IMG/VR virus record: IMGVR_UViG_3300033153_003354
Location: 17,383-81,382 of that record
DNA from: a virus
Direction: 5' to 3' (one strand)
Length of the DNA stretch: 64,000 bases
Part shown: positions 1 to 64,000 of the stretch, in pieces
How positions within the stretch are numbered: position 1 is the first letter of the stretch
Layout: the number at the start of each line of letters is the position of its first letter
Made by a program: the position numbers and the translations under genes
The notes under the pieces: generated by a model
The model's database searches: none
What the model saw: the letters and a program-made list of their open reading frames with translations, nothing else
Told to the model about the DNA's origin: nothing

Positions 1-6
1 CTTGAG

Positions 7-450
7 TTGGTTAGTGAAGGTGAACTTATCGATAATATAGAACCAATCATTTATGATCTTGAAGAAAAACCAGCAATAAATGAATATTTTGCTGGAAACA
101 GAAAATCCCTTGATGTGGATCCAGGAAAAGTTATATTTTATCTTCACGATAGTCATCACTACATGGATTTGATACCATCCTTGGATATAATTAAAGGAAG
201 AATAAAGGGAACTGACTATAGACCATGGAAATATTTATTTGGTATTTATAAAATGTTAGAAATAAATGAACCCATGAATGTCCCACGAACATTTTGGGAT
301 ATGAGTCGAGCACGAACAAAGGTAGCCGGAGATCAACCAAAGATGGAAAAAGAAGATGAAATAAAGATTAGTAAAGTTCAAATAGTAAAAGAAGTATTAG
401 GTGTTAAAAAGAAAGAATCTGATTCCAAAGGTTTAGATAATTTCTTTTAA
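7..450 (+). CDS. C-terminal part of a replication factor C large-subunit-like protein (probably truncated by the window edge)
   Basis: LDIIKGRIKGTDYRPWKY resembles the archaeal RFC-L C-terminal D-x-F-x-GR...Y-x-LW-x-Y segment; ends in a PIP-box-like KGLDNFF. Confidence 0.55.
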   Translation: MVSEGELIDNIEPIIYDLEEKPAINEYFAGNRKSLDVDPGKVIFYLHDSHHYMDLIPSLDIIKGRIKGTDYRPWKYLFGIYKMLEINEPMNVPRTFWDMSRARTKVAGDQPKMEKEDEIKISKVQIVKEVLGVKKKESDSKGLDNFF

Positions 451-451
451 T

Positions 452-513
452 GGGCATGTAGTCTAAACAATTGGCTTCGTCCATCGTGGGTTCAAGTCCT
501 ACCATGCCCGCCA
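452..513 (+). tRNA. Truncated tRNA-like element (62 nt, Arg(UCG)-like remnant)
   Basis: Perfect acceptor stem GGGCATG/CATGCCC, T-arm GTGGG-TTCAAGT-CCTAC, discriminator G, encoded CCA; only 27 nt between acceptor and T arms, containing TGG-CTTCGT-CCA. Confidence 0.6.
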
Positions 514-533
514 AAATATAGGAGAGCGAAAAT

Positions 534-821
534 ATGACACAACAAAAAATAACAAGACATCATGAAATAGCAGAAACTGAAGGACCAACAAAAGAAATAC
601 TCATTAAAATTAGTAGTGATGAGATTATTAAAAATGGAGGGTGTCCATATCAAATAATAACAACAAAATGGTCAATACAAAGAGATGAAATTACTGATGA
701 AATTACTATACAAGATAGTACATATACAGTATTAAGCAATCATCCAAATGCAATACATTTAATGAAAAAAATATTTCATGAATTAATGACAGTTGATTTT
801 TTTAAAGGAATAATGTATTAA
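534..821 (+). CDS. Hypothetical protein
   Basis: 95 aa ORF with GGAG RBS, between the two tRNA-like genes. Confidence 0.6.
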   Translation: MTQQKITRHHEIAETEGPTKEILIKISSDEIIKNGGCPYQIITTKWSIQRDEITDEITIQDSTYTVLSNHPNAIHLMKKIFHELMTVDFFKGIMY

Positions 822-828
822 ATTATTT

Positions 829-907
829 GGCCTCGTAATCTAGTTAGAGAGAGGGTTGTTGACTTCGAATCAACTGTTCATGGGTTCGAATCCCATCATG
901 GCCTCCA
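829..907 (+). tRNA. tRNA-Arg(UCG), degenerate
   Basis: Anticodon arm GTTGA-CTTCGAA-TCAAC, T-arm ATGGG-TTCGAAT-CCCAT, encoded CCA; acceptor GGCCTCG/CATGGCC has two mismatches and the D-arm is weak. Confidence 0.75.
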
Positions 908-927
908 ACCAAAAGGAGAAAGATAAA

Positions 928-1038
928 ATGGCAACAAAAGGAAAACCAAAGAAAGATGGAAGCGGAAAAGGAACAAGAGATAATAGAGGTCGTGGTGGGT
1001 GTAAAACCACAAATAAAAAAGGTAAAGGTAAAAATTAA
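928..1038 (+). CDS. Small Lys/Gly-rich basic peptide (36 aa, MATKGKPKKDGSGKGTRDNRGRGGC...)
   Basis: AAGGAG RBS before ATG at 928; PKKDGSG-x-G...RGRGGC pattern typical of short basic peptides. Confidence 0.55.
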   Translation: MATKGKPKKDGSGKGTRDNRGRGGCKTTNKKGKGKN

Positions 1039-1090
1039 AGATAGGTTTATATACCACTATCACTATGTGGTACTTGCAACAGGTGAAACA

Positions 1091-3064
1091 TTGCGAGTAC
1101 CACGAATCGAAATTAAAAATGATAAGTTGGCCATTTATGCTCCATATCAACAAGATTTCATAAATGAATTAAAATATGAAACAATAACTAGAACATGGAG
1201 AAATGATTATTGGGAAGTTTCAATGTTAGAAGCTACCATAGCCATAGACATTGTTAAGAAACACTGGCCAAGAATCAAAGATGTTCCAGAAGTAGATGAT
1301 TTATCAACAATGCCTTTGGGATCATTGAACATCTCTGGAAATCAATTTATTATTATAGATTATCATGGAATAAATTGCCCAAAATTTAGAACAGAACTTC
1401 AGAATGTATTTTCAAGAACATTTTATTCTAAAGGAAATTGGACAATTAATATCATTAACAAAAATGTTTTAAAGATTATCATTGGGTTTTGTAACAAATT
1501 CAGGATTGCAATATCACGAAAAATAAAAGATGAAATACAATTCAGACTAGATGAATACAATTTAAATAAAGAAAAACGAAAAGAATTCATGGAAGCATCC
1601 AAAGCTACCAGATCAGCAGATGCAATAGATATTCCTAAACTTGGTGGAACTCTATATCCATTTCAATCTGCTGGTGTAAGATATATTGATAAAACAAGAG
1701 GACGTGCTCTCATCGGAGATGAAATGGGACTAGGAAAAACAATAATATCTTTGGCGTGGACACAACTTCATAATGAACAAACACCAGTGATTGTTGTTTG
1801 TCCAGCTTCACTAAAAAATAATTGGGCAAGAGAAATATTAAAATGGACAGAAGCAGATAAAGTAATAATAATTAATGGATCCACCAATATACGAAGTATT
1901 ACCAAAGATGATTTTAAAGGAAAAATAATTAAGGGCGATACCCCATTAATGGGTCACAGATACATTATTTTGAATTATGAAATGGTTAGTAAATGGAAAG
2001 ATAAAATTCTTGAGATCGACCCAAAGTGCATCATCCTTGATGAATGTCATTACATTAAAAATTATAAAGCAAAACGAACTATAAGTACAATAGATTTAGC
2101 AAAGTCTATTCCACATCAGATTGCATTAAGTGGAACTCCAATGTTAAATAAACCAATTGAATTATGGACAACGGTTAACCTACTTTCTCCAACAGTGTTT
2201 GATAATTTCATGGATTTTGCATACACCTACTGTAGTGCAAATCGTGGTGGATATGGATGGGATTTTAATGGTGCATCTAATTTGAATGAATTGCATGTTA
2301 AACTTGCAGAAAATTGTATGTTACGAAGATTGAAGAAGGATGTATTGGATGAACTTCCTGCAAAAACAAGAAACACAATCATCCTTGGTATGGGTGGTGA
2401 TGGTGAAAGACAATATAATAAAGCATATCATAATTTGTTAGATTTTTTGATAGAAGAAAAAAAAAAAACAAAAAAACAAGCAGATAGATCAATGACTGCT
2501 GAAGTTCTCGTTAGAATTGGTGCATTAAGACAAACAATCGCAAAAGCCAAACTTCCAGCAGCAAGAGAGTGGTTACACAACGCACTAGATAGTGGAATGG
2601 AAAAAGTTGTTGTGTTTGTTCATCATCACGATACCGTTGATGCTTTGTATGAAGAATTTAAAGATATTGCTGTTAAGGTTACTGGTCATGAATCAATTAA
2701 TGATAGGGATTCAAATGTACAAGCATTTCAAATGAACGATGATATACGAATGTTAATTGGGACATTTGGTGCTGCTGGAATTGGACTGACTATGACAGCT
2801 GCCTCTGATGTTGTAATGTTGGAACTTCCATGGAGGCCATCAGATTTAACACAAGCTGAAGATCGACTTCATAGGATTGGTCAAGAAAAGAAAGTTACTG
2901 CGTGGTACTTGTTAGCAAGTGACACCATAGATGAATATATGGCAGATTTACTTGAACGAAAAATGGCAATCGCATCACAAGTATTAGATGGAACTTCTGA
3001 TGAAGTAGTTGAGAATCTCAAAGGAGAATTCATTAAAATGTTAATGGATAAAGCAGAGGAATGA
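1091..3064 (+). CDS. SNF2-family (SMARCAL1/HARP-like) helicase/annealing ATPase
   Basis: LYPFQ, GDEMGLGKT, DECH, LSGTP, QAEDRLHRIGQ motifs; start moved to TTG 1091 because of AGGTGA RBS at 1081 and TTTATATA at 1046. Confidence 0.92.
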   Translation: MRVPRIEIKNDKLAIYAPYQQDFINELKYETITRTWRNDYWEVSMLEATIAIDIVKKHWPRIKDVPEVDDLSTMPLGSLNISGNQFIIIDYHGINCPKFRTELQNVFSRTFYSKGNWTINIINKNVLKIIIGFCNKFRIAISRKIKDEIQFRLDEYNLNKEKRKEFMEASKATRSADAIDIPKLGGTLYPFQSAGVRYIDKTRGRALIGDEMGLGKTIISLAWTQLHNEQTPVIVVCPASLKNNWAREILKWTEADKVIIINGSTNIRSITKDDFKGKIIKGDTPLMGHRYIILNYEMVSKWKDKILEIDPKCIILDECHYIKNYKAKRTISTIDLAKSIPHQIALSGTPMLNKPIELWTTVNLLSPTVFDNFMDFAYTYCSANRGGYGWDFNGASNLNELHVKLAENCMLRRLKKDVLDELPAKTRNTIILGMGGDGERQYNKAYHNLLDFLIEEKKKTKKQADRSMTAEVLVRIGALRQTIAKAKLPAAREWLHNALDSGMEKVVVFVHHHDTVDALYEEFKDIAVKVTGHESINDRDSNVQAFQMNDDIRMLIGTFGAAGIGLTMTAASDVVMLELPWRPSDLTQAEDRLHRIGQEKKVTAWYLLASDTIDEYMADLLERKMAIASQVLDGTSDEVVENLKGEFIKMLMDKAEE

Positions 3065-3190
3065 AAAACATGTCCATAAACGAAGAATACGGAAAGCAAA
3101 TGATAAACATGATAGATTGTGTATGTAAACAACCAGAATTGTCTTATTCTCGTTGTTTGATATGTCAAATGAAGAAATAGAGGGATAAAA

Positions 3191-3628
3191 ATGGTTAGAG
3201 TTGGAACATTAACTGGCGCAAGAAGAGAACGGATAGGAAAAATAACAATGAAAGAATTTTTCAGATTGGGAGAACAAATCAATGGTAAATTGACTGATGA
3301 TTTCCTTGATCCATTAAATTTTGATGAACAAATACATCTACAAATATTCATAGGAAATGAGGTAATATCGACAATGAAAGAAGATTTTGATACATCTACT
3401 GTAGAATCAATTTGTAATGAATTGATAAAAGAAATGGATTATATGAAAATACACAGAGAATTATTTGATCTTGGTAAAATAAATTATCAATTTGCTCCAA
3501 GACAAATTAACATATTCATTAAGAGAAACATACCAAAACAATTACTACATACTCGAAAAAACAAGAAAAATTTGTTGTTATTCAGTCCAAAGGGATTTAT
3601 GAATGACACTCTAGGAATTGAGGACTGA
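3191..3628 (+). CDS. Hypothetical protein
   Basis: 145 aa ORF continuing the helicase operon, converging with the tail module. Confidence 0.55.
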   Translation: MVRVGTLTGARRERIGKITMKEFFRLGEQINGKLTDDFLDPLNFDEQIHLQIFIGNEVISTMKEDFDTSTVESICNELIKEMDYMKIHRELFDLGKINYQFAPRQINIFIKRNIPKQLLHTRKNKKNLLLFSPKGFMNDTLGIED

Positions 3629-4693
3629 TACTAAATTGTATCTTTCTTCTCCAAGAACCAAATCACAAAACCAACCAGAAGAAGAATATTCATGGGTCAT
3701 AGAAACTACACGATATATTCTAGATGGTAATCGTTGTGTTCCATATAATCTATCATCTATGTAAACTATGGATCCAACTTCAACATCGTTCATTCCCCAA
3801 GTTTGTAACTCAACATTATATAATGGAACAGCAAAAATGTCAATGAATGAATCGGCAGCTAATTGTAATCCACTTTGACTTTGGATAGTATCATCATTGA
3901 TTGTTTTTTCTCTCCAGAATCCATATACATCATGTGAATTTTGTGAATATGAAACAACATCTGTCAAACCAGAAGATGTATATTTAATTCTATTAATGAT
4001 TGAACTAATATCCAAAGTTACTTTATCGGAAATCATTTGTGCATAATTTTCAGATGGTAAATAATTATAATATTTTTTACTTCCCAAGATCAATGATTTT
4101 GTAACATTTGTTTCAATAAGTTCCAGTGGTTCTCTTAATAGCATTGTTCCAACCAAAAAAGAATAAAACCACTCATACCCACCAATAGATGCCAATTTTT
4201 GAATTATATCCAATGATGCGTCTCTATCTGTAAAATCATAAGTAATTGAAATGTCTATTCCAGATGCCGAAGATAATAATGATGCTGGTCTTGATGTTTG
4301 TGTGTTTATATATTCAATGATTGTTTGGATTGTTCCGATTTGTTGTGAATATGGAACCATTAAATCATCTACAGTTAATTCTTTTTCCCAAACTTCTCCA
4401 ATTCCTTCTAATGGAACAGATAAAAAAGATCCACCAGAATCTATTGGTATTTCAATGGTTGATATTATTCCTTCAAATATTTTTTGTGGTGTTCCTGGTT
4501 CCCATCCAGCATATATTTTTACCGTTTCTCCACCTATTAATCTCACAGAATTTCTGCCCTTTGTATTATCAATTACTAGTGTGGCATCAGAAAGGGCATT
4601 TAAAGTATTATTAACAGTAAAAGAAACAAAATCAAAAAATGGGTCATCATCAATGAATATTTGTATTTCCGAAACTACTGCTAAATCACTCAT
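3611..4693 (-). CDS. Baseplate hub / tail-tip protein (P2 gpD / Mu gp44-like fold)
   Basis: Last gene of the tail module; VKIYAGW...IFEGII N-terminus and VEVGSIVYI...YRVVSMTHEYSSSGWFCDLVL C-terminus typical of hub proteins. Confidence 0.75.
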   Translation of the reverse strand: MSDLAVVSEIQIFIDDDPFFDFVSFTVNNTLNALSDATLVIDNTKGRNSVRLIGGETVKIYAGWEPGTPQKIFEGIISTIEIPIDSGGSFLSVPLEGIGEVWEKELTVDDLMVPYSQQIGTIQTIIEYINTQTSRPASLLSSASGIDISITYDFTDRDASLDIIQKLASIGGYEWFYSFLVGTMLLREPLELIETNVTKSLILGSKKYYNYLPSENYAQMISDKVTLDISSIINRIKYTSSGLTDVVSYSQNSHDVYGFWREKTINDDTIQSQSGLQLAADSFIDIFAVPLYNVELQTWGMNDVEVGSIVYIDDRLYGTQRLPSRIYRVVSMTHEYSSSGWFCDLVLGEERYNLVSVLNS

Positions 4694-7128
4694 AGTCCAT
4701 ACACCGTTAATCTTTCTGGATCAATTTCATGAACTTCTACAGAATATACATACACCAGGGGATCATCACTGGATATATCTGATGTATAATTCATCAACAC
4801 ACCCTTTATATCTCCATATCCTTCCAAATACCAAATTATTAATTTTCCGTTTGATTCTAGAAAATCAAATAAATCTCGCTCTGTTTCCGCTTGTTCTTTC
4901 ATTGCTGCATCTACTTCATTTCTAGATAATGTTGTAAAATTACAACTACTTCCATGATGTTCTCCACTTACAGAAAATATTCTTCCTCCACTTTTTGTAT
5001 GTTGTACCAAAGATTGTGTTGTTTCTGGTAGGTTTGTGTTTGATCCACCGGGATTACGAGATAATTTAATTCCCATTGGTGCAAATGCAGGGTCTATTCT
5101 AATGAATATTCCTTCGGAATCAAAAATATATATTGTACCAAATATATGTTCACTGTCTTGATTAGTATCATCTTGTACCCAAAATTCCCATGTAAATCCA
5201 ACATTATTTGGGGATTCCAACAATGGGTTGTTTGCTGTTTGATATACATATGTAATTAATGGATTGTTTGTTACTATAACACCCGACCCATCTCCTGGAT
5301 CGAAATAATAAATCAACGAACCACCTTCTGGATCTTCGGACAAAATTCCATTAAAAAAGGTATCTTGGTCAACAAATCCCGTGATTGGTGCAATTAAATT
5401 AGCTACTGGAATTTGATTTTGTACCCAAAAACTTCTTCCAATATATTGTGATGTTGCCATGAATGTTGGTGAATTATATTTATCAGTAACATATATTTGT
5501 AGTGGGAACACAGAAGTAATTGCATTTTCTTCAGATGTATAAGCATGTGTAATAGAAGGACTTGTTTGCCAACCATCTGTTATATCATCTCCCCAATCAA
5601 AATAAAAGCCTTGGTTCTCAAGTGGATCACCAGTTTCTAATTGTCCATATAGATTTATTTCATCTACTAACCATTCATCTTTTAATACATATGATGTACT
5701 CGTTTCTCCATCATATTCTAATCTTCCATGCCATAAACCAAATAATCCTCTTGATGGATAAGCATATTCAGATAAATCAAAAGATATAATGGGTGTTTTT
5801 GGATCGAGTGTTCCATCATCTACATAAATTCTAATTAAATCTATGGTGAATTTTACTATAAGTGTAAATGCACCAGATGTATCAATATCTCCTAATGTAT
5901 CACTTATTTTTGTTCTTGCATCGGGTCCATTTATGATCGATATTTCTGCATAATCACCCCACCAAAGACCTAAAAATATTCCAGTGTGCATACCACGATT
6001 TGGATAAGATGAAAGAACGGTTGTTCTAAATCCGGTTATTGTGTCTGGATTTCCAACGTGTAATGCTATTCCAGTGAATGGATGTTCTGCTATAGATTCA
6101 TTTATCGTGCATTCCATTTCAACAGTATAAAATCCAGAATCTAATCCTATATCTGTTTGCTCTATTGTTCTAATCATCCATTTATCTGTACTTGCGGTAC
6201 TTGATACTTCTGGAAATGTGATTTCACTTAATATTGGATTTGCCACAGTTTGATCAATTGGTTTATGAATAACATTTTCAAATTTACCCAAATCAGCACC
6301 ATCAAATAATTCTGTTAATGATGGTGTCGGTGAATTTGCTTGTATTGTTTGACTTGCATCAAACGTTTCTAACACACCGCCTTCTAATACAGTTGGAGAA
6401 CTTAAATGATTCCAAAATGATATTTTTGTGGATCTTGGTAAAACTGGAGCAAGACCAAAATTTCCTCTTCTCAATTCTGTTGGAACTTCCAAGGATGTAG
6501 CATATAAATATTGCCAAGGATATACTGCATAATCATTACCACCAGTATCTGCTGCTGTATTATCGGTTTCTATAAATATAGTTAATTTTCCAGGGTTTAT
6601 TCTTCCATCTATTTTGATGTTTCTCCATTCATCTTCTGGAATACCACCATCAGAACGAGCTTCACCCAAGTTAGAAACCGGAGAATCTGGGAATTGTAAT
6701 AAACTATTAAATTCGTGATAATAATAAAACGTTTCTGTTAGTGAGAAATGAATTCTCATTGCAGTAAATGGTTCATCATCACCAATATATCCAATTATCA
6801 CCCATAAATCTTTATCTTCAACTCCACCAGATACAAAATTCAATCCAAATTCCAAAGATGGATTCCAATTATCATATATATATGGTGATGTTGGTGTGTT
6901 TGATTCTGTTATTTTTGTTGTATCATCTGTTCCCCCGGTGATTGTTAAATATCCAGATCCTTCAACATACGAAGCACCACCAAGAACATCATAATCCCAT
7001 ACGGCTGTGTCTGGTGCTCCTGTTCCACCAAAATCATCATATACTATTATGTCTTTTTCTGTGTTATTCCATCCAACAATAGGTTGGACACTAGAAGTAG
7101 TTTCTACATAGTCTTTGGTATATGCCAT
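4690..7128 (-). CDS. Minor tail protein with lectin-like and PKD/Ig-like domains
   Basis: FYFDWGD...ITHAY and YYFDPGDGS...ITYVY PKD motifs; position between tape measure and hub; very acidic. Confidence 0.7.
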   Translation of the reverse strand: MAYTKDYVETTSSVQPIVGWNNTEKDIIVYDDFGGTGAPDTAVWDYDVLGGASYVEGSGYLTITGGTDDTTKITESNTPTSPYIYDNWNPSLEFGLNFVSGGVEDKDLWVIIGYIGDDEPFTAMRIHFSLTETFYYYHEFNSLLQFPDSPVSNLGEARSDGGIPEDEWRNIKIDGRINPGKLTIFIETDNTAADTGGNDYAVYPWQYLYATSLEVPTELRRGNFGLAPVLPRSTKISFWNHLSSPTVLEGGVLETFDASQTIQANSPTPSLTELFDGADLGKFENVIHKPIDQTVANPILSEITFPEVSSTASTDKWMIRTIEQTDIGLDSGFYTVEMECTINESIAEHPFTGIALHVGNPDTITGFRTTVLSSYPNRGMHTGIFLGLWWGDYAEISIINGPDARTKISDTLGDIDTSGAFTLIVKFTIDLIRIYVDDGTLDPKTPIISFDLSEYAYPSRGLFGLWHGRLEYDGETSTSYVLKDEWLVDEINLYGQLETGDPLENQGFYFDWGDDITDGWQTSPSITHAYTSEENAITSVFPLQIYVTDKYNSPTFMATSQYIGRSFWVQNQIPVANLIAPITGFVDQDTFFNGILSEDPEGGSLIYYFDPGDGSGVIVTNNPLITYVYQTANNPLLESPNNVGFTWEFWVQDDTNQDSEHIFGTIYIFDSEGIFIRIDPAFAPMGIKLSRNPGGSNTNLPETTQSLVQHTKSGGRIFSVSGEHHGSSCNFTTLSRNEVDAAMKEQAETERDLFDFLESNGKLIIWYLEGYGDIKGVLMNYTSDISSDDPLVYVYSVEVHEIDPERLTVYGL

Positions 7129-10100
7129 TATGGTCCCTCCGCTGAAAATCTCTTTAATCCACCTGTATCTACACCCACTACACCAACTGTGATGTAATCG
7201 AATGGATTATCTGTTGTTAAAATACCTTCTGAATCTTCTCCTACATCTGACCATGTAGATGTTGTTCCCAAAATAGGACTATCTATTATTGGAACCAATG
7301 TTTCTTCTATTACACCAACCAAATCCCATCTAACAAAATCTTCTTCTGGTGTTACATCATCTGTCCAATCCCATATAGCCCTTGTTTGTCCAAATGCAGT
7401 TGCATACCATGGAGTGGCATCTATTGCCACTGGTTGAATTGGAATATTTGTTTGCCAATTTTCAATATCAGAATCTATATTGTTTCCACTTCCATCTAAC
7501 AGTTTTACATAATATTCCATGTCTCTTCCAGATGGCCAAGTATCTTGTGTTGGATCAAATTCATGAATATCTGTTTGTAAAACAATCTCATGATAAAATT
7601 CTTCATAATATGTTGGTTCTATTTCTATGTTTTTAATATCCATATATTTGAAAACAGAATATGAATTTCTGGCATTAAATAATAATCGTCCTTTTGAATC
7701 ACTAATATTTGATGCATCAATATCAATATATTTTGTACTGTTTGCCCATATTTCAAAATGATCTTCTTTTTTTATGTATTCTATGGATATGAATCCAGCA
7801 ACTGGATCCAAAGGAATTGTTCCAGCAATTATGAAAGAAGAATCAATACCAGTTCTTAAATATCTTACAGTAAATGTATTATTATTATTTACAGTAAATC
7901 TAACATAAAATGATGGGGTTACATCATTATCAAAATCATCATCTGTTTGTAGTTGCAAAATTGTTGCTCCTGATTCAGCTTGCCAATCAAATGTTAAATT
8001 AAAATCTCTCATTTGTGATGTGTGTGTCATATATTTTTTTGGTGCAACAATAATATTATTTATATCAATAGCACCCTTTGCAAATAATCGTATGGTATCT
8101 ACTGCATTATATTCAAAATATCCTACTCCAGTGATAGTTAATTGTTCAATTAATTCTAACATTGCATCTTCATTTGCAAAATCAATATTCCAATTAGTAA
8201 ATGTCGTCCATCCCGGAGCACCAACATCACGAAAATATATTTCTGTTGTATCTGATTCTCCAGAAAAAGCACCCCATTCAATATTTATAAACGCAGAATT
8301 TATATCTAATAATACTAATGTTGGTTTTGAAGGATCGAAATTTGCTAATATACTAAACGAACTTAATCCAATTTCCCATTTATGTGTATTATTATCATAC
8401 GGAACTATTGCATACCAATATGTATTTCCAGAAATAGCAGAACTATCTTCCCATGTTTTATTTGTTGCTCCAACTATAGTATAAATTGGTGTCAATAAAC
8501 TAACATCACTGAAACTTCCATTTTCTCTATAAATTAAATAACCACCTGTATCAGAATCATGTGTATATATATTCCAATCTAATTCTACTTCGTTTGAAAA
8601 TATATTATTTGATAATATCAATGAAGTTACTCTTGGTGGTTTGAAATCTGTTGTTAAATTAAATGTTGTTAGTCCAGTAATGTGTTTATTTGTTTCATCA
8701 TCATATGGAACAACAGCATAATAATAAAGTGTTGCGTCAGATGGTGGGAAACCAGTTCCTTGATCGTTCAAATAAAGTTTCAAACTACCAGGAGTTATTG
8801 TATCAATTAATGTAGCCCCTGATGTGGCACTAAAATTTATTGTGTTTCTATATACTTCATACCCCAATACATCAGAATCTTGGGAATATCCACCCCAATC
8901 AAGATAAACACCATCTAATTCACGTTCATTTGTTATTATTAAAGAAGTTATCTTTGGTGGGCTAAAATCAGATGTGATGTTTACATTAGTTAATCCTTCA
9001 TCTATATAATTTCCTGAAGTATCATATGGAATTACTGCATAATAATAAATCTGATTATTATTTGGTCCATCTATAGCTGATTGTAAATCTTCAAATGTTT
9101 TAGTATTTGGGTTTGTTATATCTAGTAATTCTCCAGACATGGGAGTTGGTACAGTTGAAAATGGTGAAGTATCACGATATATATAATAACCATCTAGATC
9201 AGCCAAAGATGAATCGTATGTTGTCCAAGAAAGAACGAGTTTATTATCATCCCTATCATTGGTCAATATCATATCAGTTACTTTTGGGGGACTCATTTCA
9301 GCAAGAACTGATTTTGTTTCAAGTAAATCTACATGTTTATAACCATCTATATCTATTGGTATAATAGCATAGTAATATAAAGTTCCATTCACTGGAGTTG
9401 TATCTGTCCATTCTTTATCTGGTGGTGTTGCTGGACCAACAGTATGTATTGGTGTTAATACACTAGGAGTTGTGACATCTATGAAATTTGTTGTTTCTCT
9501 ATAAATTTCATAACTTCCAGTGTTCATATCAGATGGTGGTGAATATAATGGCCACTCTAAAAGAATTGAGTTTGTTCCATTCTGAACAGTTGGTTCTATT
9601 TGAGTAGAAGTCATTCTTATTGGTGACCAATCTGTTAGAACTTCCTCTACATTTAAATCTGTTAAATGTACCCCACCTTCTAAATCTTCACATACAACAG
9701 CAATATAATAATATTTATCATTATCAAATGTATCTAGATTTGAATTCCAAACAACACCAGCATCAATATCATATGTTTTTGTAGCTGGATTTGTTATTGT
9801 ACTTCCAGTAACTTCATATACTCCAGAATCAGTAGTAGCACTAAATGATGATTCACTCATATAAAGTCGATAATGATCGAAATCAGCTGGTGGTGTGTAT
9901 GTAGACCAAATAACTGTAACTTTATTTTCATCATTCACATTAGTTGCTGTTGGATCTACTCTGTCTGGAGCTGGATCTGTATATGTTATTTTTATGTATG
10001 GTTTAAGTACTGCATTTTCTTTGGTATAAAAATAAGCATTATTATTTATCAAAACATCTTCTGATTCAGATTTAATTAAAACAAAATATTCATCTTCCCA

Positions 10101-10553
10101 GTCTGTTATTATATCTGTTATGTCAAAAGACACCCAAGTATCACTAGGAACAACAATTGGATTATCCATAGCAACTGAAGCAAAATCTCCACCAGCAATT
10201 ATCCAATTTTGTGATGATGTACTTTTATTCCAAGTTACTTCATCTTCAACAAAATCTTTTGTGATTCCAACATTTAATTCATATATTCCTAAAGTTATAC
10301 TTGTTGCAATTTGATCTCCACCTTTATATATGAATAATTCTACTTTATCAATTGTTGCATTTGGTGCTGGAATTGATGGAATTTCTCCACGTAATACAAG
10401 TCTTGATTTGGATGTTCCAACACCAAAATGACCAACATACATTGTATTAAGAGTTCCAAAATTAGTATCTGGATTGATTGATTGAATATATGAATCCGCT
10501 AATATATATGCTGTTCCGGTGAGTTCTTTTTGTGGTGGTACTGGTGATGCCAT
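7128..10553 (-). CDS. Large tail adhesin-like protein: N-terminal DNRLRE-like domain plus about five fibronectin-III-like repeats
   Basis: DSYIQSINPDTNFG...VTWN...WVSFDITD...KPYIKITY (DNRLRE-like); repeated L-x-W...Y-x-IYR...YYYAV-x-PYD units. Confidence 0.8.
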   Translation of the reverse strand: MASPVPPQKELTGTAYILADSYIQSINPDTNFGTLNTMYVGHFGVGTSKSRLVLRGEIPSIPAPNATIDKVELFIYKGGDQIATSITLGIYELNVGITKDFVEDEVTWNKSTSSQNWIIAGGDFASVAMDNPIVVPSDTWVSFDITDIITDWEDEYFVLIKSESEDVLINNNAYFYTKENAVLKPYIKITYTDPAPDRVDPTATNVNDENKVTVIWSTYTPPADFDHYRLYMSESSFSATTDSGVYEVTGSTITNPATKTYDIDAGVVWNSNLDTFDNDKYYYIAVVCEDLEGGVHLTDLNVEEVLTDWSPIRMTSTQIEPTVQNGTNSILLEWPLYSPPSDMNTGSYEIYRETTNFIDVTTPSVLTPIHTVGPATPPDKEWTDTTPVNGTLYYYAIIPIDIDGYKHVDLLETKSVLAEMSPPKVTDMILTNDRDDNKLVLSWTTYDSSLADLDGYYIYRDTSPFSTVPTPMSGELLDITNPNTKTFEDLQSAIDGPNNNQIYYYAVIPYDTSGNYIDEGLTNVNITSDFSPPKITSLIITNERELDGVYLDWGGYSQDSDVLGYEVYRNTINFSATSGATLIDTITPGSLKLYLNDQGTGFPPSDATLYYYAVVPYDDETNKHITGLTTFNLTTDFKPPRVTSLILSNNIFSNEVELDWNIYTHDSDTGGYLIYRENGSFSDVSLLTPIYTIVGATNKTWEDSSAISGNTYWYAIVPYDNNTHKWEIGLSSFSILANFDPSKPTLVLLDINSAFINIEWGAFSGESDTTEIYFRDVGAPGWTTFTNWNIDFANEDAMLELIEQLTITGVGYFEYNAVDTIRLFAKGAIDINNIIVAPKKYMTHTSQMRDFNLTFDWQAESGATILQLQTDDDFDNDVTPSFYVRFTVNNNNTFTVRYLRTGIDSSFIIAGTIPLDPVAGFISIEYIKKEDHFEIWANSTKYIDIDASNISDSKGRLLFNARNSYSVFKYMDIKNIEIEPTYYEEFYHEIVLQTDIHEFDPTQDTWPSGRDMEYYVKLLDGSGNNIDSDIENWQTNIPIQPVAIDATPWYATAFGQTRAIWDWTDDVTPEEDFVRWDLVGVIEETLVPIIDSPILGTTSTWSDVGEDSEGILTTDNPFDYITVGVVGVDTGGLKRFSAEGP

Positions 10554-10557
10554 TTTA

Positions 10558-13134
10558 TTATCTCCCTATATTTCCTAGTCCTCTTTTCTTTTTTCTATTT
10601 ACATCTTCGGCTATTTTATCACCTAGTTTTTCAATATCTGTGTTATTATCCAAGGATTTTACATTTATTTCCACTTTAATAGTATCATGAGAATCTATTG
10701 TTTGTGTTGTTGATGGTGAAGTCAATGGAACATTAACACCATAACCAATTGGTTGTGGCATTATTGTCATTTCCATTCCAGTAGATATAGCACCCAAAGT
10801 ATTAAATAGTTGTGGTAACGCAGAAGTTATTCCTTGTGTAAAAAATTCCATCATGTCTGATCCTTCTTTAACTTTTTGTCTATCATTTGATGGTTTATCA
10901 TAATCCATAACATTACCAATTGATCCACCAATTTTAGATAATACATTTTCCAATCTATGAAATGGTTTCAACATACCATCTATGAAATTATCAAGCAAAT
11001 CTTTTCCCCAATCAAATGCACTATCTACCATATCTGTAAACACATTTCCAACAGTAATCCAAAATCCTGTTATTTTATCTCCTAACCAGAATATTGAATC
11101 TCCAACAGATAACAACACATTTCTTGCAATTTCACCAAACCATTCAAACATATTACCAAGGATTGACATTATATCGTTCCATTCTTTTATAATGATTATA
11201 ATTGACCATAATGGTCCACCAATCAGGAACAAAAGAATTTTTGATAATGCCTGGTTTCCACCAGTTAATTTATTTGTTATATTAACTAGATCATCATACC
11301 AAACCCACATTATTGCAAATATTGCAATCAATGCAACAAGTGCTAAAACTGTTGCTCCTATGGGATTTGCTAGCATTGCAAAATTTAAATTCCATTGTAA
11401 ACCAGTTGTTACCTTTGTTGATATTCCTAATGCAATCATTCCTCCTTCAACTGCTTTTATTAATGATAAAATTCCCATTGCGCCCTTTAATCCAATATAT
11501 GAATACATTAATAATTCAACAGCTCCTTCATGTTCATTAATCCATTTTGTTAATGGTCTAATCGCCCTTGATATATCTATTATGGCAGTTGCAAATGCAA
11601 CAAATAATGGAATTCCAACCTCTTGAATCAATGGAAACAAGTCTTCTTCCATTATTGGCATTAATTCTTCAAGTGCAGGAAATAGTGCTTCACCAATTGA
11701 TATTTGTAATGCTTCTACTGCTGACGTGAATTTTTTCATTCTTAACCCAGCACCATCTTCCATTATTTTAAATGTTTTATCTGCTACACCAGCAGAATTT
11801 TCTAAATCTTCAGTAAAACCAGCAATTGCATCTGATCCGGTTCCATATGCTTCTATTGTTGCACTCATCATAACTTGCATTGCAGCCAAGGATCGAACAT
11901 TAAATATTGTTCTCAATGATTGTGTTTCTTCTGCAACAGACAAATCTTCCATTGCAGTTGTAAAGTTACGAACAATCTCGGATAAAGGAAGGAGTTCTCC
12001 TTTTAAAGAATTAAATTCTGCTTCATTTTCCTTGATTGTTTCTTTTTGTGTATCCATTGATCTTGTATTTTCTTCAATTACTATTCTTGCTTCATCTCGT
12101 TCTATAGATAATTCTGTTTCAGATTCTCTTAATCTATTATTTTGAATTTCTAAACTTCGTATTTTTCTTTCTTCTGACGCTGTTAATTCTCTATTTGATT
12201 CCATTGCATCATTACGAATTTTCATTATTTCTAAACTATTTTTTTTCTGATCGAGTGCAAGTTTAGACATAGCATCATCCAAATCTTTGGTTGCATTTTC
12301 TAAATCTTCTGTTGCCATTTTTGTTTCATCTAATCTTATTCTATTTTGTCTTAATGTTGTTTGAACATCTCTTGCTGCACCATCTAATACAAACAATTCT
12401 ATATTTAATTTATCAATCATTGCTGCTGCACCACCAGACGGAGCTTGTAATGATAATAAAATTTGTCGCAACATAACACCAGAACGAGATCCTTTGATAC
12501 CAGCATTTCCCAATATACCAATGACTGCTGCTACTTCTTCGAGTGATATACCAGCATTTCTAGCAATAGGAGCAATGTAACTCATGGATTGTGCTAATTC
12601 GCCCATTGTTACATTAGATGAAGTAAATGCTAATGCCATAACATCAACAACGTGTGCCATATTTTCTGCATCAAGACCAAATCCTCTTAATACATTAGCA
12701 GAAAAATTAGCAGCTTCGCTCATACTCATCATACCAATTTGTGCAAGTTTTAAAACTTGTGGTGTTGATATTAAAACTTCATTAACTTCAAATCCAGCAA
12801 ACGATAAAATTTTCATGGATTCAGCAGCTTCTGTTGCAGTAAAAGCACCCATTGTTGCCCCCAACTTTTTGGCCAATCCATCTAATTGAGCAAATTCTCC
12901 TGATGTTGCACCAGTAGTTGCTTGAACTGCTTGCATCTGATTACTATAATTTCCCCAAAGCTGAATACTTTCTTTCAAAAAACTAAATGCTGCTAATACA
13001 GCTAATCCCTTTAATTGTGCAGAAACCTTGGAAATTGCTGAACCAAATCCTTTTAATCCACCATCAGCTTTGTTGAAAGCATCTGCTCCCTTGAATACAG
13101 TAGAAATTATCAAAGCAAGTTTAAGATCGGTCAT
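10558..13134 (-). CDS. Tail tape measure protein (TP901-like)
   Basis: FTATEAAESM...LAQSMSYIAPIA...LGNAGIKGS core, long coiled coil, hydrophobic helices, Trp-periodic repeats. Confidence 0.95.
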   Translation of the reverse strand: MTDLKLALIISTVFKGADAFNKADGGLKGFGSAISKVSAQLKGLAVLAAFSFLKESIQLWGNYSNQMQAVQATTGATSGEFAQLDGLAKKLGATMGAFTATEAAESMKILSFAGFEVNEVLISTPQVLKLAQIGMMSMSEAANFSANVLRGFGLDAENMAHVVDVMALAFTSSNVTMGELAQSMSYIAPIARNAGISLEEVAAVIGILGNAGIKGSRSGVMLRQILLSLQAPSGGAAAMIDKLNIELFVLDGAARDVQTTLRQNRIRLDETKMATEDLENATKDLDDAMSKLALDQKKNSLEIMKIRNDAMESNRELTASEERKIRSLEIQNNRLRESETELSIERDEARIVIEENTRSMDTQKETIKENEAEFNSLKGELLPLSEIVRNFTTAMEDLSVAEETQSLRTIFNVRSLAAMQVMMSATIEAYGTGSDAIAGFTEDLENSAGVADKTFKIMEDGAGLRMKKFTSAVEALQISIGEALFPALEELMPIMEEDLFPLIQEVGIPLFVAFATAIIDISRAIRPLTKWINEHEGAVELLMYSYIGLKGAMGILSLIKAVEGGMIALGISTKVTTGLQWNLNFAMLANPIGATVLALVALIAIFAIMWVWYDDLVNITNKLTGGNQALSKILLFLIGGPLWSIIIIIKEWNDIMSILGNMFEWFGEIARNVLLSVGDSIFWLGDKITGFWITVGNVFTDMVDSAFDWGKDLLDNFIDGMLKPFHRLENVLSKIGGSIGNVMDYDKPSNDRQKVKEGSDMMEFFTQGITSALPQLFNTLGAISTGMEMTIMPQPIGYGVNVPLTSPSTTQTIDSHDTIKVEINVKSLDNNTDIEKLGDKIAEDVNRKKKRGLGNIGR

Positions 13135-13337
13135 TATTTACCTCCCTTGTTTTGTTGTTTTTTGATTTCTCTTGCTTTGGTGTGTTCTATTGTGTTGTGT
13201 ATATACAGTAATATATCTACTTTACATAGGGGTTGTTCTTCGGCTACGTCTATTGACCAACCGAATTTCTCGCACAAGAGGTACAAGTCAATTTCTGGAT
13301 GGTGTTTCCCTCGTTTTATTGCTGATACCAGTTTTTT
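13134..13337 (-). CDS. -1 frameshift extension of the tail chaperone (gpGT-like)
   Basis: The -1 frame reads KLVSAIKRGKHHPEIDLYLLCEKFGWSIDVAEEQP...GGK*, has no start codon of its own, and its TAA overlaps the tape measure ATG. Confidence 0.8.
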   Translation of the reverse strand, partial: KKLVSAIKRGKHHPEIDLYLLCEKFGWSIDVAEEQPLCKVDILLYIHNTIEHTKAREIKKQQNKGGK

Positions 13338-13798
13338 CGGTCTGCCAGGGATAACATTCCTTCCTTTATTGCGAAAATTCCAGGTTGCATCAATTTTATA
13401 GCGTCTGTATATTCAAGTTCCTCTTCAAGAACAGTTGCATTGATTGTTTTGAATGGAGATTCTTTTAATGTACACAATAAAATTTCAGTCAATAGATCAG
13501 ATACCTTTTCAATATCATTATTAGAAGATAAAATTTCCTTTTCCGTTTCTGAAAACTTATCTTCATCAACAGTATCTAACTCATCAACATCAACACCATG
13601 AGTATCCGCAATCATTTTTAATTGTTTTGTTGTTTCGGGACTTGGTTGTATAGATTTTAGAATCTTCGCAACCAATTTTCTATGTTTCAACTTTGGTCGT
13701 CCAAAAACAAAATCACCCACGTTTGGTAATGTAACATGAATGTTTCCATTTTCATCGGTTTTCCAATCTTCTTTTATTTCAGTTACTTCATCAGTCAT
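13316..13798 (-). CDS. Tail assembly chaperone (gpG-like)
   Basis: Between tail tube and tape measure; ends in slippery A-AAA-AAC (13337-13331). Confidence 0.8.
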   Translation of the reverse strand: MTDEVTEIKEDWKTDENGNIHVTLPNVGDFVFGRPKLKHRKLVAKILKSIQPSPETTKQLKMIADTHGVDVDELDTVDEDKFSETEKEILSSNNDIEKVSDLLTEILLCTLKESPFKTINATVLEEELEYTDAIKLMQPGIFAIKEGMLSLADRKNWYQQ

Positions 13799-13811
13799 TT
13801 ATTTATCCTCC

Positions 13812-15008
13812 TTACCAACCAGCAGGAACATCAAACATTTTAATGTCTTTTGCTGTATAATCCAAAGATTCATCTATTAAATCTGCTTCTGTAAGTGGTG
13901 GCGGTGTTCCAGAATTCCATTTTGCATATGTTGGACACACTAATTTTAATTGTCCAAGTTCAATGAAAACATGAAAATCTTCATTGTTATACAGTTGTGT
14001 GAATTGTTCTATTCCAGTAAAGTTTAATGTTAAACTTCCAGTAACATCAAATCCTTGAACTCGAATTTCACCAGGAACCGATAATCCATTATCTAAATGG
14101 TATCTTCCAAGAGTGTTGTTGTTTCCTGCAATTGTATATGCAGAAGCATTTATAAATTTATCAATATAATGGTATGTAACTAAAACAGTAGTAGCTCCAC
14201 CAGGTGGTGCAGATAATGTAATTGTATTATCTGTAATATCTGTAACTGTAGCTGGTGTTCCATCTACTGTAACTGTAATATCTGTAACTTGTGCATCCGT
14301 TGGATCTGCTTCACTTAAAGCCCAATTCATTGGATCATTTACAACATCACATGAAGATTCCGATCCAGTAAATTGTGAACTTACATCTTCATTTTGAATC
14401 CGTCTTGTAATTTTGATCGCACCTTCATAGAACATTAATACTCCACAATCGGGTTTGAGTGGCATTGCACCAACAACAACACTCTGATAATCAGCATAAG
14501 TTACTGTATCACTTGGTTCCATATAAACACCAACAACTTCTTCGGAGAATTTCACAGATTCATCCAAAGAACATTCTATTGTCCATGAAACAGTTTTGCA
14601 TCCATTAAACAAAAAATGTCTTTCTTTTGCGTTTGGTGCAACTCTATTCCAAACAAGTTCAATTGAATTTGATGGAAGATAATTTAATCTTTCTGTTGCA
14701 CTACCAATCATATATGCGATTCTATTCATGTTGGTGGGCCAATATGAAATAGACAACATAGATTCATATCTACCATGATTAATACAATTTATTGTTCTTC
14801 CGCCAACTCCACGTTTTGTTGAATTATTTGGATTAAAATTTGGGGTAGCATTTTCTACCAATCCAAACGACCAAAACCGTTTTGTTCCATCACTATCATC
14901 ATACTCCGTTCCCGGAGTCACATCTGGAGTCACTGCACAGTCTGTTTCGGGAACGTATCCTATCATTCCGTCAAAACCAGCAAATGACTCAACACATCCT
15001 TCTGCCAT
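13812..15008 (-). CDS. Major tail tube protein with an inserted Ig-like domain
   Basis: Position; GYVPET, FNGCKTVSWTIEC and VTGSLTLNF beta-rich motifs; internal ITVTVDG...ITLSAPP...VLVTY insertion. Confidence 0.8.
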   Translation of the reverse strand: MAEGCVESFAGFDGMIGYVPETDCAVTPDVTPGTEYDDSDGTKRFWSFGLVENATPNFNPNNSTKRGVGGRTINCINHGRYESMLSISYWPTNMNRIAYMIGSATERLNYLPSNSIELVWNRVAPNAKERHFLFNGCKTVSWTIECSLDESVKFSEEVVGVYMEPSDTVTYADYQSVVVGAMPLKPDCGVLMFYEGAIKITRRIQNEDVSSQFTGSESSCDVVNDPMNWALSEADPTDAQVTDITVTVDGTPATVTDITDNTITLSAPPGGATTVLVTYHYIDKFINASAYTIAGNNNTLGRYHLDNGLSVPGEIRVQGFDVTGSLTLNFTGIEQFTQLYNNEDFHVFIELGQLKLVCPTYAKWNSGTPPPLTEADLIDESLDYTAKDIKMFDVPAGW

Positions 15009-15009
15009 T

Positions 15010-15261
15010 TTATTCTACCTCCTCATCGGATTTTTCCTTTTTGGGTTTTTTCTTTTTTGGTTTTTTAGAAGTTTTCTCTTCTTTTGGTACTGGTTTTTCT
15101 CCTGCACCAGATTCTATCTTTGGTTTTTCTTTTCTAAAACCAAGTTTAAGTTCTATTTGTTCTATTCTCGATTCTAAATTTTTCTTTTGTTCTTTATCAA
15201 CAGTTGTATTTAATGTAAATCTCAATCGTTGCAACTGTTGAATATCGTGTTGTTTCGTCAT
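15010..15261 (-). CDS. Small Lys/Glu-rich protein
   Basis: 83 aa ORF coupled to neighbouring genes. Confidence 0.6.
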   Translation of the reverse strand: MTKQHDIQQLQRLRFTLNTTVDKEQKKNLESRIEQIELKLGFRKEKPKIESGAGEKPVPKEEKTSKKPKKKKPKKEKSDEEVE

Positions 15262-15752
15262 GTTCCTCCCTCCGAATTTCTTTTAACTAGAAGTGTAATT
15301 ATACATTCACTGATTACTATTTCATTTTCCATGAATGGATTAAATTCAACATTTGTTACAGATGTACTAATTACACATACCAAACCTAATCTTCTATTAT
15401 TACGAATTAATCTTTGAACAACTTCAGCAAAACATTCTAGTTCTTCTAATTTATATCTCATTAAATGTTTTGCATAATATGTAATCCTGATTTGAATATT
15501 TGCACGATCTGTGTTTGCTGGTGCTCTTTCTGGTGTATCGTTTTCCGAACCTGTAAATACAGTTGGAAATTGTTCATCTGATACTACCAAAACAGGGTCA
15601 TCAAACCATGTACTAACATGGTCTAATTCACCAGATTCTTTCATTAATGTTATAAGTGCTTGTCGAATGGGTTTGTAATATGTGCTAACCAAAGATGATT
15701 GATAACCATCTTCTGGTGGTGTTGCATCTGGATCTTCAATCAGTTTCGGCAT
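15258..15752 (-). CDS. Tail terminator/completion protein
   Basis: Position before tail tube; FPTVF motif and beta-rich C-terminus. Confidence 0.6.
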   Translation of the reverse strand: MPKLIEDPDATPPEDGYQSSLVSTYYKPIRQALITLMKESGELDHVSTWFDDPVLVVSDEQFPTVFTGSENDTPERAPANTDRANIQIRITYYAKHLMRYKLEELECFAEVVQRLIRNNRRLGLVCVISTSVTNVEFNPFMENEIVISECIITLLVKRNSEGGT

Positions 15753-16287
15753 TTTTCTTGGCCTCCTTTGTTACATCATTTATATACCAATCAACAGTTT
15801 TTTCAATTTGTTTGAGATCTTTATTATTAAGATAAAAGAATTTTCTTGCTGGCACATTGATGTTTTTCTTGAATGGACTCAATGTAACCCCTTGATGTTT
15901 GAACCATCCCCACATTTTTGGGGTAACTGGAATTGTTGCACCATAATTTTGTGCTCTTGCATATTTAACTCTTGTTCCAAAATGAAATCTGGTTTTATAT
16001 TTCCTTCTAAATCTCCACTTTCCATTTGATAAACCTAAAGACCCTTTCAACATACCACTATCAACCAATGGTTTATGTTTTTGTTTTGCAATTAAATTTG
16101 TAATTGGATTAAGTGCCAACCATTTTTCTGGATTTTCAAACCTTCTCATAAATATCTGTTGCAAGGTTATTTGTACTGTTGGCCATGCACCACGAAAATC
16201 TTTTAAATTATCTTCGGTCAGTTTTATCGTCTTTAAGGCCGTTTCTTCGCCTTCCAGGGTTATACTCATGTCAGGCATCTTCAACAT
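15736..16287 (-). CDS. Virion morphogenesis protein (Mu gpG / tail-S-like)
   Basis: PLVDSGMLKGS, GTRVKYARAQNYG and VPARKF motifs. Confidence 0.85.
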   Translation of the reverse strand: MLKMPDMSITLEGEETALKTIKLTEDNLKDFRGAWPTVQITLQQIFMRRFENPEKWLALNPITNLIAKQKHKPLVDSGMLKGSLGLSNGKWRFRRKYKTRFHFGTRVKYARAQNYGATIPVTPKMWGWFKHQGVTLSPFKKNINVPARKFFYLNNKDLKQIEKTVDWYINDVTKEAKKNAETD

Positions 16288-16829
16288 CCATAAATTGCAC
16301 GCAAGAGTGACCAGTAGTCATATATTCCTAATCCATCTATTCCCTCAACTGATTCCAATCCATCCATTCCATGTACAGATTCGACAAAAGCAGCATCTTT
16401 GTATGGTCCAAGATCAAATATTGCCATTGTATGTTGAGTGTTTGTTATAATTGATGGGGTTGAATTCAGTACAACTTGACCAGGAAGGTTTTCTTCACCT
16501 TCTGCTAATCTTTTAAGTTGTGCCATAGATTTATCAAAAAGAATTTTTCCATATGGTGTTTCATTTGGACTCATTCCGGTATAAACTTTAGCAAGGATAA
16601 TTGATGCTGCCAAATCTGAACACAACCATCTTATCTTTGGTGGTATGTTCCCATAAGTGAATGGAACTGCATATGTATCATACAAAAAAGAATCTATTTC
16701 TGCCTGTGCATTTAATATCGCAAGGATAAAATCATCCGGTGATGATTCATCAATTTTAAGATTGGCTTTCCATCTTGCATCTGATGTAGTACAATAATAT
16801 GCTTCTTCAATTAAATCCATTTCAGGCAA
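16281..16829 (-). CDS. Head-tail adaptor (Mu gp36/DUF1320-like)
   Basis: YCT...AQAEIDSFL...YAVPF...LCSDLA...LKRLAEG pattern. Confidence 0.8.
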   Translation of the reverse strand: MPEMDLIEEAYYCTTSDARWKANLKIDESSPDDFILAILNAQAEIDSFLYDTYAVPFTYGNIPPKIRWLCSDLAASIILAKVYTGMSPNETPYGKILFDKSMAQLKRLAEGEENLPGQVVLNSTPSIITNTQHTMAIFDLGPYKDAAFVESVHGMDGLESVEGIDGLGIYDYWSLLRAIYGC

Positions 16830-17421
16830 CTATAACACCTACCGAATCTACTCTTTCAAAATTCCATTTATAGAAATTAATTGTATATGTACCAGCTAAC
16901 AAATAAAGAATGAAATTACCATTTGCATCTGATAATGTTTCATCTGCAATATTATCATCTGTATCCATTGCTCTCACACGAACATTTATTACAACAATTC
17001 CATCATTTTCTGTTTTTCCACCAACACCAGTATAATCTTGATTAACTTGTGTTCTTGAACCTTCTGGTGATATTGTTCCAACACCAACAACAGAAATCAT
17101 AGTATATGCAACGATTGCACCAGTTACATTTTCTGTCCAGTTAATTTCTGCTCTATAAAATCCAGGTTCAACAAATTCATCTGAATCATCTTTGGAATCC
17201 CAATCAACCTCAAATGATGAAACTGAACCAGGATCTGCTAATGTTATTGTTCTAACCAATGCATCTAATGAATCATATATATTAACTGTTATTCCAGATC
17301 GTATATCTGTTGATATTCCAGCAGCACCACCAAAAAATAATACTCTTATTTTGTAAATTGTTGATTCTAGTCCATATGGTATATTCCCTTCTCCTTCTAC
17401 TTTAAATGATGTAAATGACAT
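16822..17421 (-). CDS. Ig-like virion protein (FlgD-Ig-like plus carboxypeptidase-regulatory-like domain)
   Basis: VNIYDSLDALVRTI...WDSKDD...PGFY and SDANGNFILYL-x-AGTYTI motifs. Confidence 0.65.
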   Translation of the reverse strand: MSFTSFKVEGEGNIPYGLESTIYKIRVLFFGGAAGISTDIRSGITVNIYDSLDALVRTITLADPGSVSSFEVDWDSKDDSDEFVEPGFYRAEINWTENVTGAIVAYTMISVVGVGTISPEGSRTQVNQDYTGVGGKTENDGIVVINVRVRAMDTDDNIADETLSDANGNFILYLLAGTYTINFYKWNFERVDSVGVIVA

Positions 17422-17424
17422 ATT

Positions 17425-17868
17425 TTATCCTCCAAATATTCTTGGTAATGCTTCTGTTATAACAAAATATCCTATTGTTCCTGCTCCGCTTGAACCACTA
17501 ACTACGATAAATGTAAATAAATATGGGTGTCTTTTTGCCCAACCCCATTTTCCATCTAAATCTGGATCTCTATAATGTTCCTTTTCATTGTTCATGTGAC
17601 CTTCTATTGAATCAGAAACCCCTTTATTTATTACTGCTTGTTTCCCTTTATCTTTTTCTGTTTTTAATCTCATATTATCAATTTTAGAATCTTGGTTTTC
17701 AGATTTTCTTCGGAGTATATGTATTTCTTGTTTTGATGTTTTACTTACTTCTCCTTGGGCTTTTATGAATGTTTCAAGGGTTCCTTCAATATTGGCAACC
17801 GAAGATGATATATCACTTATATCCCCTTTCATATCGAGTATTTCTTTTATTGGGTCAACCTTATTCAT
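17425..17868 (-). CDS. Coiled-coil protein with a C-terminal transmembrane helix (possible lysis/holin-like role)
   Basis: Heptad N-terminus; hydrophobic YLFTFIVV...IGYFVI end. Confidence 0.5.
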   Translation of the reverse strand: MNKVDPIKEILDMKGDISDISSSVANIEGTLETFIKAQGEVSKTSKQEIHILRRKSENQDSKIDNMRLKTEKDKGKQAVINKGVSDSIEGHMNNEKEHYRDPDLDGKWGWAKRHPYLFTFIVVSGSSGAGTIGYFVITEALPRIFGG

Positions 17869-18082
17869 CTTTGTCCACCACTTTAACTTTTAATTGGATT
17901 TTTTTATTCCCTGCATTAAATAATACATAATCATTGAACATTTCAACGTTGTGTATTTTGTCAACTTTCATATCTAATTCTGTTTTTTCTTCCAGTATAA
18001 TATTCAATGCACCGCCCATAATTTCATCTTTGGTTGGTATCCTATGGACATATACTACAAAGTTAACTTCTTCAACATTCAT
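17861..18082 (-). CDS. Hypothetical protein
   Basis: 73 aa ORF coupled to neighbouring genes. Confidence 0.55.
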   Translation of the reverse strand: MNVEEVNFVVYVHRIPTKDEIMGGALNIILEEKTELDMKVDKIHNVEMFNDYVLFNAGNKKIQLKVKVVDKDE

Positions 18083-19275
18083 TAGCTCACCCCATTTATT
18101 TTGGATATATTTCCAGATAAAATTGAATTTACTGATGATGGATTTGTAACTCCGTTAACTTTGCCAGTCCATCCTGCCCCTGTTGGTGTATCGTTCCACT
18201 CTATCTCTGTGACCGTTGGTGTGTTGTCCCCGTCACCCACCATGTAAACTTTAATTGTGAAATTTGCATTTACGTCATCAAACGAGCCACTTGTAGGTGT
18301 CGTTATTGTTGTTGATGCTCCTGTGATGATGTTGGTATCGTAAGTTGCCTTGACCACGTCTGAAACGAGCCATTCAATCTTGTCGATGTAGTAAGTTGCA
18401 GATAGTCCTGAATGTGTGATAATTGAGTTGAGTAATTTGGAGGATGCCGTGATGGTCTGTTCGAGAGATTTCCATAGACCTGTTGAAGTGTGTTGTTTGT
18501 TTGAATTGTAAAGTGCGGTTATTTCTGCCGGTGAAAGTGCCGTGTCGTACATCTTCATTTCATCAATGATACCATCAAAAAATAAATCCTCAGAACCCGC
18601 ATTATATCTGGCTCCCATCGAGCAATGTTCTGTAACATTAGCAATACTCGTTGGCGAACCGTCGCCCGTAACCGTGCCATGCGTAAATGTCTTAGATACC
18701 CCATTAACATACAGTGATGCCGAGCTTCCGCCACTCCACACTACGGCGACCATCTGCATACTCGTACTCAACTCACCATTCCCACTATCCCAGCGGGCGA
18801 AGTTTGTTCCGTCATATACCATTAATTTCATACCTGTGAACGGCGAACCAACGCTCGTGTCTACAAGCCCTATACTAAAAGCCCAAGAACTCGATTTTAA
18901 TTTTCGAAGTATAGCTGCATCAGCGGTGAATGTATCGGGTTTAATCCAAAACACCCATGTGGCAGCGGTTTTTCCATCCATACTCGTAATATCACCCATA
19001 TCAATGATGTCGTCTATCCCGTCAAAATCAAAAGCACCATCAAATCTTCCTGATGGCGTATAAGTTGCACCACTCACATTACCATCATTGTTTCCAGTTT
19101 CGTCTGTGGCATTATTCTCTAGTCGCCAATACGACATCAAGTTAGCACCTTTCTTTGCATAGGGGAATGATAGTTTCAACTGTCCGGTTGTTACATCATA
19201 CTCATCTGATGGGTCGGCTGTGTCGGTGTACGTGCCACCGCTAAAGTCGGTTATCGTTCCACTACCCAAGTTCAA
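18082..19275 (-). CDS. LamG/concanavalin-A-like domain protein (fibre or receptor binding)
   Basis: SYWRLE, GAFDFDG, FWIKPD, SLYVNG and FFDGIIDEMKMYDTALSPAEI LamG signature. Confidence 0.88.
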   Translation of the reverse strand: MNLGSGTITDFSGGTYTDTADPSDEYDVTTGQLKLSFPYAKKGANLMSYWRLENNATDETGNNDGNVSGATYTPSGRFDGAFDFDGIDDIIDMGDITSMDGKTAATWVFWIKPDTFTADAAILRKLKSSSWAFSIGLVDTSVGSPFTGMKLMVYDGTNFARWDSGNGELSTSMQMVAVVWSGGSSASLYVNGVSKTFTHGTVTGDGSPTSIANVTEHCSMGARYNAGSEDLFFDGIIDEMKMYDTALSPAEITALYNSNKQHTSTGLWKSLEQTITASSKLLNSIITHSGLSATYYIDKIEWLVSDVVKATYDTNIITGASTTITTPTSGSFDDVNANFTIKVYMVGDGDNTPTVTEIEWNDTPTGAGWTGKVNGVTNPSSVNSILSGNISKINGVS

Positions 19276-19480
19276 TTACCTCGCATGGTTTATTTTCTTC
19301 GTGATAGTGAATGTGTATTCTTGCAATATGATCAATGCCTTCAAAAATAGGTTTGTAAATTTCATACCATTCTCGTCCCATCTCTTCATCAACTACCTCT
19401 AAACACAACATCTGTGGTTGTGGTTGTAGTGAATCATCTATACCCAAATTTTCTTTAAATTCCAAATAATATTGCATCAA
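19262..19480 (-). CDS. Hypothetical protein
   Basis: 72 aa ORF with GGAGG RBS, ending in H-x-H-x-H...C. Confidence 0.55.
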   Translation of the reverse strand: MMQYYLEFKENLGIDDSLQPQPQMLCLEVVDEEMGREWYEIYKPIFEGIDHIARIHIHYHEENKPCEVIELG

Positions 19481-19525
19481 ACTTTCCTCCCATCATATTT
19501 TTCATTTATTCAACTCCTTTATTAT

Positions 19526-20251
19526 TTATGCTGACACCTCAACTAAACTTAATCCTGTTCTAAAATCAATTCTGTCAGCATGAGTAGCTATACCAACAAC
19601 CTGAACTTGATCTCCAGTAGCAGATGGTGCTGTTTGTGTCATTGCCCCAGGGGTTCCAGAAGCATATAAAATTCCACCAACTGTCCATGCCCATGTATCA
19701 TCCCTAGCAAAACCAGTTCGCAAAAATGTTCCAGATGCATCTGCATTTATTGTACCAAGTGCTAAATACATCCCTGGCATTGTTGCAACAGCATTTGCAT
19801 CCGATTTCCAGTTTTTACCATCTGATTTCATGTAACACAATTCACCAAAAACCAAATTTTCTCCTGCTGTAAATGTAACAACATCCCCGGACCATGTATG
19901 GTCACTAGATAGGGATTCAGTTAATGTTCTAAAAAATGTTTTAAGTGTAGATATTAATGTTTTCTTTTTGTTGTTTCCATCTGCTTGATCTTCGATTAAA
20001 AGTATATCCGAAGATGTTACTGTTGTTTTTTCAGTAACTCCAGCAATTTCTCCTGCAATATTCGTAAAAAAAGCTGTTACATCACTAACTTTTGTAATTA
20101 GATTGGCAAGAGTATCAGAACCATGCTCGGAACCACCAAGATTGTGTGTTTTTGGTGGCTGTGCATCTGCTAATTCACCAGAAAGTCCGGCCACACTAAT
20201 TTCGTCTTCTCCGCTGTTTTCATGTTCACTTGCGTGATATTCTTCGTGCAT
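19526..20251 (-). CDS. Virion fibre/decoration protein
   Basis: HASEHENSGEDEISV N-terminal motif; AGENLVFG...GGILYAS...PSATG...VGIA decoration-like C-terminal domain. Confidence 0.6.
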   Translation of the reverse strand: MHEEYHASEHENSGEDEISVAGLSGELADAQPPKTHNLGGSEHGSDTLANLITKVSDVTAFFTNIAGEIAGVTEKTTVTSSDILLIEDQADGNNKKKTLISTLKTFFRTLTESLSSDHTWSGDVVTFTAGENLVFGELCYMKSDGKNWKSDANAVATMPGMYLALGTINADASGTFLRTGFARDDTWAWTVGGILYASGTPGAMTQTAPSATGDQVQVVGIATHADRIDFRTGLSLVEVSA

Positions 20252-20280
20252 GATTCTTCAACTCCTTATTCTACTCTATT

Positions 20281-21582
20281 CTACGACAATTGTACTGTTA
20301 CAATTACTTCTGCTCCAGTTTTTCGTACCAGCCAAACTGTGCTGTCCAATCCTATTCCCATTCCGGTATCTCCAACAGCCCAACCAGAAAAATCACCATG
20401 AACTGGTGTATTTCCTGCACATGATATATCTGCTCTTAAATGTAGAGCATAAGCACCAGAATATCTTTGGTTTTGCACATCATCATGATCTACATCTGCA
20501 CTATTTATCATGGTAGCATCTATGTCACCATCCGCATCCAATTTCACTGGTTTTCCTGCATCGCCAGCTCCGGCAGATACATTCAAATGTTCACTTTCTT
20601 GGAAATACTGATTGTCCAATTGTCCTGCATCAAGTTCCGTTTCGGTGTAATACCTTGCATCCCCACGTGTATCATTATGATACTGTGAATGGTCATCGTC
20701 AGCTAATCCACCAACTGATCCGTGGTCAATATCAGCATCGTTCACCATAGTTGCGTCAACATTTCCGTCAGCATCTAACTTAACAGGTTTTCCAGCATCT
20801 CCGGCTCCTGCTGAAACATTGATGTGTTCAGATTGTTGGAAATATCTAGCATCTCCTCTTGTATCATTATGATATTGAGTGTGATCATCATCTCCAAGTC
20901 CAAGGAGGTTTCCATGGTCTGTTGTTTGACCCCAATATTTGAACTCAAGAGCATCGGTATTAACAATATCAGAAGCACTATTATTGATACATCTGAATGT
21001 TGAATCCCCATTCAATGTTCCAGCTTCAACTGCCAAAAATGCACCAGCAGCACTATCTCCACCATCTAAATCTGATCTTCGTGTTAAAGCCCATGGTGTT
21101 TCTGCATCTCCGAGTGTGGTAAGTGTATAAATACCATCATTGATATGACTTGCTCCACCACCTTCATCTTTTACAAGATATTCTTGGTTAAGTGCTGGTG
21201 GAATGGCATCAACTGTTGGAAATGCTCCATTAGCGGAAGCAGTAAGAACATCTAATGTTCTTGTATTTGCTGGTAATGCTTCTGTTGTAGCAACATCCAC
21301 ATTATCTTTACTCACCATCGCTTCTATACTAGCAGCAACATAATCTTCCATCTGTTTAACAGATGAAACATCTTGTGTTCCTGCTCCACCATCACCAAGA
21401 TTGGTAATTTTCTTCGTTCCGGCACTCAAATCCCCAGACAATGCACGTGAACCATCTTCTAGAAGGTATTGTGTGTGATCGTCATCGCCCAGACCTTGGA
21501 CATTTCCATGGTCTATGACACTGTGTATGTCATCTTCTTCGCTTACTCCATGCTTTGTTGCATGTTTATCTGTGTGTCCCAT
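20281..21582 (-). CDS. Fibre-like protein with His/Asp-rich internal repeats
   Basis: Three DHG-x-x-x-GL-x-DDDH-x-QY repeats; duplicated SEH-x-NVSAGAGDAGKPVKLDADG; KITNLGD neck motif. Confidence 0.7.
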   Translation of the reverse strand: MGHTDKHATKHGVSEEDDIHSVIDHGNVQGLGDDDHTQYLLEDGSRALSGDLSAGTKKITNLGDGGAGTQDVSSVKQMEDYVAASIEAMVSKDNVDVATTEALPANTRTLDVLTASANGAFPTVDAIPPALNQEYLVKDEGGGASHINDGIYTLTTLGDAETPWALTRRSDLDGGDSAAGAFLAVEAGTLNGDSTFRCINNSASDIVNTDALEFKYWGQTTDHGNLLGLGDDDHTQYHNDTRGDARYFQQSEHINVSAGAGDAGKPVKLDADGNVDATMVNDADIDHGSVGGLADDDHSQYHNDTRGDARYYTETELDAGQLDNQYFQESEHLNVSAGAGDAGKPVKLDADGDIDATMINSADVDHDDVQNQRYSGAYALHLRADISCAGNTPVHGDFSGWAVGDTGMGIGLDSTVWLVRKTGAEVIVTVQLS

Positions 21583-22065
21583 TTAACTCATCTCCATTTT
21601 TCGTTGATCTTCGGATGCTACCTTAAAGATGATCCACATTGTATCATCATTGGTATCATACCAATAGCACCAATCATCGACCAACGTGATAACTGGTTCT
21701 GTGTCTTGTCTAAAAACCTGTCCTCTCAATACTACATCATTTGTATTTGGTGAATCTACCAATGTACCTTCATGTTCACAACACTGACAATCGGTTGGTT
21801 CTAACAAAGATGGTATGTGTTGTACTAAAGCACAACATCGACAGAATTTCTCATAATAGATTGGTGGCTGTCCATCATGACTTGATATTAAACTATCTAA
21901 TGAAATTTCTTCCTCACCAGATAATTCCCCATCAAAAAATATAGAAAGATTTGGATCGGTGTAATTTGTGTATTGAAGTGTTGTAACTATTGTTTCATCT
22001 GCTTCAATTTCCAGTTCTAATTTAGTTAGATTTACTGGTGTTATTTCATATTGATATTCAGTCAT
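21583..22065 (-). CDS. Hypothetical virion-module protein with CxCC motifs
   Basis: 160 aa; CRCC and CQCC. Confidence 0.55.
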   Translation of the reverse strand: MTEYQYEITPVNLTKLELEIEADETIVTTLQYTNYTDPNLSIFFDGELSGEEEISLDSLISSHDGQPPIYYEKFCRCCALVQHIPSLLEPTDCQCCEHEGTLVDSPNTNDVVLRGQVFRQDTEPVITLVDDWCYWYDTNDDTMWIIFKVASEDQRKMEMS

Positions 22066-22066
22066 C

Positions 22067-22576
22067 TTATTCCACCACCTTTGATATTATCAACCTTTTT
22101 CTTCTGACATTTACAGAAGTTCCAGTTTCACTCCAGAAATAAAAATCAAAATCATAATCACCAGCAGTAGCATCAAGAAAGAAAATCCCCGACTGAATAG
22201 AATATTCGGAACTTAAATTAGCAAAACGTGCAACCTCAACAGAATCAATTTCAATAGAACCAAAACAGCATCGTTCAGTAAAACCAGAGGTGATTCCATC
22301 TCCTTCCATCTCCATTTGATATTCAACTTTATATTTGGCTGTTTCAAGTGTCTTGGTTGTGGTCCACGCTAGTTGAGGAGACGTAGAAGATGTGCTATCA
22401 ACAGCATCTTCACTATCTTGAATTATTTTAGTGCCAAGATTTTGAATGTCTCCACTATGTTGTGTTACCGAAGATGAACTGATTTGTGCATCAGGAACTT
22501 CAACACTAGCATTTAATTCTGCTATACCATTTGCTACACCTTTAAGTGCATCCGTTAAAATTGTTACTAAACTCAT
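22067..22576 (-). CDS. Putative fibre tip / beta-sandwich protein
   Basis: ANGIAELNAS..VP motif then a beta-rich C-terminus. Confidence 0.5.
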   Translation of the reverse strand: MSLVTILTDALKGVANGIAELNASVEVPDAQISSSSVTQHSGDIQNLGTKIIQDSEDAVDSTSSTSPQLAWTTTKTLETAKYKVEYQMEMEGDGITSGFTERCCFGSIEIDSVEVARFANLSSEYSIQSGIFFLDATAGDYDFDFYFWSETGTSVNVRRKRLIISKVVE

Positions 22577-24150
22577 ATTATCTCTCCTTCATTAACAAAC
22601 GCAAAGATGTTGATGGTAACATCGTCAGTGGCACATTCTTCAACAGCCAACCCGCCAACACCATCATCGTACATTTTATTCACTCTCACATTAGTTTCCC
22701 AATGATCTGTGACCCAATTGTTCTTGATAATAGGTACAAACATTAACTGATCATCATATGTAAGATTCTTAGGTTCTACTGTTACATACACACTGAACAA
22801 CTCATTGGCAATCAGACCCGTGAGTTGACTATTATAATCAATGGTAATTCCTGTTGTTTTGACATAATCAAATATCCCGAATCGGGTTTCAATATCGTCT
22901 GCAATCACGCCATCCATTGTCTTTGCAAGAACTATATAATCATCAATTCTATCAAGTGCTTTCTGGACAGTGTCTTCACTGGCAGTTAGCACCCTATTGA
23001 AATTACCAACAGTAGTATTAATCTGACTAGCAAGATAATCACCAGCCACAGCAATAATTGCACCGATACGTCCAAATACAGAACTTACTGCATGAGAATT
23101 AAGAATCTTCTCATAGGTTGTTCCATTATGTAACGCCCAGTCACCCACATCAAATGAGATGTTACCAGAACCAAGATCTTGTGTTCCAGCTACATTAACG
23201 ATGTAGAACCACCCTGCACTACCAGTAGCATCTGCAATTGCTGGTGTGTTAGTTGTAGCGTTCCATCCTCCTTTGGGTTCGAGTTGGTTTAAAATTGCAT
23301 CTGGAATGTTGGCAGTGGGTATAAGTGCAGCAGCATCCAACGGACAATAACCATTAGCAACATCACGTTCACTCTCTTTTTGATATTGAATATGTGGGTC
23401 AGATAATGCAACGTGATCGGCCACAGAAGCATCAGCAACAACATCTGCTTCTGCATCTGTATATCTCTGACCAAACGCCATACCATCATCCAATGCTGTT
23501 CCATCTGTTACTTTCTCTACTTTTCCGTTGGCTTTTATCCCACCAGTTGTCACAATTTTACCTGTTGATGGTACTATAAAAAATCCTGATTTGGTTGCAA
23601 AAAACATACTCGTCCATACAGATTCAGTCATTAATGTGCCAAAGAAATGTGCTTCAACATTTGGATTATTATGTACCGAACCCTGCACAGTCCCACCATA
23701 CATCCAAATCTCTGCCCATGTAACAGAACCAGATTCGGAAGAATTTTGAAGAATCACATTATGGTTTATAGTGATTGACCAGTTATTCCCAAAAGTGAGT
23801 GTACTGATGCCACCCCACCAAGACGTTGAAAGTATTGATGCGGATTTATAAATTCCGGCATCTGGTAGTGTGACATTTTGTGAAGAACTTCCTTCATCAT
23901 CATCAACCATGATGTTTCTGTGTTCGTTTTCAGCTATCTGGTCAATGGCGTGTTGAATTGTTTCATACGGTTTATAAAGTGTCCCTTCTCCATCTACATC
24001 ACTACCCCTTGATTGTGAACACCATACAAAACTTGAAGGATCACCAAATTTGTTACCATCTATTGATGTATCAACTGGAAAAGCAACTGAATCAGTATAA
24101 GTGTGTGGCAATTGATCTTCAAAATGTGTCCACCCATGAAATTTAACCAC
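22573..24150 (-). CDS. Fibre/spike-like protein
   Basis: GTLYKPYETIQHAI (DUF1565-like), HVALSDPHIQY, KGGWNATTNTP and VSSVFGRIGAI fibre motifs. Confidence 0.65.
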   Translation of the reverse strand: MVKFHGWTHFEDQLPHTYTDSVAFPVDTSIDGNKFGDPSSFVWCSQSRGSDVDGEGTLYKPYETIQHAIDQIAENEHRNIMVDDDEGSSSQNVTLPDAGIYKSASILSTSWWGGISTLTFGNNWSITINHNVILQNSSESGSVTWAEIWMYGGTVQGSVHNNPNVEAHFFGTLMTESVWTSMFFATKSGFFIVPSTGKIVTTGGIKANGKVEKVTDGTALDDGMAFGQRYTDAEADVVADASVADHVALSDPHIQYQKESERDVANGYCPLDAAALIPTANIPDAILNQLEPKGGWNATTNTPAIADATGSAGWFYIVNVAGTQDLGSGNISFDVGDWALHNGTTYEKILNSHAVSSVFGRIGAIIAVAGDYLASQINTTVGNFNRVLTASEDTVQKALDRIDDYIVLAKTMDGVIADDIETRFGIFDYVKTTGITIDYNSQLTGLIANELFSVYVTVEPKNLTYDDQLMFVPIIKNNWVTDHWETNVRVNKMYDDGVGGLAVEECATDDVTINIFAFVNEGEII

Positions 24151-24153
24151 GTA

Positions 24154-24705
24154 TTAACCCCCAGAAACTTCCATAACATCACTGGCAGTACCAATAACAT
24201 ATATCATATCAGTATTATCAACTTTAATATCTTTGGATTCTCCTGGCATTAATTCAATACCATTTGAAGCACCAGTTAATCCTGCACTAAATGAATAATA
24301 CATTGGCAACGAATTTCCTACTCTTGCAGATAATGTTATTTCTTTATGAATTTGATTTGGAGGAACTTGATTTGCACTACCATTAGCTGTCATTATTTCT
24401 ACAATTCCAGCAGTTGGTAATTCATCTACACCAAAGATGCTTCCATTTGCATTTCCCTTAACGACAAAATATGTTGTTCCTCCATCATTGGATACCCATA
24501 TTCCAACACCATCTTCATCAGCAACACTTCCACCAGGTGGTTGTAAATTTACTGTACCCGAAAACGTTGCGGATGTTTTTATAGCCCCAGTAACTTCATC
24601 TATAGTTATTGGATATAAACTTCCATCTGAACCAACTGCTACAGCACCCACAAATTTCTTTGCTTGGTTTTCTATTGGTTGTGTAGGATCTATAGGGTAT
24701 CCCAT
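24154..24705 (-). CDS. Putative head decoration protein
   Basis: C-terminal NGIELMPGES...IYVIG beta-domain; directly downstream of the capsid genes. Confidence 0.5.
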   Translation of the reverse strand: MGYPIDPTQPIENQAKKFVGAVAVGSDGSLYPITIDEVTGAIKTSATFSGTVNLQPPGGSVADEDGVGIWVSNDGGTTYFVVKGNANGSIFGVDELPTAGIVEIMTANGSANQVPPNQIHKEITLSARVGNSLPMYYSFSAGLTGASNGIELMPGESKDIKVDNTDMIYVIGTASDVMEVSGG

Positions 24706-24706
24706 T

Positions 24707-25105
24707 TTATTCCACCACCCTTATTATAATATGGCGTTTTATAGCCATTTGAATATTAGTTGTAATTCTTTTTGGTAATTCAAATTTACTATCTTTAGTA
24801 ATAAACATCTCTAAACCACCACCATCTTCTGTTCTACATTTTAAACAGTAATCATCATCTCTAAAATCTGGATTTAAAATCCAGTATTCTATATCTGGCG
24901 TAACTTCTTCTATTACCTCTACATTTTCCTCTTCAGTAATTTCATTTTCTATTTTCTCATCTATTACTTCAATTTCTTCATCTTTAACATCATCTTTATC
25001 AGATAGTTCAAATGAATTATATTCATCCATGGTTAAACTATGAGTTCCTACATGACTTGAAGTAATTTTTTTGTATTTCTTTCCGCAAACTTTGCATTTT
25101 TCCAT
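24707..25105 (-). CDS. ROS/MucR-type C2H2 zinc-finger protein with acidic linker
   Basis: CKVCGKKYKKITSSHVGTHSLTMDEY. Confidence 0.7.
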   Translation of the reverse strand: MEKCKVCGKKYKKITSSHVGTHSLTMDEYNSFELSDKDDVKDEEIEVIDEKIENEITEEENVEVIEEVTPDIEYWILNPDFRDDDYCLKCRTEDGGGLEMFITKDSKFELPKRITTNIQMAIKRHIIIRVVE

Positions 25106-25123
25106 GGTTACGCCTCCTTTTTT

Positions 25124-25157
25124 AAAAAAAAGAAAAGGGAAGACTTATTGCCTTCCC
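25124..25157 (-). terminator. Hairpin plus U-tract terminator after the capsid gene
   Basis: Minus strand GGGAAGGC-AATAA-GTCTTCCC followed by TTTTCTTTTTTTT. Confidence 0.75.
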
Positions 25158-25169
25158 TAAAAACGGTGC

Positions 25170-25616
25170 TTAAATCACCGTCCCATCGATAACATATGCA
25201 GCGTCTGTTTGTACTGCCTTTGTTTTGAAGAACTTTCTCATGTATGCCAAATCGACACCACGTGAGCCAACTCTTTCAAGTTCAATAGATGTTGCTCTTT
25301 GTGAGAAAACAGCATACGCTGGTTTATCAAAGACCAAAATTTCATCTACTGGAGTAAACAATACAACAGCATTTCCATCTTTATCCTTGTAAGAAACCTT
25401 TTTTGTTCTTACAAGTTCCATGTCCCAAACTTCTTTAATGTAGTCTTTTGCTAACATTTTAGAATTAATAACCCATTCGAATTGAGAAATTCTATTATAT
25501 TGAGCTGTGTTTAGGCATATATGAGATGCATCGAATCCAGCATCTTCAATAGTAAGTTGTGCTGCTGTTATGTCATCCAATATATCTTGATCTGATGCAG
25601 TAACCCATGAATTCAT
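25170..25616 (-). CDS. Major capsid protein, C-terminal part (HK97-fold A/P-domain)
   Basis: SW...DILDDI...ICLNTAQY...ELVRT...VIDG pattern; position after the decoration gene. Confidence 0.7.
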   Translation of the reverse strand: MNSWVTASDQDILDDITAAQLTIEDAGFDASHICLNTAQYNRISQFEWVINSKMLAKDYIKEVWDMELVRTKKVSYKDKDGNAVVLFTPVDEILVFDKPAYAVFSQRATSIELERVGSRGVDLAYMRKFFKTKAVQTDAAYVIDGTVI

Positions 25617-25975
25617 AGCTGCAACAGGTGTTGGTCCACCATAGTAATTTTGGCTTCATCGGTGATTGCAATTCTTTCTTCCCACTGTTCTAGCTGATAA
25701 GTAACCCCTTCTTCGAGATTAACTTTCTGTTCTCCAGTTTCTGCTCCTTCTGGCTTTTTCATTGCAGTTAGATTTGACCAAATTACAAATTTACCAATCA
25801 ATCCCATTGATGGGGGTAGTGGGTTATTAATTGTAATATTCCCAATTATACTATAGTCTGCTGCAACTTTAAGTACACTGTCCAGCATTTGAGAAAACTG
25901 CGCTCTAGTTCTTTTGTCCACGGCATCTGCATGTAGCCATTTGCCAGGAACTCCTTCATTTCCACTTGTAGGCAT
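25613..25975 (-). CDS. Major capsid protein, N-terminal part (N-arm, E-loop)
   Basis: KKPEGAE E-loop motif and ERIAITDEA strand typical of HK97-fold capsids. Confidence 0.7.
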   Translation of the reverse strand: MPTSGNEGVPGKWLHADAVDKRTRAQFSQMLDSVLKVAADYSIIGNITINNPLPPSMGLIGKFVIWSNLTAMKKPEGAETGEQKVNLEEGVTYQLEQWEERIAITDEAKITMVDQHLLQL

Positions 25976-25978
25976 TTA

Positions 25979-26383
25979 TTACACCAACCTTATTTCTAGC
26001 TCACCAGTAGTAGCATCAACAATACGTTCTACATATGCATATAATACATCTGCTGTATCTGCGCCACCAACCCACAAGGCTAGTTCTCCTGCTGCACTTG
26101 GCTTAACAGGGTCATCATTCGCAAGGGTTCCAGGAGTATCATCCCACCCTTTTACTATTCCAGTGTGTAATACAGCAAGTTCTTCATTAATATCTGGATC
26201 TGCTTGTGCAGTTCCGTAAGGCTTAATACTAGCAGTACACAAAATAACTGGATTGAGTTTTCCTAGATTACTAACAGAATCAGTAACACCCTCTCTGGAA
26301 ACCACTAGGCCTTCCACAAAGTCTGTTGCTGTCGCTGAAGAATCTACAACTCCCCCAGTTGCTTTTCCAATTTCATAAGACAT
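25979..26383 (-). CDS. Capsid cement/decoration protein (beta-tulip-like)
   Basis: Between scaffold and capsid; PYGTA...AVLHTG...PVKPSAAG pattern. Confidence 0.65.
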   Translation of the reverse strand: MSYEIGKATGGVVDSSATATDFVEGLVVSREGVTDSVSNLGKLNPVILCTASIKPYGTAQADPDINEELAVLHTGIVKGWDDTPGTLANDDPVKPSAAGELALWVGGADTADVLYAYVERIVDATTGELEIRLV

Positions 26384-26397
26384 TTTTCATCTCTCCT

Positions 26398-28008
26398 TTA
26401 TGTTACGGTAAATTTACCGTCTTCTTTTGTTTCTTCATCTTCTTTAACATCCTCGTTTAATGATTGTTCCATAAACAAATCATTTTGTCCAGCTGTTAGG
26501 ATATTAATGAATGATGGTTTGTCTTCGTCACTCATAGACAACAAGAGCTTTTTTGTGTCCTCTGCTTTTGTTGGTGGTATTACACCATTATTTAATAGAG
26601 ATTCAACTACCTCATCTACTTCTTTTGTAGATAGTGCGTTCTCAAGCTCCTTTATTCTACTATCCTTTTCCGACAAAGATGTAGTTACATCATTGAGTTT
26701 TGATTCAAATTCCTTTCTCAATAATTCAACTGCATCTGGCGTTTCAGATAGTTTTTCTTCTTTTGTCACATCAGGTGTTTCCTGAACATCTTCTTCCTTT
26801 GAGACTTCTTCGGACATTTCTTCCTCCCGTTCTTCGGGTTTTTTAACATCTTCTGGTTCACCTTTGGTGACGTTAAGTGTTGATTCTAAAGTTGCAATGA
26901 AAGAATCTGGTTTGCCTTCGGTTTTAGCTACCTCGATTGCTTGTTTTATGCAATCGGTTGAAGACAACTTTGCTTCTTCCTCCTTTTTTTCTTCTACTGA
27001 TTCCTTTGTTTCCTCTGGAGTTTCATCAGTTTCAGAAAGTTGTTCTTTAGTTTCTTGCTCATCGTCCTCCGGTGTTACCTTTGTTTCAGTTTCAGAAAGT
27101 TTTTCTTCCTTAACTTCTTCAACAATCTCTTCCGAAGTCTCTTCCTTTTTCTTTTCATCGGACATTTCCCGATCTCCTTTGTTTTCGCTCAACGTTCTTA
27201 TTATTCCACCATCAATATGACAAATTGTACATGCTGGTGAAGTTGTAAGACTAATTTCATCATATTCAAAATTAGATCCTACCCAAATCCCGTCTTGCTT
27301 TGTTGCTTGACATCTTACTGTCACTGAAAATCCTAAACTCTTATTTTTAAAGAATTCTGGATTTCCTGATTTTAATTCTTTTAATTTATTGACAAACCAT
27401 CCATCAAAAATAAGAACTGTTGCTCTTATTCCTAGAACAGTATCGTCCCATCTAACATTTGATAAGAATCCCTTGACTTTGTCTTTGGATCCATCTTCAT
27501 GTTCATATAAAGTGTGAATACGTAGCATTTTAGACATTGATTCCTTTAAGTCTTGCCAAGGATAGAATAACCCCTTCCATGTCCCTTCTGCCAAAGCGAT
27601 TCCAGTTAATTCTGCTACCTCGATACCATCCTGCTCTGTAATACTTATATCAACACTACCAAATGACAATTTATCATTTAATTCAAATGTTTCTTCTTCA
27701 TTGCTGTTTTTAGCAAATATTTCACATGGAGTGCATCCTTCATTAACATCATTATTTGACACCTCTTTTGCTGCTTCGAATTCAATTGGTCTAAATTCAT
27801 GATCCTTCAACCATTTTTTAGCTTGTTCTGGAGTAAATTTACTTGAGTCGAATCTAATTGTTTGAATTTCACTTATTTTCTTTCCACCTTTTGTGAATAT
27901 TCCAAAGATAACATCTATACCAGAACCAAATTTATCATTAACTCTTCTAAATTCATCGTATTTAGATGGGCTGTTGATTCTTGCTGCGTGTTCTCCTTTC
28001 AATGGCAT
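26398..28008 (-). CDS. Prohead protease-scaffold fusion with an extra N-terminal domain
   Basis: EHAARI...IRFD...AKKWLKDH N-terminal domain; LYEH, GFSV and EISLTTSPAC protease motifs; acidic scaffold with KLSET repeats. Confidence 0.85.
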   Translation of the reverse strand: MPLKGEHAARINSPSKYDEFRRVNDKFGSGIDVIFGIFTKGGKKISEIQTIRFDSSKFTPEQAKKWLKDHEFRPIEFEAAKEVSNNDVNEGCTPCEIFAKNSNEEETFELNDKLSFGSVDISITEQDGIEVAELTGIALAEGTWKGLFYPWQDLKESMSKMLRIHTLYEHEDGSKDKVKGFLSNVRWDDTVLGIRATVLIFDGWFVNKLKELKSGNPEFFKNKSLGFSVTVRCQATKQDGIWVGSNFEYDEISLTTSPACTICHIDGGIIRTLSENKGDREMSDEKKKEETSEEIVEEVKEEKLSETETKVTPEDDEQETKEQLSETDETPEETKESVEEKKEEEAKLSSTDCIKQAIEVAKTEGKPDSFIATLESTLNVTKGEPEDVKKPEEREEEMSEEVSKEEDVQETPDVTKEEKLSETPDAVELLRKEFESKLNDVTTSLSEKDSRIKELENALSTKEVDEVVESLLNNGVIPPTKAEDTKKLLLSMSDEDKPSFINILTAGQNDLFMEQSLNEDVKEDEETKEDGKFTVT

Positions 28009-30056
28009 TATAATCCCGCCTCTATTGCTCTTTCAAATCCCTCTTGGGGGGATGTTTCTCCTTCTGTCCAATCCCATACCACATTTTCATCAATCACTGT
28101 AACTGCTATCCAATATGATCTACACTGAAAATGATTTGGTGGTGTTACTTCTTGAACCCTTGGTGAATTTAATGGTAATGTCATACCATCATGTTCAACA
28201 CAAAATGGTGTGGTTCTGGTATCTATGATTGCAGAATATTGTACACCCCTAACAAAATCTGAATTTTCATTATACATTCTTAATCTTGCTTCATTAAATG
28301 CAGCATTTATATTTGTTCTTGTTATTGCTCTAATTCCTTGTGGAGATGTTTTTCTAAATTCAACTCTTTCTGCTAATTGTGAACTTAATTCATCAACCGA
28401 TGTACCTTCTTCAATAGCAAGATTTATTATAATCATTGCATCTGCCGTCATTGTTATATTAAATTGATTAAGAATTAATGCTGCTCGTATTGAAGCCCAT
28501 TCCTCTTCTCCCTGCAAAGATAATTTTACATTTCCTTTTAATTGTGAAATTGCATTTGCTGCTAAAATAGTTCCAGCAATTTGAGTATCCAATAAACTAT
28601 CTTTAACATCATCCACCAAAGATTGTTTTGCTTTTGGTATGACTACTTTTTCATCATCCAATATTTTTTGAGCATTATCTTTGAGATATTTCTTTACAAA
28701 ATTAATATATTTTAAAAGGGGTTGCTTTAATTTATTTTCACCAGAATCCATGACAGATTCAACTTTTCTAACATCTTCGGGCCATTTTAAAGAAGTTAAT
28801 TTTGCAGACAAGCCACTATCTGGATTCCCTGTTACGTCCTCTTGTTCTGGTACATCTGCAATGACGGGTGGTTTATCATCAACATCTGTTATTGGACTAG
28901 TACCATCATTTTTCTTTTCTGGAATACCAAGTTCTTTTCTAATCCATTTTTCATCTGGACTTATTACTTGTCCATCAATAAGAACTTTAATAACATCTGC
29001 CATTTCTTTCTTTTCCCTGATAGTAAAATCTGGAAATACCAATTCTGGATATTTGTCTATTTTTCCATAATTTAAATCAACTAATAATCTAATAAGTTGT
29101 TGCATCATATCAGATGCCATTTTTTGAGCACGTTGAATTCTCCACATAAATATTTTCAAATGGGTTTCACCAAGTGCTCTTGCTCCAACATCTTCCTGAC
29201 CCAGAAGTAAAGTAGGAACTAACAATCCTCTCATAATCATTGTATCGTGATAACCAACAGCACGTGAAAAATTTTCACCTTCTGATACTGCATCGATCTT
29301 TTTAACGTCGTCACCTTTTAAAACTGAAAGATTTGTTTTTGTTCTAACACTATCTAACGCAGAATTCATTGATGCTAAATCATTTTTCTTACGAACAAAA
29401 CCAATGAGTAATGGTGTTCCATACCTTTCAAGTGCAATGTTCCAAAATTTAGTAACAACATCTTTGATGAACCAGTGTTTGTACACTGATTGTAATTGAC
29501 TTCTGCCAAGTGAAATTAATAATTTATCTGGATTTAATGGAACAGCACCAGAAAGATCTTGTTTAACTGATGTTACATTTCCAAATTTATCCCGTTTAAT
29601 ACCAGTTTCTATTGTTTCTGGATTAATAACTTTAAGTTTATCTAAATGAACTTGTTTATCTTCTTTGGAATAGGATAATACTGGTTCTGATACAGCCAAA
29701 CCATAAGATATTCTATTATCCATTATTTCTTCAAGAACTTCTTCTAATCCAGATACCATATAATTAGAACACGAATTAACATTTTCAAATTCACCTTCCA
29801 AATATTCTACAATCTCTGATCCACGTTTATCGTTACCAGTATAATAAATCTTATACCCTTTTGATAATGAAGCTAAAACAATTACTTGAACAGCTGCTTT
29901 AACTTGAGCGTCTTCATATCTCATTTCAGTATAAGAAGCAAAGGTTATATCGTCATCGATTGAACCAATATTATTTACTCCCCAATAATCATTATACACA
30001 AATGATTGTTCTTCGTAGTAACTACGATCAACATTTGGTCTTTCATCTTTTAGCAT
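28008..30056 (-). CDS. Portal protein (DUF935/Mu gp29-like) fused to a MuF/gp7 head morphogenesis domain
   Basis: VYKHWFIK, ERYGTP and GARALGETH portal motifs; C-terminal RTNINAAFN...YSAIIDTRTTPFC...PPNHFQCRS MuF motif. Confidence 0.9.
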   Translation of the reverse strand: MLKDERPNVDRSYYEEQSFVYNDYWGVNNIGSIDDDITFASYTEMRYEDAQVKAAVQVIVLASLSKGYKIYYTGNDKRGSEIVEYLEGEFENVNSCSNYMVSGLEEVLEEIMDNRISYGLAVSEPVLSYSKEDKQVHLDKLKVINPETIETGIKRDKFGNVTSVKQDLSGAVPLNPDKLLISLGRSQLQSVYKHWFIKDVVTKFWNIALERYGTPLLIGFVRKKNDLASMNSALDSVRTKTNLSVLKGDDVKKIDAVSEGENFSRAVGYHDTMIMRGLLVPTLLLGQEDVGARALGETHLKIFMWRIQRAQKMASDMMQQLIRLLVDLNYGKIDKYPELVFPDFTIREKKEMADVIKVLIDGQVISPDEKWIRKELGIPEKKNDGTSPITDVDDKPPVIADVPEQEDVTGNPDSGLSAKLTSLKWPEDVRKVESVMDSGENKLKQPLLKYINFVKKYLKDNAQKILDDEKVVIPKAKQSLVDDVKDSLLDTQIAGTILAANAISQLKGNVKLSLQGEEEWASIRAALILNQFNITMTADAMIIINLAIEEGTSVDELSSQLAERVEFRKTSPQGIRAITRTNINAAFNEARLRMYNENSDFVRGVQYSAIIDTRTTPFCVEHDGMTLPLNSPRVQEVTPPNHFQCRSYWIAVTVIDENVVWDWTEGETSPQEGFERAIEAGL

Positions 30057-30080
30057 AGATAAATTAAAAATTCAATTTCA

Positions 30081-30132
30081 TACTATATAAAGGTTTGGGA
30101 AAGGTTTATATCCTACTATATAAAGGTTTTGG
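30081..30132 (-). promoter_or_regulatory. Tandem duplicated late-type archaeal promoter upstream of the portal gene
   Basis: Two copies of CCAAA(A)CCTTTATATAGTA on the minus strand; proximal TATA about 27 nt from the portal ATG, suggesting a leaderless mRNA. Confidence 0.7.
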
Positions 30133-31713
30133 TTAACCCTTTCTGAAAAATTTATCTATTTTACTGGAAACACCATTTCTTATTCCCGGCAACATTGCAG
30201 AGATTAAATTAGATCCGGCTGTTCCTGCACTCATGTCTGTACCCAAAGCAAATTCTGAAGATGAATCATTCCACAAGTTATGACCATGAACCATTAAAAT
30301 AACAGCGTTTACAATATCATCTCTATATCCTTTTTCATGTTTATACCTAAATCTTCCAGAAGGGAGTTTTTTCTTTGTGAATTTCTCAAATTGATTGGTT
30401 TGTTCTTCATCCATCATTAAATTAATCCCTGGTTGTGGTTGTTGCTCTGCCAAAATTGTAAATTCATCTACCATCATTGCTTTTAATTCATTATTATATG
30501 TTATTGGTTCCAAATAATCTATTTTTTCATCTAACAAATCATAAACTGGAGTACCAACACCAGTATAATCAACACATGCAACAACAGGATTATACATATT
30601 CAAATCTTCTTCGATCTCATCAATTATCCTTGCATAAGATTTATCACCTATTCTATTTAAATATATTTGATTTAATGAAAATTTATCATTTGGTAACTTT
30701 ACTTTTTTACCAATTGATACAACTGTTTCTGCTGGTGATTTACCTATATCAATTCCAGCATAATATTCTTGACCATCTATATATGGTTCTTCACAATTGA
30801 TTGTAGTAAGTTCTTTTAATAATAAATATCTCCAAACATTACCAACATCAAAATTCCATTTAAGTAAAAATTCCTGATCAAAAGATGCTTTTGGCGTGGT
30901 TGCTTTCATCGTGTTAACATAATTTAAATTTGTAAGAGGACTTTCTAAATATGTTTGTGTAACAACTCTCATGTCTGTTTTTCCTGCTCGTTCTGCTTTT
31001 TGATATTCGATAAATGTATCATGAAAATGATTTTTCCCAGCGGGTGTTCCTGTTTCAAAAACACGTGCATTAGTAGTTGAACCAGACGGTTTTATATCTT
31101 CATGATATACCCTATCTGATATATCCTGGGATTCGTCCAGTCTTATTTTTGTTGGTGAAAATCCCCTAACATGTGATTGATCTGAAGCAGAAAGAACTGT
31201 AATTTTATTTCCATTTCTAAACTGAACCAATTCTTTAGTGAATTCTTCTGTAAATCCCATTAATATATTGTTCCCCTTTATAAACTTTCTAATATGCCCA
31301 AAGATGATGTCTGCTTGTTTTTTTATTGGAGCATATATGATGGTTTCTTCTGTATCATCTTCGGCATAAATATCTTCATGTATTTCATCTACAGCAACAA
31401 TAAATGATTTTCCGCCTTGTCTATTAAATAAAAACAAACCAAACTGACAATTTCTAGTAACATTTACAACATCCATTTGTTTTGGTGTTATTTCTACTGG
31501 TTTATTTCTTACAGTTAATAAATTTCTAGCAAAAACATCAATATAATTTTCCATACTATCTAAAAATATTTGAAAATCATCTTTGGTTATAGAGTGTTTT
31601 GTATTTGGTATATGACTTCCTTTAACATCTCTAACATCAAAGTAATCAGCAAATTCCTCATCTTTACTAGCTTCTGCCACCGCACGTGGAACATCGTTGG
31701 TTCTAAAACTCAT
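30133..31713 (-). CDS. Terminase large subunit
   Basis: Walker A RQGGKS, Walker B RLDE, motif GTP, RNase H-like nuclease GIDIG ... DDIVNA. Confidence 0.95.
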   Translation of the reverse strand: MSFRTNDVPRAVAEASKDEEFADYFDVRDVKGSHIPNTKHSITKDDFQIFLDSMENYIDVFARNLLTVRNKPVEITPKQMDVVNVTRNCQFGLFLFNRQGGKSFIVAVDEIHEDIYAEDDTEETIIYAPIKKQADIIFGHIRKFIKGNNILMGFTEEFTKELVQFRNGNKITVLSASDQSHVRGFSPTKIRLDESQDISDRVYHEDIKPSGSTTNARVFETGTPAGKNHFHDTFIEYQKAERAGKTDMRVVTQTYLESPLTNLNYVNTMKATTPKASFDQEFLLKWNFDVGNVWRYLLLKELTTINCEEPYIDGQEYYAGIDIGKSPAETVVSIGKKVKLPNDKFSLNQIYLNRIGDKSYARIIDEIEEDLNMYNPVVACVDYTGVGTPVYDLLDEKIDYLEPITYNNELKAMMVDEFTILAEQQPQPGINLMMDEEQTNQFEKFTKKKLPSGRFRYKHEKGYRDDIVNAVILMVHGHNLWNDSSSEFALGTDMSAGTAGSNLISAMLPGIRNGVSSKIDKFFRKG

Positions 31714-31937
31714 ATTAGACCAAATTTAAATGCTAATCCAACACCAATAGATATTGCAACTATTACACCAGTTACAATAGCAACTATTTTTTTGTTTTTA
31801 GTTGTCAATGTAATTTCTGGTTCTGGATCATCATCAAGATTTATTTTAAATCCAACTTCATCTTCTGTACTTATAACTTCTATTGATGGATCAATTCCAA
31901 TATCTTTCAATTCTTCTGATATAGTTTTATCTGTCAT
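31710..31937 (-). CDS. Small membrane protein
   Basis: C-terminal hydrophobic helix IVAIVTGVIVAISIGVGLAF. Confidence 0.65.
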   Translation of the reverse strand: MTDKTISEELKDIGIDPSIEVISTEDEVGFKINLDDDPEPEITLTTKNKKIVAIVTGVIVAISIGVGLAFKFGLI

Positions 31938-32054
31938 TTTATCACCTATGTTATCTCACAGCTTGGATTCCATTGTTCCTTTTTTCTTTTCTTATGTCCT
32001 TGACTTATCATTTCACCTTTAGTTTGTTGGACATAATCACTTAAAGAAATTGTT

Positions 32055-32495
32055 CTATTTTCCTTTTTCTTTGTCATTTCCATCACCCCGAACATTAAAA
32101 TATTGTGACATTGCTGTTGCCATTAATTCTTTGAAATCTTTTGATGGGTCGATCTCAACTCTGCTTTTATCTCCTCTAATGGAACGGATTGATACTTGCA
32201 TTTGTTCTTGAACTCCTGCTAAATGTGATCTTTCTTTTGATAGATGTTTTAATGTAGCTGTTCCTTCAGTATCATTTGCTACCATACGTTCCAATCTATC
32301 TATTATAATTTCGCTGCGTGCTATTTGAGTAATATACCAATCATGTAATACTGAATCATATTCTCCATAAAGTTCAATGAATTTGTTTTTTAGTTCATTA
32401 ATTCTATTAATATATCGTGATTGTTCATCTGGATCATCAAAAAAATCATCATCCGTGTTGACCATTTTTATCAGTGAAACAGTATTATAACTCAT
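32055..32495 (-). CDS. Probable terminase small subunit
   Basis: Helical protein upstream of terL; late-type promoter CCAAAAAGTTTATATAGT at about 32496-32513; true start may be Met11. Confidence 0.55.
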   Translation of the reverse strand: MSYNTVSLIKMVNTDDDFFDDPDEQSRYINRINELKNKFIELYGEYDSVLHDWYITQIARSEIIIDRLERMVANDTEGTATLKHLSKERSHLAGVQEQMQVSIRSIRGDKSRVEIDPSKDFKELMATAMSQYFNVRGDGNDKEKGK

Positions 32496-32554
32496 ACTAT
32501 ATAAACTTTTTGGTTAAAATGGGATAAAGTTTTAATACTTGTTATATATTACCA

Positions 32555-33178
32555 ATGTTAATGATTGGAAATACCATTCTTAAACTAACAGATTCAGAAT
32601 TCTTGGAAAAACTAGAAAAGATAATACAACTTCTTGGTAATGATAACAAACTAGAATTTATTTGGCTAACTTCATCAAATAAAGAAATCAGTACTGATTT
32701 CCCATTAATTGTTTTTGAAGAAAAAGATTCTGGTGATATGAAAACAATGAAATATACAGAATTTTCAACATGGCAAAGTGCTAGACATGAAAAGAAAATT
32801 AGAGTAAAACTTAAAAACACAAGATCAGAATATAGTACATTAAAACCATCTTCGGTCAAATTAAAAATTATATCAACAAAGTTAAAATCATCAATTTCTA
32901 AACCAAAGATGAATAAATATGTTTGTAAAAAATGTCAATCTATACGAACATATTATAAAGAACAAGAAGGATTATATAGGGTTTTGAAACCAGAAGATGA
33001 TGTTGTTAAAGGTATTATACCCAAACGATGCCATTCATGTTTAGATTGGTTATTTAGAGGATCACAAATGACTGAAGGAACATGTCCCTTACCTAGAATA
33101 CTTGAACGATATACACCACAATTAATGTTTGAATACGAAAAAGACATTGAAGAAAATGAAATGTCCGATTTTTTCTAG
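32555..33178 (+). CDS. Zn-binding protein with C-terminal PIP-like motif
   Basis: CKKC and CHSC pairs; ends ENEMSDFF. Confidence 0.6.
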   Translation: MLMIGNTILKLTDSEFLEKLEKIIQLLGNDNKLEFIWLTSSNKEISTDFPLIVFEEKDSGDMKTMKYTEFSTWQSARHEKKIRVKLKNTRSEYSTLKPSSVKLKIISTKLKSSISKPKMNKYVCKKCQSIRTYYKEQEGLYRVLKPEDDVVKGIIPKRCHSCLDWLFRGSQMTEGTCPLPRILERYTPQLMFEYEKDIEENEMSDFF

Positions 33179-33230
33179 TTCCACCACTAATTAGGAAAGG
33201 TTTATATAGTTTGAAGTATATACAACATTT

Positions 33231-33368
33231 ATGGTATCATATATCAAAAGAGCAAGAAAAATAGGAGGATCCTTGGTTGTAACAATACCAATGGAAATAG
33301 CAGAAATATTAGAAATAAAAGATCGTGACTTTGTTAAAGTTGTATTGGAAAAGGTAAATGAAAAATGA
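33231..33368 (+). CDS. AbrB/MazE-type DNA-binding protein (45 aa, absent from the ORF track)
   Basis: MVSYIKRARKIGGSLVVTIPMEIAEILEIKDRDFVKVVLEK; leaderless after TTTATATA at 33201; ATGA overlap with tnpB. Confidence 0.88.
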   Translation: MVSYIKRARKIGGSLVVTIPMEIAEILEIKDRDFVKVVLEKVNEK

Positions 33369-34375
33369 TATTGACATTCAAGATTAGACATAACCGAGAT
33401 TTCACTGATGAATTGGTAAAAGCCAAAAAGATAGCAGAATTTGGAATAAAAACAAAGGCTTTATCTTCTGCTGCTGTTAAACATATTGGGTTAAAATCTG
33501 CAATAGCATGTCAAATTTTACGTAAATATTCTAAAAATAAAAAATGTAAATCTGCATCAAACGTATTATTAACAATCCCTGGACAAGTTATAAAACACGA
33601 TAAAGAAAAACAAACAATATGGATTGCTTGTTTAAAACTGAATTTGGATTATTATTTTCGTAATGATTTTGAAAAAATAAATCAAATTGAAATTAATGAT
33701 AAATATGCATTTGTATCAATAACAATACCAGATGAAAAACAAATAAAACCAGAGGGATATATTGGTGTAGATCTAAATACAACTGGTCATTCGGTTGTTA
33801 TTGGAAATCCAGAAACAGGAAAGGTTGTCAAGATGGGTAAAAATGCTCATCATATTCATAAAAAATATAGTAAGATAAGAAAAAATTTACAGAAAAAAGG
33901 CAAATTTGGGAGATTGAAAAAACACAAAAATAAAGAAAATAGAATAATTAAAGATATGAATCATAAGATGAGTAGAAAAATTGTCAATATGGCAAATGAA
34001 AATAATAATGGTATAAAATTGGAAGATTTAAAAGGAATAAAAAATAGAGTTAAATCATCAAAATCATTCAAATATTCTTTGAACAGTTGGTCATTTTATC
34101 AGTTACAGAAAATGATAGAATATAAAGCCAAGATGCTAGGAATACCAGTAATTTATATTGAACCACAATACACAAGTCAGTTGTGTTCAAGATGTGGTCT
34201 TATAGGTAACAGAAATGGTAAGAAATTTAAATGTCCAAGTTGTAACCATGTTGATAATGCCGATGTAAATGCTTCATTCAATATAGCACTACGTCCAGAA
34301 GGTATGTATCAATTCGATGCAGACAGAGATGTATCGGAAGGGTTTAATGGTAATCCTAAAGAGGAAATGGTATGA
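33365..34375 (+). CDS. tnpB: TnpB / Cas12f-like RNA-guided nuclease
   Basis: RuvC-I GVDLN, RuvC-II LEDL, TSQLCSRC...CPSC zinc finger, RuvC-III ADVNASFNIA; all catalytic acids intact; no tnpA in the window. Confidence 0.93.
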   Translation: MILTFKIRHNRDFTDELVKAKKIAEFGIKTKALSSAAVKHIGLKSAIACQILRKYSKNKKCKSASNVLLTIPGQVIKHDKEKQTIWIACLKLNLDYYFRNDFEKINQIEINDKYAFVSITIPDEKQIKPEGYIGVDLNTTGHSVVIGNPETGKVVKMGKNAHHIHKKYSKIRKNLQKKGKFGRLKKHKNKENRIIKDMNHKMSRKIVNMANENNNGIKLEDLKGIKNRVKSSKSFKYSLNSWSFYQLQKMIEYKAKMLGIPVIYIEPQYTSQLCSRCGLIGNRNGKKFKCPSCNHVDNADVNASFNIALRPEGMYQFDADRDVSEGFNGNPKEEMV

Positions 34376-34440
34376 ATGATACTAACCTTAAATATTGATA
34401 AATTAATTTATCAATGAACCATTTGTTTACATGAGACACC
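34305..34440 (+). ncRNA. Putative omega-RNA scaffold and guide overlapping the tnpB 3' end
   Basis: Stems CGATGC/GTATCG, GGGTT/AATCC, GGTAT/ATACT; 22-nt palindrome ATTGATAAATTAATTTATCAAT; AATGGT loop complementary to downstream ACCATT (pseudoknot); boundaries approximate. Confidence 0.55.
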
Positions 34441-34769
34441 CAGAAATAATTTTTAAAATTTACGCAATCTGCGGAGATGATGTTTTTAATACGAATGATA
34501 TTTTATTAGATTTGAAGGATACTGGATATACAAGAACACCAACAAGTAAGGCTTTGGGTAGACACTTGAGGGGTTGTCCACTTTTTGAATTTAAAGGACA
34601 TATAAGATATGTAAAATCACACAGAACATATCAAATTTCAACATGGAAAAGAATCAACATTGATGAATTAAATGGAAAATATGATAAGGAAACAATAAAT
34701 GAATGGAAAAGGAAAATTGCAAAAACCCCCAAAGCGGGGTCTTCTTCTAAAAATAACACCAGAAGATAG
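34431..34769 (+). CDS. Winged-helix-like DNA-binding protein
   Basis: FNTNDIL...PTSKALGRHLR...F...TW pattern; basic. Confidence 0.55.
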   Translation: MRHPEIIFKIYAICGDDVFNTNDILLDLKDTGYTRTPTSKALGRHLRGCPLFEFKGHIRYVKSHRTYQISTWKRINIDELNGKYDKETINEWKRKIAKTPKAGSSSKNNTRR

Positions 34770-34843
34770 AAAATTATTAGATGAAGGATATACAATAATG
34801 TTTGAATTTGCAAATGGAATGAATATAGGAATAAGGATAGAAG

Positions 34844-35383
34844 ATGAACAATTTTGAAATTAATAATCTTTTAAACATACCAAAACGAATGGGTGTACAA
34901 ATAGATTTAATAGATTTTGATGCTCATATAGATTCTACTCTTTCTTATAATGAAAATAAATTAATAATTACAAATTTATGTATTCCACTTTCTGAACAAC
35001 CAATTAATAATAAATATTTAGATCGACAAAATTCAAAAATTGTTCGGGCAATGAATAAAATAGTATGTTGTGTATATTGTAATGAAATTACCGAGAAAAC
35101 CAAAGATGGATATAAACACCGTCTTGGGTGTCAGATGATACACACAGCATGTAAAAAATTTAATGTTCCAAAAATTATAGAAGAACAAATTCGTGAAAAA
35201 ACAATTGATTGTTTTGAAGAATTGAAACCAAAAGATTGGAAACAGAAAAAGATTATTATAGGTGTACTTCTTTGGCAACTTGGAAACATCAAACAAAATG
35301 CAATAAAACGCAGGATTGATGTTTCACCAAGATCCCTCTCAAGATGGAGGGATAAAGTGATGAAAATAGTCAACGGGGAATAA
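34844..35383 (+). CDS. TFB/TFIIB-like protein (single cyclin-like repeat with HTH, Zn-binding CxxC)
   Basis: IHTACKKFNVPKIIEEQ...IKQNAIKRRIDVSPRSLSRW resembles the TFB cyclin repeat and BRE-binding HTH. Confidence 0.55.
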   Translation: MNNFEINNLLNIPKRMGVQIDLIDFDAHIDSTLSYNENKLIITNLCIPLSEQPINNKYLDRQNSKIVRAMNKIVCCVYCNEITEKTKDGYKHRLGCQMIHTACKKFNVPKIIEEQIREKTIDCFEELKPKDWKQKKIIIGVLLWQLGNIKQNAIKRRIDVSPRSLSRWRDKVMKIVNGE

Positions 35384-35385
35384 AA

Positions 35386-35790
35386 ATGTCTAAAACAGCA
35401 AAAGAAGAAGATAATTTTGCAGAAGTTAGAAAAAAATTATTGGAAAAAGGATTTACAGAAGATGAAATTGAAGCAACAATACAAAAATATAAAGATGATG
35501 GTATTGTTTATTTAAATAATCCAGATACCATTGATGCCTTGAAAGCTAACTTGGAACCAATTGACGAAGAAGATGTTGATCCAGAACACACAGAACAATC
35601 AACCCATCCACAAACAGAAAAGAATTTTGTATCATTATCAATTTCTTTTGGTGATATAGAAATTGGAATACATGAACAAAGCGATGATGAAGTTGAAGAA
35701 CTTATGGAAATTGCTGTTAATGGTGTTGCTAAAATAATGAAATTAATTCCTAAAAAAGAATCTCCAGAGTTCGACCCCATGTATGTGTGA
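35386..35790 (+). CDS. Acidic hypothetical protein
   Basis: 134 aa ORF in the operon. Confidence 0.6.
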   Translation: MSKTAKEEDNFAEVRKKLLEKGFTEDEIEATIQKYKDDGIVYLNNPDTIDALKANLEPIDEEDVDPEHTEQSTHPQTEKNFVSLSISFGDIEIGIHEQSDDEVEELMEIAVNGVAKIMKLIPKKESPEFDPMYV

Positions 35791-35963
35791 TGTTATGAGA
35801 TGTGCTGGGTGTGGGAAAAAATTAAAACCCACAAAGGAACCCAAAGATGCTGTTGTTTACTGTGTTCGTTGTAGCAGAGATGAGTTTCAATCTTTGGAAA
35901 AAGAATTACACGATATGCAATATTAGTCCATCTTTGGAAAACTTTATATACTTATAATAGTAT

Positions 35964-36785
35964 GTGACATTACGTGAAACAATGAAAGTTTGGAAAAGAC
36001 CACATGACAATCTCACTTACCGAGATAGGTGTGTTGAAGATACTGCTCGGCATCAATGTGAAATCATTAATCGACCTAACAAAACATTATTTTTTGCGTG
36101 TGAAAACGGAAGTAGAACATATGGATTTATGCGTGAAGATAGTGATGTTGATATTCGTGGTGTATATTTGGAATCTTCTAGTTCACTAATTGGATTACAC
36201 AAACCAAAAGACACCATCACTGGTATAGATCAAACTGGATATTTGGATTGGCAATTATTTGAAATTCGTAAATTTATGAATTTAATTCTGAAGTCAAATT
36301 TAAATTGTTTAGAGTGGATATTTAATCATCAATCTTACGTTAATCTTCAATGTCACAATGAATTTAGAGATCTGATGAAACTTTCAAAACAATGTATTAC
36401 TCGAAAATTAGGAAATCATGCCAGAGGATGGGCATATCAAATATATAAAATGGATTGGAATGAACCAAAAAAGTGTCTATATGCCATTCGACCTCTTATG
36501 TTATATATTATTCTAATGAGAGATGAACTATTCATATCGGACATTAGAGAGCTTGGTAGGCGAATGGAAATAGAAGATCATATCAACAATCTGATTAATG
36601 TTAGAAATGAAAATCTACCAACACCAAGACATTTAAAAGATAAGAATGTCAAAATATATGAAGAATTTGTTGAATTGAGTAGAAAATTAGAATCAGATTG
36701 TTGGATCCCGAAAAAACTACCAGACAGTATTGAAAATGAAATGAATGAACAACTTCTTTGGTTAAGAATGAAACCATTTACGTAG
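35964..36785 (+). CDS. DNA polymerase-beta superfamily nucleotidyltransferase (RlaP/PF10127-like)
   Basis: ENGSRTYGF..EDSDVDIRGVY and FEIRKF...KSNLNCLEWI motifs. Confidence 0.88.
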   Translation: MTLRETMKVWKRPHDNLTYRDRCVEDTARHQCEIINRPNKTLFFACENGSRTYGFMREDSDVDIRGVYLESSSSLIGLHKPKDTITGIDQTGYLDWQLFEIRKFMNLILKSNLNCLEWIFNHQSYVNLQCHNEFRDLMKLSKQCITRKLGNHARGWAYQIYKMDWNEPKKCLYAIRPLMLYIILMRDELFISDIRELGRRMEIEDHINNLINVRNENLPTPRHLKDKNVKIYEEFVELSRKLESDCWIPKKLPDSIENEMNEQLLWLRMKPFT

Positions 36786-37954
36786 GTGAAAAAATGAGTA
36801 GAAAAATGAGTGAAGAAAATGCATCTCCATCAAAAGAAAAAATGGAAGATATAATTTTAATTAAATCTAATAGTCAATTTCTTATTGAAAATATAGAATA
36901 TATTAAAGATAAATATAAACCACACATTAAAAACAAACCAATAATAAATGCTATAAATAATTCACCTTCTTTGATAGGTATAATTAAGTGGGCGATTAAA
37001 AATACAAAAGAATTACATGATGTTATATATAGAAATTATGAAGATTCATATGGAAACAAAACTCTACCGACACATTTTGTTGCGGTTGGGGACAATTGGA
37101 CATTAATTATATCTCCAATGTATCATGAAAGAATATCACTTTTGTTTACAGATACCAAAGAAACATATGATAAAATAACAGATATTACACCAGAATATTA
37201 TAATCCTGGAAACTACCGCATTAATAGTTGTATTGGTGGTTTTTATTTAGACCCAATTGATATAAAACCTGGAACATCACCAATTTTAGATAATGATTTG
37301 CAAACAACTGTAATCGAAGATATAAAAAGATTTTATGATTTTGCTGATTTTTACAAAGAACACGAATTACCACATATGCGTGGTATTTTGTTTCATGGTC
37401 CACCTGGAAATGGAAAAACCAGTTTAATTTTATCTACAATTAAGGAAATAAAAGATTCTTATAATATAATAATGCCACTTGATATTGTTGGTCTTGATGT
37501 TATGAAATATTTATCAACGGTTTTAAAACCAGAAGATAAAAAAATCATTATATTAGAAGATATAGATGGTGTAGATAAATATGAAAGAAGTAACATTTTA
37601 AATTTTCTTGATGGTATAAATGGCATGGAAAACACAATTATCCTTGGAACAACCAATTATATTCACTTGGTAGATGCAGCAATGGTAGATAGACCAAGTA
37701 GATTTGATAGAATATATCATATTGATCTACCATCTGCCAGTTCTAGAAAGAAATTAATAAAACAATTCTTTCCTGATGTTACCGAAGATGAACTTAAATC
37801 TGCTGTTATTAACACAGATGAATTTCCTGGTTGTTTTTTTAAAGAGATTTTCCTTGTTTCTAATTTACAAAACCTATCATTGGGAGAAGCGATTAAAGAA
37901 CTGAAAATACATTTACAAAATCATAAGAAAAACACCAGAGTTGAATGTGTATGA
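36758..37954 (+). CDS. AAA+ ATPase (BCS1-like)
   Basis: Walker A GPPGNGKT, Walker B ILEDID, TTN, DRPSRFD; start probably at Met near 36794. Confidence 0.9.
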   Translation: MVKNETIYVGEKMSRKMSEENASPSKEKMEDIILIKSNSQFLIENIEYIKDKYKPHIKNKPIINAINNSPSLIGIIKWAIKNTKELHDVIYRNYEDSYGNKTLPTHFVAVGDNWTLIISPMYHERISLLFTDTKETYDKITDITPEYYNPGNYRINSCIGGFYLDPIDIKPGTSPILDNDLQTTVIEDIKRFYDFADFYKEHELPHMRGILFHGPPGNGKTSLILSTIKEIKDSYNIIMPLDIVGLDVMKYLSTVLKPEDKKIIILEDIDGVDKYERSNILNFLDGINGMENTIILGTTNYIHLVDAAMVDRPSRFDRIYHIDLPSASSRKKLIKQFFPDVTEDELKSAVINTDEFPGCFFKEIFLVSNLQNLSLGEAIKELKIHLQNHKKNTRVECV

Positions 37955-38597
37955 CAAAATGGAAAGATATAACAGATGGAGAATAAAATGTTACCAATAC
38001 AATATGATTATGAAACATTATATGTGTATAGCATATCAGTTGGATGGCCGGAGGATGATGAAGATGAGTAACATCTTTTTTGTGGCAGATGAACATTACC
38101 AGCATCACAACATAATCGGCTACACGAATCGACCATTCAAAGATTTGTCAACAATGCACAACGCATTGATAAGAAATTTCAACGAATTCGTATCCGAAGA
38201 TGATTTGACATATCATCTTGGGGATTTTTCTGTAACAAGACAAGTGGAACAAGAACACAAGCTAATGAAAATCCTAGATCGACTGAATGGAAGACATATT
38301 CTTATCATGGGGAATCATGATTATCTGAAAGCCCAACATTATATTGATATTGGTTTTCAAGAATTTCATTCATATCTATATCTTGAAGAGTATAAGTTAC
38401 ATTTAACACACGATCCAGCAGTTACCCAAGTCTTACCAGATGCCAATTGGCTCTGTGGACATGTCCACGGACTGTTCAAGCAAGTTGGTAATGTTATCAA
38501 TGTTGGAGTAGATGTTTGGGATTACAAGCCCGTATCGTTGGAAGTAGTGCAGAGTATGTTAATGTTTGCGGAGGATGAATATGGCAACATGTTATAA
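37941..38597 (+). CDS. Calcineurin-like metallophosphoesterase
   Basis: DEH, LGD, GNHD, H, GHVH motifs; true start probably near 38056-38065. Confidence 0.92.
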   Translation: MNVYDKMERYNRWRIKCYQYNMIMKHYMCIAYQLDGRRMMKMSNIFFVADEHYQHHNIIGYTNRPFKDLSTMHNALIRNFNEFVSEDDLTYHLGDFSVTRQVEQEHKLMKILDRLNGRHILIMGNHDYLKAQHYIDIGFQEFHSYLYLEEYKLHLTHDPAVTQVLPDANWLCGHVHGLFKQVGNVINVGVDVWDYKPVSLEVVQSMLMFAEDEYGNML

Positions 38598-41569
38598 ATC
38601 CCCAAACCCGACATGTAAATGCGGAAAACACATGAAGGTAGAAATGTATTTACATGAAAAACCCAATCAAATAACTAGAATTGTGTGGAAATGTAAATGT
38701 GGTTTAGCAACCAAAGAAGATAGAGATGAATATATTGAACGAATTAACAAAATTATAGATGAACAAATGGTGAGATCATGAACGAAGGAGATATTAAAAT
38801 AGAACAGGTGTCAAATGGATTTATAGTATCGTATATGTGTGTAGATTGTGAAGAAATTCCTTATGTTAGAAAAGAATTGTTCACCGATGATAAAGATGAA
38901 TATACCAAAAATCTACCAGAAGACAACATCTCTGGATACAAATTATTACATGCTATAATGGAGCATTTTTGTTTTGGTGGATCCAAGCACGATAAAGCAC
39001 GAATACAAATAGAAATTGAACAACTGGAGAGTGAATAAAATGACAGAAGAATATAAATCAAGTGTATATTTAGAAGAAACAGAAAGAGACGCTGCTACAG
39101 GAATGATAATGAAACAAAAAGCATGTGTTTTGAAAGGTCAAGAAGATACTAAAAAACTTCTTAAAATGGCCAAGAAAGAGATAAAATGGAAGTGATATAA
39201 TGTGGCCGTTTAGTAAGAAAGAAAAAAAGGAAACTCGACAAATGTTCAGTGATAGAAAAGATAAAGAAGATAAACCAAAGAAAGACAAAATCACTGGTAA
39301 TTATGTTAAATTTAGTGTTGAAACAGCAAAAGTTAATCCAGATATGATCTTGGATGCTTATAAAAAACTGATAGATGAAATTACTAATAAAATTTTAAAT
39401 TTGTCTGATGTAAAGAAATTTAAAATGTGTATTTCCTCTGAAAATTTTGATGAAATAAAACAATTAATGGAAAATCCAAATGAAGATGATAATCAAGATA
39501 TAAACGAAAATGACGGATTTATAAAATGTTATATTGATGTTTCTAAATTTATATATTCTAAAAAAGCTAACCACAATGGATATGGTGGTATGTATTTTAC
39601 TAATATAACAGCAGATAGAATAAAACAACTGATAGACGATGAAACAACATACAAAGCAATTGAAATAAATAAATTAATTGTTAAATTAAAAAATGTAGAG
39701 AAAGAAAAAGAATGGTTTTATAATACATATAAAAGGTGGTAAGTATGGTAAATACTGATGAATTTAATTATCTGATAGATGGAATTTATTTGGCTTTTGA
39801 CGAAGAAGGTAGTGTCTACTTCAGATGTGATTGTAAAATGCCCGAAACTAGATTGTGCCAATCCTGCCAATTAAAGATCGGTAGATTTTTAGGTAATGGA
39901 ATTCATTTCTATGGGAGAGAATAGGAGGAGAAATAAAATGACAGAAGAAACAAGTGAAACAATTAATACCGAAGATAGATGTAAAACATGTGGATTGCTG
40001 AAATATTACATAGGAGATGCCACAGATTCTCAAATTTTATGTCAGTGTAACACAACCAATCTTGGGTGGATATGTCCCGTTTGTGGAGCTGATAATTCTC
40101 CTTGGACATCAACATGTCCATGTGTAACAGTTACTAATTATTCATGGTCATACATAGATGGTACTTGGTATCAAGAATAGGAGAGATAATATGGATGAAG
40201 ATAGAGATAAAATCAGAGAATACAGAAAAATACCAGTAAAGATACACGCAGTTCGATGGAATGGACAGAATCTTGATGAAGTTAAAAAACTCAATACTCT
40301 TGGAAGGAAAATTAAAAGAATGATGGGTCAGGATGGAATTTTGTTAATTGAAACCCTTGAAGGAATACATGAATGTAAAAAGGAAATTGGGTGATCCGAG
40401 GAGTGGCAGGAGAAATCTATCCTTGTAGAGATGATATTTTCAAGAAAACATATAATTTGGTGACTTAATGACTGAAAAAAGTGATACTAAAATATGGGAG
40501 ATAAAACAAAACATCATTGCTACTTATTGTAGAATTTTTAATAAATGTAATGGGTGTAGAGGTAGTGGCATATACAAACACTTATTATATGGTAAAAAAA
40601 CATGTCCTCGTTGTGGAGGTAAAGGATGATAAAATGACTAAAATTTGCACACGATGTAAGAAAGAACGTGGTCCAGTGATATTAGATAATAATGCTCTAT
40701 CAATTGCCTATCATTTAGATTTTATGGAAGATAATCCAAAGGAATTGTGCATAGATTGTTGGTTGAAGGATCGTGAATAAAATGACAATACAAACACAAA
40801 AACTAATAGACAAGATCGAGGACAAATTAAAATCATTCTTTTCATATTTAAAAGAAAAATGGAATGATAAATGGTATTCATTCAATCATTGGACAAGAAT
40901 GCTGGAAAGAAATTATCCATATACTTCATTACTTACCTTAATAGGCATAGCTATTGTTTTATCAATTATATTTTGGGTGACCTTATGAGGTGAATAAAAT
41001 GGATGTATATATACCATATGAAAAGACTGTCAAGGAAATAAAAGCACCAACAGACGAAAGTGTGAAATTATTGAATGAAATGTCAGAGGAAGTTATTAAG
41101 AATATTATGCATGAATATAAAGTAGAAAATACGAATATTGATACTGCTATTCTTATCCATGATGATCCAAAGAGAAGAATGAAAGTTGTTGTCCTGAAAA
41201 TTGTTGTAAATGGAGAAGAAAGAATATATTCAACTGGAATGAATGACGTTAGTATCATTGAAGAGGGTGTTGAGATCTTTCAACTTGCTATATTTGATTT
41301 GGTTAAGGATGCTGTCACAGATATTGTCAGTGGATTGGTAGTGGAAAACATGACTGAATATAATAAATTATTTAAGAGGTTTTAAAATGAATGAAGAAGA
41401 CAAACGATTTTTTAAAATAATTGATGATATGAGTGATGTAAAACTCACCGACTTGCAAAAAGAGCAGATATTGGAGATGGGCAAACGAGAGGAGCGAAAG
41501 CTGGTTTTCATGAGAAGAGGACCAATGCGGTGGATGAACATAGGAGGAAAAAAGAATGACCGATTTTAA
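38566..41569 (+). CDS. Cluster of small hypothetical and Zn-ribbon genes (38566, 38778, 39200, 39736, 39896, 40773, 40990, 41387 and shorter ORFs)
   Basis: Tightly packed plus-strand ORFs with GGAG/GGTGA RBSs and many CxxC pairs. Confidence 0.55.
40191..40468 (+). pseudogene. Conserved small phage protein (YRK-x-PV...IETLEG...W-x-I-x-G..GE-x-YPC..DIF..TY family) broken by a -1 shift in an A5 run
   Basis: The frame after 40377-40381 continues GNWVIRGVAGEIYPCRDDIFKKTY*. Confidence 0.75.
40468..40629 (+). CDS. DnaJ-type zinc-finger micro-protein (53 aa)
   Basis: CNGCRGSG and CPRCGGKG (two CxxCxGxG motifs). Confidence 0.7.
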   Translation: MTEKSDTKIWEIKQNIIATYCRIFNKCNGCRGSGIYKHLLYGKKTCPRCGGKG

Positions 41570-42301
41570 CCTGAAGTGCGAGAAGGCGTTTGAGTATTTG
41601 TTGCCAGATAGGGATAGGTGGTTTGACGGTGATAAATTCATTATGAAAAGCCACCCGAACAAGGTCAATACATTCTGCACGGAATGTGATTCAAAAAATA
41701 TACCAATGAATGATAGTGAATGGGTATACATTTTCACACAGGAACAGTTGCAGGAGATGGCATTTAATCATTATTCCAAAATGTATCCAAGATGGGAAAA
41801 AGAAGCAATATTTGACCTTGTATTAGTTATGTTTAGAAAATTTACTGAAAGATTAGATACTGGTCATATTCACAATTGGAATAAGATGTGGTTATGTTTT
41901 GTTATGGAAATTATACATGGAAAATCATGGTCATGCGAGAAGGAGGATTGGATATGAGTGATTTTAATATGATGATGGATAAGGCGTATGAATATCTGGG
42001 TTTATGTGAGGACAAAACACTCATGAGTACGGAGCCACTAACACAACAGAGGATAGATGAATGGGCGAGGAGTATATTCGAAAAAAGATATGGTGGAAAA
42101 TACACCCAAGAGCAGTTGCAAGATATGGTAATGGATAAGAAAGGTTGGAACTCATATACAACGCTGAATTATTTCATTGATTTCATGTCTATACAATCTG
42201 CATCAATGATAATATCTGAAATGTGGTTACGATTTGCTATGTATGTTCTTCACAGGAAACAATGGTCAGATGAAAAGGGAGATTGGATATGCAACACATA
42301 G
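41556..42301 (+). CDS. Two tandem paralogous hypothetical proteins (41556-41957 and about 41954-42301)
   Basis: Shared M-x-DFN...KA-x-EYL, TQEQLQ-x-M and MWL-x-F-x-M...H-x-K-x-WS-x-EK-x-DWI. Confidence 0.75.
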
Positions 42302-42512
42302 ATCAAGAAACTGGATGGAGCATCGAGGATATAACCTATGGTGGTATTGTATGGAGAGTTATAACATCAAATAACCAACCAAGAGGATTCATTTTTCGAC
42401 CTACCAAAGATGTGCCTTTTGCATATCGACCAGGAAGTGAATACGAATTATTGCAAGAAGAAGATTTGATTGCTATATCCAAACTGTTTAAATTTGTTAA
42501 TGGGATGATAAA

Positions 42513-44657
42513 ATGAAAAGTGAATATTTAATTGGTGATGCCAAAGATGTGTTGAAAACACTACCAGATAAACATTTTCAGTGTGTTGTTACAAGTCCTC
42601 CTTATTGGGGGTTGCGATCATATTTGCCCGATGATGATGCAGAGAAAAAGAACGAACTTGGTACTGAACAAACACCAGAAGAATATGTTGCCAACCTAGT
42701 TGATGTTTTTCGTGAAGTAAAAAGGGTGTTACGTGACGATGGAAATGTTTGGTTGAACCTGGGCGATAGTTATGCTTCATCTGCTACTGGATCATTTAAT
42801 GGAGGAGGATTCAAAGATTCTTCTGCAAAATCGGGTGGTAGAAATTTATCTGGAGTAGAATCAAGTGGAAAAATGGATAAATTAAAAGCAAGTGGACTCA
42901 AACCAAAAGATTTGGTTGGAATCCCGTGGCGTGTCGCATTTGCACTTCAGCAGGACGGTTGGTGGTTACGCCAGGATATAATATGGTGTCTATCAGGAGG
43001 AACCTATCTATACGTCAAATCACAGAAGGGAATCATGCCGATGACGGTGAAAGATTTATACCGACTCGATTTGACAAAATGTCAATTATGGAACGGTGAT
43101 AAATGGACTAATATACTCGGTATGAACAAATCTAAACGAAAAGGCGATGAGTTGGAAATGGTTTTACGAAGCGGAGAAAGAATATCATGTACACCAAATC
43201 ATAAATTCCCAACCGAAAGAGGAAATATAGAAGCATTGGAAATCGAAATTGGGGATGTAATTGAATCTGTTATGTTGCCCGATGGGAACACACCAGAATA
43301 TATCAATGCTGAAATGGCATGGTTTATTGGCATCTATTTGGCGGAAGGGTCTAAAAGCGGAAGTGCGTTGCAGATAGCGGGACATGTCAAAGAAAAAACT
43401 CGGTGGGAACGCATACAGCAAATGGTGAAGTATTATGGGGGCTCTTGTACCCGTACAATATCCGGCAATAAAATGGACATCCGGGTTTATGGTAGAATCA
43501 TTCATGCTATCATAACTGAACATATTTCTGGAAGAATAGCAAAGAACAAAGGACTGTCTAATAAATGTTGGCAATACGATAACAAGTTTTTGGATAACTT
43601 ACTAACTGGGTATCTGGAAGGTGACGGTCATTGGGACAAGGAAAATAAAAGGTGGCGACTCGGATTCACACGAAACTATAATCTTGAACGTGATTTGAGA
43701 TCGTTGTCTGCAAGGCTGGGATATTCCATAACATTAAAACCCAACATATCGGAAAATACCGTAACAGGGAAAAAACACCCATCATTCAGAGGCGAAATTA
43801 GGAAAACCGTATCTAATCACCACAATAATAAATCAAGAAATGAAGTGGTTGAAATTCGTAAAGCAAGATGTAGGTATGTGTATGACTTGGGTGTTGAGGA
43901 TTACCCACATACATTTTCGTTGGCAAGTGGTATATTAACACACAACTCAAAGCCCAATCCTATGCCAGAAAGTGTTACCGACAGATGCACAAAATCCCAC
44001 GAATACGTCTTTTTGTTGACTAAATCGGCAAGATATTATTACGATTCTGATGCAATAAGGGAAAACCACGACCACCCATCAATAAATCATAAATCGGATA
44101 GAAAAACCACTGAACAAGAAAAATCGTTCATCGGAAAAGCACCAACAAATTTAGGTAGATGTGGTAACAACCCAAACGGCAGAAACAAACGCTCGGTGTG
44201 GACAATTAATACAAAACCGTATAAGGAAGCTCATTTCGCAGTATTTCCGCCAGAATTACCAGAACTGTGCATAAAAGCTGGAACAAGTGCCAAAGGACAA
44301 TGCTCGAAATGTGGAAATCCTTGGATTAGAGAAATTGAGAAAATACAAACCAACAAAAGCAACGAAAAAGGTATAACTGAAATGATAGAAAAAGGTGTTC
44401 CAAGACAAAAAGCAAATTTATATGTTACACAAAAAAGAGGAACAAATAAAACAATCGGATGGAAACCAACATGTGATTGCAATGCAAAAATCGTACCACA
44501 AATCGTTCTAGATCCCTTTGCCGGAAGTGGGACAACAATTATGGTTGCAAAGGAACTTGGCAGACATGGTATTGGAATTGATCTCAATGATAAATATCGT
44601 GAAATTGCTGTCCGAAGATGTAATTTAGATGTTGAATCAGTGGAGGATTTCTTTTGA
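42513..44657 (+). CDS. N4/N6 DNA methyltransferase (beta-class) containing an intein
   Basis: VTSPPY catalytic motif, HFAVFP, LDPFAGSGTT SAM-binding motif; Zn-ribbon insertion CSKC...CDC. Confidence 0.95.
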   Translation: MKSEYLIGDAKDVLKTLPDKHFQCVVTSPPYWGLRSYLPDDDAEKKNELGTEQTPEEYVANLVDVFREVKRVLRDDGNVWLNLGDSYASSATGSFNGGGFKDSSAKSGGRNLSGVESSGKMDKLKASGLKPKDLVGIPWRVAFALQQDGWWLRQDIIWCLSGGTYLYVKSQKGIMPMTVKDLYRLDLTKCQLWNGDKWTNILGMNKSKRKGDELEMVLRSGERISCTPNHKFPTERGNIEALEIEIGDVIESVMLPDGNTPEYINAEMAWFIGIYLAEGSKSGSALQIAGHVKEKTRWERIQQMVKYYGGSCTRTISGNKMDIRVYGRIIHAIITEHISGRIAKNKGLSNKCWQYDNKFLDNLLTGYLEGDGHWDKENKRWRLGFTRNYNLERDLRSLSARLGYSITLKPNISENTVTGKKHPSFRGEIRKTVSNHHNNKSRNEVVEIRKARCRYVYDLGVEDYPHTFSLASGILTHNSKPNPMPESVTDRCTKSHEYVFLLTKSARYYYDSDAIRENHDHPSINHKSDRKTTEQEKSFIGKAPTNLGRCGNNPNGRNKRSVWTINTKPYKEAHFAVFPPELPELCIKAGTSAKGQCSKCGNPWIREIEKIQTNKSNEKGITEMIEKGVPRQKANLYVTQKRGTNKTIGWKPTCDCNAKIVPQIVLDPFAGSGTTIMVAKELGRHGIGIDLNDKYREIAVRRCNLDVESVEDFF
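42987..43946 (+). mobile_element. Intein with LAGLIDADG homing endonuclease (320 aa)
   Basis: IIW|CLSGGT N-terminal junction, CTPNH block B, YLAEGS and YLEGDG LAGLIDADG motifs, VYDLGV...ILTHN|S C-terminal junction. Confidence 0.95.
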
Positions 44658-44682
44658 AAATAATAGAATTATTTAATATAAG

Positions 44683-45642
44683 GTGAAAATGAAAGTTCTT
44701 TTGATACAAATTGATGGGAAACTCCCAAATCTAGCCCTTATGAAGTTATCACAATACCATAAAGATCGTGGTGATATAGTTGTTCTTGAAAAATATAATC
44801 GTGCTCCAGGATGGGATATTCATAACCCAGATATGGTATATATTTCTTGTATTTGGAAAGAAAATCGTTTAGGTGCATTGGATGCACGAGATTTTTACCA
44901 ACAACGTGGGATAAAAACAATCATTGGTGGATCCGGTGTTGATTTAACTACAAAACTTGATCCAGACATTGAAAGATTGAAACCCGACTATTCATTATAT
45001 CCAGACAACGACAAATCAATGGGCTTTACAACGAGAGGGTGCATAAGGAAATGTGGTTTTTGTATAGTGCCAAAGAAAGAGGGCAAGATATGTAAATGGC
45101 AACATCCGAGAGAGTTTCATAACGAGGACTTTAACAAGATAACTTTACTTGATAGTAATGGTTATGCTATGAAAGATTGGTTCTTTGAGGTTACAGATTG
45201 GTATATGGAACAAGGATTAAAAATCGCTTACAATCAAGGGTTTGATATTAGGATATTGACAGAAGAAATCGCAGGAAGATTGGCAGATTTAAAATATTAT
45301 GAAACCTTACATTTTGCCTTTGATGGTATGGAGTATGAAGAAAAGGTGGTTGATGGTATTCAAATGTTGAAAGATGCAGGGATAAATATAAGATCAATGG
45401 TTCAATTTTTTGTATTGGTAGGTTACAATACCACCAAAGATGAAGATAAATATAGATGTCGATTATTGAAGGAATTAGGTACTGGTGCGTATGTCATGAG
45501 ATATAAAACCACTCCTTGGACAAAGAAAATATATCGTTGGGCTAACAGAAAAGAATTGTTTTGGTCTATTGATATAGATGATTACGATAGAAATCCAAAA
45601 CCAATTATCCCAGAAGCAGATAGTATAATGGAATTTATGTAA
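44683..45642 (+). CDS. Radical SAM protein with Rossmann/B12-binding-like N-terminus
   Basis: TRGCIRKCGFC (CxxxCxxC); PNLALMKLS and IGGSG N-terminal motifs; FVLVGY. Confidence 0.9.
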   Translation: MKMKVLLIQIDGKLPNLALMKLSQYHKDRGDIVVLEKYNRAPGWDIHNPDMVYISCIWKENRLGALDARDFYQQRGIKTIIGGSGVDLTTKLDPDIERLKPDYSLYPDNDKSMGFTTRGCIRKCGFCIVPKKEGKICKWQHPREFHNEDFNKITLLDSNGYAMKDWFFEVTDWYMEQGLKIAYNQGFDIRILTEEIAGRLADLKYYETLHFAFDGMEYEEKVVDGIQMLKDAGINIRSMVQFFVLVGYNTTKDEDKYRCRLLKELGTGAYVMRYKTTPWTKKIYRWANRKELFWSIDIDDYDRNPKPIIPEADSIMEFM

Positions 45643-45723
45643 TTTGATTTATAGATTTGAAAAACCTACAAAACAACATAAAAGTATAAATAGAAGTTAA
45701 CCAATGATGAATTAGGTGAGAAA

Positions 45724-46044
45724 ATGACTAAAAAAGTAATTGAAGGTATATTTTGCAACATGTGTGGTCGTTTTATTAAATATACATATGATAAATATAC
45801 AAAATCTTCAGAATGTATAGGATGTGGAAAACATCTATGTGAAAAGTGTACTTGTGAGATCAATGTAACAACAATCAAAAGACATTGGAAAGAATCTACT
45901 GGTACACTGCCTTATGGAGCTGGTGGTACAATAACATCACCATTTAGAGAGATAAAAATATGTGAAGATTGTCTTCCTAGTGACAACGAGGTTTTGGATG
46001 CAATCACTACATATATCAAAGGCGTTGGTGAGAATGATGACTGA
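45724..46044 (+). CDS. Multi-CxxC zinc-finger protein
   Basis: Four CxxC pairs; AGGTGA RBS. Confidence 0.65.
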   Translation: MTKKVIEGIFCNMCGRFIKYTYDKYTKSSECIGCGKHLCEKCTCEINVTTIKRHWKESTGTLPYGAGGTITSPFREIKICEDCLPSDNEVLDAITTYIKGVGENDD

Positions 46045-46231
46045 AGATTGTAAATCATCTCTTAATAAATTTATTCGCAAACTTACTCATAGACCACTCC
46101 TTACCTATGTAAATATATAAAAGAGTTACTTCACACGTAAGGAGAAATTAATCGCCTTGCAAAGTCGAGTAACCCGAAGATGTATAAATATGTTTAGAAA
46201 AGTTTATATAGTTTGACAACATACTTGTTTT

Positions 46232-46301
46232 GATATAACGGGAAACCAACATGTCGCTTGGTTCATTGTTTCACCTCAACTTAATTTTATCCCGTTATGT
46301 C
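46232..46301 (+). ncRNA. Putative small RNA: 12-bp closing stem with an anti-RBS loop
   Basis: TTTATATA at 46203 places the start at G46232; GATATAACGGGA pairs with TCCCGTTATGTC; loop contains CATTGTTTCACCTC. Confidence 0.5.
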
Positions 46302-46622
46302 TACTATATGATCTTGTGAGTTACACCACTAACAAGTGGGTTTTTCAAAAATTGACCTCACGGTTTTTCTAGGGTGACAATGACAAGGAAAAAGCTGTCG
46401 AGAAAAAGTGAATTTAATAATAAGATATTAACATTTAAATAATCTTGGATCGAGAGATTTAATTAACTTCAACTTTCAAGTTCACTTTCACCCTACTTGC
46501 TTCCAAAATGAAGTGGAACTTATTTTTATGTGTTTGACTAGGGATCATCAACCTTGAATTGGAACTTAAAGGATATACTATTATATAGTCACACAGGTAT
46601 AGAGTGGTAGAGGTGTAAAAAA

Positions 46623-47427
46623 ATGTCCAAAGATGAAACCCAATCGAACAACGAAACGATAAATGCAGTGTGCCAGCTGATAGAGAGGATAATGTTGGAG
46701 GGTGATGATCCATTCGCTCCGCATGTATATCTATCCTCATATCCAGAGTTGGCGATATATAATTTATCGGAATCCGAAATAAAAGAGATATGGGAAAAAG
46801 AGGTGATTAAATGAACATAAAAACAACAAAGACAAAGACCGGATACGAGATAAGAGTGAACGGAAAGATCGTATATAGTGACGATATAGAGGAGGAAATT
46901 TAAATTTTCTATTTGTTTTTCAAATAAAAAGAAGAGGTGAAAAAATGGTCGATAGCACATTGGTCGCTCTTGGGATCACGAGTGGAATTATCGGTTCGGC
47001 AATAATATTAAAAGGACCGATAAAAGATTTGTTTTTATCCCTGGGTGAGAATTTAAAACCTACTCCCCCGACACCAGAGATAACAGTCGAATTTAAATCT
47101 CCGGTTGAGATAAAAAACACGGATATAAATTTCTCGACACCGATAGAAATCCATACATACTCGATGCCTAGGAAGAGAGATAAAAATCCAAAACCGGAGA
47201 TAAAAGAATACTTGCTATGAGGTGGAAAAATGAAAAAAATATATAAAAAACTATTGGTCGATGAATGGCAAAAAGAATTCTCGGTTATTGAGGTATCCAA
47301 AGAGTGTTTTGATATTAGCCCAGAAATTGAAACTGTCGGAACGATGATCGGAATAAAAATTTATTCATTGGAGGATTTAAATTTTCGAATGAATATATTG
47401 ATCGAAAAAGGATTCTCTTTATATTGA
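46623..47427 (+). CDS. Small-gene operon (46623-46814, short ORF from 46811, 46945-47220 membrane-anchored, 47230-47427)
   Basis: GAGGTG RBS before each ORF; CpG-richer composition than the flanks. Confidence 0.6.
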
Positions 47428-47522
47428 GGTTAAAAAATAATTATTTTCAAAATTTTTGGATTTTTTCGATCCGCATTAAAATTTTTCAGAAAAAATAAAA
47501 ATAAAAATAAAAATAAATATCG

Positions 47523-47950
47523 AAAAATCTCTACCAATTGACGACCTTTTATATTTCCGAAAAGTTATAAATATATTTCTCTGGAGCTAGAAATCTCTAC
47601 CAATTGAGTCAATTACGTTTTGGTTTAATTATTTGTCGTTCCGATAAAAAATAAACCAAGTTCCAAAAAATCTCTACCAATTGAGGGTGCTGGGACACAA
47701 AAAAGAGGTGATTTTGTCCAACCGAGCTGTGTCCCAGCGAAGTGATACAGGTCTGCCCGGTTTCTTACAGTGTTTCCATCCGTTTGTAAACCACTATATG
47801 ATGCACGTAGTATAAATACTTTCCTACCCCAAAGATGTTTTGCTGGACAAATGTCCAAATAACCACTTGGTTAAGAGTAAAATGACCGATTATAACACCG
47901 AAATAACCACTAAATTAAATTTTCGTCTGGTCAAAATCCCTACCAATTGA
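47523..47950 (+). repeat. Four direct repeats AAATC(T/C)CTACCAATTGA (iteron- or pac-like)
   Basis: Core CTACCAATTGA at 47531, 47597, 47674 and 47940. Confidence 0.85.
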
Positions 47951-48142
47951 ACAATTTAATAATTATATTGTTTTTAATTATCAAAATGTTATTTCACTAT
48001 GATCTCAAATGTAATCCATAGACGGTGTCATAAACTATCCTTAAACCCACCATAACGCCATTCAAATCTTTAAAACGTATCAAACCATACCAAATCATCT
48101 TTGTTGGCCCAGGATTGACTGTTTGATACCTTAAACGGCGTT

Positions 48143-48586
48143 TTAATCATCCTCATCCAGCTCATTATCATCCAAGATGTCATATTTGTCTAACAATGAT
48201 TTGATCTCACCAGTTTCTTCAGCTTCCTTAACCTCTTTGATAGCTTGGCGCACCAAATATTGTACCATTTTCTTACTTGCCCTCTGACTTACCTTCTTTA
48301 CATGGAAGGATCCAACATTTATGTTTATATTTTGTCGTAATTCCAATATCATCTGTATATCTTGGAAGGCAATTGTCTTTCCCGGCATTTTCGCAGCACA
48401 TCCAGCCACATCCTCAACAATCGTATTCACAACCAGGTTGATCGCATCAATAACTTCAGCAGAGATACGTTTGCCACTCCCATCCTTGAGAGCTTTCCGC
48501 ACCAAAGATTTGTTAATCATCATTGGGAGATCCTCTGCTCGTTGCTCGTCCATGCCTTTCTCTAATATCTCAAATACTTCCATCAT
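48143..48586 (-). CDS. Histone-fold protein with acidic tails and a possible second partial fold
   Basis: INKSLVRKALKDGSGKRISAEVIDAIN...AAKMPGKTIAFQDI matches the alpha1-RIS-alpha2-KTI-x-x-x-D histone signature; GGGGTGA RBS; own TATA promoter. Confidence 0.75.
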   Translation of the reverse strand: MMEVFEILEKGMDEQRAEDLPMMINKSLVRKALKDGSGKRISAEVIDAINLVVNTIVEDVAGCAAKMPGKTIAFQDIQMILELRQNININVGSFHVKKVSQRASKKMVQYLVRQAIKEVKEAEETGEIKSLLDKYDILDDNELDEDD

Positions 48587-49679
48587 ATCACCCCGATTTG
48601 TGGTTTTATCGGATTTTCGACAAATCCAGAAAACGGATCACCAACAATCTATGTCAAAGATGTATAAAAACCTTTCCCAAGGATGATTTTATAGACCCCA
48701 TGGGTCTATCGCCCAAAATACTCCAAAAGTCAGGGGAAGTATATAATCTATTATTATTATATACAATACTGAAACGAAATATTTATCAGTGGTGGTATTT
48801 AAACTTCCACTACTAGAAGTTTAAGTTTATATACTTACATAAATAACAAGTCAAATAAACAAACCATATATTAGAATAATATATGGTATAGTATGCCTAA
48901 ATATCCAAACCTTCTATATATACCTTGACATGTCAGTTGTGGTAGTTCTATTATTACCACTACTGTGAAGTGATAGAATTAAACTATATAAACTTGCACT
49001 GCCAGCCATGTTGTCGTATTATATTATGTATATAATATAGGGATCTGCTTGTTATCTTTCTATTATATATATTTTATGGAGTGTTACTTTTCCATATTTT
49101 GCAATTCTGTGGACCGATTTTAAATTTGATATCCGTTAAACCTCGAAATACTCCATATATTCAATAAAAAGGGGTCAAAACTATCACGGAATCGAAAACC
49201 ACCCAAAATCGAAAAAAAGGGGGGTCATATATATAGATGAAGGAAAAAATAATGTTTTTTTGATAAAGTGTGTTTTTTTACAATATATATAATAATTTCT
49301 ATTACTAGTCAGATAACACCACTAACAAGTGGGATTACAAATGGAATTGTTAGTAAATTAACCAAAGATGGAAATGTAAATTTGACTATCAATCGACTAT
49401 TAAATTCATCATTTTGTTGTTCTGTGTAACTTGCAGTGACATAGATCAACCATATCATCTTTGGTATAGATTACTATAGAAATAAGATTGATGATAAAGT
49501 GGAAAGGACACCCGTGAGTGTTTAAGAATAAAGTGTTGTGATCGTCTGTGTCCTATTCCAAAGATGAATGTACTTGTATGTATATAAATGTATTGGTCGT
49601 TTGATTGTCCGGTTGTTCCGTTAATCCTACGGAGTAATGGATCAAACGGCGTACATATACTAACCATCACAAATCATCT

Positions 49680-50306
49680 TTGGGTCGACACATGGACCTG
49701 TATGGGTGGTTTCTGTGGACAATAAATACTTATACATCTTTGGATATAACATATTATATGATTCCAAAGAGGGATGAAAAACGAGAACAACGAATAATAA
49801 AACGATGTATTAAATTACTTAAATATTATAATATTACAAATGTAAACGTGGTGTTTGATGGTAGGTTGAAACATATGTCTTATTATAATCAATTAAGTAG
49901 AAAGATAGTTTTAAATTCAACCTGGTTATATGCTAATACCCAAACTATGTTTTGGACACGTGTTGTTCTACATGAGATCGCACACGTCATCCATTGGGAT
50001 GAATATATTTGGTTGCAACCATCACAATTTCATAATAATATGTTTAAAGAAATATTCTTTTCTATTGGTGGAACAGGATGTGGGAATGAAACACAAGATG
50101 GAGATTTTAAAAACTTATATAATGTATATAAATGTAATAAATGTGGTTATAAATGGTATTCACCAACAAAATTTATAGACAAAGAACACCCACATATATC
50201 TGATACTTGTGATGGTATGGTAATACATATAGGATCAAAAATACTTTCCACTGGAAGTGTAGACTCAAAGATGAAGTTGAAAACTATTTCCACTGGAAAT
50301 CAATAG
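49680..50306 (+). CDS. SprT-like zinc metalloprotease
   Basis: VLHEIAH, H..MFK, YKCNKCG; true start probably ATG near 49758. Confidence 0.75.
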   Translation: MGRHMDLYGWFLWTINTYTSLDITYYMIPKRDEKREQRIIKRCIKLLKYYNITNVNVVFDGRLKHMSYYNQLSRKIVLNSTWLYANTQTMFWTRVVLHEIAHVIHWDEYIWLQPSQFHNNMFKEIFFSIGGTGCGNETQDGDFKNLYNVYKCNKCGYKWYSPTKFIDKEHPHISDTCDGMVIHIGSKILSTGSVDSKMKLKTISTGNQ

Positions 50307-50364
50307 TGAAATGTACAACATGGTCTATATATCATTGGTTTGGTGTCCCACTTTGTACACTCGA

Positions 50365-50733
50365 TTATAACACAAAAGATTTGGTTGTTGTTTTGTTTGA
50401 CTTGTGTATTGTCTTTATATTGGTATGTATGCCATTCCCATGGAGTAACTTCAAATTTGGTCGTGATGATGTGACTAGTAACATTCCTTTACGTCTGGCA
50501 CTATCTAACACTGCCATATATTCAAGGAATTCCTCTGGTGTTTTATCTGCCTTCAAATAGTTGCATATAGAACACGAACAAACAAGGTTGTCATCGTTAT
50601 CTTTTCCTCCTCCTCTCGATATGGGTGTCAGATGGTCCACAGTCATTATGACGGAATTTATACTACCACAATAATAACAAGTATAATCATCACGTTCCAT
50701 GATTTTGAATTTCTTATTTTTTGAAAGACACAT
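50365..50733 (-). CDS. HNH endonuclease
   Basis: RDDYTCYYCG...TVDHLTPISRGG...NLVCSCSICN..K. Confidence 0.92.
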   Translation of the reverse strand: MCLSKNKKFKIMERDDYTCYYCGSINSVIMTVDHLTPISRGGGKDNDDNLVCSCSICNYLKADKTPEEFLEYMAVLDSARRKGMLLVTSSRPNLKLLHGNGIHTNIKTIHKSNKTTTKSFVL

Positions 50734-50737
50734 TCAA

Positions 50738-51318
50738 TCACCCAACAATAATTATACCTGTAGTTGGAGACATAACCTCAATAACTTCGATCTTTGATTG
50801 TTTTATTTGTTTGTCGGGTCTGTATTGGTCCACAAGATCTATTGGTTTAATCATTCTTCCAACATTAAATTTATAAAACTTCCAACAATCATTGATTGGT
50901 TTGAATGCCCAAATCTTGTTATCATGACCACAATTAAATCGTGCGAATATAAATCCATCCTTTCCTATATAAATACAAGGAGCATGTAATATATCACCAA
51001 ATAATCTATCCATGGTTGCCTTTATATTTACCTTTATATATCCTCTTAACTTATTGGCTGTGAATTTCATTTCCAATCCTCCACATCATCTGAAAATGCT
51101 TTATGTTTTCCTTTGTGTCCTTCTCCTCTGATACATTGACGACCATCTTTGTTTTCATCATCACACCGATCTACAAATTTAGAAATCTTTCTCCCACATA
51201 CACAACAATAATTATCATCTTCGGTAATGTAATCATTGTCACATTTATCACATTTATAAAAAATTGTATATAGTTCTTCTAATCCATCTTCTATTGCTAT
51301 TGTTGTTTTGTTTTTCAT
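50738..51318 (-). CDS. Two hypothetical proteins (50738-51076; Zn-binding 51067-51318)
   Basis: GGTGA RBSs; co-oriented with the HNH gene behind a promoter near 51500. Confidence 0.6.
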
Positions 51319-51683
51319 TTAATCACCCAGGACCGTCTTTGCCAGCAGATCCATAAGGACCGACATATTCATCTTCATTCTTCGCTTCTGATATAGTAAT
51401 CTTACCATCAGAGAATGTGATTTCCACCGTATGTTCATCTATTATATTTACTTTCATCTTTGGTTCACCTTACAACTACATATCAGTAGTAGTATATATA
51501 AGTATCTACCCAAAGATGAATTTAACATTTTATGATTATATGTAGTGATAAATTATTATTTTGTATTCATAAATGATTTATTGGTCCGTTGGTTTTACAA
51601 ATCAATGGATCAAAATGTAACACATCTTTGGATAACAAAGTTTATATATTTCTTGGGTGTTGTTACAATTAGGAGATTAGAAA

Positions 51684-54600
51684 ATGGAACTAATATGGAC
51701 AATATTCGTAGGCGTGTTACTTGCAAATGTAGTTGGATCAGTGGTGACTTTTCTTTTGGTAATGTTGCCATTATCACTATTACAATATGTATTGAAAAAG
51801 AAACTAAATGAACAACTAGTGAAATTATGTGTAGATGCCAAACTAAATCATGTCATTATAGAAAAGTGAAAGGTGGAACAAAATGACCAAAGATGAATTT
51901 AATTGGACCGAAGATAAAGTGATGGATTTTATTGACAAACAAGATGAATTCAAAAAACATTGTCGAGAAGTGGTAGTAACAATTCAAGAAATAAGAACCA
52001 GTAATAATTTCAATTATAAATTCAAAGAATATGATTCTATATCAATTGAAGAAGGAACGGTATTTGTTGAATATGAAGAAGATTTATGTGGTTGTTGTGA
52101 TAATAGAATGTCAATTACATTTCCTATTAAATATCTTTGGGCAACCATAGAGGATTTTGAACAATATGAAAAGGATCTTGAAAAGGCTGCTATGGCAACA
52201 GAAGCATATAGGAAAACGATGCTTGAAGCGGCCAAGTTAAAAAAAGAAATTCTGGAAAAACAAGAATATGATCGTCTTCGGGAAAAGTTTGGTGATTAAG
52301 ATGGGTATATATGAAAAATGTTACAAAGAACAATACGGAGAAGAGTTTGAAGCATGGAAATCAGATACATCCGATACATATAATGAATGTATGGATAAAT
52401 TGATTAATTCAGGAGTTGGCATAATGGATGCTTTCATATTTGTAGAAGAAATAATTTCCGCCACTAGGGAAGAATATGGTGATTAAATGGAACATCAACA
52501 TAGATTTTATCGTGTGACAACAAAAGATGGACTCAAGGGACCATTTGAACCAATAGAAGAACTAATACTAACAATAGGTAGTATAAATATAGAGGATTAT
52601 CCATTATCAATAGAATTAAAAGAAATGACATTTGAAGAATATGAAGATCTACCAGTATGGTTAGGATGGTGAGTGAATGATAACAGTAACACATTGTAAT
52701 AAATGTAAGGGCGATGGATCTTATCTAACTGGTGGAAACAGAGAACGAAAAATATATGGTCCAGGTGGATCACAAACGTTTAAGACATGTAGTAAATGTA
52801 ATGGAACTGGTCATGTTGTTAAAGAGGTGAGTAAATGACATGTTTAGAATGTGGATGCCCAATGATAAGAGAACAGTATGGAAGATGTCAATGTGATTGT
52901 GAGTGGTGCGATCCTGATTTATAGGACCAATAAGTTTATATACTACCATCATTATTAGGTTGTTAAGGTGAAACCAAAGATGGAAAACAAAGTGAAGGTG
53001 GAACATGTGATTAATCATATAAAAATAAAAGAAGAAATACAAAGATTAATAGAATTGGACAAGCAAGAAAGAGAAATACTTCTTGATATTACTAATAAAA
53101 CAGAAAAAGTAATTGCTGATATTAAATTTTTAAATGGTAGAATGCATGCATATAATATGGTATTACATTTAATGGATAAACAAGAATTTCAATATGTGGA
53201 GGATTTGTGAATGGAAAACAAAGTGACAAAGGATGATTTACGAGTATGTGAAGTAATGATTCCAAATGAATTATGTGTGCTGAAGGCAAATAATCATATT
53301 GGTGATGATGTATATATTGTCAGACCACACTCTACCAATTATGATACAAAGATATGTAAGAATTGTACATTTCAACAAATGTGCAGGAATTCACAGTAGG
53401 TGAAACAAAATGATAACATGGTTACTTCTTTGGTTTTTAGGATACCGTAGACTAATTGTAAACAGTAAAGAAACTTGTTTTAAATCCAAAGGTACAGTCA
53501 TTTGGATAGGTAAAGATGGAGTTTTATATTCATGGATGACAGATAGATATTCTATGTTTGGATATTCATGGTTCCGTAAAAAACCAAGTAGAAAATATTG
53601 GGGCGGGTATATTTCTGGTGGATGCTGGGAAAGTTATATTTTAGATGATCTTATTGGATATATAATAAAAGATCGTCCATCAAAGATGAAGGAACAAACA
53701 GAAATACTAGTTATAAAATGCGTTCCAACATTTAGATGTGAATATGGTTTTGAAACAGATAACGTTCTTATAATGAACGATCATCATGTGGAGTGTTACA
53801 CATATGAAGGATAAACGAATTTTTAAATACAAATTAAACATAATCGATAGTCAATATATTCCAATGCCACAAGGTTCACAAATTCTATCAGTCAAAGAAC
53901 AAAATGGAACATTAAATATATGGGCAATAGTAGATATAAATAATGATAATATCAAAAATAGATGGTTTTACATCTTTGGAACAGGAAATGAATTTGATAT
54001 ATCTCTTGATGATGCTAAATTTATTGGCACTGTGGTAATGTCAAATGGTCTAGTATGGCACGTTTTTGATGGTGGAGAAACACAATGAATAAAAATGAAC
54101 AATATCGACACACCTCCCACCTGACCCAGACAGGTGTAAATTATTCTGGGTGGAGCGGGGATCTCTCGGTCCCGTCACCGAGTCCAGGCGGTGAGTATCC
54201 TGGACATCATCTTTGGGTCCATAAACTATATATACTTCCACTACTATAGGGTATTAGAGGTGTCACAAAATGAACCAAGAAACAAACCATAAAAGTGAGC
54301 CACACGACAAGTTCATAGTAAAATGGGTCCAGGAGGAGAATGATGGAAATCTTGTTGAATTAAAAGATGATTTCAACTCACTTCATGATGTAAACGAACA
54401 CATCACTCAACTACGACTCTATGCAGAACATACAGGAAAAACTTTCAAAGTAATATCTATTACAGAGGTGATCTAGATGATCGAAGATGATGTTAAATAC
54501 ATATGTCCAGATGCACCAGGTGGATGCAAATCATTGCATTGTTATCACAAAAATCCACATCAACATATAGATTATTATTGTGACACAGATGGAAAAATAT

Positions 54601-57600
54601 GTGGTCATGTTTGTGAGAAGGTGGAATGATGAAAGGAACAATATATTTTCTAACACATGGAAACGAAAAACCAGAGATAATAACTTATGATGAAGTTGAA
54701 AATGAGGATCATTTCATGAATATGATGGTTGCAGCAGTAATAATCGGAAAAGAAGATGGAATATTCACGGATAAGGCGGTTGGATATTTCAATGGTGTGT
54801 GGTATCATGCCATACCTGAAAAGGAGGCCGAATAATAGCATGTTCAGAGTGTCCACACTGTGGTTGGATGGGTAATCAAATGACTTGTCCAGAATGTGGA
54901 TGGATTTGTGTATATGATGAAAGGGAGGAAGATCAATGAAAACAATAGAAGAAATCAGAGAATTTCTAGTGTCTAATGGGTATGAAATGAAAATAAATTC
55001 TACAAAATATATACAAATAAAACCAAATCAACACGAAGAATATCCCAAAACAATCTTTGGTTTGTCAAATAATGATTCTATTTATGGATCAGTTTGTGAT
55101 GGTTTTTCATGTACACGTGATGATAATCATGAAGGACCGCATGAGGCTGGATTTGAAACTGTAGCAGTTGCGTGGTGGACAACTAAAAATGTACCCAAAG
55201 ATGAATATATGGGTCCATTAGGTGATATGAGAGAACCAATGGTCGTTATATGTCCGAAATGTAAAGGACACGAATTTAATGTTGAATCATGTGATTTTTG
55301 TGAAAGAACTGGTACGATAATCTCATGGATGTTGGTTTCTGATCTTATGAAATGGTTAGAATATCATGCGTGTTATTACGGTTTTGTAAAGAAGGCGGTG
55401 CTTGCTATAGAAACAATAAACCACAAAAACGAAGATGAACAAGTGGATCCAAGTGAAGATAAAATATCATCATCAAAGTGTTCGAAATGTGGTTTTCTTT
55501 ATGAAGGAGAAATTCGAATATCTTGTCCCAACTGTGGATTAATCATTCCACAAGATTGTTTGATAAATAGTGTTGAATTAGATGAACATGACAAGTTAGC
55601 ATTAACACAGTATAAAGACAATGATCTTCAAAAGGAAATCAAAGTCGGAAAAAAGCAAGCAATAAAAAATATAAAATGTTTCTCTAGGAGAACGTTTGAT
55701 TAAAGGTGATTGAATGAAAATTGCATGTGAAGAATGTAGATTTTGGTTGAAAAATGAGCCGGATATAGGCAATTGTAAAAAATTACCTCCAACACCAAAT
55801 TTTGATTTTAGTGGACCAATATCACTGTGGCCCAGAACACGATCCAGAGATTGGTGTTATTCTGGTGAATATAAGGAGAGTGAATAAATGAAAATCATCA
55901 TTGAAGAAGATATTAAAGGAACAGGAACAGTAATAGATATAACAAAAAATGCCATAGTCATTGGATCTGGAAGATATGATATTATCATTTGTACCAATGC
56001 TTGGTTTGAAGATGTGTTTGAATGGGTTATGGATGATATAGATTGGTTGTTACCATTCTTTGGATATATTCAGTGGAATGTGGAGGAATAAAATGACAAC
56101 AGATAAAGTTTTTATAGAAGTATGTTATTGTATTGATAGGTGAAAATATGAGTTATGACATATATCTAATGGATCCACACACCGGAAAAAACCTTGAAAT
56201 TAAAAACAAACATACCATCTCTGGAGGAACATATTGTGTTGGTGGAACTGAACGTCTATGGTTGAATGTGACTTATAATTATGTCAAACATTTTAAAAAA
56301 GTTTTTGGAAAAAAGGAATTAGAATTATCTATGGGAAAACTGCTGAAGAAACAATTCCCATACTTAAGGATGCGATTTCAAAACTCGGAGATGATGTGGA
56401 TGATGATTATTGGAAATCAACCGAAGGAAATGCCAAAGATGCATTGAAAAATCTTCTTAAGTTAGCTGAACTTGCACCTGACGGAGTATGGAATGGTGAT
56501 TAAATGAAAATATCAGCAGGAGTATTCTTTTTATTCGGTTTCCTTTGTGCTACATTTGCATATGCAATACTTTCATTCCTCAACCCATCTGTGGATCCAT
56601 TGTTGATTTTGTGCAGCATTGGGTTTGTTGGTGGTATGTTTGGTATGATCTTCGAGAAAGGTTATGTTTTGTATAACGAAAACAAAGATGAAATAAAAAT
56701 ATTGTATGATAAATATAAATCAAAGATGAATATTGACCAATAAGTATAAATAGTAACATCATTATGTAGTTAGTAGGTGAAATAAAATGACCGACTTGAA
56801 AATAGATTTGAATGTTGTTGTTGAATGCAAAAACTGTGGCAATACACTTGATGTAGATTGTGATTTAGATGCACACCATCTTTGGATAAGTATGAAACCA
56901 TGTAAACATTGTATTTCAATTCTTGTTGAAGAATCAAAAGATAGAATTCAAGAACTTAATTCGATTGGACGAGATCAAGAAGAACGAATACGAGAAATGG
57001 AAGATGAATTAAGTAATAGATAAGGAACACAAAAAAATAACCAAACAAAAGGAGAAAAAAACATGAATGCAAAAGAAATAAAGGATTTGAAGTGGGTCGA
57101 GCTGAACGGAAAAAGATATTTGGCAAATGTCAACAAGGACGAAAGTGGAGTTACAACACTTGATAATTCTCTAGAAATCTATTCCATTGGTGGACATGAT
57201 AATAGGGAAGATTTGAGAAAGTATCTTGAAGTTAAGAATGTTGATGAACTCAAGACAATCACTGTAAGTGGAAACATCACTCTATCAGTCCAGGATCTCA
57301 CGGCACTACAGGTTGAACAGATGACAATGTTCGCAAGTGCAATGAAGAGAGCAAAAGACATTGATACCAAGATGTCTGAGAATGACCGTTATAGATCGTT
57401 CACGAATTAGACGGGATTATCCAGTCTTTTCTTTTTTCCAAAGGAGATGAAACATGTTCAAAACCCCTAATATAATGAAAAACAAAAATGACAAACCATC
57501 ATTGGTAATACCAAAAATATTTCTTGATAATGTATCAGATGAAGATATTGCAAAATTCAGTGATATGATATGTGAAGTGATGAAAGCTGGAGTGATTACA

Positions 57601-60600
57601 CCAGAAGAATTTAAAACTGAATATCCAATTGATGGCAACAAAATAATAATTGAACGTATGAATAAAGACGTAGATCATATCATGGGAGTAGATTGGGCCA
57701 CAAATGATGAATGGGGAATAACAGGATTCAAAGAAGGACATTGGTATGTTTACAGAGGAAAAGGAAATTCAGGGAATTGGAATTGGAATTCACAAGGTGA
57801 AATGGATTTTGTTCTTGATGGAAAACCACATCAAGTAAATAAATCTTTTAGTGATTGTGGTGCTTCATTTCATGATTCTACAGATCCTGAATGTTATTGG
57901 GTTTGGAATGATTTTTTGGAAGATTTCAAAGAAGTTCCATGCCCAACCAAAGACGAACCAATCAATATTTATGATTGCAAAGAAAAATGGACACAGATAA
58001 GAAGACAAGGCGGTAAATCAATATGTGCATTCTTACATGATCCAACAATTCCAGATGGTGTAAAAGAATATTTTCTTGACCAATTCAAGGATGATGTTAT
58101 AGATCCGATCAACGGGATATTGATTTCTGATGAAGATGCAACACCAATAATAAAAAATGTTTTACGTGAAATGGAAAAGCGTGAAATGGAAGGATTTAAC
58201 AATTTGGATATTTGTATGGAAACTGGAATATCTTTGGAACAAATAAACAGAGTATTAGAATTAATAAGGAAAAAGGAGAGGTAAAAATGGACAAAGAAGA
58301 AGATAATTTCTTATTAAAAAACATGAACATCATATCTGATGGTTTAAATACTGAAGAAGAAAAAATTGCACTTGCAAATATATCAACAATTTTAAAATTA
58401 TTATTGATTCAAATGCATCATATATCCAAATCGTATAGTTTAATTGCAAATTTTATAGAAACCGGAGAAGGACCAGATATTGAGATTCAAGAAAATGCTA
58501 GTTTTTATGGGTGATATTATGAAAACATGTGAATGTGGAAGAGAATTAATAGAAATGAATCTACCAATTGAAAATCCAGAAAGTGAAATTTGTTTATATT
58601 GTCATTTTCGGGAAAAATCAAAAAATGTCATACAAATGAATGACCGACAAATTTATACAAAGGTGTGAATAAATGAAACACTGGATAAAAAAGCAAGTAA
58701 CAAATTATAGAACTCCTTTATTTTTTGGCCTCATTAAGAGGAAATCAATTACAATTTGTACTGCTGTTTGTGGTAAAGAAATTAAAACTGACCAAATTGT
58801 AATTGATGATGAAAATTTCACTTCATATATGGGGATGGTTTCATGCCCAGAATGTAAAAAATATACGGATCTACGATTTGAAGAAAATAGAAGGATATAT
58901 GAAATTTCCAAAGATGAACACCCAGAATGTGAACATTATCATGGTTCTCCTTATGCTAACATATGTGTTCCACAAGCTCCTTGGTCGTGTAAACGAACCC
59001 AAATAGAAGGAAAATGCATCATGGAAAATCCATTTTGTGATTGTGAACATGCTGAACCAGAGATGGTTCTGACATGTGAAAAATGTGAAGGTGAATAAAT
59101 GTTAGAATGTCCACACTGTAATACAATGATCCAAAAAGCAGATAACTTTGCTGATGGGTTGAAAGGGAAGGCTAGAAAATCTCATAAAACAAAGGCAAGA
59201 AAAAAATATAAAGGAGATTTCATTTACAAACACTTTGGATTCAGTGGATCCAAGTCAGCACCGAAGAACGCCATGTCAGTAGATATATGTAAGAGCTGTG
59301 GGTGGACATCAGTTAATAGACGGGATGGTGTTAAATACACTAATACTGATGGTTTTGTAACAATTGCATGGAGAAACATGTTTTGTGGTTTGAATATTAA
59401 TTGGAAAGAGATCGTAAGAAGAAATGGGTGGTAAGTAAAATGGGATTATTTGATGAATCTTGTCCACATTGTGATGGAGGTATAAGAAGACCAATAGGTG
59501 GAGATTGGTGGGATTGTAACAAATGTGGCAGTTACGATGAGGGAGATGTGTATGGATTTGCTGCTGATATACTAATAAAATTAATAAAGGAACGTGAATA
59601 AAATGAACAAACTAAAAAAGTGGATCAATCAAATATTAGAAATAACAGAAAGAATCTTTTTAATGAAACCAGAATTAATTTCATGTAAAGAGTGTATGTT
59701 TTGTCTTGGGGAATTACCAGAGATAGAATGGGGTGGATTATGCCGAAGAAAACCACCAACAACAGATGAACAAGGTGATGCTGTTTGGCCAAGGGTTGAA
59801 GATGGGGATAGTTGTGGAGAAGGAATTAGGAGACAATAAAATGGAAATAATATGCACATCATTGGAATTAGATTGTTGTCCACATGGAATAACAAAAGAA
59901 TATGGTGTATCTGTTGAAGCATTCTTTAAATTTTGTGCTAATTGTATCTGTTCAGAAACACCACCACAACCAGTTACATATATTATTGATGAAACAGGAA
60001 TTAGAATTATTTGTAAAAGGTGTGGGTTATTATTTGAACAATTAGATAATGGTTGTCCAAATTGTGGATTATTATTGCCAAATTTACATAAACAATAATT
60101 ATATATACTATCACTTCAATAGGGTTGGTAGAGGTAAACAAATGGATCCAACCGACACACTAATAGATGAACACGAAGAAGGAGTACCAACCGAAGAAGA
60201 ACGTCAACAAATGGTTTTGACAGAATGTTATAGTGTTCTTGAAGAACATGGGATCACTGATGTAACAATTGAATTTCCAAATGCTGTTCGTAACTCATGT
60301 TTTTATCAGCACTTAAAGCGCAGGATTGCATTGTGTAAGAATTGGTTATATGTCAATGATGTTGAAACATTTATGGAAGAAGCTGCTTTACATGAGGTTG
60401 CACATGCAATAACAGATCATGTACATGGTTATGGTACAAAAACACATGGAAAAGAATTTAAGTCTATTGCACAATTAATTGGTGCTGCACCAGGATGTCG
60501 ATTTAAAGGAAATCTACCAACCAAATATGGTGGTGTAAGGTATTGTAGTGATTAAAATGAAAAAATTATGTGTTGGTTGTAAAACAGAATTAAAAACACT

Positions 60601-62549
60601 TGTAGATGTAATGTCGTTTGGTTCACAATCATATTGTGATAATGATAAATGTATGAGATTTGGTCTTGTTACATTAATGGTTATTAATATAGAAGATGAA
60701 CAAATGAAAGAGAGTGATTAGATGTATGAAACTGGAAATGAATTTAAAATAATACTTACAGATTATAACTGTCCACATAAACAAAATGGAAGATGTAAAC
60801 ACACGGGCAACATCACTGATGAACATGGTGTTGGGTTTAAATGGTGTGATGAAAAAATATGCCCGCTTAAAATTGGTGATTGAAATGACTAGAATGATTT
60901 GTGGAGAATGTGGTGAAACACTTTGCAAAGAACTAACAACCCATGATGGTTGTGGTAAATGTCATAATGAAAATTGTTCATTATTTGTTCCATTGGGACC
61001 ACTTTGTGGAATATAATTCATCTTTGGATGTGATTAAAATGAGTATTATAATATGTACTGATTGTGAGAAAAATGTAGATACTGATATTGAAACCATGAA
61101 TAATTTTGATTACAATGATGATGATAAAAGAGAAAATGTATCATATTGTGAAATATGTATGGAAGATCGATGTCGTTCATGTGGAAACATGTTGTGTAAC
61201 ACAAACAAATACTTCGAAGAAGAGAAGCACGAATATACAGGATATGGAAAAACTGAAACATATTGTGTGGGATACCATTGTAGTAATTGTGGTCATAAGG
61301 AGATGTTTTAAATGACAAAAGAAATGATAGATTTTGGAGAATGTAGAGAATGTTCTCTTAAAACAATGACTAGGAAATGGTGGGTTGAATTGGAACAAAC
61401 ATATGATGTAACATATAGTTATCTCCCAGATGTCTATTTAGTTACTGATTGTCCAAAATGTGGAAGAGAATTAAGATTCAACCCTCCTTGGACATGGATC
61501 ATAGAACGTGCATTCAGTATGGGTGGTTAAGTTTTTATATTTGATGTTCTATTACATCATTGGAAGTATAAAATGTTTGAAGAATCGTGTGATGAATGTG
61601 GTAAGGATGGTTTTGATTCTGATAGGTATATTCGTGTGCAGCAATGGCACGCATACAACTTTGAAGATACTCTTGAAAGAGTTTTCTGTTCAATAAAATG
61701 TATGAAAAAATATATCGAAGATTGGGATGATGATCAAAAAAATTGGAATGATGATTAAATGACAACTACATGCCCAAAATGTGGAACAAACTTGAAAAAT
61801 GCACCAGGAATAGGTCCATATTGTCCAAATAAAGAATGTGATGTATCAGATGGTGTTGATGGAACACTTGAATGTTTATCCAGAGATGATGAAATATTCA
61901 ATCCAAAACCAGAAGATTGTTCATCATGGGAAGAAATGTTTCCAGGTGGATACAAACCATTAACACGATTGGACAAAATTGAAATGTGGTTTTATGAGCT
62001 TCCTTACACAATCCCAAAGATGATTAGGAATATTTGTCGATGGTTGTTTTGGCCGAAGTGTGATATATGTGGAAAACCAGCATATTTTGAACATTGTAAT
62101 TTAAAATTCATGGGTAAAGAATTTGATCCTTCAATGCCAGAAGGTTGGTTTTATGTATGTTGGGAATGTAGTTTCAAATATAAAGGGTATGGTTCGGTGG
62201 AATAATGAAAATGACAAAAGAAACAGTTAAAAAAACATGTGATGGATGTTCTTGTGATGTGTCTGTTGTGTATGATAGAAAATCTAAATGTTGTGATATA
62301 TTCTATGTAATGGAATATGTTGATTGTGTCCCATTCGTAACAGAGATCACAAAAATGAGAGAAGAAAGTGAAATTTTACTATGTGATGAATGTGATTCAT
62401 CTTTGGGAATAAAAAATCAAATAGAAAACAATCTACTTGATTATGAAATAAGTAGACTTTCTTCAGAATCCTTTGAATTATATGACAAATCAATATCTAT
62501 GTTGAAAAGAATCATGGAATTAGGAGAAATGAAACACCAAAACATATAA
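51684..62549 (+). CDS. Long array of small early-type genes, many with Zn ribbons or single TM helices
   Basis: Dense plus-strand ORFs with GGTGA RBSs and repeated internal promoters; few recognisable families. Confidence 0.6.
52677..52838 (+). CDS. Second DnaJ-type zinc-finger micro-protein (53 aa)
   Basis: CNKCKGDG and CSKCNGTG. Confidence 0.65.
   Translation: MITVTHCNKCKGDGSYLTGGNRERKIYGPGGSQTFKTCSKCNGTGHVVKEVSK
53786..54088 (+). CDS. Conserved small phage protein (IFKY-x-L...MP.GSQILSV...IWA...GTG...VWHVF family)
   Basis: Recognisable motif pattern of a widespread phage family of unknown function. Confidence 0.7.
   Translation: MWSVTHMKDKRIFKYKLNIIDSQYIPMPQGSQILSVKEQNGTLNIWAIVDINNDNIKNRWFYIFGTGNEFDISLDDAKFIGTVVMSNGLVWHVFDGGETQ
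54114..54205 (+). ncRNA. GC-rich structured RNA with tandem H-type pseudoknots
   Basis: CACCTG/CAGGTG with CCCAGA/TCTGGG; TCACCG/CGGTGA with GTCCAGG/CCTGGAC; central GGGATC/GGTCCC hairpin. Confidence 0.65.
56148..56503 (+). pseudogene. Conserved phage protein (MSYDI...NVTYNY...DDYW..TEGNA...PDGVW family) interrupted at A-AAA-AAG
   Basis: The -1 frame after 56309-56315 gives GIRIIYGKTAEETIPILKDAISKLGDDVDDDYWKSTEGNAKDAL...PDGVWNGD*. Confidence 0.75.
57409..57437 (+). terminator. Hairpin plus U-tract terminator
   Basis: AGAC-GGGATTATCC-AGTCT then TTTCTTTTTT after ORF 57063-57410. Confidence 0.55.
60049..60555 (+). CDS. Second SprT-like zinc metalloprotease
   Basis: ALHEVAHA...HGKEFKSIAQLIGA; true start near 60142 after promoter and GAGGT RBS. 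Confidence 0.8.
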   Translation: MVVQIVDYYCQIYINNNYIYYHFNRVGRGKQMDPTDTLIDEHEEGVPTEEERQQMVLTECYSVLEEHGITDVTIEFPNAVRNSCFYQHLKRRIALCKNWLYVNDVETFMEEAALHEVAHAITDHVHGYGTKTHGKEFKSIAQLIGAAPGCRFKGNLPTKYGGVRYCSD

Positions 62550-62585
62550 ATATTACCATTATCATGTAGTGGTAGGTGAAATCAA

Positions 62586-62807
62586 ATGTCAGATAATAAC
62601 AACAACAACGTGTATGGAGGAGGAGTAGGAATAAGTTTTGTGGTATTCATAGTATTTTTAATACTCAAACTTACAGGAATGATTACATGGTCTTGGTGGT
62701 GGATAACAGCTCCGCTTTGGATTGGTTGGTGTCTATTACCATTAACTGTTATAATTATAGTGTTTGTTGTAATTTTAATTGTGTCTTTGATAACGGATAT
62801 TTGGTGA
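62586..62807 (+). CDS. Small phage membrane protein (LKLTG-x-I-x-WSWWW-x-x-APLW family)
   Basis: GGGVG...FLILKLTGMITWSWWWITAPLW signature. Confidence 0.8.
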   Translation: MSDNNNNNVYGGGVGISFVVFIVFLILKLTGMITWSWWWITAPLWIGWCLLPLTVIIIVFVVILIVSLITDIW

Positions 62808-62808
62808 A

Positions 62809-63648
62809 ATGATGTACAAAAAATATCCAAAGATCAGAAACATGACTTTCCTTCCCAATGGTGGACTTGAACTCATAAACAGGACAATCTATTGGACACT
62901 CAAGAGAGATGGTCAGAATATACCGTTTTGGTATCAGGAATCAACAGATTCAGTTATCTTTGGATCACGAAACAATAGAATACCCAAAGATGAAGGATTT
63001 ATACGAGAAGTAAAAGCATCCATAAATTATGATAATGTTCTTAATATGGTCAAGGAATTTAGAGGATGGGTTTTCTATTTTGAACACATGATGAAAGGAA
63101 CCGGACCATGTAAGATCGAAGAACCAAGAGAAGAACCATATCTTGTTCTTATTGATATTTATAATGAAGAACATGATATATTTATGAATTATAATGAATT
63201 AAAAGAATATTCTTGTGTATTTAATATCCCACTTGTAGAATTATGGAGTAAGCAAACACCAATCACGAAAGAAGATATATTTAACATGGTAGATAAATTA
63301 TTGAAAGATTGTAAGGAACATAAATTTGAAGGTGTGGTTGGAAAAGTATATGATTCAAAACCACAATATATGTTCAAAGAAAAAATTAGTCTTCCAAAAA
63401 CAAAAAAGGAAAAAACTAAATCAAAGAAGAACATCATTGTTTTACCACCACTTACAGACGATCAGGTATTTTCGGCCATTGGACAGGCATTTGTTGAATG
63501 TGAAAGAAATGGTTATGATGTCAAAGATCCAAAACTCACAATGCCAATAGTGGTTAACCATGTTAACACACAAGCAGATGAACACAAATGTTCTTCTCCG
63601 GCAGAGATATTTATATATTATAGAAAATATTTGGAGATGAATCATTGA
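62809..63648 (+). CDS. ATP-dependent RNA ligase (Rnl2-like)
   Basis: KYPKI, motif I KRDGQN, GSRN, FYFE, IDI, EGVVGK, FK. Confidence 0.8.
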   Translation: MMYKKYPKIRNMTFLPNGGLELINRTIYWTLKRDGQNIPFWYQESTDSVIFGSRNNRIPKDEGFIREVKASINYDNVLNMVKEFRGWVFYFEHMMKGTGPCKIEEPREEPYLVLIDIYNEEHDIFMNYNELKEYSCVFNIPLVELWSKQTPITKEDIFNMVDKLLKDCKEHKFEGVVGKVYDSKPQYMFKEKISLPKTKKEKTKSKKNIIVLPPLTDDQVFSAIGQAFVECERNGYDVKDPKLTMPIVVNHVNTQADEHKCSSPAEIFIYYRKYLEMNH

Positions 63649-63884
63649 AAATTGATGTTGTTCTTGCAGAAATAGGTGGTCCGTTTGAAGATATAGGAAA
63701 CGGAAAACCAGAAACATTTGATAGATATCGTGAAATAAAAGGATTTAATTTTTGTATAAGATGTTTATCAAACATCACTGGAACAACACATCATAATTAT
63801 TGTAATACTTGTTGGAGATATAATAAACTTGAAAAATGGACAAGGGAATTAAATAAAGAAACCAAGGATGCTTTAAATGATTGA
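63645..63884 (+). CDS. Small Zn-finger protein
   Basis: CIRC...CNTC. Confidence 0.5.
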   Translation: MKIDVVLAEIGGPFEDIGNGKPETFDRYREIKGFNFCIRCLSNITGTTHHNYCNTCWRYNKLEKWTRELNKETKDALND

Positions 63885-64000
63885 AAAAAGAAAAATATTC
63901 CGGTGTAGTTACAATGATTGCGAAAATCCTAGTAATTTTTGTATAATGAGGCCATGTGATAGTTGTAAATCTATGTTTTGTGGTTTACATATTTTCTTTA

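Follow-up and report, generated by a model that had tools for sequence, protein, structure and literature searches.

The nine-base word CCRAAGATG (CATCTTYGG on the opposite strand) is scattered in large excess over the genome of an uncultivated tailed virus of archaea, where selection keeps it at the DNA level, whatever the reading frame or strand, and where part of its copies have a stereotyped placement around promoters. The best explanation, to which we give an even chance of being correct, is that the copies are landing sites of a sequence-specific DNA-binding protein encoded by the virus. The analysed DNA is an IMG/VR contig of 81,382 bp (33.0% GC), and the window, i.e., the whole stretch of 64,000 nucleotides presented here, comprises its bases 17383–81382. 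All coordinates are those of the window, and the strand given with a copy is the one on which it reads CCRAAGATG.

Enrichment and Shape of the Word

The window holds 51 exact matches where about one is expected; 100 dinucleotide-preserving shuffles gave a mean of 1.06 (sd 1.07, max 5) and none of them reached 51. The initial annotation had counted about 50 copies, and its 39 copies of CATCTTTGG/CCAAAGATG are found at exactly the coordinates it listed. Its 11 copies of CATCTTCGG/CCGAAGATG are also right, except that one at 44612–44620 was overlooked and the true total of this form is 12. Its description of a word present on both strands, inside genes and in intergenic DNA, and densest after 46 kb is borne out by the copy contexts and by the 24 of 51 copies that lie within the last 18 kb (1.33 per kb after 46 kb vs. 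0.59 per kb before), and the CpG scarcity that it noted corresponds to an observed/expected ratio of 0.52. In the whole 81.4-kb contig there are 60 copies, or one per 1.36 kb, which makes CCRAAGATG the top 9-mer: CATCTTTGG is the most frequent 9-mer (46 copies), those ranking next are all overlapping versions of it, and 21 is the highest count for an unrelated 9-mer. Simulated contigs (100 runs for each model) contained 1.5 ± 1.3 copies under a Markov-1, 3.9 ± 2.2 under a Markov-3 and 14.3 ± 4.1 (max 27) under a Markov-5 model, compared to the 60 observed. Genes contain 48 copies; shuffling their codons (200 runs) left 2.1 ± 1.5 (max 7), and shuffling among synonymous codons (200 runs) left 9.2 ± 2.5 (max 16). 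The enrichment thus persists under higher-order and codon-preserving null models, with the word as the top outlier 9-mer. When the word was masked and the contig re-scanned, no other word came near this enrichment. When the contig is cut into four 20-kb pieces, a stricter test, Markov-3 with Bonferroni correction, gives weak support for CCRAAGATG in three of them.

The edges of the word are sharp at 9 bp, with one R position and at most 0.4 bit of information in the flanks. It is asymmetric, not a palindrome, and has no partner half-site. One-off variants are 2–6-fold over expectation, as for graded protein recognition. No regular spacing of the copies was found, their distribution being near-random (coefficient of variation 0.96), and no terminator-like inverted pairs of the word were seen. 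Neither was there an orientation bias beyond codon compatibility; the sense to antisense ratio in long genes is 21:11, in line with the share of 0.73 that codon compatibility by itself predicts (p = 0.22).

Copies Inside Genes

Sense copies of CCAAAGATG in frame 0 are found at 337–345(+) in gene 1–450(+), 32903–32911(+) in 32555–33178(+), 56433–56441(+) in 56148–56447(+) and 62014–62022(+) in 61759–62205(+). Those in frame 1 lie at 1902–1910(+) in the SNF2 helicase gene 956–3064(+), 17187–17195(−) in 16822–17421(−), 18025–18033(−) in 17861–18082(−), 31578–31586(−) in the terminase gene 30133–31713(−), 35100–35108(+) in 34844–35383(+), 35841–35849(+) in 35783–35926(+), 42404–42412(+) in 42289–42516(+), 42541–42549(+) in the intein-bearing methyltransferase gene 42513–44657(+), 45434–45442(+) in the radical-SAM-like gene 44689–45642(+), 55195–55203(+) in 54936–55703(+), 58908–58916(+) in 58673–59098(+) and 62984–62992(+) in 62812–63648(+). 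Sense copies of CCGAAGATG occupy frame 1 at 10602–10610(−) in the tape-measure gene 10558–13134(−), 28772–28780(−) in the portal gene 28008–30056(−), 31356–31364(−) in the terminase gene, where this copy and the one at 31578 both fall in variable protein stretches, 37782–37790(+) in the AAA ATPase gene 36794–37954(+) and 51216–51224(−) in 51067–51318(−); the overlooked copy at 44612–44620(+) is in frame 2 of the methyltransferase gene. Another CCGAAGATG, at 38194–38202(+), is located between called genes and may fall in an ORF at 37941–38597.

Antisense copies of CCAAAGATG are in frame 1 at 6852–6860(+) in gene 4690–7128(−) and 15689–15697(+) in 15258–15752(−), in frame 2 at 24431–24439(+) in 24154–24705(−), and at 49362–49370(+) in a low-confidence 49-codon ORF, 49309–49458(−). 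Antisense CCGAAGATG is in frame 1 at 17799–17807(+) in 17425–17868(−), 20008–20016(+) in 19526–20251(−), 22468–22476(+) in 22067–22576(−) and 32847–32855(−) in 32555–33178(+). Further antisense copies are found at 56877–56885(−) in 56787–57023(+) (frame 0), 61019–61027(−) in 61006–61311(+) and 62398–62406(−) in 62205–62549(+) (both frame 1) and 53971–53979(−) in 53804–54088(+) (frame 2).

All six frame/strand classes are enriched to a similar degree, 14–53-fold overall and 11–43-fold when only the 47 genes of at least 150 aa are considered, which argues that the word is selected as DNA and not as peptide. Codon choice is bent towards it: peptides of the form [SPTA][KE]D[VADEG] are encoded using CCRAAGATG in 25 of 44 cases vs. 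2.9 expected. In addition 12 of the 60 copies are intergenic or touch the edge of a gene, which with 6.2% intergenic DNA amounts to a roughly 3-fold intergenic enrichment.

Promoters and Gene Starts

Ten sites (8 exact and 2 one-off), read as CATCTTYGG, precede an archaeal TATA-like box by 0–16 nt, and several of them also show a BRE-like stretch, with the word just upstream of the BRE-like bases. The TATA-like boxes have little asymmetry, so that at some sites the direction of the promoter is taken from the BRE-like bases and the following gene. Three of the ten share the layout word-N8–10-TATA-N35–36-ATG with a Shine-Dalgarno (SD) sequence. At 51510–51518(+), CATCTTTGG on the minus strand is 8 nt upstream of the TATA of a 45-codon ORF (TATA to ATG 36 nt); at 51623–51631(−), CATCTTTGG on the plus strand is 9 nt upstream of TATA 51641–51648 (35 nt to the ATG at 51684); and at 54208–54216(−), again with CATCTTTGG on the plus strand, the distance to TATA 54227–54234 is 10 nt (35 nt to the ATG at 54270). 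CATCTTTGG on the plus strand is likewise found at 35929–35937(−), 5 nt upstream of TATA 35943–35950, the promoter of the following plus-strand gene, and at 49456–49464(−), abutting a TATA-like box. Copies that read CATCTTTGG on the minus strand are 47829–47837(+), beside the iteron region, with a BRE/TATA-like box 10 nt downstream; 31298–31306(+), a CCAAAGATG that encodes a conserved I-I-F-G, with such a box 13 nt downstream inside the terminase gene; and 9203–9211(+), also a CCAAAGATG, with a TATA-like box 16 nt downstream inside the 1141-aa tail gene. Two one-off variants, 48654–48662(−) and 48677–48685(−), flank a BRE/TATA-like box facing the histone-like gene 48143–48583(−). Read in the CCRAAGATG direction, CCGAAGATG at 46174–46182(+) abuts a TATA-like box and is 20 nt upstream of TATA 46203–46210, and CCAAAGATG at 49558–49566(+) is 14 nt upstream of TATA box 49580–49587. 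The one-off variant CCAATGATG at 45701–45709(+) follows a TATA-like box by 8 nt and closely precedes the SD and ATG of gene 45724–46044.

Two further copies supply a start codon. The ATG of 51455–51463(−) starts the 45-codon minus-strand ORF and that of CCAAAGATG at 52974–52982(+) (ATG at 52980; TATA 52935–52942) starts a 76-aa gene, both with an SD upstream. Two more copies of CCAAAGATG form codons 2–5, at 46627–46635(+) in ORF 46623–46814 (63 codons, SD upstream) and at 51887–51895(+) in gene 51883–52299. A 281-bp region, 49459–49739, holds four copies, counting from the one at 49456, and 51319–51604 holds two, with more at the edges of both. The former includes CATCTTTGG on the plus strand at 49675–49683(−), 8 nt upstream of the ATG (49692) of a SprT-like gene, and codons 15–18 of that gene (204-aa model P0026) are formed by the copy at 49735–49743(−).

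About three-quarters of the copies (roughly 45) have no promoter context. Of the 60 copies of CCRAAGATG, 7 have a strong TATA box that starts 13–26 nt upstream (1.16 expected), the intergenic baseline for a TATA in this test window being already 6.8%. Copies within −80 to +30 of gene starts number 15 of 60 vs. 10.4 expected, which is not significant (p = 0.08).

Other Viruses

Among the IMG/VR contigs searched, none besides this contig was enriched for CCRAAGATG and the word is private to this virus. In the 27 contigs where a divergent pair of the word occurs the count is only 2–4 per contig, and in the portal relatives it is 0–3. The closest relatives are distant (best terminase 41% identity, best portal 35%). 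A different word, CTGAGRAG, is shared by the distant relatives L003 (14 copies vs. 1.7 expected) and L013 (13 vs. 0.72 expected); under Markov-3 with Bonferroni correction it is supported only in L013 (6e-3) and not in L003 alone. At 60% DNA identity between the two, only 2 of 11 CTGAGRAG positions are in common, which suggests that the number is kept rather than the place.

Discussion

The initial annotation proposed a dispersed protein-binding or marking system acting at the DNA level, and this general idea is the one best supported by the similar enrichment in six classes, the bent codon choice, the intergenic excess and the stereotyped BRE/TATA placement. From these patterns we infer that one sequence-specific DNA-binding protein recognises CCRAAGATG and that it is most likely virus-encoded. 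Binding would probably be as a monomer, since the site consists of one asymmetric 9-mer with sharp boundaries and lacks a partner half-site. Bound beside TATA boxes, or at the start codon or codons 2–5 of four genes, the protein may raise or lower transcription initiation. For the roughly 45 other copies selection would be for number and not exact place; they may serve as additional sites, spread over the chromosome, where the same protein is loaded, held or titrated. It is conceivable that promoter occupancy shifts in this way as the genome is copied.

A search for the reader tied no viral protein to the word. The methyltransferase, ROS finger, AbrB and histone proposed initially are weakened as candidates by enzyme size, Pfam results and score: among 69 small proteins searched against Pfam there was no ROS/MucR or AbrB match, the hits being limited to one winged helix, two proteins of SprT type and zinc ribbons, and the histone assignment is a weak one that misses the cut-off (PF00808, E = 0.0045). 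An AbrB-like N-terminus is readable by eye at 33237–33368. The SprT-like zinc protease with a zinc-ribbon tail (P0026, 49692–50306(+)) adjoins the densest copy cluster and is a candidate reader or target; it has only three homologues in 1.84 billion representatives, and none of five word-bearing fragment records encodes a SprT-like protein.

It is unlikely that the virus copies a host-wide signal, such as a host transcription-factor or chromatin-protein site, a recombination hotspot or a DNA-uptake-type word, and has gained its copies through an advantage of matching the host. The density of one per 1.36 kb and the near-random spacing resemble uptake sequences, the turnover of CTGAGRAG positions is expected for density selection, and words that differ between viruses fit different hosts as well as different viral readers. 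Against this, the copies are concentrated in the early/control region on the far side of 46 kb and take stereotyped positions next to viral promoters, no terminator-like inverted pairs were seen, and beyond codon compatibility there is no strand or orientation skew of the Chi or KOPS kind.

A target of virus-encoded DNA modification, by a methyltransferase or a radical-SAM enzyme, enriched as a useful dense self-mark or through biased repair, is quite unlikely. The contig encodes four PF01555 N6/N4 methyltransferases and two radical-SAM-like proteins, two of the methyltransferase genes adjoining a radical-SAM gene, and haloarchaeal tailed viruses that have a methyltransferase tend to be rich in its short motif (PMC8651126). 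The solved relatives of the four PF01555 proteins are small enzymes. Those with characterised sites read 4–6 bp, so a contiguous 9-bp site, which moreover is no palindrome, would be unusual for a 240-aa enzyme. Biased repair is not favoured by the one-step neighbours, which at low power are not depleted (TCAAAGATG 8 vs. 3.4 and CTAAAGATG 1 vs. 1.5 expected), and modification alone leaves the fixed places beside TATA boxes unexplained.

Priming, nicking, packaging or recombination would account for a genome-wide spread that takes in structural genes, and an HNH endonuclease gene (50365–50733) lies between the two densest clusters; such a role is very unlikely, as enrichment is equal for the two orientations on either strand, the guides of priming, nicking and translocation are strand-specific in known cases, and the iteron of the putative origin is a different one. 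Codon or dipeptide usage, a repeated domain or a short mobile repeat is almost certainly not what produced the enrichment, even with 24 of 29 sense copies in the frame xCC RAA GAT Gxx and the 9.2 copies left by synonymous shuffling, because that frame is the one codon usage allows most often and its 20-fold enrichment is not above the other five classes, intergenic copies exist too, and flanks without information speak against both domain and mobile element.

A viral DNA-binding protein remains the preferred reading, and the set of sites can be compared with known systems. Biased repair has been proposed for HIP1; CCRAAGATG differs from it in not being a palindrome, and together with the neighbours above this weakens the HIP1-like enrichment suggested initially. 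Uptake sequences have a similar density and near-random spacing. Chi and KOPS have a strand or orientation skew, which beyond codon compatibility CCRAAGATG lacks. The initial annotation also named a stoperator-like repressor network as a candidate. In stoperators one orientation relative to transcription predominates (PMC6550527), and since the orientation of CCRAAGATG follows the codon-compatibility share, the set resembles a stoperator network rather than being a member of that class.

Over-representation of the word

The 9-mer CATCTTYGG (CCRAAGATG on the other strand) occurs in 51 exact copies in the window, 39 with A and 12 with G at the R position, against a mean of 1.06 in dinucleotide-preserving shuffles, none of 100 of which reached 51. 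The initial annotation had placed all 39 A-type copies exactly, as well as 11 of the 12 G-type copies, and had missed the one at 44612. The entire IMG/VR virus record (81,382 bp, linear, CheckV completeness 60%), of which the window covers bases 17383–81382, holds 60 copies, and CATCTTTGG is its commonest 9-mer (n = 46). The other top 9-mers of the record all overlap the word, down to an A-rich word with 21 copies, and once the word was masked no second word of comparable over-representation was left in the whole contig. Simulated Markov chains gave 1.5 copies at order 1, 3.9 at order 3 and 14.3 at order 5, an order at which the null already includes pieces of the word itself. In a locus scan combining a Markov-3 null with Bonferroni correction only one of the four 20-kb pieces of this contig was significant for the word, so that this test is conservative.

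Eight of the nine positions are all-or-none, the exception being R at position 3 of CCRAAGATG, and the flanks carry at most 0.4 bit. One-off variants, which differ from the word by a single mismatch, are mildly over-represented with G at position 4 (6 vs. 1.0 expected), T at position 5 (12 vs. 3.2) or A at position 9 (11 vs. 3.0). A repeat family or mobile element was ruled out, as the flanks are without information. There is no regular spacing of the copies along the contig; they are spread almost at random (coefficient of variation 0.96), with gaps of up to 5,087 bp, and gaps of 55–60 bp were found four times where about 2.5 are expected by our own estimate.

The copies lie in genes and between genes and on both strands, in agreement with the initial annotation. 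Forty-eight are inside called genes, nine between them and three on gene edges, intergenic DNA making up 6.2% of the contig; the genes were called with a home-made finder whose small ORFs are uncertain, and since several "in-gene" copies sit in low-confidence small ORFs, the number between genes is a minimum. The word had also been described as densest after 46 kb, and 24 of the 51 window copies are indeed found there, where genes are small and non-coding stretches long. The strand split (39 on the plus and 21 on the minus strand) tracks gene direction, and all four strand/orientation classes are similarly enriched.

Selection at the level of DNA

The check proposed for the enrichment, a codon-preserving null, was run and the enrichment persists: the 48 in-gene copies compare with 2.1 ± 1.5 (maximum 7) after codon shuffling within genes and with 9.2 ± 2.5 (maximum 16) when only synonymous codons were shuffled. 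The frame xCC RAA GAT Gxx, which is the one most often permitted by codon usage, is used by 24 of the 29 copies in sense orientation relative to their gene. In called genes the three sense classes were observed 4, 24 and 1 times with 0.29, 1.20 and 0.04 expected, and the three antisense classes 5, 11 and 3 times with 0.10, 0.32 and 0.06 expected, i.e., an enrichment of 14–53-fold across all six frame/strand classes, or 11–43-fold in the 47 genes of at least 150 amino acids. The ratio of sense to antisense copies is 29:19 over all genes and 21:11 in genes of at least 150 amino acids, where codon compatibility alone predicts a sense share of 0.73 (p = 0.22). Tetrapeptides of the form [SPTA][KE]D[VADEG] are spelled with the word in 25 of 44 cases, against a codon-usage expectation of 2.9, and the peptides themselves are more frequent than expected (44 vs. 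18.9). In the terminase gene, two sense copies fall at positions that are variable or gapped among 20 homologues, whilst the residues encoded at one antisense copy are a conserved I-I-F-G.

As the Markov, codon and synonymous nulls are all beaten and all six classes are enriched, the word is selected as DNA and put where proteins tolerate it. A function at the level of RNA or peptide is excluded because the enrichment is uniform across strands and frames, and a codon or peptide artefact is rejected by the codon and synonymous nulls together with the six-class enrichment; the probability that the pattern is an artefact is close to negligible.

Promoter and gene-start context

The intergenic regions contain archaeal-type promoters, in which a purine-rich BRE is followed by TTTATATA. 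TATA-type hexamers 11–25 nt upstream of CCRAAGATG were found 19 times, against 3.9 at random sites, and a strong TATA starting 13–26 nt upstream of CCRAAGATG was found at 7 of the 60 copies, where 1.16 are expected genome-wide and the intergenic baseline is 6.8%. On the opposite strand the arrangement reads CATCTTYGG-N0-16-TATA, often with BRE-like purines in the gap, and it is present at eight exact copies (9203, 31298, 35929, 47829, 49456, 51510, 51623, and 54208) and two one-off variants (48685 and 53688). Three sites have a common layout, word-N8-10-TATA-N35-36-ATG with a Shine-Dalgarno sequence, ahead of a 45-codon ORF at 51463(−), an ORF at 51684 and a gene at 54270. The ORF starting at 51684, which is small and hydrophobic and lies behind a canonical BRE/TATA promoter, looks like a better gene model than the automatic call. 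Some 90 nt of GC-rich sequence (54114–54205), without an Rfam match, directly adjoin the word at 54208 and the TATA box at 54227–54234. Archaeal activators usually sit upstream of BRE/TATA. At these sites the word would occupy the usual place of an activator, and at the shortest gaps its occupation would also be expected to occlude the BRE.

Other placements are found as well. The word is upstream of a TATA box in reverse orientation at 46174, 49558 and 6852, its ATG is the start codon at 51455 and 52974, and it occupies codons 2–5 at 46627 and 51887. For the ORF at 46623–46814 (63 codons) the gene model again looks better than the automatic call. Two one-off variants flank a promoter that faces a histone-like gene. 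Four copies are located within a 281-bp region (49459–49739), one of them 8 nt ahead of the ATG of an SprT-like gene with a zinc-ribbon tail (49692–50306, plus strand) and one in codons 15–18 of that gene. Many canonical promoters are without a copy, so that the word does not belong to promoters in general. About three quarters of the copies (about 45) have no promoter context, the association of copies with gene starts is not significant genome-wide (15 of 60 vs. 10.4 expected), and one-off variants are only weakly associated with promoters (4 of 86 vs. about 1.7 expected).

The virus and candidate readers

The contig encodes a Mu-type portal, a large terminase, a tape measure and tail genes, together with a family-B DNA polymerase, an RFC small subunit, an XPF-type nuclease, an SNF2 helicase and a glycosyltransferase. 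The nearest Atlas clusters of the RFC gene are archaeal and from several phyla. The terminase has no relative closer than 41% identity among 5.8 billion clusters, and the portal none closer than 35% in IMG/VR; named phage records gave no DNA match and distant terminase matches only. This is a virus without close kin on record. Rfam detected tRNA only, and a tRNA-like sequence ending in CCA (451–533) that was called by neither ARAGORN nor Rfam lies upstream of a tRNA-Arg(TCG) gene (829–907). Several restriction-type palindromes are absent from the whole contig (CTGCAG, 0 vs. 12.9 expected; AAGCTT, 0 vs. 7.9; ACCGGT, 0 vs. 5.1; CGCG, 0 vs. 8.5), a pattern suggesting that restriction sites of the host are avoided and a possible clue to the identity of that host.

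No repressor family was detected by Pfam in the virus proteins, nor was a DnaA-like protein found, and a histone-fold match was weak (E = 0.0045) and below cut-off. BLASTP against word-bearing relatives revealed no shared candidate reader, i.e., no shared candidate for a DNA-binding protein recognising the word; it returned only the portal, the terminase, two tail-region proteins and one methyltransferase. The contig also encodes an HNH protein, two TnpB-like proteins and two SprT-like proteins. The SprT-like paralogues are 32% identical, and the one with the zinc-ribbon tail adjoins the densest cluster of copies. It has three homologues among 1.84 billion representatives; a word search found none, neither paralogue has usable relatives, and the family was found in none of five word-bearing fragment records, which are 15–83% complete. 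One TnpB-like gene has a Cas12f1-like TNB domain (E = 9.5e-26) and follows a short AbrB-like ORF read by eye (33237–33368), the two together spanning 33237–34375, and the second, shorter one (54936–55703) has a weak match only; the flanks of both are free of the word. Candidate readers are both SprT-like proteins (49692–50306 and 60142–60555), a 179-aa protein (34844–35383), a winged-helix protein (35386–35790), the AbrB-like ORF, the histone-like protein (48143–48583) and small proteins encoded downstream of promoters with the word (the 45-codon ORF at 51463, 52980–53210 and 54270–54476). Next to the histone-like gene, a non-coding stretch contains a repeat, CTACCAATTG(A), four times (47531, 47597, 47674, and 47940), and the repeat is found once more at 58561. 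It differs from the 9-mer and probably represents origin iterons.

This word and other words in relatives

Portal relatives carry 0–3 copies of the word each, and 31 of 49 loci carry none. A scan of IMG/VR for divergent pairs of the word 35–65 nt apart returned 27 contigs with 2–4 copies each, which is chance level; within reach of this pair scan no other contig is enriched for the word. Other words were found in distant portal relatives. Two loci, L003 and L013 (portal 33% identical), have a common but different word, CTGAGRAG, with 14 vs. 1.7 and 13 vs. 0.72 copies, respectively, relative to dinucleotide shuffles, and a third, L047, has TTCTGGAG (13 vs. 1.07), each word having been chosen as the top k-mer of its locus. 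Under the Markov-3 null with Bonferroni correction only L013 stays significant among them (6e-3); its word is independently replicated in L003. Six of the L013 copies lie among TATA-like boxes of a non-coding stretch. An alignment of L003 with L013 (4,058 columns) shows 60% identity, and only 2 of 11 CTGAGRAG positions are common to both, which indicates that the sites are maintained in number but turn over in place.

Who reads the word

A contiguous, asymmetric 9-bp site with graded tolerance, clustering in control regions and stereotypy at promoters is the trace expected from a monomeric sequence-specific DNA-binding protein, and such a reader is predicted from these features. With about even confidence we hold that the reader is encoded by the virus, acting on a promoter subset of copies, and that the larger in-gene subset is kept for its number. 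The pair scan, with no other enriched IMG/VR contig, and the different word of the distant relatives fit a viral reader and a host-specific reader equally. That the word is host-wide is unlikely in our judgement.

It is rather improbable that the word is the target of a DNA modification. The virus does have four PF01555 methyltransferases (N6/N4), one interrupted by a LAGLIDADG-containing intein, and two radical-SAM-like genes (window 42513–45642 and, in the upstream locus L051 of the same contig, 1361–3432, 8809–10893, and 13370–14020). Two of the methyltransferase genes neighbour radical-SAM-like genes and could form a DNA hypermodification module. The one-step neighbours of the word, TCAAAGATG (8 vs. 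3.4) and CTAAAGATG (1 vs. 1.5), have expected counts too small to show the depletion that biased repair of a HIP1-like word would cause. Liu et al. reported a link between virus methyltransferases and short motifs such as GATC being either present or purged (PMC8651126), which is a different matter from the present word.

Some other DNA transaction appears quite unlikely, as the uniform enrichment on both strands argues against strand-specific roles such as priming, nicking, translocase guides, Chi and classical stoperators.

A virus-encoded reader could also be one instance of something wider, as a similar pattern with other words is seen in L003/L013 and L047. It is tempting to speculate, and we do so tentatively, that private words are common in archaeal viruses and related elements: a short asymmetric site would be held at about one per kb by number selection, and an element-encoded reader would both act on a class of promoters and be soaked up by in-gene copies, so that replication would time the gene programme, or else the copies would mark the viral chromosome as self. 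If this were true, the word would exemplify a hitherto undescribed principle of regulation, general among archaeal mobile elements, and not the quirk of one contig.

To our knowledge, next to nothing is known of gene control in archaeal tailed viruses. Some 60 copies in unrelated genes, 14–53-fold over chance in every frame, provide a strong and directly testable handle, and the three promoters of identical layout are a ready assay. If the reader is viral and the in-gene copies are functional, the stoperator idea would be extended to archaea in an orientation-free form, and a switch coupled to copy number would also be suggested.

Comparison with known systems

In the main texts of open-access papers that were searched, such a word was not found described for any archaeal virus. 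Among described systems, the operator/stoperator network of Cluster A mycobacteriophages (L5, Bxb1) comes closest. Stoperators are 13–14 bp and thus longer than the present 9-bp word. In both cases there are tens of short asymmetric sites genome-wide (here 60 in 81.4 kb), few are in promoters while most are not (here 7 of 60 with a TATA 13–26 nt upstream), and the consensus differs between lineages; the Cluster A repressor is monomeric. That network has 20–30 asymmetric repressor sites, mostly outside promoters, oriented with transcription and lineage-specific (PMC6550527, PMC9283540). Whereas those sites are predominantly co-oriented with transcription (PMC6550527), orientation here follows codon compatibility only. 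The present system differs further in that the virus is of archaeal type with BRE/TATA promoters, that many copies are placed upstream of BRE/TATA, as is typical of archaeal activators, and that no repressor homologue was found among its proteins. The label "stoperator-like" in the initial annotation therefore describes number, spread and privacy well and breaks down on orientation (21:11, expected share 0.73, p = 0.22), for which reason the word is not filed as a member of the stoperators.

Sites of archaeal upstream factors, e.g., Ptr2 or TFB-RF1, are located directly upstream of BRE/TATA in fixed orientation. The word resembles them at several promoters, but only 8 exact copies of 60 are so placed and the remainder lie inside genes without a promoter.

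The DnaA boxes and the datA locus of bacteria are based on an asymmetric 9-mer that a monomeric domain recognises; it lies in genes and between them, in both orientations, and serves at promoters as well as in a titrating sink. The present word is likewise an asymmetric 9-mer found in genes and intergenic DNA in both orientations; in contrast to DnaA boxes it is far denser, and the likely origin carries a different repeat, CTACCAATTG(A).

Finally, the USS/DUS, Chi and HIP1 sequences are over-represented 8–10-mers of cellular genomes, kept by number selection at about one per kb, and the word is similar to them as a short word over-represented genome-wide at about this density. None of their special features was seen here, be it the strand skew of Chi, the palindrome of HIP1 or the terminator pairs that are often formed by uptake sequences; the earlier suggestion of a HIP1-like word is not supported, as the word is asymmetric and not a palindrome. 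From polar words such as Chi and KOPS it is set apart by the lack of a strong strand skew, all four strand/orientation classes being enriched alike.

What the first reader, a model, noticed from the sequence alone, without database searches (positions are those of the whole stretch)
35929..54235. The CATCTTYGG motif sits at two stereotyped positions around TATA boxes
Seen, class 1 (motif about 5-11 nt upstream of the TATA, at or beside the BRE): 35929 (NTase promoter), 51623, 54208, 51510 (minus) and 47829 (minus). Class 2 (motif fused directly downstream as TTATA-CATCTT): 49735 (SprT), 46174 (minus) and the one-mismatch CATCTTTGA at 48654 (histone promoter, minus). Established: archaeal activators tend to bind upstream of BRE/TATA, and repressors overlap or follow it. 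Inference: one factor acts as both activator and repressor and forms a master switch of the infection programme.
Basis: partly seen in the sequence, partly recalled or inferred. Interest (0 to 1): 0.72.

Follow-up and report, generated by a model that had tools for sequence, protein, structure and literature searches.

The report
Viral DNA word placed beside promoters
An uncultured archaeal tailed virus carries the nine-letter DNA word CATCTTYGG about fifty times too often, mostly inside genes, and a few copies sit at a fixed place just before promoter TATA boxes, which hints that an unidentified protein reading the word also touches transcription.

Summary

**Class 1 (word upstream of the TATA box) is real and more than chance.**
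- I called 14 gene-proximal promoters without using the word. In 4 of them its 5' base lies 14-18 nt before the TATA box, always pointing towards it.
- Expected by chance is 0.06-0.10. None of 200,000 relocations reached 4.
- A fifth copy sits before an orphan TATA.

**Class 2 (TTATA fused to the word) is weak.** It has two exact copies and one variant, P=0.012 uncorrected, and the TATA orientation or the gene start is ambiguous.

- There are 51 copies in the window against about 1 expected, and 60 in the 81-kb record.
- 39 of the 51 lie inside genes, on either strand.
- They are written at silent codon positions: 41 of 81 possible peptide contexts carry the word, against 3.8 expected.
- Only 1 of 38 intragenic copies has a promoter-like sequence after it.

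**Best reading.** The word is the site of an unidentified, probably viral, DNA-binding protein that occupies the whole genome and also modulates some promoters. A dual-function "master switch" is not shown. This scan noted the same word genome-wide in this genome, and similar words in giant viruses on other DNA.

The parts
337..62992 (.). All 51 copies of the word CATCTTYGG in the window (19 on +, 32 on -). 39 are intragenic and 12 non-coding.
   Evidence: The genome record holds 60 copies, and the control (the pattern read backwards) holds 0.
35929..35950 (+). Class 1: word 35929-35937, 5-nt gap, TTTATATA 35943-35950. ATG of the RlaP-type nucleotidyltransferase gene at 35982.
   Evidence: RlaP family, Pfam E=1.4e-28.
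51623..51648 (+). Class 1: word 51623-51631, 9-nt gap, TTTATATA 51641-51648. ATG at 51684, 61 nt after the word's 5' base; first gene of the rightward block of small genes.
51493..51518 (-). Class 1: word 51518-51510, 8-nt gap, TTATATATA 51501-51493. ATG at 51457, 61 nt after the word's 5' base; heads a leftward operon that ends in an HNH endonuclease gene.
   Evidence: HNH, Pfam E=1e-9.
54208..54234 (+). Class 1: word 54208-54216, 10-nt gap, TATATATA 54227-54234. ATG at 54270, 62 nt after the word's 5' base.
47810..47837 (-). Class 1 at an orphan promoter: word 47837-47829, 10-12-nt gap, TATTTATAC 47818-47810. No ORF follows; a hairpin-forming stretch does.
   Evidence: promoter matrix score 7.9. 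The hairpin was seen by eye only.
49729..49743 (+). Class 2: weak TATA CTTATACA 49729-49736 fused to word 49735-49743. An in-frame ATG at 49758, 29 nt after the TATA start, would give a leaderless SprT-like mRNA.
   Evidence: The SprT-like match is below Pfam's cut-off (21.9 bits against 25.6).
46174..46190 (-). Class 2, ambiguous: word 46182-46174 directly after ATTTATA on the minus strand. The same bases read on the plus strand as GTATAAATA (46182-46190) with the word reversed and abutting it.
   Evidence: (family D5).
48654..48675 (-). Class 2, variant: one-mismatch word CATCTTTGA 48662-48654 directly after TTTTTATA (48675-48668), 89 nt before the ATG (48586) of a weakly histone-like gene.
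   Evidence: Pfam CBFD_NFYB_HMF E=0.03. Best PDB hit is a histone-fold protein at E=0.18. The variant occurs 8 times against 2.4 expected.
49558..49683 (.). Back-to-back pair. Minus-strand TTTATATA (49588-49581) has a word at +22 (49566-49558). A weak plus-strand ACATATAC (49653) has a word at +22 (49675-49683). Each word would lie over the expected transcription start.
   Evidence: Read from the sequence; n=2, no test run.
51455..51463 (+). A word whose reverse complement CCAAAGATG supplies the start codon of the minus-strand gene 51457-51323 (GGTGAACCAAAGATG). With 51510(-) it brackets the whole leftward core promoter.
52974..52982 (-). A word whose reverse complement supplies the start codon of gene 52980-53210, 47 nt after TTTATATA at 52935.
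46627..46635 (-). A word starting 1 nt after the ATG (46623) of the first gene of a plus-strand operon. The same layout occurs at 51887-51895, after the ATG at 51883.
   Evidence: (family D10).
47524..47950 (+). Four iterons AAAATCTCTACCAATTGA in a 715-nt non-coding stretch, a candidate replication origin inside the word-dense control region.
   Evidence: families D1, D2.

Best explanation
CATCTTYGG is the recognition site of an unidentified sequence-specific DNA-binding protein. The protein is most likely encoded by the virus and, because the site is asymmetric, most likely binds as a monomer.

Shown:
- Selection on the DNA itself keeps about 60 copies across the genome. They sit wherever they cost the proteins least.
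- About a dozen copies lie in the roughly 11% of DNA that does not code.
- Four to five of those sit in one register, 8-10 bp (once 5 bp) upstream of a TATA box, next to the A-rich stretch where a BRE would lie, and always pointing at the TATA.

Inferred:
- At that position the bound protein would touch TFB and TBP. It would help recruit them, or block them where the gap is short.
- Copies between the TATA box and the start site (49735, 46174, the variant at 48654), over the expected start site (49558, 49675) or on the first codons (46627, 51455, 51887, 52974) would hinder RNA polymerase.
- The roughly 39 intragenic copies hold the same protein on the genome, as a reservoir that titrates it or as a mark or coat on viral DNA. 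They are not promoters.
For: The word is real and specific:
- 51 copies against 1.06 expected; 60 in the genome with a reversed control of 0.
- It is the most over-represented 9-mer in the genome.
- There is no longer conserved flank.
- One-mismatch variants are graded, 3-7 times over expectation at positions 1, 5, 6 and 9. That fits a binding matrix better than an exact enzyme site.

Selection acts on the DNA:
- In 77 ORFs of at least 100 aa, 41 of 81 peptide contexts able to encode the word do so, against 3.8 expected from codon usage.
- 13 control words (12 permutations and the reversal) gave 0-2 copies against 0.07-1.9 expected.

The word is linked to promoters:
- 12 of 51 copies lie in the 10.9% of DNA that is non-coding (P=0.007).
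- 4 of 14 promoters have the word at -14 to -18 in forward orientation, against 0.06-0.10 expected.
- T[AT]TATA boxes peak 31-50 nt before 105 gene starts, 17 against 4.7 expected. The TATA boxes are therefore positionally meaningful.
- All 5 class-1 copies point the same way.
- The five class-1 promoters share nothing beyond the word and the TATA box, so they are not simple duplicates.

The word is private to the virus as far as tested:
- It is not enriched in a Marsarchaeota genome (38 against a control of 35 in 2.2 Mb).
- It is not enriched in 201 genomes of that phylum (at most 122 copies in 4.3 Mb).

Precedents:
- Position-dependent activation and repression by one factor, TrmBL1 (PMC4706686, passages).
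- One asymmetric site used at promoters and at more than 20 dispersed places in a phage genome (PMC9283540, passages).
Against: - No candidate reader was found. Pfam scans of 70 predicted proteins gave only a winged-helix hit (35386-35790), a weak MarR hit, zinc ribbons and a sub-threshold histone fold.
- The word-to-TATA gap varies from 5 to 12 nt, which is loose for a factor that must touch TFB.
- The numbers are small (4-5 class-1 sites), the register was chosen after seeing the data, and two sites share one divergent region.
- Nothing ties the intragenic majority to transcription. Only 1 of 38 copies has a promoter-like sequence after it, and orientation relative to genes is mixed (14 sense, 25 antisense).
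- No transcription starts, no expression data and no related genome with the word could be obtained. Conservation of the layout is therefore untested.
Confidence: 0.4

Rival explanations
1. The word serves a genome-wide function that has nothing to do with transcription. It could mark viral DNA as self, or guide replication, recombination, compaction or packaging, as DUS/USS or Chi sequences do in bacteria. Copies near promoters are by-products: spacer DNA beside a promoter is the cheapest place to keep a copy.
For: - 39 of 51 copies are intragenic, at silent positions and on both strands.
- Spacing looks like random placement (CV 0.96 against 0.98 simulated).
- Density is about 1 per 1.3 kb, as recalled for uptake sequences.
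- Strand use is mildly biased, 22 against 38 (P=0.05).
- The word is densest (15 copies in 8 kb) around the iteron-bearing candidate origin.
Against: - The relocation test was already confined to non-coding DNA and still gave 4 against 0.06.
- In the 226-nt divergent spacer 51458-51683 there is ample free room, yet both words sit at -17 and -18 of their TATA boxes.
- All five class-1 copies have the same orientation, which cheap placement does not predict.
Confidence: 0.3
2. One reading: a dedicated transcription factor activates from sites upstream of BRE/TATA and represses from sites fused downstream of TATA, and this is the master switch of the infection programme.
For: - Class-1 placement is non-random.
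- TrmBL1 shows such dual use in archaea (PMC4706686).
- The control region 46-52 kb holds 13 copies in 6 kb.
Against: - Class 2 has 2 exact copies and 1 variant, is not significant after correction, and has ambiguous TATA orientation or gene starts.
- Three quarters of the copies are far from any promoter, which a promoter switch does not need.
- Promoters with and without the word do not sort into obvious early and late modules. Of the word-free promoters, only the one before the portal gene stands in the structural module; the others stand among non-structural genes, as the word-bearing ones do.
Confidence: 0.1
3. The word is the product of a biased repair or modification process linked to the virus's DNA methyltransferases, as proposed for HIP1 in cyanobacteria. 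No protein reads it for regulation.
For: - The record encodes at least two N6/N4 methyltransferases and radical SAM enzymes.
- The HIP1-methylase link is recalled and was named in a scan note. I did not read the paper.
Against: - The variants that deamination of the word's C or G would create show no depletion.
- A repair drive does not predict a fixed register and orientation at promoters, nor the 2.2-fold excess in non-coding DNA.
Confidence: 0.08
4. The TATA association is a chance pattern in an AT-rich genome (32% G+C), picked out after the fact.
For: - Only 4-6 sites carry the signal, and the register was chosen post hoc.
- T[AT]TATA occurs near 5.5% of non-coding positions.
- With loose definitions almost any non-coding copy can be placed in some class near some TATA.
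Against: - 0 of 200,000 relocations reached the observed 4.
Confidence: 0.1

Closest known systems
TrmBL1/Tgr and the Thermococcales glycolytic motif (TGM): position-dependent activator and repressor (PMC4706686, passages read)
   Same: One DNA site is used on both sides of the core promoter. Upstream of BRE/TATA goes with activation, and downstream of the TATA box with repression by blocking RNA polymerase recruitment.
   Different: - The TGM is a palindrome bound by a cellular sugar-sensing regulator.
- 28 of its 34 ChIP-seq sites (82%) lie near promoters.
- Here the site is an asymmetric 9-mer in a virus, 39 of 51 copies are intragenic, the downstream class is poorly supported, and no regulator is known.
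Operators and stoperators of Cluster A mycobacteriophages (L5 gp71, TipsytheTRex repressor; PMC9283540, passages read)
   Same: A short asymmetric site, probably read by a monomer, is present at promoters and at more than 20 further places across a tailed-virus genome.
   Different: - Stoperators lie in short intergenic spaces, and their orientation follows the direction of transcription.
- Here most copies are inside genes, in both orientations (14 sense, 25 antisense).
- The host here is archaeal and the promoters are TATA-type.
TFB-RF1 (PF1088) of Pyrococcus furiosus (PMC5937170; only the abstract start in the search listing was seen)
   Same: It activates promoters with weak BRE by recruiting TFB, as the abstract start says. 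This is the kind of action that a protein bound beside the BRE, like the class-1 word's reader, could have. That TFB-RF1 binds directly upstream of the BRE is recalled, not seen in a call.
   Different: It is a cellular factor with few targets. No genome-wide word and no sequence likeness were tested.
DNA uptake sequences (DUS/USS), Chi and HIP1 of bacteria (recalled; HIP1 and DUS were also named in scan notes)
   Same: Short words at about one per kb, on both strands, written into coding DNA at silent positions in the frames that cost least.
   Different: - Those are features of cellular chromosomes with known or suspected readers (uptake machinery, RecBCD).
- Here the word is private to a virus and was not enriched in the 202 archaeal genomes tested.
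- A subset here is locked to promoter geometry.
Hyper-abundant DNA words noted by this scan in uncultured giant viruses and one enterobacterial prophage (AI notes e1-5472206, e1-5546718, e1-227402 and others; not checked by me)
   Same: About one copy per kb, both strands, genes and spacers, silent positions, reader unknown.
   Different: Other virus groups and other words. None of those notes, as listed, reports a fixed register relative to a core promoter element.

Membership tests
Archaeal BRE/TATA core promoter | An AT-rich TATA box at a fixed distance upstream of the transcription unit | tested here: met
   T[AT]TATA starts peak 31-50 nt before 105 gene starts: 17 in two 10-nt bins against 2.35 expected per bin. 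14 promoters have their TATA 34-45 nt before an ATG, mostly with a GGTGA-type ribosome-binding site between them.
Archaeal BRE/TATA core promoter | A purine/A-rich BRE directly upstream of the TATA box | tested here: inconclusive
   The 4-6 nt before the TATA box are A-rich in 14 aligned promoters (AAAG, AACC, TAAG). No statistical test was run and no host BRE consensus is known.
Archaeal BRE/TATA core promoter | Transcription starts about 25 nt downstream of the TATA box | not testable with these tools
   No sequencing run holding this DNA was listed.
Position-dependent dual regulator site (TrmBL1/TGM type) | Sites upstream of BRE/TATA at one set of promoters | tested here: met
   4 of 14 promoters plus one orphan; 0 of 200,000 relocations reach 4. 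Location only; no activity was tested.
Position-dependent dual regulator site (TrmBL1/TGM type) | Sites directly downstream of the TATA box at another set of promoters | tested here: inconclusive
   2 exact copies and 1 variant fused to TTATA (P=0.012 uncorrected), and 2 more at +22. TATA orientation and gene starts are ambiguous.
Position-dependent dual regulator site (TrmBL1/TGM type) | Most sites lie near promoters | tested here: not met
   39 of 51 copies are intragenic. Only 1 of 38 has a promoter-like sequence at the class-1 distance.
Stoperator-type dispersed repressor sites (Cluster A mycobacteriophages) | A short asymmetric site in more than 20 copies across the viral genome | tested here: met
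   60 copies in 81 kb, with no dyad symmetry and no conserved flank.
Stoperator-type dispersed repressor sites (Cluster A mycobacteriophages) | Sites in short intergenic spaces, oriented with the direction of transcription | tested here: not met
   39 of 51 copies are intragenic, 14 sense and 25 antisense.
Uptake-sequence or Chi-like hyper-abundant genomic word | About one copy per kb, on both strands, kept at silent codon positions | tested here: met
   One copy per 1.29 kb. 41 of 81 possible contexts carry the word against 3.8 expected, and 13 control words give 0-2.
Uptake-sequence or Chi-like hyper-abundant genomic word | The word is shared with the cellular genome whose machinery reads it | tested here: inconclusive
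   Not enriched in 202 archaeal genomes of one phylum. The host is unknown; the only lead is a TnpB 59% identical to one in a Marsarchaeota MAG.

The most novel reading that the evidence does not exclude
The hyper-abundant word and the promoter sites form one system. A virus-encoded reader gates a set of promoters from a fixed position beside the BRE. The roughly 40-50 intragenic copies act as a titrating reservoir whose size grows with every round of genome replication. Viral DNA copy number would then set the timing of the infection programme. This would also give a first functional handle on the unexplained DNA words that this scan has noted in giant viruses.
Probability: 0.12. Interest if true: 0.85.

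Novelty: new variant of a known kind. Interest (0 to 1): 0.55.

Why it matters
Very few regulators of archaeal viruses are known, and none, as far as my three literature searches show, is tied to a word written about 60 times into a viral genome.

If the promoter register is functional, it links two things that are usually treated apart. One is classical promoter-proximal control. The other is a genome-wide word kept at silent codon positions.

It also points to simple experiments that need no cultured host. The viral proteins can be expressed, the one that binds the 9-mer found, and that protein added to an archaeal in vitro transcription system.

It may also show what similar words in other large viruses are for.

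Tried and rejected
**Relatives**
- TerL as a single query found no relative in IMG/VR.
- A portal search found only relatives of 36% identity or less over the full length. The two closer ones (45-49%) are on ENA contigs of 1.7 and 5.4 kb.
- 80 IMG/VR loci fetched with the portal alignment hold at most 3 copies of the word each.
- The 15-copy 9-mer in L069 is a 15-nt tandem array, not a dispersed word.
They hold at most 3 copies each.
- The iteron pattern gave 72 single chance matches.
- The scan's own index has no look-alike stretch.
- Conservation of the layout therefore could not be tested.

**Host**
- The RFC query found no cellular relative.
- TnpB gave a Marsarchaeota MAG at 59% identity. 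The word is not enriched there or in 201 genomes of its phylum. Other phyla were not searched.

**Expression**
- No sequencing run was listed and no RNA holder was listed.

**Ideas rejected**
- Intragenic copies as cryptic promoters: 1 of 38 lies above the 95th percentile of a promoter matrix.
- An RNA-level signal or a promoter of a viral RNA polymerase: orientation relative to genes is mixed.
- Regular spacing, as expected for priming or chromatin phasing: CV is 0.96.
- A peptide-level cause: the copies sit in six frames.
- A longer repeat or mobile element: there is no conserved flank.
- The copy at 31298 inside TerL has the best promoter-like sequence after it, but it lies within the ATPase domain, so I did not count it as a promoter.

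**Candidate reader**
- Pfam scans of 70 proteins and a PHROGs scan of 10 named no clear transcription factor.

**Literature**
- Searches found no report of such a word in an archaeal virus. That holds for those searches only.
- I did not ask for supplementary files. Additional files of PMC4706686 may hold site tables that I did not see.

**Weak points of my own method**
- Gene calls are my own: longest ATG ORFs, curated by hand between 46 and 52 kb.
- I first set the SprT-like start at 49771, which is out of frame. The noncoding counts and the promoter permutation and the listing of the 49729 promoter were run with that entry. It was changed to 49758 only. The 12/39 split is the same either way, because 49735 lies upstream of both starts.
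- The list of TATA patterns for the 14 promoters was written after I had seen the sequences.

Full report
**What the DNA is.**
- The window is bases 17383-81382 of an 81,382-base IMG/VR virus record, which CheckV rates about 60% complete.
- It is a tailed virus. It has a Mu-type portal fused to a MuF domain, a T4-type large terminase and tail proteins.
- Its replication genes are of the archaeal type: family B DNA polymerase and an RFC small subunit with the Rep_fac_C domain. The nearest Atlas clusters of the RFC are archaeal.
- The portal's best matches among deposited phages are Bacillus and Geobacillus phages at 34-37% identity. The structural module alone therefore says nothing about the host.
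- The archaeal reading also rests on promoter geometry. T[AT]TATA hexamers pile up 31-50 nt before the 105 gene starts I called, 17 against about 4.7 expected. 14 genes have a TTTATATA/TATAAATA-type box 34-45 nt before the ATG, usually with a GGTGA ribosome-binding site between them.
- The only host lead is a TnpB 59% identical to one in a Marsarchaeota MAG.

**The word.**
- CATCTTYGG occurs 51 times in the window against 1.06 expected, and 0 of 100 shuffles come near.
- It occurs 60 times in the whole record, while the same letters read backwards occur 0 times.
- It is the most over-represented 9-mer of the genome.
- It has no conserved flanks beyond a T/A preference just upstream.
- Its one-mismatch variants are moderately enriched at positions 1, 5, 6 and 9. 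That looks like the graded specificity of a binding protein.

**Where the copies are.**
- With curated gene calls, 39 of the 51 copies lie inside genes (14 sense, 25 antisense) and 12 lie in the 10.9% of the window that does not code.
- The intragenic copies use all six frames but favour the cheapest ones, xCC-RAA-GAT-G (Lys/Glu-Asp) and xCA-TCT-TYG-G (Ser-Leu/Ser).
- In 77 ORFs of at least 100 aa there are 81 peptide contexts that could be spelled with the word. 41 are, against 3.8 expected from the genome's own codon usage.
- Twelve permuted words and the reversed word gave 0-2 copies against 0.07-1.9 expected, and had only 12-35 possible contexts.
- The word is therefore kept by selection, or by a drive, on the DNA itself and not on proteins.
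- Spacing is what random placement gives (CV 0.96 against 0.98), apart from a dense zone of 15 copies in 8 kb around window 46.6-54.6 kb.
- Strand use is mildly uneven, 22 against 38 (P=0.05).

- All five sites are as described.
- The gap from the word to the TATA box is 5 nt (35929), 9 (51623), 10 (54208), 8 (51510, minus strand) and 10-12 (47829, minus strand). All five words point towards the TATA box.
- Four stand before genes. In three of these the word's 5' base is 61-62 nt from the ATG. The fifth stands before a hairpin-forming stretch without an ORF.
- Three tests support a real association:
  1. Over all 60 copies, 6 have T[AT]TATA starting 12-23 nt after the word's 5' base against 1.3 expected (P=0.002). 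Ten neighbouring windows of the same width hold 0-3.
  2. Within non-coding DNA, 4 of 12 against 0.67 expected (P=0.003).
  3. Starting from 14 promoters defined by their TATA box and downstream ATG, without regard to the word, 4 have it at -14 to -18 in forward orientation. Relocating the 13 copies at random within non-coding DNA gave a mean of 0.06, and none of 200,000 trials reached 4 (Poisson 4.6e-6).
- The register was chosen after seeing the data, and two of the four promoters face away from each other in one 226-nt spacer. The true significance is therefore lower, but it survives a generous correction.
- The five promoters share nothing beyond the word and the TATA box, so they are not copies of one cassette.

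- TTATA abuts the word at 49735 and 46174 (2 of 60 against 0.16 expected, P=0.012 for one of 95 offsets examined) and at the one-mismatch copy at 48654.
- This is not significant after correction, and each case has a problem:
  - At 46174 nothing is encoded downstream on the minus strand. The same bases read as a plus-strand GTATAAATA box of the type seen at 45684 and 56744, with the word reversed.
  - At 49735 the TATA is weak and the start of the SprT-like gene is uncertain. An in-frame ATG at 49758, 29 nt after the TATA start, would fit a leaderless mRNA. The SprT match itself is below Pfam's cut-off.
  - At 48654 the TATA is 89 nt from the ATG. The gene is only weakly histone-like (Pfam E=0.03; best PDB match a histone-fold protein at E=0.18).
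- I saw further arrangements. Words lie 22 nt after a TATA start at 49558(-) and 49675(+), back to back. Reversed words overlap start codons at 46627, 51455, 51887 and 52974 (4 against 0.54 expected by my rough count, P=0.002).
- With only 12 non-coding copies, such classes multiply easily. Only the upstream register stands on its own.

**What the intragenic majority is not.**
- Only 1 of 38 intragenic copies has a promoter-like sequence at the class-1 distance. That one lies inside the terminase ATPase domain.
- Orientation relative to genes is mixed, which excludes an RNA-level signal or the promoter of a viral polymerase.
- The copies lean towards the first 300 nt of genes (29 of 39 against 18.4 expected). 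This mostly reflects that long structural genes carry few copies.

**Is the word shared?**
- It is not enriched in the Marsarchaeota genome (38 against a control of 35 in 2.2 Mb).
- It is not enriched in 201 genomes sampled from that phylum (at most 122 copies in 4.3 Mb, about 25 times sparser than in the virus).
- It is not enriched in 80 loci of distant portal relatives, nor in 190 loci brought in by two pattern scans.
Whether the layout is conserved remains open.

**Reading.**
- The simplest account of all the facts is a sequence-specific protein, probably viral and monomeric, that binds the word all over the viral genome.
- Where a copy lies beside the BRE, this protein would influence recruitment of TFB and TBP. 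Where a copy lies between the TATA box and the start site, or on the first codons, it would hinder RNA polymerase.
- This works like TrmBL1 in its dependence on position (PMC4706686). It works like the L5-type repressors in using one asymmetric site at promoters and at many other places (PMC9283540).
- It fails the membership tests of both families. Most sites are intragenic, orientation does not follow transcription, and the site is not palindromic.
- The main rival is that the word serves a non-transcriptional genome-wide role and merely accumulates in free spacer DNA. The within-spacer permutation and the uniform orientation count against it, but it is not excluded.

**Verdict.** This scan had already noted the genome-wide word on this same genome (e1-6122754) and similar words in giant viruses on other DNA. 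What is new here is the fixed register beside archaeal core promoters.

Noticed in passing
window 47524-47950: Four iterons AAAATCTCTACCAATTGA (one with C for T), spaced 66, 77 and 266 nt, lie in a 715-nt non-coding stretch next to an A-rich tract. This is a candidate replication origin. An exact-pattern scan of IMG/VR gave only single chance matches.
   Followed up: partly
window 48587-49770: A 1.18-kb stretch without convincing ORFs holds strong promoter-like boxes that face each other (AAGTTTATATAC at 48823-48834 on +, AAGTTTATATAG at 48995-48984 on -) and 5 copies of the word in mostly alternating orientation (-,+,-,+,+) at 49362-49743. It may encode non-coding RNAs or be a second control or origin region.
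   Followed up: no
window 46323-46343 and 49316-49336: A 21-nt hairpin-forming sequence (ACACCACTAACAAGTGGG...) occurs twice at 95% identity, the first time followed by a T-run. It may be a shared terminator or RNA element.
   Followed up: no
window 31298/31356, 32847/32903, 49675/49735, 51455/51510: Four pairs of words lie 55-60 nt apart centre to centre, against 0.28 expected for a 6-nt window (P=2e-4 uncorrected). Their relative orientations differ. The other short gaps are 88, 94, 102, 113, 117 and 137 nt. A loose 30-nt ladder would recall archaeal histone wrapping, but it is not significant.
   Followed up: partly
window 31278-31306 (-): Inside the terminase ATPase domain, a word is followed after 12 nt by AGAAAGTTTATAAAGG. 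This is the best match to my promoter matrix of any copy (score 13.7). It is either an internal promoter or a coincidence.
   Followed up: partly
window 829-907 and about 451-533: A tRNA-Arg (TCG) was found by ARAGORN and Rfam. Upstream of the ORF at 534 lies a second stretch that ends like a tRNA (…GGTTCAAGTCCTACCATGCCCGCCA), which neither program called.
   Followed up: no
window 42513-44657 (+): An N6/N4 DNA methyltransferase is interrupted by an intein with a LAGLIDADG-like domain. The two words in this gene lie in the extein ends and none lies in the intein.
   Followed up: no
window 60049-60555 (+) and 49692-50306 (+): There are two SprT-like metalloprotease genes. The one at 60049 passes Pfam's cut-off (E=6.9e-8). 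The one in the control region does not (21.9 bits against 25.6).
   Followed up: no
window 35386-35790 (+): A small protein with a winged-helix match (HTH_MCM7 E=1.6e-6, RecX_HTH1 E=4.4e-6) is encoded just upstream of the class-1 promoter at 35929. It is one of the few candidate DNA binders in the record.
   Followed up: no
window, all genes: Intragenic words lean towards the first 300 nt of genes (29 of 39 against 18.4 expected, P=0.0005). Long structural genes of 812-1141 aa carry only one copy each.
   Followed up: partly

What the first reader, a model, noticed from the sequence alone, without database searches (positions are those of the whole stretch)
46203..46301. Promoter-driven stem-loop RNA displaying an anti-Shine-Dalgarno plus anti-AUG loop
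Seen: a BRE/TATA (AAAAGTTTATATAGTTTGA, nearly identical to the AbrB-tnpB promoter) puts +1 at the first G of a 12-bp stem (46232-46243/46290-46301). The enclosed region carries CTTGGTTCATTGTTTCACCTC, the reverse complement of GAGGTGAAACA-ATG-AAC-CAA-G. It partly matches the initiation region of ORF 54270 (GAGGTGTCACAAAATGAACCAAG) and matches the helicase RBS AGGTGAAACATTG at 12 of 13 nt. Inference: a virus-encoded trans-acting antisense sRNA that blocks translation initiation of leadered viral or host mRNAs.
Basis: partly seen in the sequence, partly recalled or inferred. Interest (0 to 1): 0.72.

Follow-up and report, generated by a model that had tools for sequence, protein, structure and literature searches.

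The report
Candidate anti-ribosome-site small RNA gene
A probable archaeal tailed virus carries what looks like a stand-alone gene for a small folded RNA whose open loop mirrors a perfect ribosome-docking site, so it may switch off translation of other genes, but no transcript or relative could be found to prove it.

Summary
A consensus archaeal-type promoter (46198-46216, +) scores higher than any site outside my training set. It places +1 at 46232/46233, the first bases of a 12-bp stem (46232-43/46290-301). One U.G pair in that stem would be A.C on the minus strand. The 26-nt open strand (46264-89) is the exact complement of a canonical SD-N5-ATG. T5 runs at 46341 and 46364 would end a 110-137 nt RNA.

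The cited matches to ORF 54270 and the helicase are no better than those given by the antisense of any real start site of this virus. The loop is also the start of a 20-codon minus-strand ORF, though I found no credible promoter for that ORF.

A second locus (47664-47821, minus) has the same plan. It is not a sequence relative.

There is no Rfam family. Both flanking genes are orphans in billions of proteins, so covariation cannot be tested. No sequencing run was listed.

Best reading: a plus-strand regulatory RNA that masks ribosome-binding sites; targets unresolved (confidence 0.4).

Earlier AI notes of this scan flag similar anti-SD RNA candidates in other archaeal viruses; I did not test those.

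The parts
46198..46216 (+). BRE/TATA-type promoter (TATA box TTTATATA at 46203-46210)
   Evidence: Exact copy of the 11-mer consensus, which occurs 6 times in the genome. Scores 19.5 bits with a PWM built from 19 gene-proximal promoters: the best non-training site, with only 7 positions genome-wide at or above 19.5 bits. Matches the AbrB-like/tnpB promoter at 22 of 24 positions.
46232..46243 (+). 5' arm of the 12-bp stem; predicted +1 at G46232/A46233
   Evidence: Sequence. The AbrB-like gene's ATG lies 23 nt after the last base of its near-identical TATA, which places +1 here. Inference; no transcript data.
46244..46263 (+). Inner 6-bp hairpin AACCAA / TTGGTT with an 8-nt loop CATGTCGC, stacked on the long stem
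   Evidence: MFE and centroid structures.
46264..46289 (+). 26-nt single-stranded stretch carrying anti-AUG (CAT, 46264-66) and anti-SD (CACCTC, 46272-77)
   Evidence: Mean unpaired probability of CACCUC is 0.90. Its reverse complement is GAGGTG-N5-ATG, the layout of real gene starts in this genome.
46290..46301 (+). 3' arm of the 12-bp stem
   Evidence: T46234 pairs with G46299 as a U.G wobble on the plus strand only.
46326..46345 (+). Hairpin CCACT-AACA-AGTGG followed by a T5 run (46341-45): first candidate 3' end, giving an RNA of about 114 nt
   Evidence: Terminator-like hit. T5 runs are depleted in coding sense strands: 92 observed against 129 +/- 9 in shuffles. The 18-mer ACACCACTAACAAGTGGG recurs at 49316-33.
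46364..46368 (+). Second T5 run: alternative 3' end, giving an RNA of about 137 nt
46204..46281 (-). Minus-strand mirror image: SD GAGGTG (46277-46272), ATG at 46266, and a 20-codon ORF ending at 46204 inside the plus-strand TATA box
   Evidence: The only TATA-like site upstream on this strand (46315) scores 0.5 bits, and 732 genome positions score as well or better.
47664..47821 (-). Second locus with the same plan, analogous but not homologous: promoter at 47821, perfect 11-bp stem 47689-99/47728-38, loop with AUCACCUC, T6 run at 47669-64
   Evidence: 10.9 bits; hairpin z = -4.4. Only 82 of 179 alignment columns are identical to RNA1.

Best explanation
A stand-alone plus-strand transcription unit makes a non-coding RNA of about 110-137 nt. 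It starts at 46232/46233 and ends at the T5 runs at 46341-45 or 46364-68. Its 5' end folds into a 12-bp stem capped by a small hairpin. This leaves 26 nt single-stranded, and that stretch reads as the exact antisense of a consensus Shine-Dalgarno sequence plus start codon. The RNA most likely pairs with the translation-initiation regions of SD-led mRNAs and blocks ribosome binding. Candidate targets include the strongly SD-led small genes in the right arm of the virus.

Shown: the sequence features and their fit to this genome's own promoters and start sites.
Inferred: transcription, RNA ends, pairing in vivo, and the identity of the targets.
For: - Promoter: 19.5 bits, the best site outside the 19 training promoters. 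It is one of 6 exact copies of the 11-mer consensus.
- +1 position: fixed by analogy with the leaderless AbrB-like gene behind a near-identical promoter.
- Hairpin: begins at +1, z = -3.9. Its U.G pair exists only in the plus-strand RNA.
- Arms: the 9-mer is not a dispersed DNA motif (11 matches against 10.2 expected). This favours an RNA or local structure over an operator.
- Anti-SD stretch: 90% unpaired.
- SD pairing matters in this system. GAGGTG-N4-8-ATG occurs 10 times against 2.2 +/- 1.3 in random genomes, and 8 of the 10 are gene starts. AGGTG is depleted inside coding sense strands, 57 against 85 +/- 9.
- The opposite strand has no credible promoter (0.5 bits).
- A second promoter-driven hairpin 1.4 kb away also displays UCACCUC in its loop. 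Of 54 perfect stems of at least 9 bp in the genome, only these two enclose GAGGTG or CACCTC.
- T5 runs behave as avoided signals in genes.
Against: - There is no transcript evidence and there are no relatives, so there is no covariation or conservation test.
- Complementarity to viral start regions is what any antisense start region would give, so no specific target is indicated.
- The loop is equally the start region of a 20-codon minus-strand ORF.
- About 2 orphan SD+ATG look-alikes per genome are expected by chance.
- Longer folds are only modestly better than shuffles and do not tell the strands apart: z = -2.1 and -2.3, and -1.8 for 219 nt.
- Genome-wide, 1% of 70-nt windows fold as well.
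- RNA2 as a whole gives z = -0.9, and its anti-SD is only 46% unpaired.
- T5 runs are common; 92 lie inside genes.
Confidence: 0.4

Rival explanations
1. A cis-antisense pair. The minus strand carries a real 20-codon gene (SD at 46277-72, ATG at 46266). The plus-strand RNA is its dedicated antisense repressor, in the manner of IS10 RNA-OUT/RNA-IN or P22 sar/ant.
For: The minus-strand sequence is a perfect copy of this genome's start-site layout, GAGGTG-N5-ATG, and 8 of 10 such sites are gene starts. The virus has many tiny SD-led ORFs of 29-30 aa. A TATA-like AAGATCATATA lies 27 nt upstream of the SD, the same spacing as at the helicase gene.
Against: That TATA-like site scores 0.5 bits, and 732 positions score as well or better. 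No other minus-strand promoter lies upstream without intervening oligo-T runs. The ORF is only 20 codons; by my own arithmetic, about 21% of random frames at this base composition reach that length. The peptide is not hydrophobic or otherwise recognisable.
Confidence: 0.15
2. No dedicated RNA function. The promoter serves downstream plus-strand genes, or the region is the 3' untranslated/terminator zone of the upstream operon. The inverted repeat around a relic start-site copy is an accident of recombination.
For: About 2.2 chance SD+ATG look-alikes are expected per genome, and 2 non-genic ones are seen. There are 54 perfect stems of at least 9 bp in the genome, and 1% of windows fold as well. 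No conservation can be shown. Start regions of this virus share words of 9-16 nt, so copies could arise by recombination.
Against: A chance SD look-alike falling inside a hairpin that starts at +1 of the genome's best orphan promoter is improbable. With 7 non-genic GAGGTG sites per 81 kb, I calculate about 0.05 expected in roughly 600 bp of orphan-promoter-proximal DNA, against 2 seen, both in antisense orientation. The next gene (46623) has its own TATA at 46577. A 580-bp gap is unusual in this compact genome.
Confidence: 0.2
3. A structured 5' leader or attenuator. The transcript continues into the 20-codon basic ORF at 46380-46442 (SD-like GGGTGA at 46372-77) or further. The CACCUC stretch sequesters that SD in cis.
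For: GGGTGA-CA-ATG lies just after the second T5 run. The same GGTGA-N2-ATG spacing is used by the 317-aa radical SAM gene. By eye, CATTGT..CACC can pair with GGGTGACAATG, leaving a 2-nt bulge.
Against: In the 219-nt fold the 5' hairpin is unchanged and the anti-SD stretch stays unpaired. Gene promoters here sit 21-27 nt from the SD in most cases, so a 148-nt leader would be an outlier. Two T5 runs intervene.
Confidence: 0.12
4. The plus-strand RNA is a small mRNA for the 22-aa hydrophobic peptide MSLGSLFHLNLILSRYVYYMIL (46251-46319), like a type I toxin.
For: The ORF starts 19 nt after the predicted +1. The peptide is rich in hydrophobic residues.
Against: There is no SD, while SD use is the rule here. 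T-rich strands give hydrophobic random ORFs. No antitoxin promoter is found on the other strand.
Confidence: 0.04

Closest known systems
Methanosarcina mazei intergenic sRNAs sRNA41, sRNA154 and sRNA162
   Same: These are archaeal, independently transcribed small RNAs that repress translation by masking ribosome-binding sites or start codons. I read passages in PMC5867862 and PMC3432209.
   Different: Those are cellular, experimentally detected, and have identified targets. This one is viral and purely predicted, with no target standing out. No sequence relation was tested or expected.
Phage P22 sar RNA and P1/P7 c4 RNA
   Same: These are phage-encoded small antisense RNAs of the immunity region that act on anti-repressor expression. 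[quoted passage not shown] That they pair with the ant ribosome-binding site is recalled, not read.
   Different: They are bacterial phages. sar is strictly cis-antisense to a real gene. No Rfam family, C4 included, matched here.
IS10/Tn10 RNA-OUT and RNA-IN
   Same: A strong outward promoter makes a stem-loop RNA whose loop pairs with the 5' end, SD and AUG of the convergent transcript. This is recalled; Tn10 antisense control is mentioned in PMC3432209.
   Different: Here the convergent 'IN' promoter is not credible (0.5 bits), and the 'IN' frame has only 20 codons.
Antisense RNAs of archaeal viruses: phiH counter-transcript and SSV1 T3E
   Same: They show that archaeal viruses make regulatory antisense RNAs. 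I read passages in PMC6210493 and in bioRxiv 10.64898/2026.06.17.732947.
   Different: Both are cis-antisense to long genes. Neither is described, in the passages I read, as displaying an anti-SD loop or acting in trans.

Membership tests
Any Rfam family (including phage C4 antisense RNA and C/D-box sRNAs) | Covariance-model score at or above the family's gathering threshold | tested here: not met
   Whole window at gathering threshold: only a tRNA at 829-904. Region 45900-46700 at E<=10: 6 matches, the best 18.2 bits against a cut-off of 43. The only one overlapping the hairpin on the plus strand is RUF1, 13.6 bits against 70.
Archaeal C/D-box sRNA | C box RUGAUGA near the 5' end and D box CUGA near the 3' end | tested here: not met
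   Read directly from 46232-46345: there is no TGATGA and no CTGA.
Trans-acting RBS-masking sRNA (functional class) | Own promoter and terminator, outside any ORF | tested here: met
   Met by prediction only: a 19.5-bit promoter, T5 runs at 46341 and 46364, and no ORF longer than 34 aa.
Trans-acting RBS-masking sRNA (functional class) | Accessible seed complementary to SD and/or start codon | tested here: met
   CACCUC is 90% unpaired and is the complement of GAGGTG-N5-ATG.
Trans-acting RBS-masking sRNA (functional class) | Complementarity to particular targets beyond what background gives | tested here: not met
   Best duplex is -20.2 kcal/mol against a control mean of -22.6 +/- 3.4 for 35 antisense start regions. 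Longest shared word is 13 nt against a control range of 9-16.
Trans-acting RBS-masking sRNA (functional class) | Detected transcript; conservation with covariation | not testable with these tools
Cis-antisense pair of the IS10 RNA-OUT/RNA-IN or P22 sar/ant type | Convergent promoter driving the sense transcript | tested here: not met
   The best minus-strand site in 46282-46359 scores 0.5 bits, and 732 genome positions score at least that.
Cis-antisense pair of the IS10 RNA-OUT/RNA-IN or P22 sar/ant type | A substantial sense gene whose start region lies in the overlap | tested here: inconclusive
   The start-site layout is perfect, but the ORF has only 20 codons.
Type I toxin-antitoxin | Small hydrophobic membrane peptide plus an antisense RNA | tested here: inconclusive
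   The minus-strand peptide MNQATCWFPVISKQVCCQTI is not a transmembrane helix. The plus-strand 22-aa peptide is hydrophobic but has no SD and no antisense promoter.

The most novel reading that the evidence does not exclude
The virus encodes mimics of the 3' tail of 16S rRNA. RNA1 (UCACCUC) and RNA2 (AUCACCUC) would be expressed from consensus promoters that converge on a four-gene operon. The CACCUCC island at 54.1 kb may be a third. They would act as anti-Shine-Dalgarno decoys that globally damp the strongly SD-led genes of the right arm: 22 of 50 genes there have SD matches of at least 6 nt, against 4 of 31 in the structural block. This would shift translation toward weak-SD or leaderless late genes, a translational timing switch not described in the passages and listings I read for any archaeal virus.
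Probability: 0.1. Interest if true: 0.85.

Novelty: new variant of a known kind. Interest (0 to 1): 0.5.

Why it matters
Regulation of archaeal viruses by small RNAs is almost unexplored. The cases I found in print are cis-antisense transcripts of phiH and SSV1.

A promoter-driven viral RNA that presents the ribosome's own anti-SD sequence would be a simple way to control a whole class of SD-led mRNAs. It would be directly testable by Northern blot, TSS mapping and toeprinting.

The control used here also bears on similar notes of this scan: the antisense of any real start site pairs equally well with other start sites. Complementarity to ribosome-binding sites therefore cannot, on its own, name targets.

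Tried and rejected
Relatives for covariation:
- blastn against phage records found nothing.
- IMG/VR scans with the radical SAM, 106-aa and TerL proteins and with the 21-mer loop found nothing.
- The 106-aa and 63-aa neighbours match only themselves among 5.8 billion proteins.
- The radical SAM neighbour has 4,444 hits, but the best is 60% identical.
- The 91-aa protein has one 53% homologue. It sits on ENA contigs of 771 and 1,398 bp. It was not found in IMG/VR or JGI metagenomes.
- A structured DNA pattern gave 3 metagenome hits and the 18-mer gave 2 IMG/VR hits. All five were judged unrelated by eye: 42-54% GC and dissimilar flanks.
- 45 genome loci holding radical SAM homologues share at most 4 genes with this virus, and none is a related provirus.

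Sequencing runs: none was listed and no RNA holder was listed.

Ideas rejected:
- Homology between RNA1 and RNA2: only 82 of 179 alignment columns are identical.
- A derivative of the tnpB element ends: only the promoter is shared.
- The arms as a dispersed operator motif: 11 matches against 10.2 expected.
- Paralogy of the minus-strand frame with ORF 54270 beyond the start: none.
- Bacterial sigma-70 promoters: 20 found against 21.6 expected.
- The GC-rich island at 54.1 kb as a third structured anti-SD RNA: z = -0.9.
- An invertible switch or a transposon with inverted ends: a 46-bp segment is too short for inversion, by my reasoning.

Correction: my first notebook entry said 7 exact promoter 11-mers. 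The count is 6, corrected in the second entry.

Supplementary files were not requested. The supplemental tables of the SSV1 preprint may hold further small RNAs that I did not see.

Full report
**Context.** The window is bases 17383-81382 of an 81,382-bp single-contig virus record with 33% G+C. It encodes a Mu-type portal, a large terminase, an SNF2 helicase and a TnpB. Its genes are preceded by TATA-type boxes followed 21-27 nt later by GGTGA-type Shine-Dalgarno (SD) motifs. Bacterial sigma-70 patterns are not enriched: 20 found against 21.6 expected. Named homologues of its radical SAM gene include Methanocorpusculum and Methanothrix, and the best genome locus is a Methanogranum MAG at 42% identity. 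An archaeal host, probably a methanogen, is therefore an inference and is not shown. The finding lies in a 578-bp gap between an orphan 106-aa zinc-ribbon-like gene (45724-46044) and a 63-aa gene (46623-46814) that has its own TATA box.

**Observation.**
- The promoter string spans 46198-46216.
- The stem arms are 46232-43 and 46290-301: 11 Watson-Crick pairs plus one U.G.
- The 21-mer lies at 46257-77.
- The helicase match is 12 of 13.
- The ORF 54270 match is GAGGTG plus an 11-nt block.

**Is there a plus-strand transcription unit?**
- The core 11-mer AAGTTTATATA occurs exactly six times in the genome. Three copies stand in front of genes (32508 minus, 51638, 52932). Three have no gene (46200, 48823, 48995).
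- I built a position weight matrix from 19 gene-proximal promoters that excluded this site. It scores this site 19.5 bits, the best non-training position, and only 7 positions on both strands reach that score.
- The promoter matches that of the 45-aa AbrB-like gene upstream of tnpB at 22 of 24 positions. That gene's ATG lies 23 nt after the last TATA base, so it is leaderless or nearly so.
- The same spacing puts +1 at G46232/A46233, the first bases of the stem.
- Downstream lie a small hairpin plus T5 (46326-45) and a second T5 (46364-68). T5 runs are under-represented in coding sense strands: 92 against 129 +/- 9 in codon-order shuffles. This fits oligo-T termination, which is recalled knowledge for archaea. 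Still, 92 such runs lie inside genes, so T5 is not a strict stop.

**Structure.**
- The 70-nt hairpin folds at -18.9 kcal/mol with z = -3.9 on the plus strand, and at -17.4 with z = -2.9 on the minus strand. These coordinates were picked after seeing the stem.
- Over 118 nt the two strands do not differ (z = -2.1 and -2.3).
- 234 of 23,232 windows fold as well.
- The U.G pair, which is A.C on the other strand, is a single datum for the plus strand.
- The arm 9-mer is not a dispersed motif.
- The 26-nt strand with CAT and CACCTC is 90% unpaired.

**What the loop is.** Its complement, GAGGTGAAACAATG, is this genome's canonical start-site layout.
- GAGGTG occurs 15 times on both strands.
- GAGGTG-N4-8-ATG occurs 10 times, against 2.2 +/- 1.3 in 200 random genomes. 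Eight of the ten are gene starts.
- AGGTG is avoided inside coding sense strands: 57 against 85 +/- 9. SD pairing therefore matters here.

Two readings follow. Either the plus-strand RNA displays an anti-start-site sequence, or the minus strand holds a real start site. The minus frame has 20 codons. Its only upstream TATA-like site scores 0.5 bits, and 732 positions do as well. No other minus-strand promoter lies upstream without oligo-T runs. I therefore take the plus strand to be the expressed one.

**Trans targets.** I compared the loop with the start regions (-25 to +15) of 131 predicted genes.
- Its best duplex is -20.2 kcal/mol, with gene 52980.
- As controls I used the antisense of 35 real strong-SD start regions, each tested against all other genes. 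These give a best duplex of -22.6 +/- 3.4, and 80% do at least as well as the loop.
- The longest exact word shared with a real start region is 13 nt (gene 35982). Controls range from 9 to 16, and 9 of 35 reach 13 or more.

They neither support nor exclude trans action.

**A second locus.** At 47664-47821 on the minus strand there is a promoter (10.9 bits), a perfect 11-bp G+C-rich stem (hairpin z = -4.4), a loop with AUCACCUC, and a T6 run.
- Its loop matches 14 of 14 nt of the start region of ORF 46811.
- Its opposite strand has no ATG, only a TTG 3 nt after GAGGTG.
- Its anti-SD is only 46% unpaired, and the whole RNA gives z = -0.9.
- It is not a sequence relative of RNA1.
- Of 54 perfect stems of at least 9 bp in the genome, only these two enclose GAGGTG or CACCTC.
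- With 7 non-genic GAGGTG sites in 81 kb, I calculate about 0.05 expected in the roughly 600 bp just downstream of the orphan promoters. Two are seen, both antisense to the promoter. This is post hoc but hard to ascribe to chance.

**Comparative and expression evidence.** None could be obtained. The details are in Tried and rejected. No Rfam family matches.

**Comparison with what is known.**
- RBS-masking sRNAs are established in bacteria and in Methanosarcina mazei (passages in PMC5867862; PMC3432209).
- Phages use small antisense RNAs such as P22 sar (passage in PMC5415839).
- Archaeal viruses are known to make cis-antisense RNAs: phiH (passages in PMC6210493) and SSV1 T3E (passages in a 2026 bioRxiv preprint).
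- My searches turned up no archaeal-virus sRNA with an exposed anti-SD loop. These were keyword searches of an open-access library, not proof of absence.
- Earlier AI notes of this scan list similar candidates in other archaeal viruses. I did not test them.

**Verdict.** This is a credible but unproven gene for a small plus-strand RNA with an exposed anti-start-site loop. RBS masking is the most likely mode of action (confidence 0.4). Its targets, and whether it acts in cis or in trans, are unresolved.

Noticed in passing
window 47525-47950: Four direct copies of about 17-20 nt (AAATCTCTACCAATTGA), with start-to-start spacing of 66, 77 and 266 bp, lie in non-coding DNA. On the minus strand three of them are followed by T4-T6 runs. 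They could be iterons of an origin or 3' modules of small transcripts.
   Followed up: no
window 46322-46339, 49316-49333 and 33182-33190: The identical 18-mer ACACCACTAACAAGTGGG occurs twice. Its core CACCACTAA also lies just upstream of the AbrB-like/tnpB promoter. There are 3 exact copies of the 9-mer, all on the plus strand and all intergenic. It is possibly a protein-binding palindrome.
   Followed up: partly
window 48806-48995: Consensus promoters face each other (48823 plus and 48995 minus, both exact 11-mers). No ORF lies between them, and hairpins sit just after each predicted start (an 11-bp perfect stem at 48863-87). The RNAs they would make are convergent and overlapping.
   Followed up: no
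window 46380-46442: A 20-codon, very basic plus-strand ORF (MTRKKLSRKSEFNNKILTFK) with an SD-like GGGTGA lies directly after the second T5 run.
   Followed up: partly
window 54100-54215: A G+C-rich island (about 57-60%) downstream of gene 53786-54088 carries CACCTCC on the transcribed strand. Its fold is not better than shuffles (z = -0.9).
   Followed up: partly
window 49588-49657: This is one of the most stable 70-nt windows of the genome (-26.8 kcal/mol, plus strand) and lies in non-coding DNA.
   Followed up: no
window 48143-48583 (minus): Another first-stage note calls this gene a histone, but it matched no Pfam family at E<=0.01.
   Followed up: no
window 44689-45642; loci L019, L022, L023, L026, L030, L032, L036, L050: The radical SAM gene is very widespread (4,444 hits). 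In 8 of 45 fetched genome loci, homologues of this virus's SNF2 helicase lie within a few kb of it. This suggests a mobile DNA-modification module.
   Followed up: no
whole genome: Strong SD matches (at least 6 nt) are concentrated in the right arm: 22 of 50 genes there, against 4 of 31 in the structural block.
   Followed up: partly

Follow-up and report, generated by a model that had tools for sequence, protein, structure and literature searches.

The gene, its setting and its family

The locus studied here lies on the minus strand of a 64,000-nucleotide stretch of viral DNA, which was analysed as a whole and is called the window below; it comprises bases 17383–81382 of an 81,382-bp IMG/VR record rated about 60% complete. 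According to the ORF list and its translation, an open reading frame of 147 codons plus a stop encodes a protein of 147 residues (Table 1), and the database's own gene call takes the second ATG as the start, which gives 146 residues. Judged from sequence, this ORF is a genuine gene with five metagenomic relatives. Between the two ORF-poor stretches that flank it, no other gene lies on the minus strand, which bears out the description of a solitary gene in the initial annotation. GGTGA-type ribosome-binding sites also lie 5' of other listed genes in the window. The same annotation had called the promoter motif-tagged, and this was correct in part: two one-mismatch copies of CATCTTYGG are present, but none of the 51 exact copies of this 9-mer in the window (1.06 expected) falls there. 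Just upstream of the TTTTTATA box we observed a second unit, composed of a TATAAAAT-like box and CATCCTTGG. Ten other genes carry a TATA-like eight-base box 41–58 nt 5' of their ATG, preceded by a purine-rich stretch and followed by a strong GGTGA-type ribosome site. Around the histone-fold gene, sigma-70-type promoters were not enriched (13 versus 11.7 expected), the 5' leader of the gene folded no better than its shuffles (z = −0.48), and an Rfam search of positions 45600–50400 returned nothing over noise.

Table 1. Positions of the gene, its parts and surrounding features in the window (residue numbers refer to the 147-residue protein)
Feature	Position	Strand	Basis or remark
Large terminase	30133–31713	−	
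Portal fused to head-morphogenesis domain	28008–30056	−	
Tail protein	22573–24150	−	
ORF-poor stretches on either side of the gene	47428–48142 and 48587–49679		
Iteron-like repeats	47502–47950		190–640 nt past the stop codon of the histone-fold gene
Whole gene	48143..48586	−	Start ATG at 48586 or the following ATG at 48583
Acidic tail, residues 135–147	48146..48184	−	After a conserved aromatic-hydrophobic motif of YD-IL type
C-terminal amphipathic helix pair, residues 105–134	48185..48274	−	Predicted helices 105–125 and 128–134; invariant Val108
Most conserved stretch, residues 85–104	48275..48334	−	Alignment; automated choice of conserved stretch
Histone fold, residues 22–84	48335..48523	−	AlphaFold2, Foldseek, VIA-align, profiles
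α1 26–37; L1 38–42; α2 43–66 (24 residues); L2 67–73; α3 74–83 (10 residues)			AlphaFold2
N-terminal acidic segment, residues 1–21	48524..48586	−	Predicted helix 3–14 (pLDDT < 50); ends in Pro21
Shine–Dalgarno-like GGGGTGAT	48587..48594	−	Abuts the first ATG
Putative archaeal-type promoter	48654..48694	−	Sequence and repeat family D3
CATCTTTGA, one-mismatch CATCTTYGG copy	48662–48654	−	Directly 3' of the TTTTTATA box
TTTTTATA box	48670–48663	−	About 84 nt 5' of the ATG; purine-rich GAAAGG before it
CATCCTTGG, one-mismatch CATCTTYGG copy	48685–48677	−	Upstream of the TTTTTATA box

The virus is tailed, as is evident from its terminase, portal/head-morphogenesis and tail genes. In the part of the record that precedes the window there are genes for a clamp loader of RFC type (AAA and Rep_fac_C) and for a family B polymerase (PolB); these genes, the TATA-type promoters and the lack of sigma-70 enrichment suggest that the virus is probably archaeal. 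No close phage relative of the large terminase was found; its best match, from a Halorubrum virus, had an E-value of 3e-10 at 25% identity. A provirus search in genome contigs found none, and the 81-kb record, itself about 60% complete, yielded no second histone-fold gene.

When 1.84 billion representatives were searched exhaustively with phmmer, seven proteins had E ≤ 0.001, and five of these are true relatives of 145–166 residues, P0003 at 80% identity and P0004–P0007 at 27–31%. The other two, P0008 (E = 1e-6) and P0009 (E = 8e-4), are Ig-like or SprB repeat proteins and were excluded. The members are all unnamed metagenome singletons, none with an NCBI or UniRef source, and the family amounts to six sequences among approximately 15 billion. 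No further relative was detected in viral contig scans, in a genome contig scan or by tblastn against 50,697 phage records; a word-index profile search added no member, and a metagenome scan led back to P0004, on a contig of 1,153 nt, and to nothing else. D13, P21, G92, A103 and V108 are invariant in the six-member alignment, and all six members have an acidic N-terminal helix followed by the invariant proline, as well as an acidic C-terminal tail. On the 1,153-nt contig of a relative (L003), small Cys-rich ORFs follow the histone-fold gene. This contig is the only one of a relative with flanking DNA; the iteron-like and CATCTTYGG-type repeats are absent from it, and no conserved gene neighbourhood can be claimed for the family from this single flank.

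The histone fold and its predicted dimer

The histone signature reported in the initial annotation was located in the translation, with KRIS at residues 39–42, GKTIAFQD at residues 69–76 and an R-to-K spacing of 30 residues. Pfam PF00808 matched residues 29–79 (E = 0.03; 15.1 bits versus a cut-off of 21.4), and NCBIfam archaea_histone matched residues 27–77 (E = 0.00099; 19.5 bits versus a cut-off of 50). No sequence match reached the threshold of a curated histone family, but the register was consistent nonetheless. Within the family, PF00808 was detected at E ≤ 1 in one of the six members and archaea_histone in three. When the single sequence was compared with the PDB by phmmer, the best matches were the M. 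kandleri histone 1f1e and H4 (E = 0.18–0.37). A profile built from all six members matched PDB entries more strongly, with the tandem H2B 8grq_D in the lead (E = 2e-4, over two segments that each contribute about 11 bits); its best single-domain match was the Asgard histone HHoB (9qv6_A/9qv5_A, E = 0.005), followed by dozens of H2B and H4 chains, over profile positions 21–87 and in one register. In a feature search of the ESM Atlas, histone-fold clusters occupied the top rows (score 0.91, 171 shared features), and the ten best family-bearing matches all share a family or clan. The histone signal exceeds chance, as sequence, feature and fold searches all agree.

Several other matches were judged to be chance. 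These were SAMHD1, exopolyphosphatase and VopS in the phmmer search of the PDB, an XRCC4–Spc110 chimera in the profile search (7m3p_A, E = 0.054), PHROG 27 and 27581 (E of about 0.2), and scattered Pfam and NCBIfam matches seen in single members. No histone family was matched in the PHROG search.

We modelled the window protein by AlphaFold2 with the family alignment and obtained a mean pLDDT of 63 and a pTM of 0.39, with blocks covering residues 31–80 at pLDDT 75–83 and helices at residues 3–14, 26–37, 43–66, 74–83, 105–125 and 128–134. The model of the relative P0004 (31% identity) had a matching helix layout (mean pLDDT 58, pTM 0.34), and a beta bridge was predicted past its α3. Three helices in the order α1–L1–α2–L2–α3, with a long central one, are the topology of the histone-fold superfamily (Pfam PF00808/PF00125 clan). 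Both models are of moderate confidence only, and both show the histone fold on which the initial annotation had staked its proposal. A Foldseek search of the PDB gave no match at E ≤ 0.001; its rows up to rank 50 were histone or TAF entries throughout, and the tightest fit was to HBb (9f0e_A; TM by target 0.77, rmsd 1.9 over 56 columns, probability 1.00, E = 0.099). A second look with VIA-align returned 50 entries that were all histone-fold by title (Z 5.6–6.5), with HBb 8fvx at the top (Z 6.5, rmsd 3.1, 63 aligned). When VIA-align was run exhaustively over 48,161 chains, histone-fold entries filled ranks 1–34, including TAF12, H2B, HBb, HTkC, H4, HLp, HPhA and NC2; 19 chains had Z ≥ 5, and ranks 35, 39, 42, 43 and 45 of 50 were not evidently histone-fold. 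Because Z values of 5–6.5 are 'middling' by VIA-align's own note, we credit the histone fold on the ground that one fold fills the list, in agreement with the sequence and the ESM Atlas features.

The homodimer model scored 0.72 in all three runs, whereas none of the three controls rose above 0.00. In the calibration of the tool, 20 of 30 proteins solved as pairs of one chain passed the mark, as did 1 of 23 solved as single chains. The runs shared at least 61% of their contacts, with a partner pLDDT of at least 56. The modelled interface is formed by residues 21–81; α2 crosses α2 at 53:53, and α1 lies on the α2 of the partner. The predicted homodimer is an antiparallel histone handshake. One possible explanation for this pass is that the model resembles solved histone dimers rather than reflecting real binding. 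Past residue 81, this model has no confident contacts. From the sequence searches and the models together, we regard a histone fold that forms a homodimer as highly probable.

For the R-to-K spacing, the initial annotation had given four residues fewer than in HMf-type nucleosomal histones, and the alignments agree: the query has a four-residue gap at the α2/L2 junction relative to H2B, and gaps of three plus one relative to 1f1e. Fifty-one residues span 56 positions of PF00808 and 55 of NCBIfam archaea_histone, and structural alignments place 67 model residues against 71 in H4, H3 and H2B chains. The modelled α2 has 24 residues in the window protein and 23 in P0004, and α3 is predicted to have 10 residues in both (74–83 and 76–85, pLDDT of about 70–80). 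As defined in the text available of PMC11390915, 'α3 histones' have an α2 that is four to five residues shorter and an α3 of three to four residues; in our models α2 is short in this way, but α3 is not cut to three to four residues. The protein also departs from the HMf type, being four residues short at α2/L2 and having Gly69 in place of the R-x-T Arg, with K70, T71 and D76 present. By sequence, its closest histones are nucleosomal (HHoB, H2B and H4); by geometry, they are HBb, HLp and HTkC. We therefore class it as a hybrid type, with an α2 that is short as in bacterial or face-to-face histones and an α3 predicted at full length.

The extensions and possible functions

Outside the fold, residues 85–104 comprise a hairpin-like turn around the invariant Gly92, then a run of basic residues and the invariant Ala103, and were modelled at pLDDT < 50 in both proteins. 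In P0004 the C-terminal helices (107–128 and 132–141) are laid out as in the window protein, with conserved hydrophobic spacing. Net charge varies along the chain, at −5 for residues 1–21, +2 for 22–84, +3 for 85–104, +1 for 105–126 and −8 for 127–147. The whole protein has a net charge of −7 and a pI of 4.9, and the family is acidic throughout (pI 4.7–5.6, net −4 to −14). Outside halophiles, an acidic protein is unusual as a DNA binder.

The acidic tail DDNELDEDD was found at residues 139–147, as claimed in the initial annotation, which had also likened a stretch corresponding to residues 96–122 to another L1–α2 and raised the possibility of half a second fold. The latter proposal was not supported. 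Alignment of the N- and C-terminal halves of the family by hhalign gave a probability of 0.1% (E = 0.5), no histone in the PDB matched beyond family-profile position 87, and both folds of the natural doublet 1f1e aligned only to residues 23–78. Past the fold, nothing is seen in the models but coil and two helices, of 21 and seven residues, with a two-residue turn between them; a histone L2 needs a longer turn than this. An ESM Atlas search with residues 85–147 again returned histone-fold clusters, but at scores of 0.75–0.84, which are at noise level and serve as leads only. We also considered whether repeat D7, whose in-frame copies at 48234–48261 and 48483–48510 lie 249 nt apart with 82% identity, represents a repeated α1 or an internal duplication; the hhalign comparison was negative and the similarity is lost in relatives, and we attribute it to chance.

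The columns that would contact DNA are basic in the family alignment (K34 in six of six members, and K39, R40 and K70 in five each), in an alignment with a family identity of only 25–32%. The D76 column is Asp or Glu in five of six members, Thr71 is kept in three, and the L2 R-x-T Arg is absent (Gly69). We take the conserved basic columns to correspond to the α1 Lys, the L1 Arg and the L2 Lys-Thr of HMfB; the L1 register is supported by the HHoB alignment. The core charge of +2 presumably resembles that of HMfB as well. In the portion of PMC13260811 that describes them, acidic archaeal histones retain a basic DNA ridge. Because the contact columns are basic, the core is at +2 and acidic archaeal histones keep this ridge, we favour a DNA-binding architectural dimer. 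The dimer would bind DNA within the infected cell through its L1/L2 and α1 contacts, and may bend or bridge viral DNA that is being replicated or transcribed. By analogy with what has been proposed for phage histones and coiled-coil histones, the turn motif and the C-terminal helix pair would most likely join dimers into higher oligomers, and the acidic N-terminal helix and C-terminal tail could damp or gate the binding of DNA, or attract basic partners. This putative DNA-architectural mechanism is our leading but tentative interpretation, plausible while falling somewhat short of probable. A role in virion packaging forms no part of it and is unlikely, because the capsids of tailed viruses hold DNA that is nearly naked and densely packed.

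Alternatively, the protein could act on host chromatin as an antagonist, chaperone or decoy, either by pairing with a host histone or by capturing basic host histones with its acidic ends. Host chromatin would then be loosened, or histones would be kept off viral DNA or handed onto it, in a manner that can be likened to acidic-tailed histone-fold pairs such as Dpb3–Dpb4 (POLE3–POLE4) of Pol epsilon. POLE3–POLE4 is a chaperone of H3–H4. The family-wide acidity of both ends, found in six of six members, fits this idea, and Dpb4–Dpb3 (5y27_B, Z 4.3) appears together with the holoenzyme of Pol epsilon (6wjv_3, Z 4.1) among the fold matches. Since the virus looks archaeal by its TATA-type promoters, RFC-like clamp loader and PolB, its host may have histones to act on. 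However, a homodimer is predicted with confidence, an α2 that is four residues short would be expected to make a poor handshake with an HMf-type partner, and the canonical DNA-contact residues are kept although a pure decoy would not need them. We consider a decoy unlikely. A viral 'anti-histone', an acidic-tailed dimer stationed at the viral replication or transcription machinery that captures, displaces or redistributes host histones, seems to us somewhat less likely again. If true, it would be a functional analogue of eukaryotic Dpb3–Dpb4/POLE3–POLE4 or NC2, and this would be the first prokaryotic virus to manipulate host chromatin through a histone mimic.

The gene stands by itself, flanked on both sides by ORF-poor DNA in which repeats and TATA boxes abound, and this position is consistent with a gene-regulatory factor that resembles NC2, NF-Y or a TAF and acts on the TBP/TFB machinery or, in another form, binds site-specifically to the iteron-like repeats or the CATCTTYGG motif. 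Chains of TAF12, TAF and NC2 rank with the best fold matches (1h3o_D, Z 6.1; 1jfi_B, Z 5.0), and NC2 also employs a helix after its histone fold. These scores are nevertheless no better than those of true histones, given that differences of up to 1 Z count as ties; histone folds confer little sequence specificity, and the only relative with flanking DNA lacks such repeats. We therefore rate a regulatory role as improbable, below either way of acting on host histones. That the protein is a small helical protein of some other kind, with a convergent or chance likeness to histones, is very improbable: sequence E-values are all weak and below curated thresholds and model confidence is only moderate, but independent methods reach one fold in one register and the predicted dimer has the α2–α2 crossing specific to histones.

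Comparison with known histones

Histone-fold proteins of tailed viruses have been recognized only in 2024–2025, and none has a tested function according to the available text of the two reports. Schwab et al. 2024 (PMC11390915) described 'phage histones' of Caudoviricetes, and Liu et al. 2025 (PMC13681535) collected 539 histone-fold proteins in seven clusters from IMG/VR 4. For phage histones, DNA bridging through C-terminal tetramerization has been proposed, with no experimental function given in the parts of either account that treat them (PMC13681535, PMC11390915). As far as these descriptions go, the protein studied here is like phage histones in being encoded by a tailed virus and in having a histone fold with a short α2 and, after the fold, a loop and then a long helix at the C-terminus. 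It differs from them, by the same descriptions, in the 21-residue acidic segment before the fold, in the acidic tail at its end and in an α3 predicted to be of full length (10 residues rather than 3–4). It also keeps a K-T...D remnant of the L2 motif that phage histones are said there to lack, and in its family the loop after the fold is the part conserved best.

The best geometric agreement is with the bacterial histones HBb (Bd0055; 8fvx, 9ezz, 9f0e and 8cmp) and HLp (9qt0 and 9qt1) and with the face-to-face histone HTkC (9f2c; 9f2c_A gave Z 5.7 with 57 aligned), which share the short α2. Histones of this type are basic. They are also stand-alone folds of 56–63 residues, whereas the viral protein has 147 residues, is acidic, is extended at both ends and has a longer predicted α3; its sequence scores better with nucleosomal-type histones than with these. 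Like the nucleosomal archaeal histones HHoB (9qv5–9qv7), HPhA (1ku5) and HMf, it has an L1 Arg-Val/Ile-Ser, an L2 Lys-Thr and, as predicted, a full α3, and the HHoB match (E = 0.005) covers α1–L1–α2. Unlike them, it is four residues shorter at α2/L2, has no R-x-T Arg and carries acidic extensions.

In the coiled-coil and Methanococcales bridging histones (HMfC and MJ1647), a C-terminal helix after the histone fold joins dimers, as stated in the portion of Schwab et al. 2024 (PMC11390915) concerned with them. The viral protein has the same order of a histone fold and a C-terminal helix, although dimer joining is a proposal here. HMfC and MJ1647 are cellular, and that portion mentions no acidic tail for them, whereas the protein described here is viral and has one. 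No sequence relation to HMfC or MJ1647 was detectable, with only the five relatives found in 1.84 billion representatives. In a structure search of the ESM Atlas, we also observed unnamed Methanobacteriota clusters of 141 and 160 residues that aligned to residues 16–144 at a TM of 0.44, a lead only.

Acidic archaeal histones (clusters 2–5 of PMC13260811) offer another parallel. An 'acidic doublet' cluster with a median of 143 residues and a pI of 4.7 is described in the available text of that paper. The viral protein, at 147 residues and pI 4.9, lies close to this cluster and likewise appears to combine overall acidity with a basic ridge; unlike the doublets as described there, it has a single histone fold, and its second half is a different module. 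We found no description in the literature of an acidic-tailed histone-fold protein from phages or archaeal viruses, and in PMC12934983 the sole mention of 'histone' is a reference-list entry.

The design seen here, with an acidic N-terminal helix, a short α2 and full α3, a turn motif and an acidic tail, matches no cluster description in the published text available. Surveys with profiles at strict cut-offs would probably miss the family, because its scores fall below standard histone thresholds. Should the acidic tails turn out to gate the binding of DNA or to capture histones of the host, the protein would provide a compact system in which to see how a virus benefits from a histone in a histone-bearing archaeon. 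To the known viral histone-fold proteins, the family adds a predicted hybrid design in which a fold with a short α2 and a full α3 is extended by a conserved turn, a pair of C-terminal helices and acidic segments at both termini.

Repeats around and within the histone gene

We found that both sides of the gene for the predicted histone-fold protein are poor in ORFs and rich in repeats. Upstream, 1.1 kb (window 48587–49679) is devoid of a convincing ORF and carries a TATA-bearing element of 14–24 nt as inverted copies (repeat pairs I1 and I13), together with short hairpins. A search against Rfam returned no match above noise in this stretch. Just past the stop of the gene, a further ORF-poor stretch holds four direct repeats (family D1; window 47502–47950), spaced 66, 77 and 266 nt start to start, each of which ends in a common 17-nt core that contains CAATTG. 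These repeats could be origin iterons or operator sites.

We also observed a 28-nt in-frame repeat within the gene itself (48234–48261 and 48483–48510; 249 nt apart, 82% identity), the two copies of which code for similar nine-residue helix segments. After a profile test of the N-terminal against the C-terminal half of the family alignment, we judged this repeat to be a chance resemblance rather than a meaningful duplication.

Neighbouring and more distant genes

The control region is adjoined by an ORF with a weak SprT-like match and by an HNH endonuclease ORF. Elsewhere, the record encodes two TnpB/Cas12f-like ORFs and, in the part that precedes the window (L004), replication proteins listed in the table, two N6/N4 DNA methylases, a radical SAM protein and a glycosyltransferase. 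On the metagenomic contig of the relative with 31% identity (L003), two small Cys-rich ORFs (461–592 and 695–946) lie downstream of the histone-fold gene on the same strand, the first overlapping its stop codon.

Genes of the viral record and their matches; positions are in the window unless marked L004
Feature	Position	Strand	Match
TnpB/Cas12f-like ORF	33365–34375	+	Cas12f1-like TNB domain, E 9.5e-26
Second TnpB/Cas12f-like ORF	54936–55703	+	Weak, E 3.5e-4
SprT-like ORF	49680–50306	+	Weak, E 1.8e-4, under cut-off
HNH endonuclease	50365–50733	-	Clear, E 1e-9
RFC-type clamp loader (AAA plus Rep_fac_C) and family B DNA polymerase	L004 12389–13369 and 14007–16415		

A recurrent 9-mer and the promoter layout

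Across both strands of the whole window, the 9-mer CATCTTYGG occurs 51 times, compared with 1.06 expected from shuffles. Several copies, in the form CCAAAGATG, overlap start codons that lie on the other strand. Ten genes within 45724–62807 share a uniform promoter layout, in which a purine-rich stretch is followed by an 8-nt TATA-like box, 41–58 nt upstream of the ATG, and then by a GGTGA-type ribosome site. This arrangement of sequence elements is consistent with an archaeal host.
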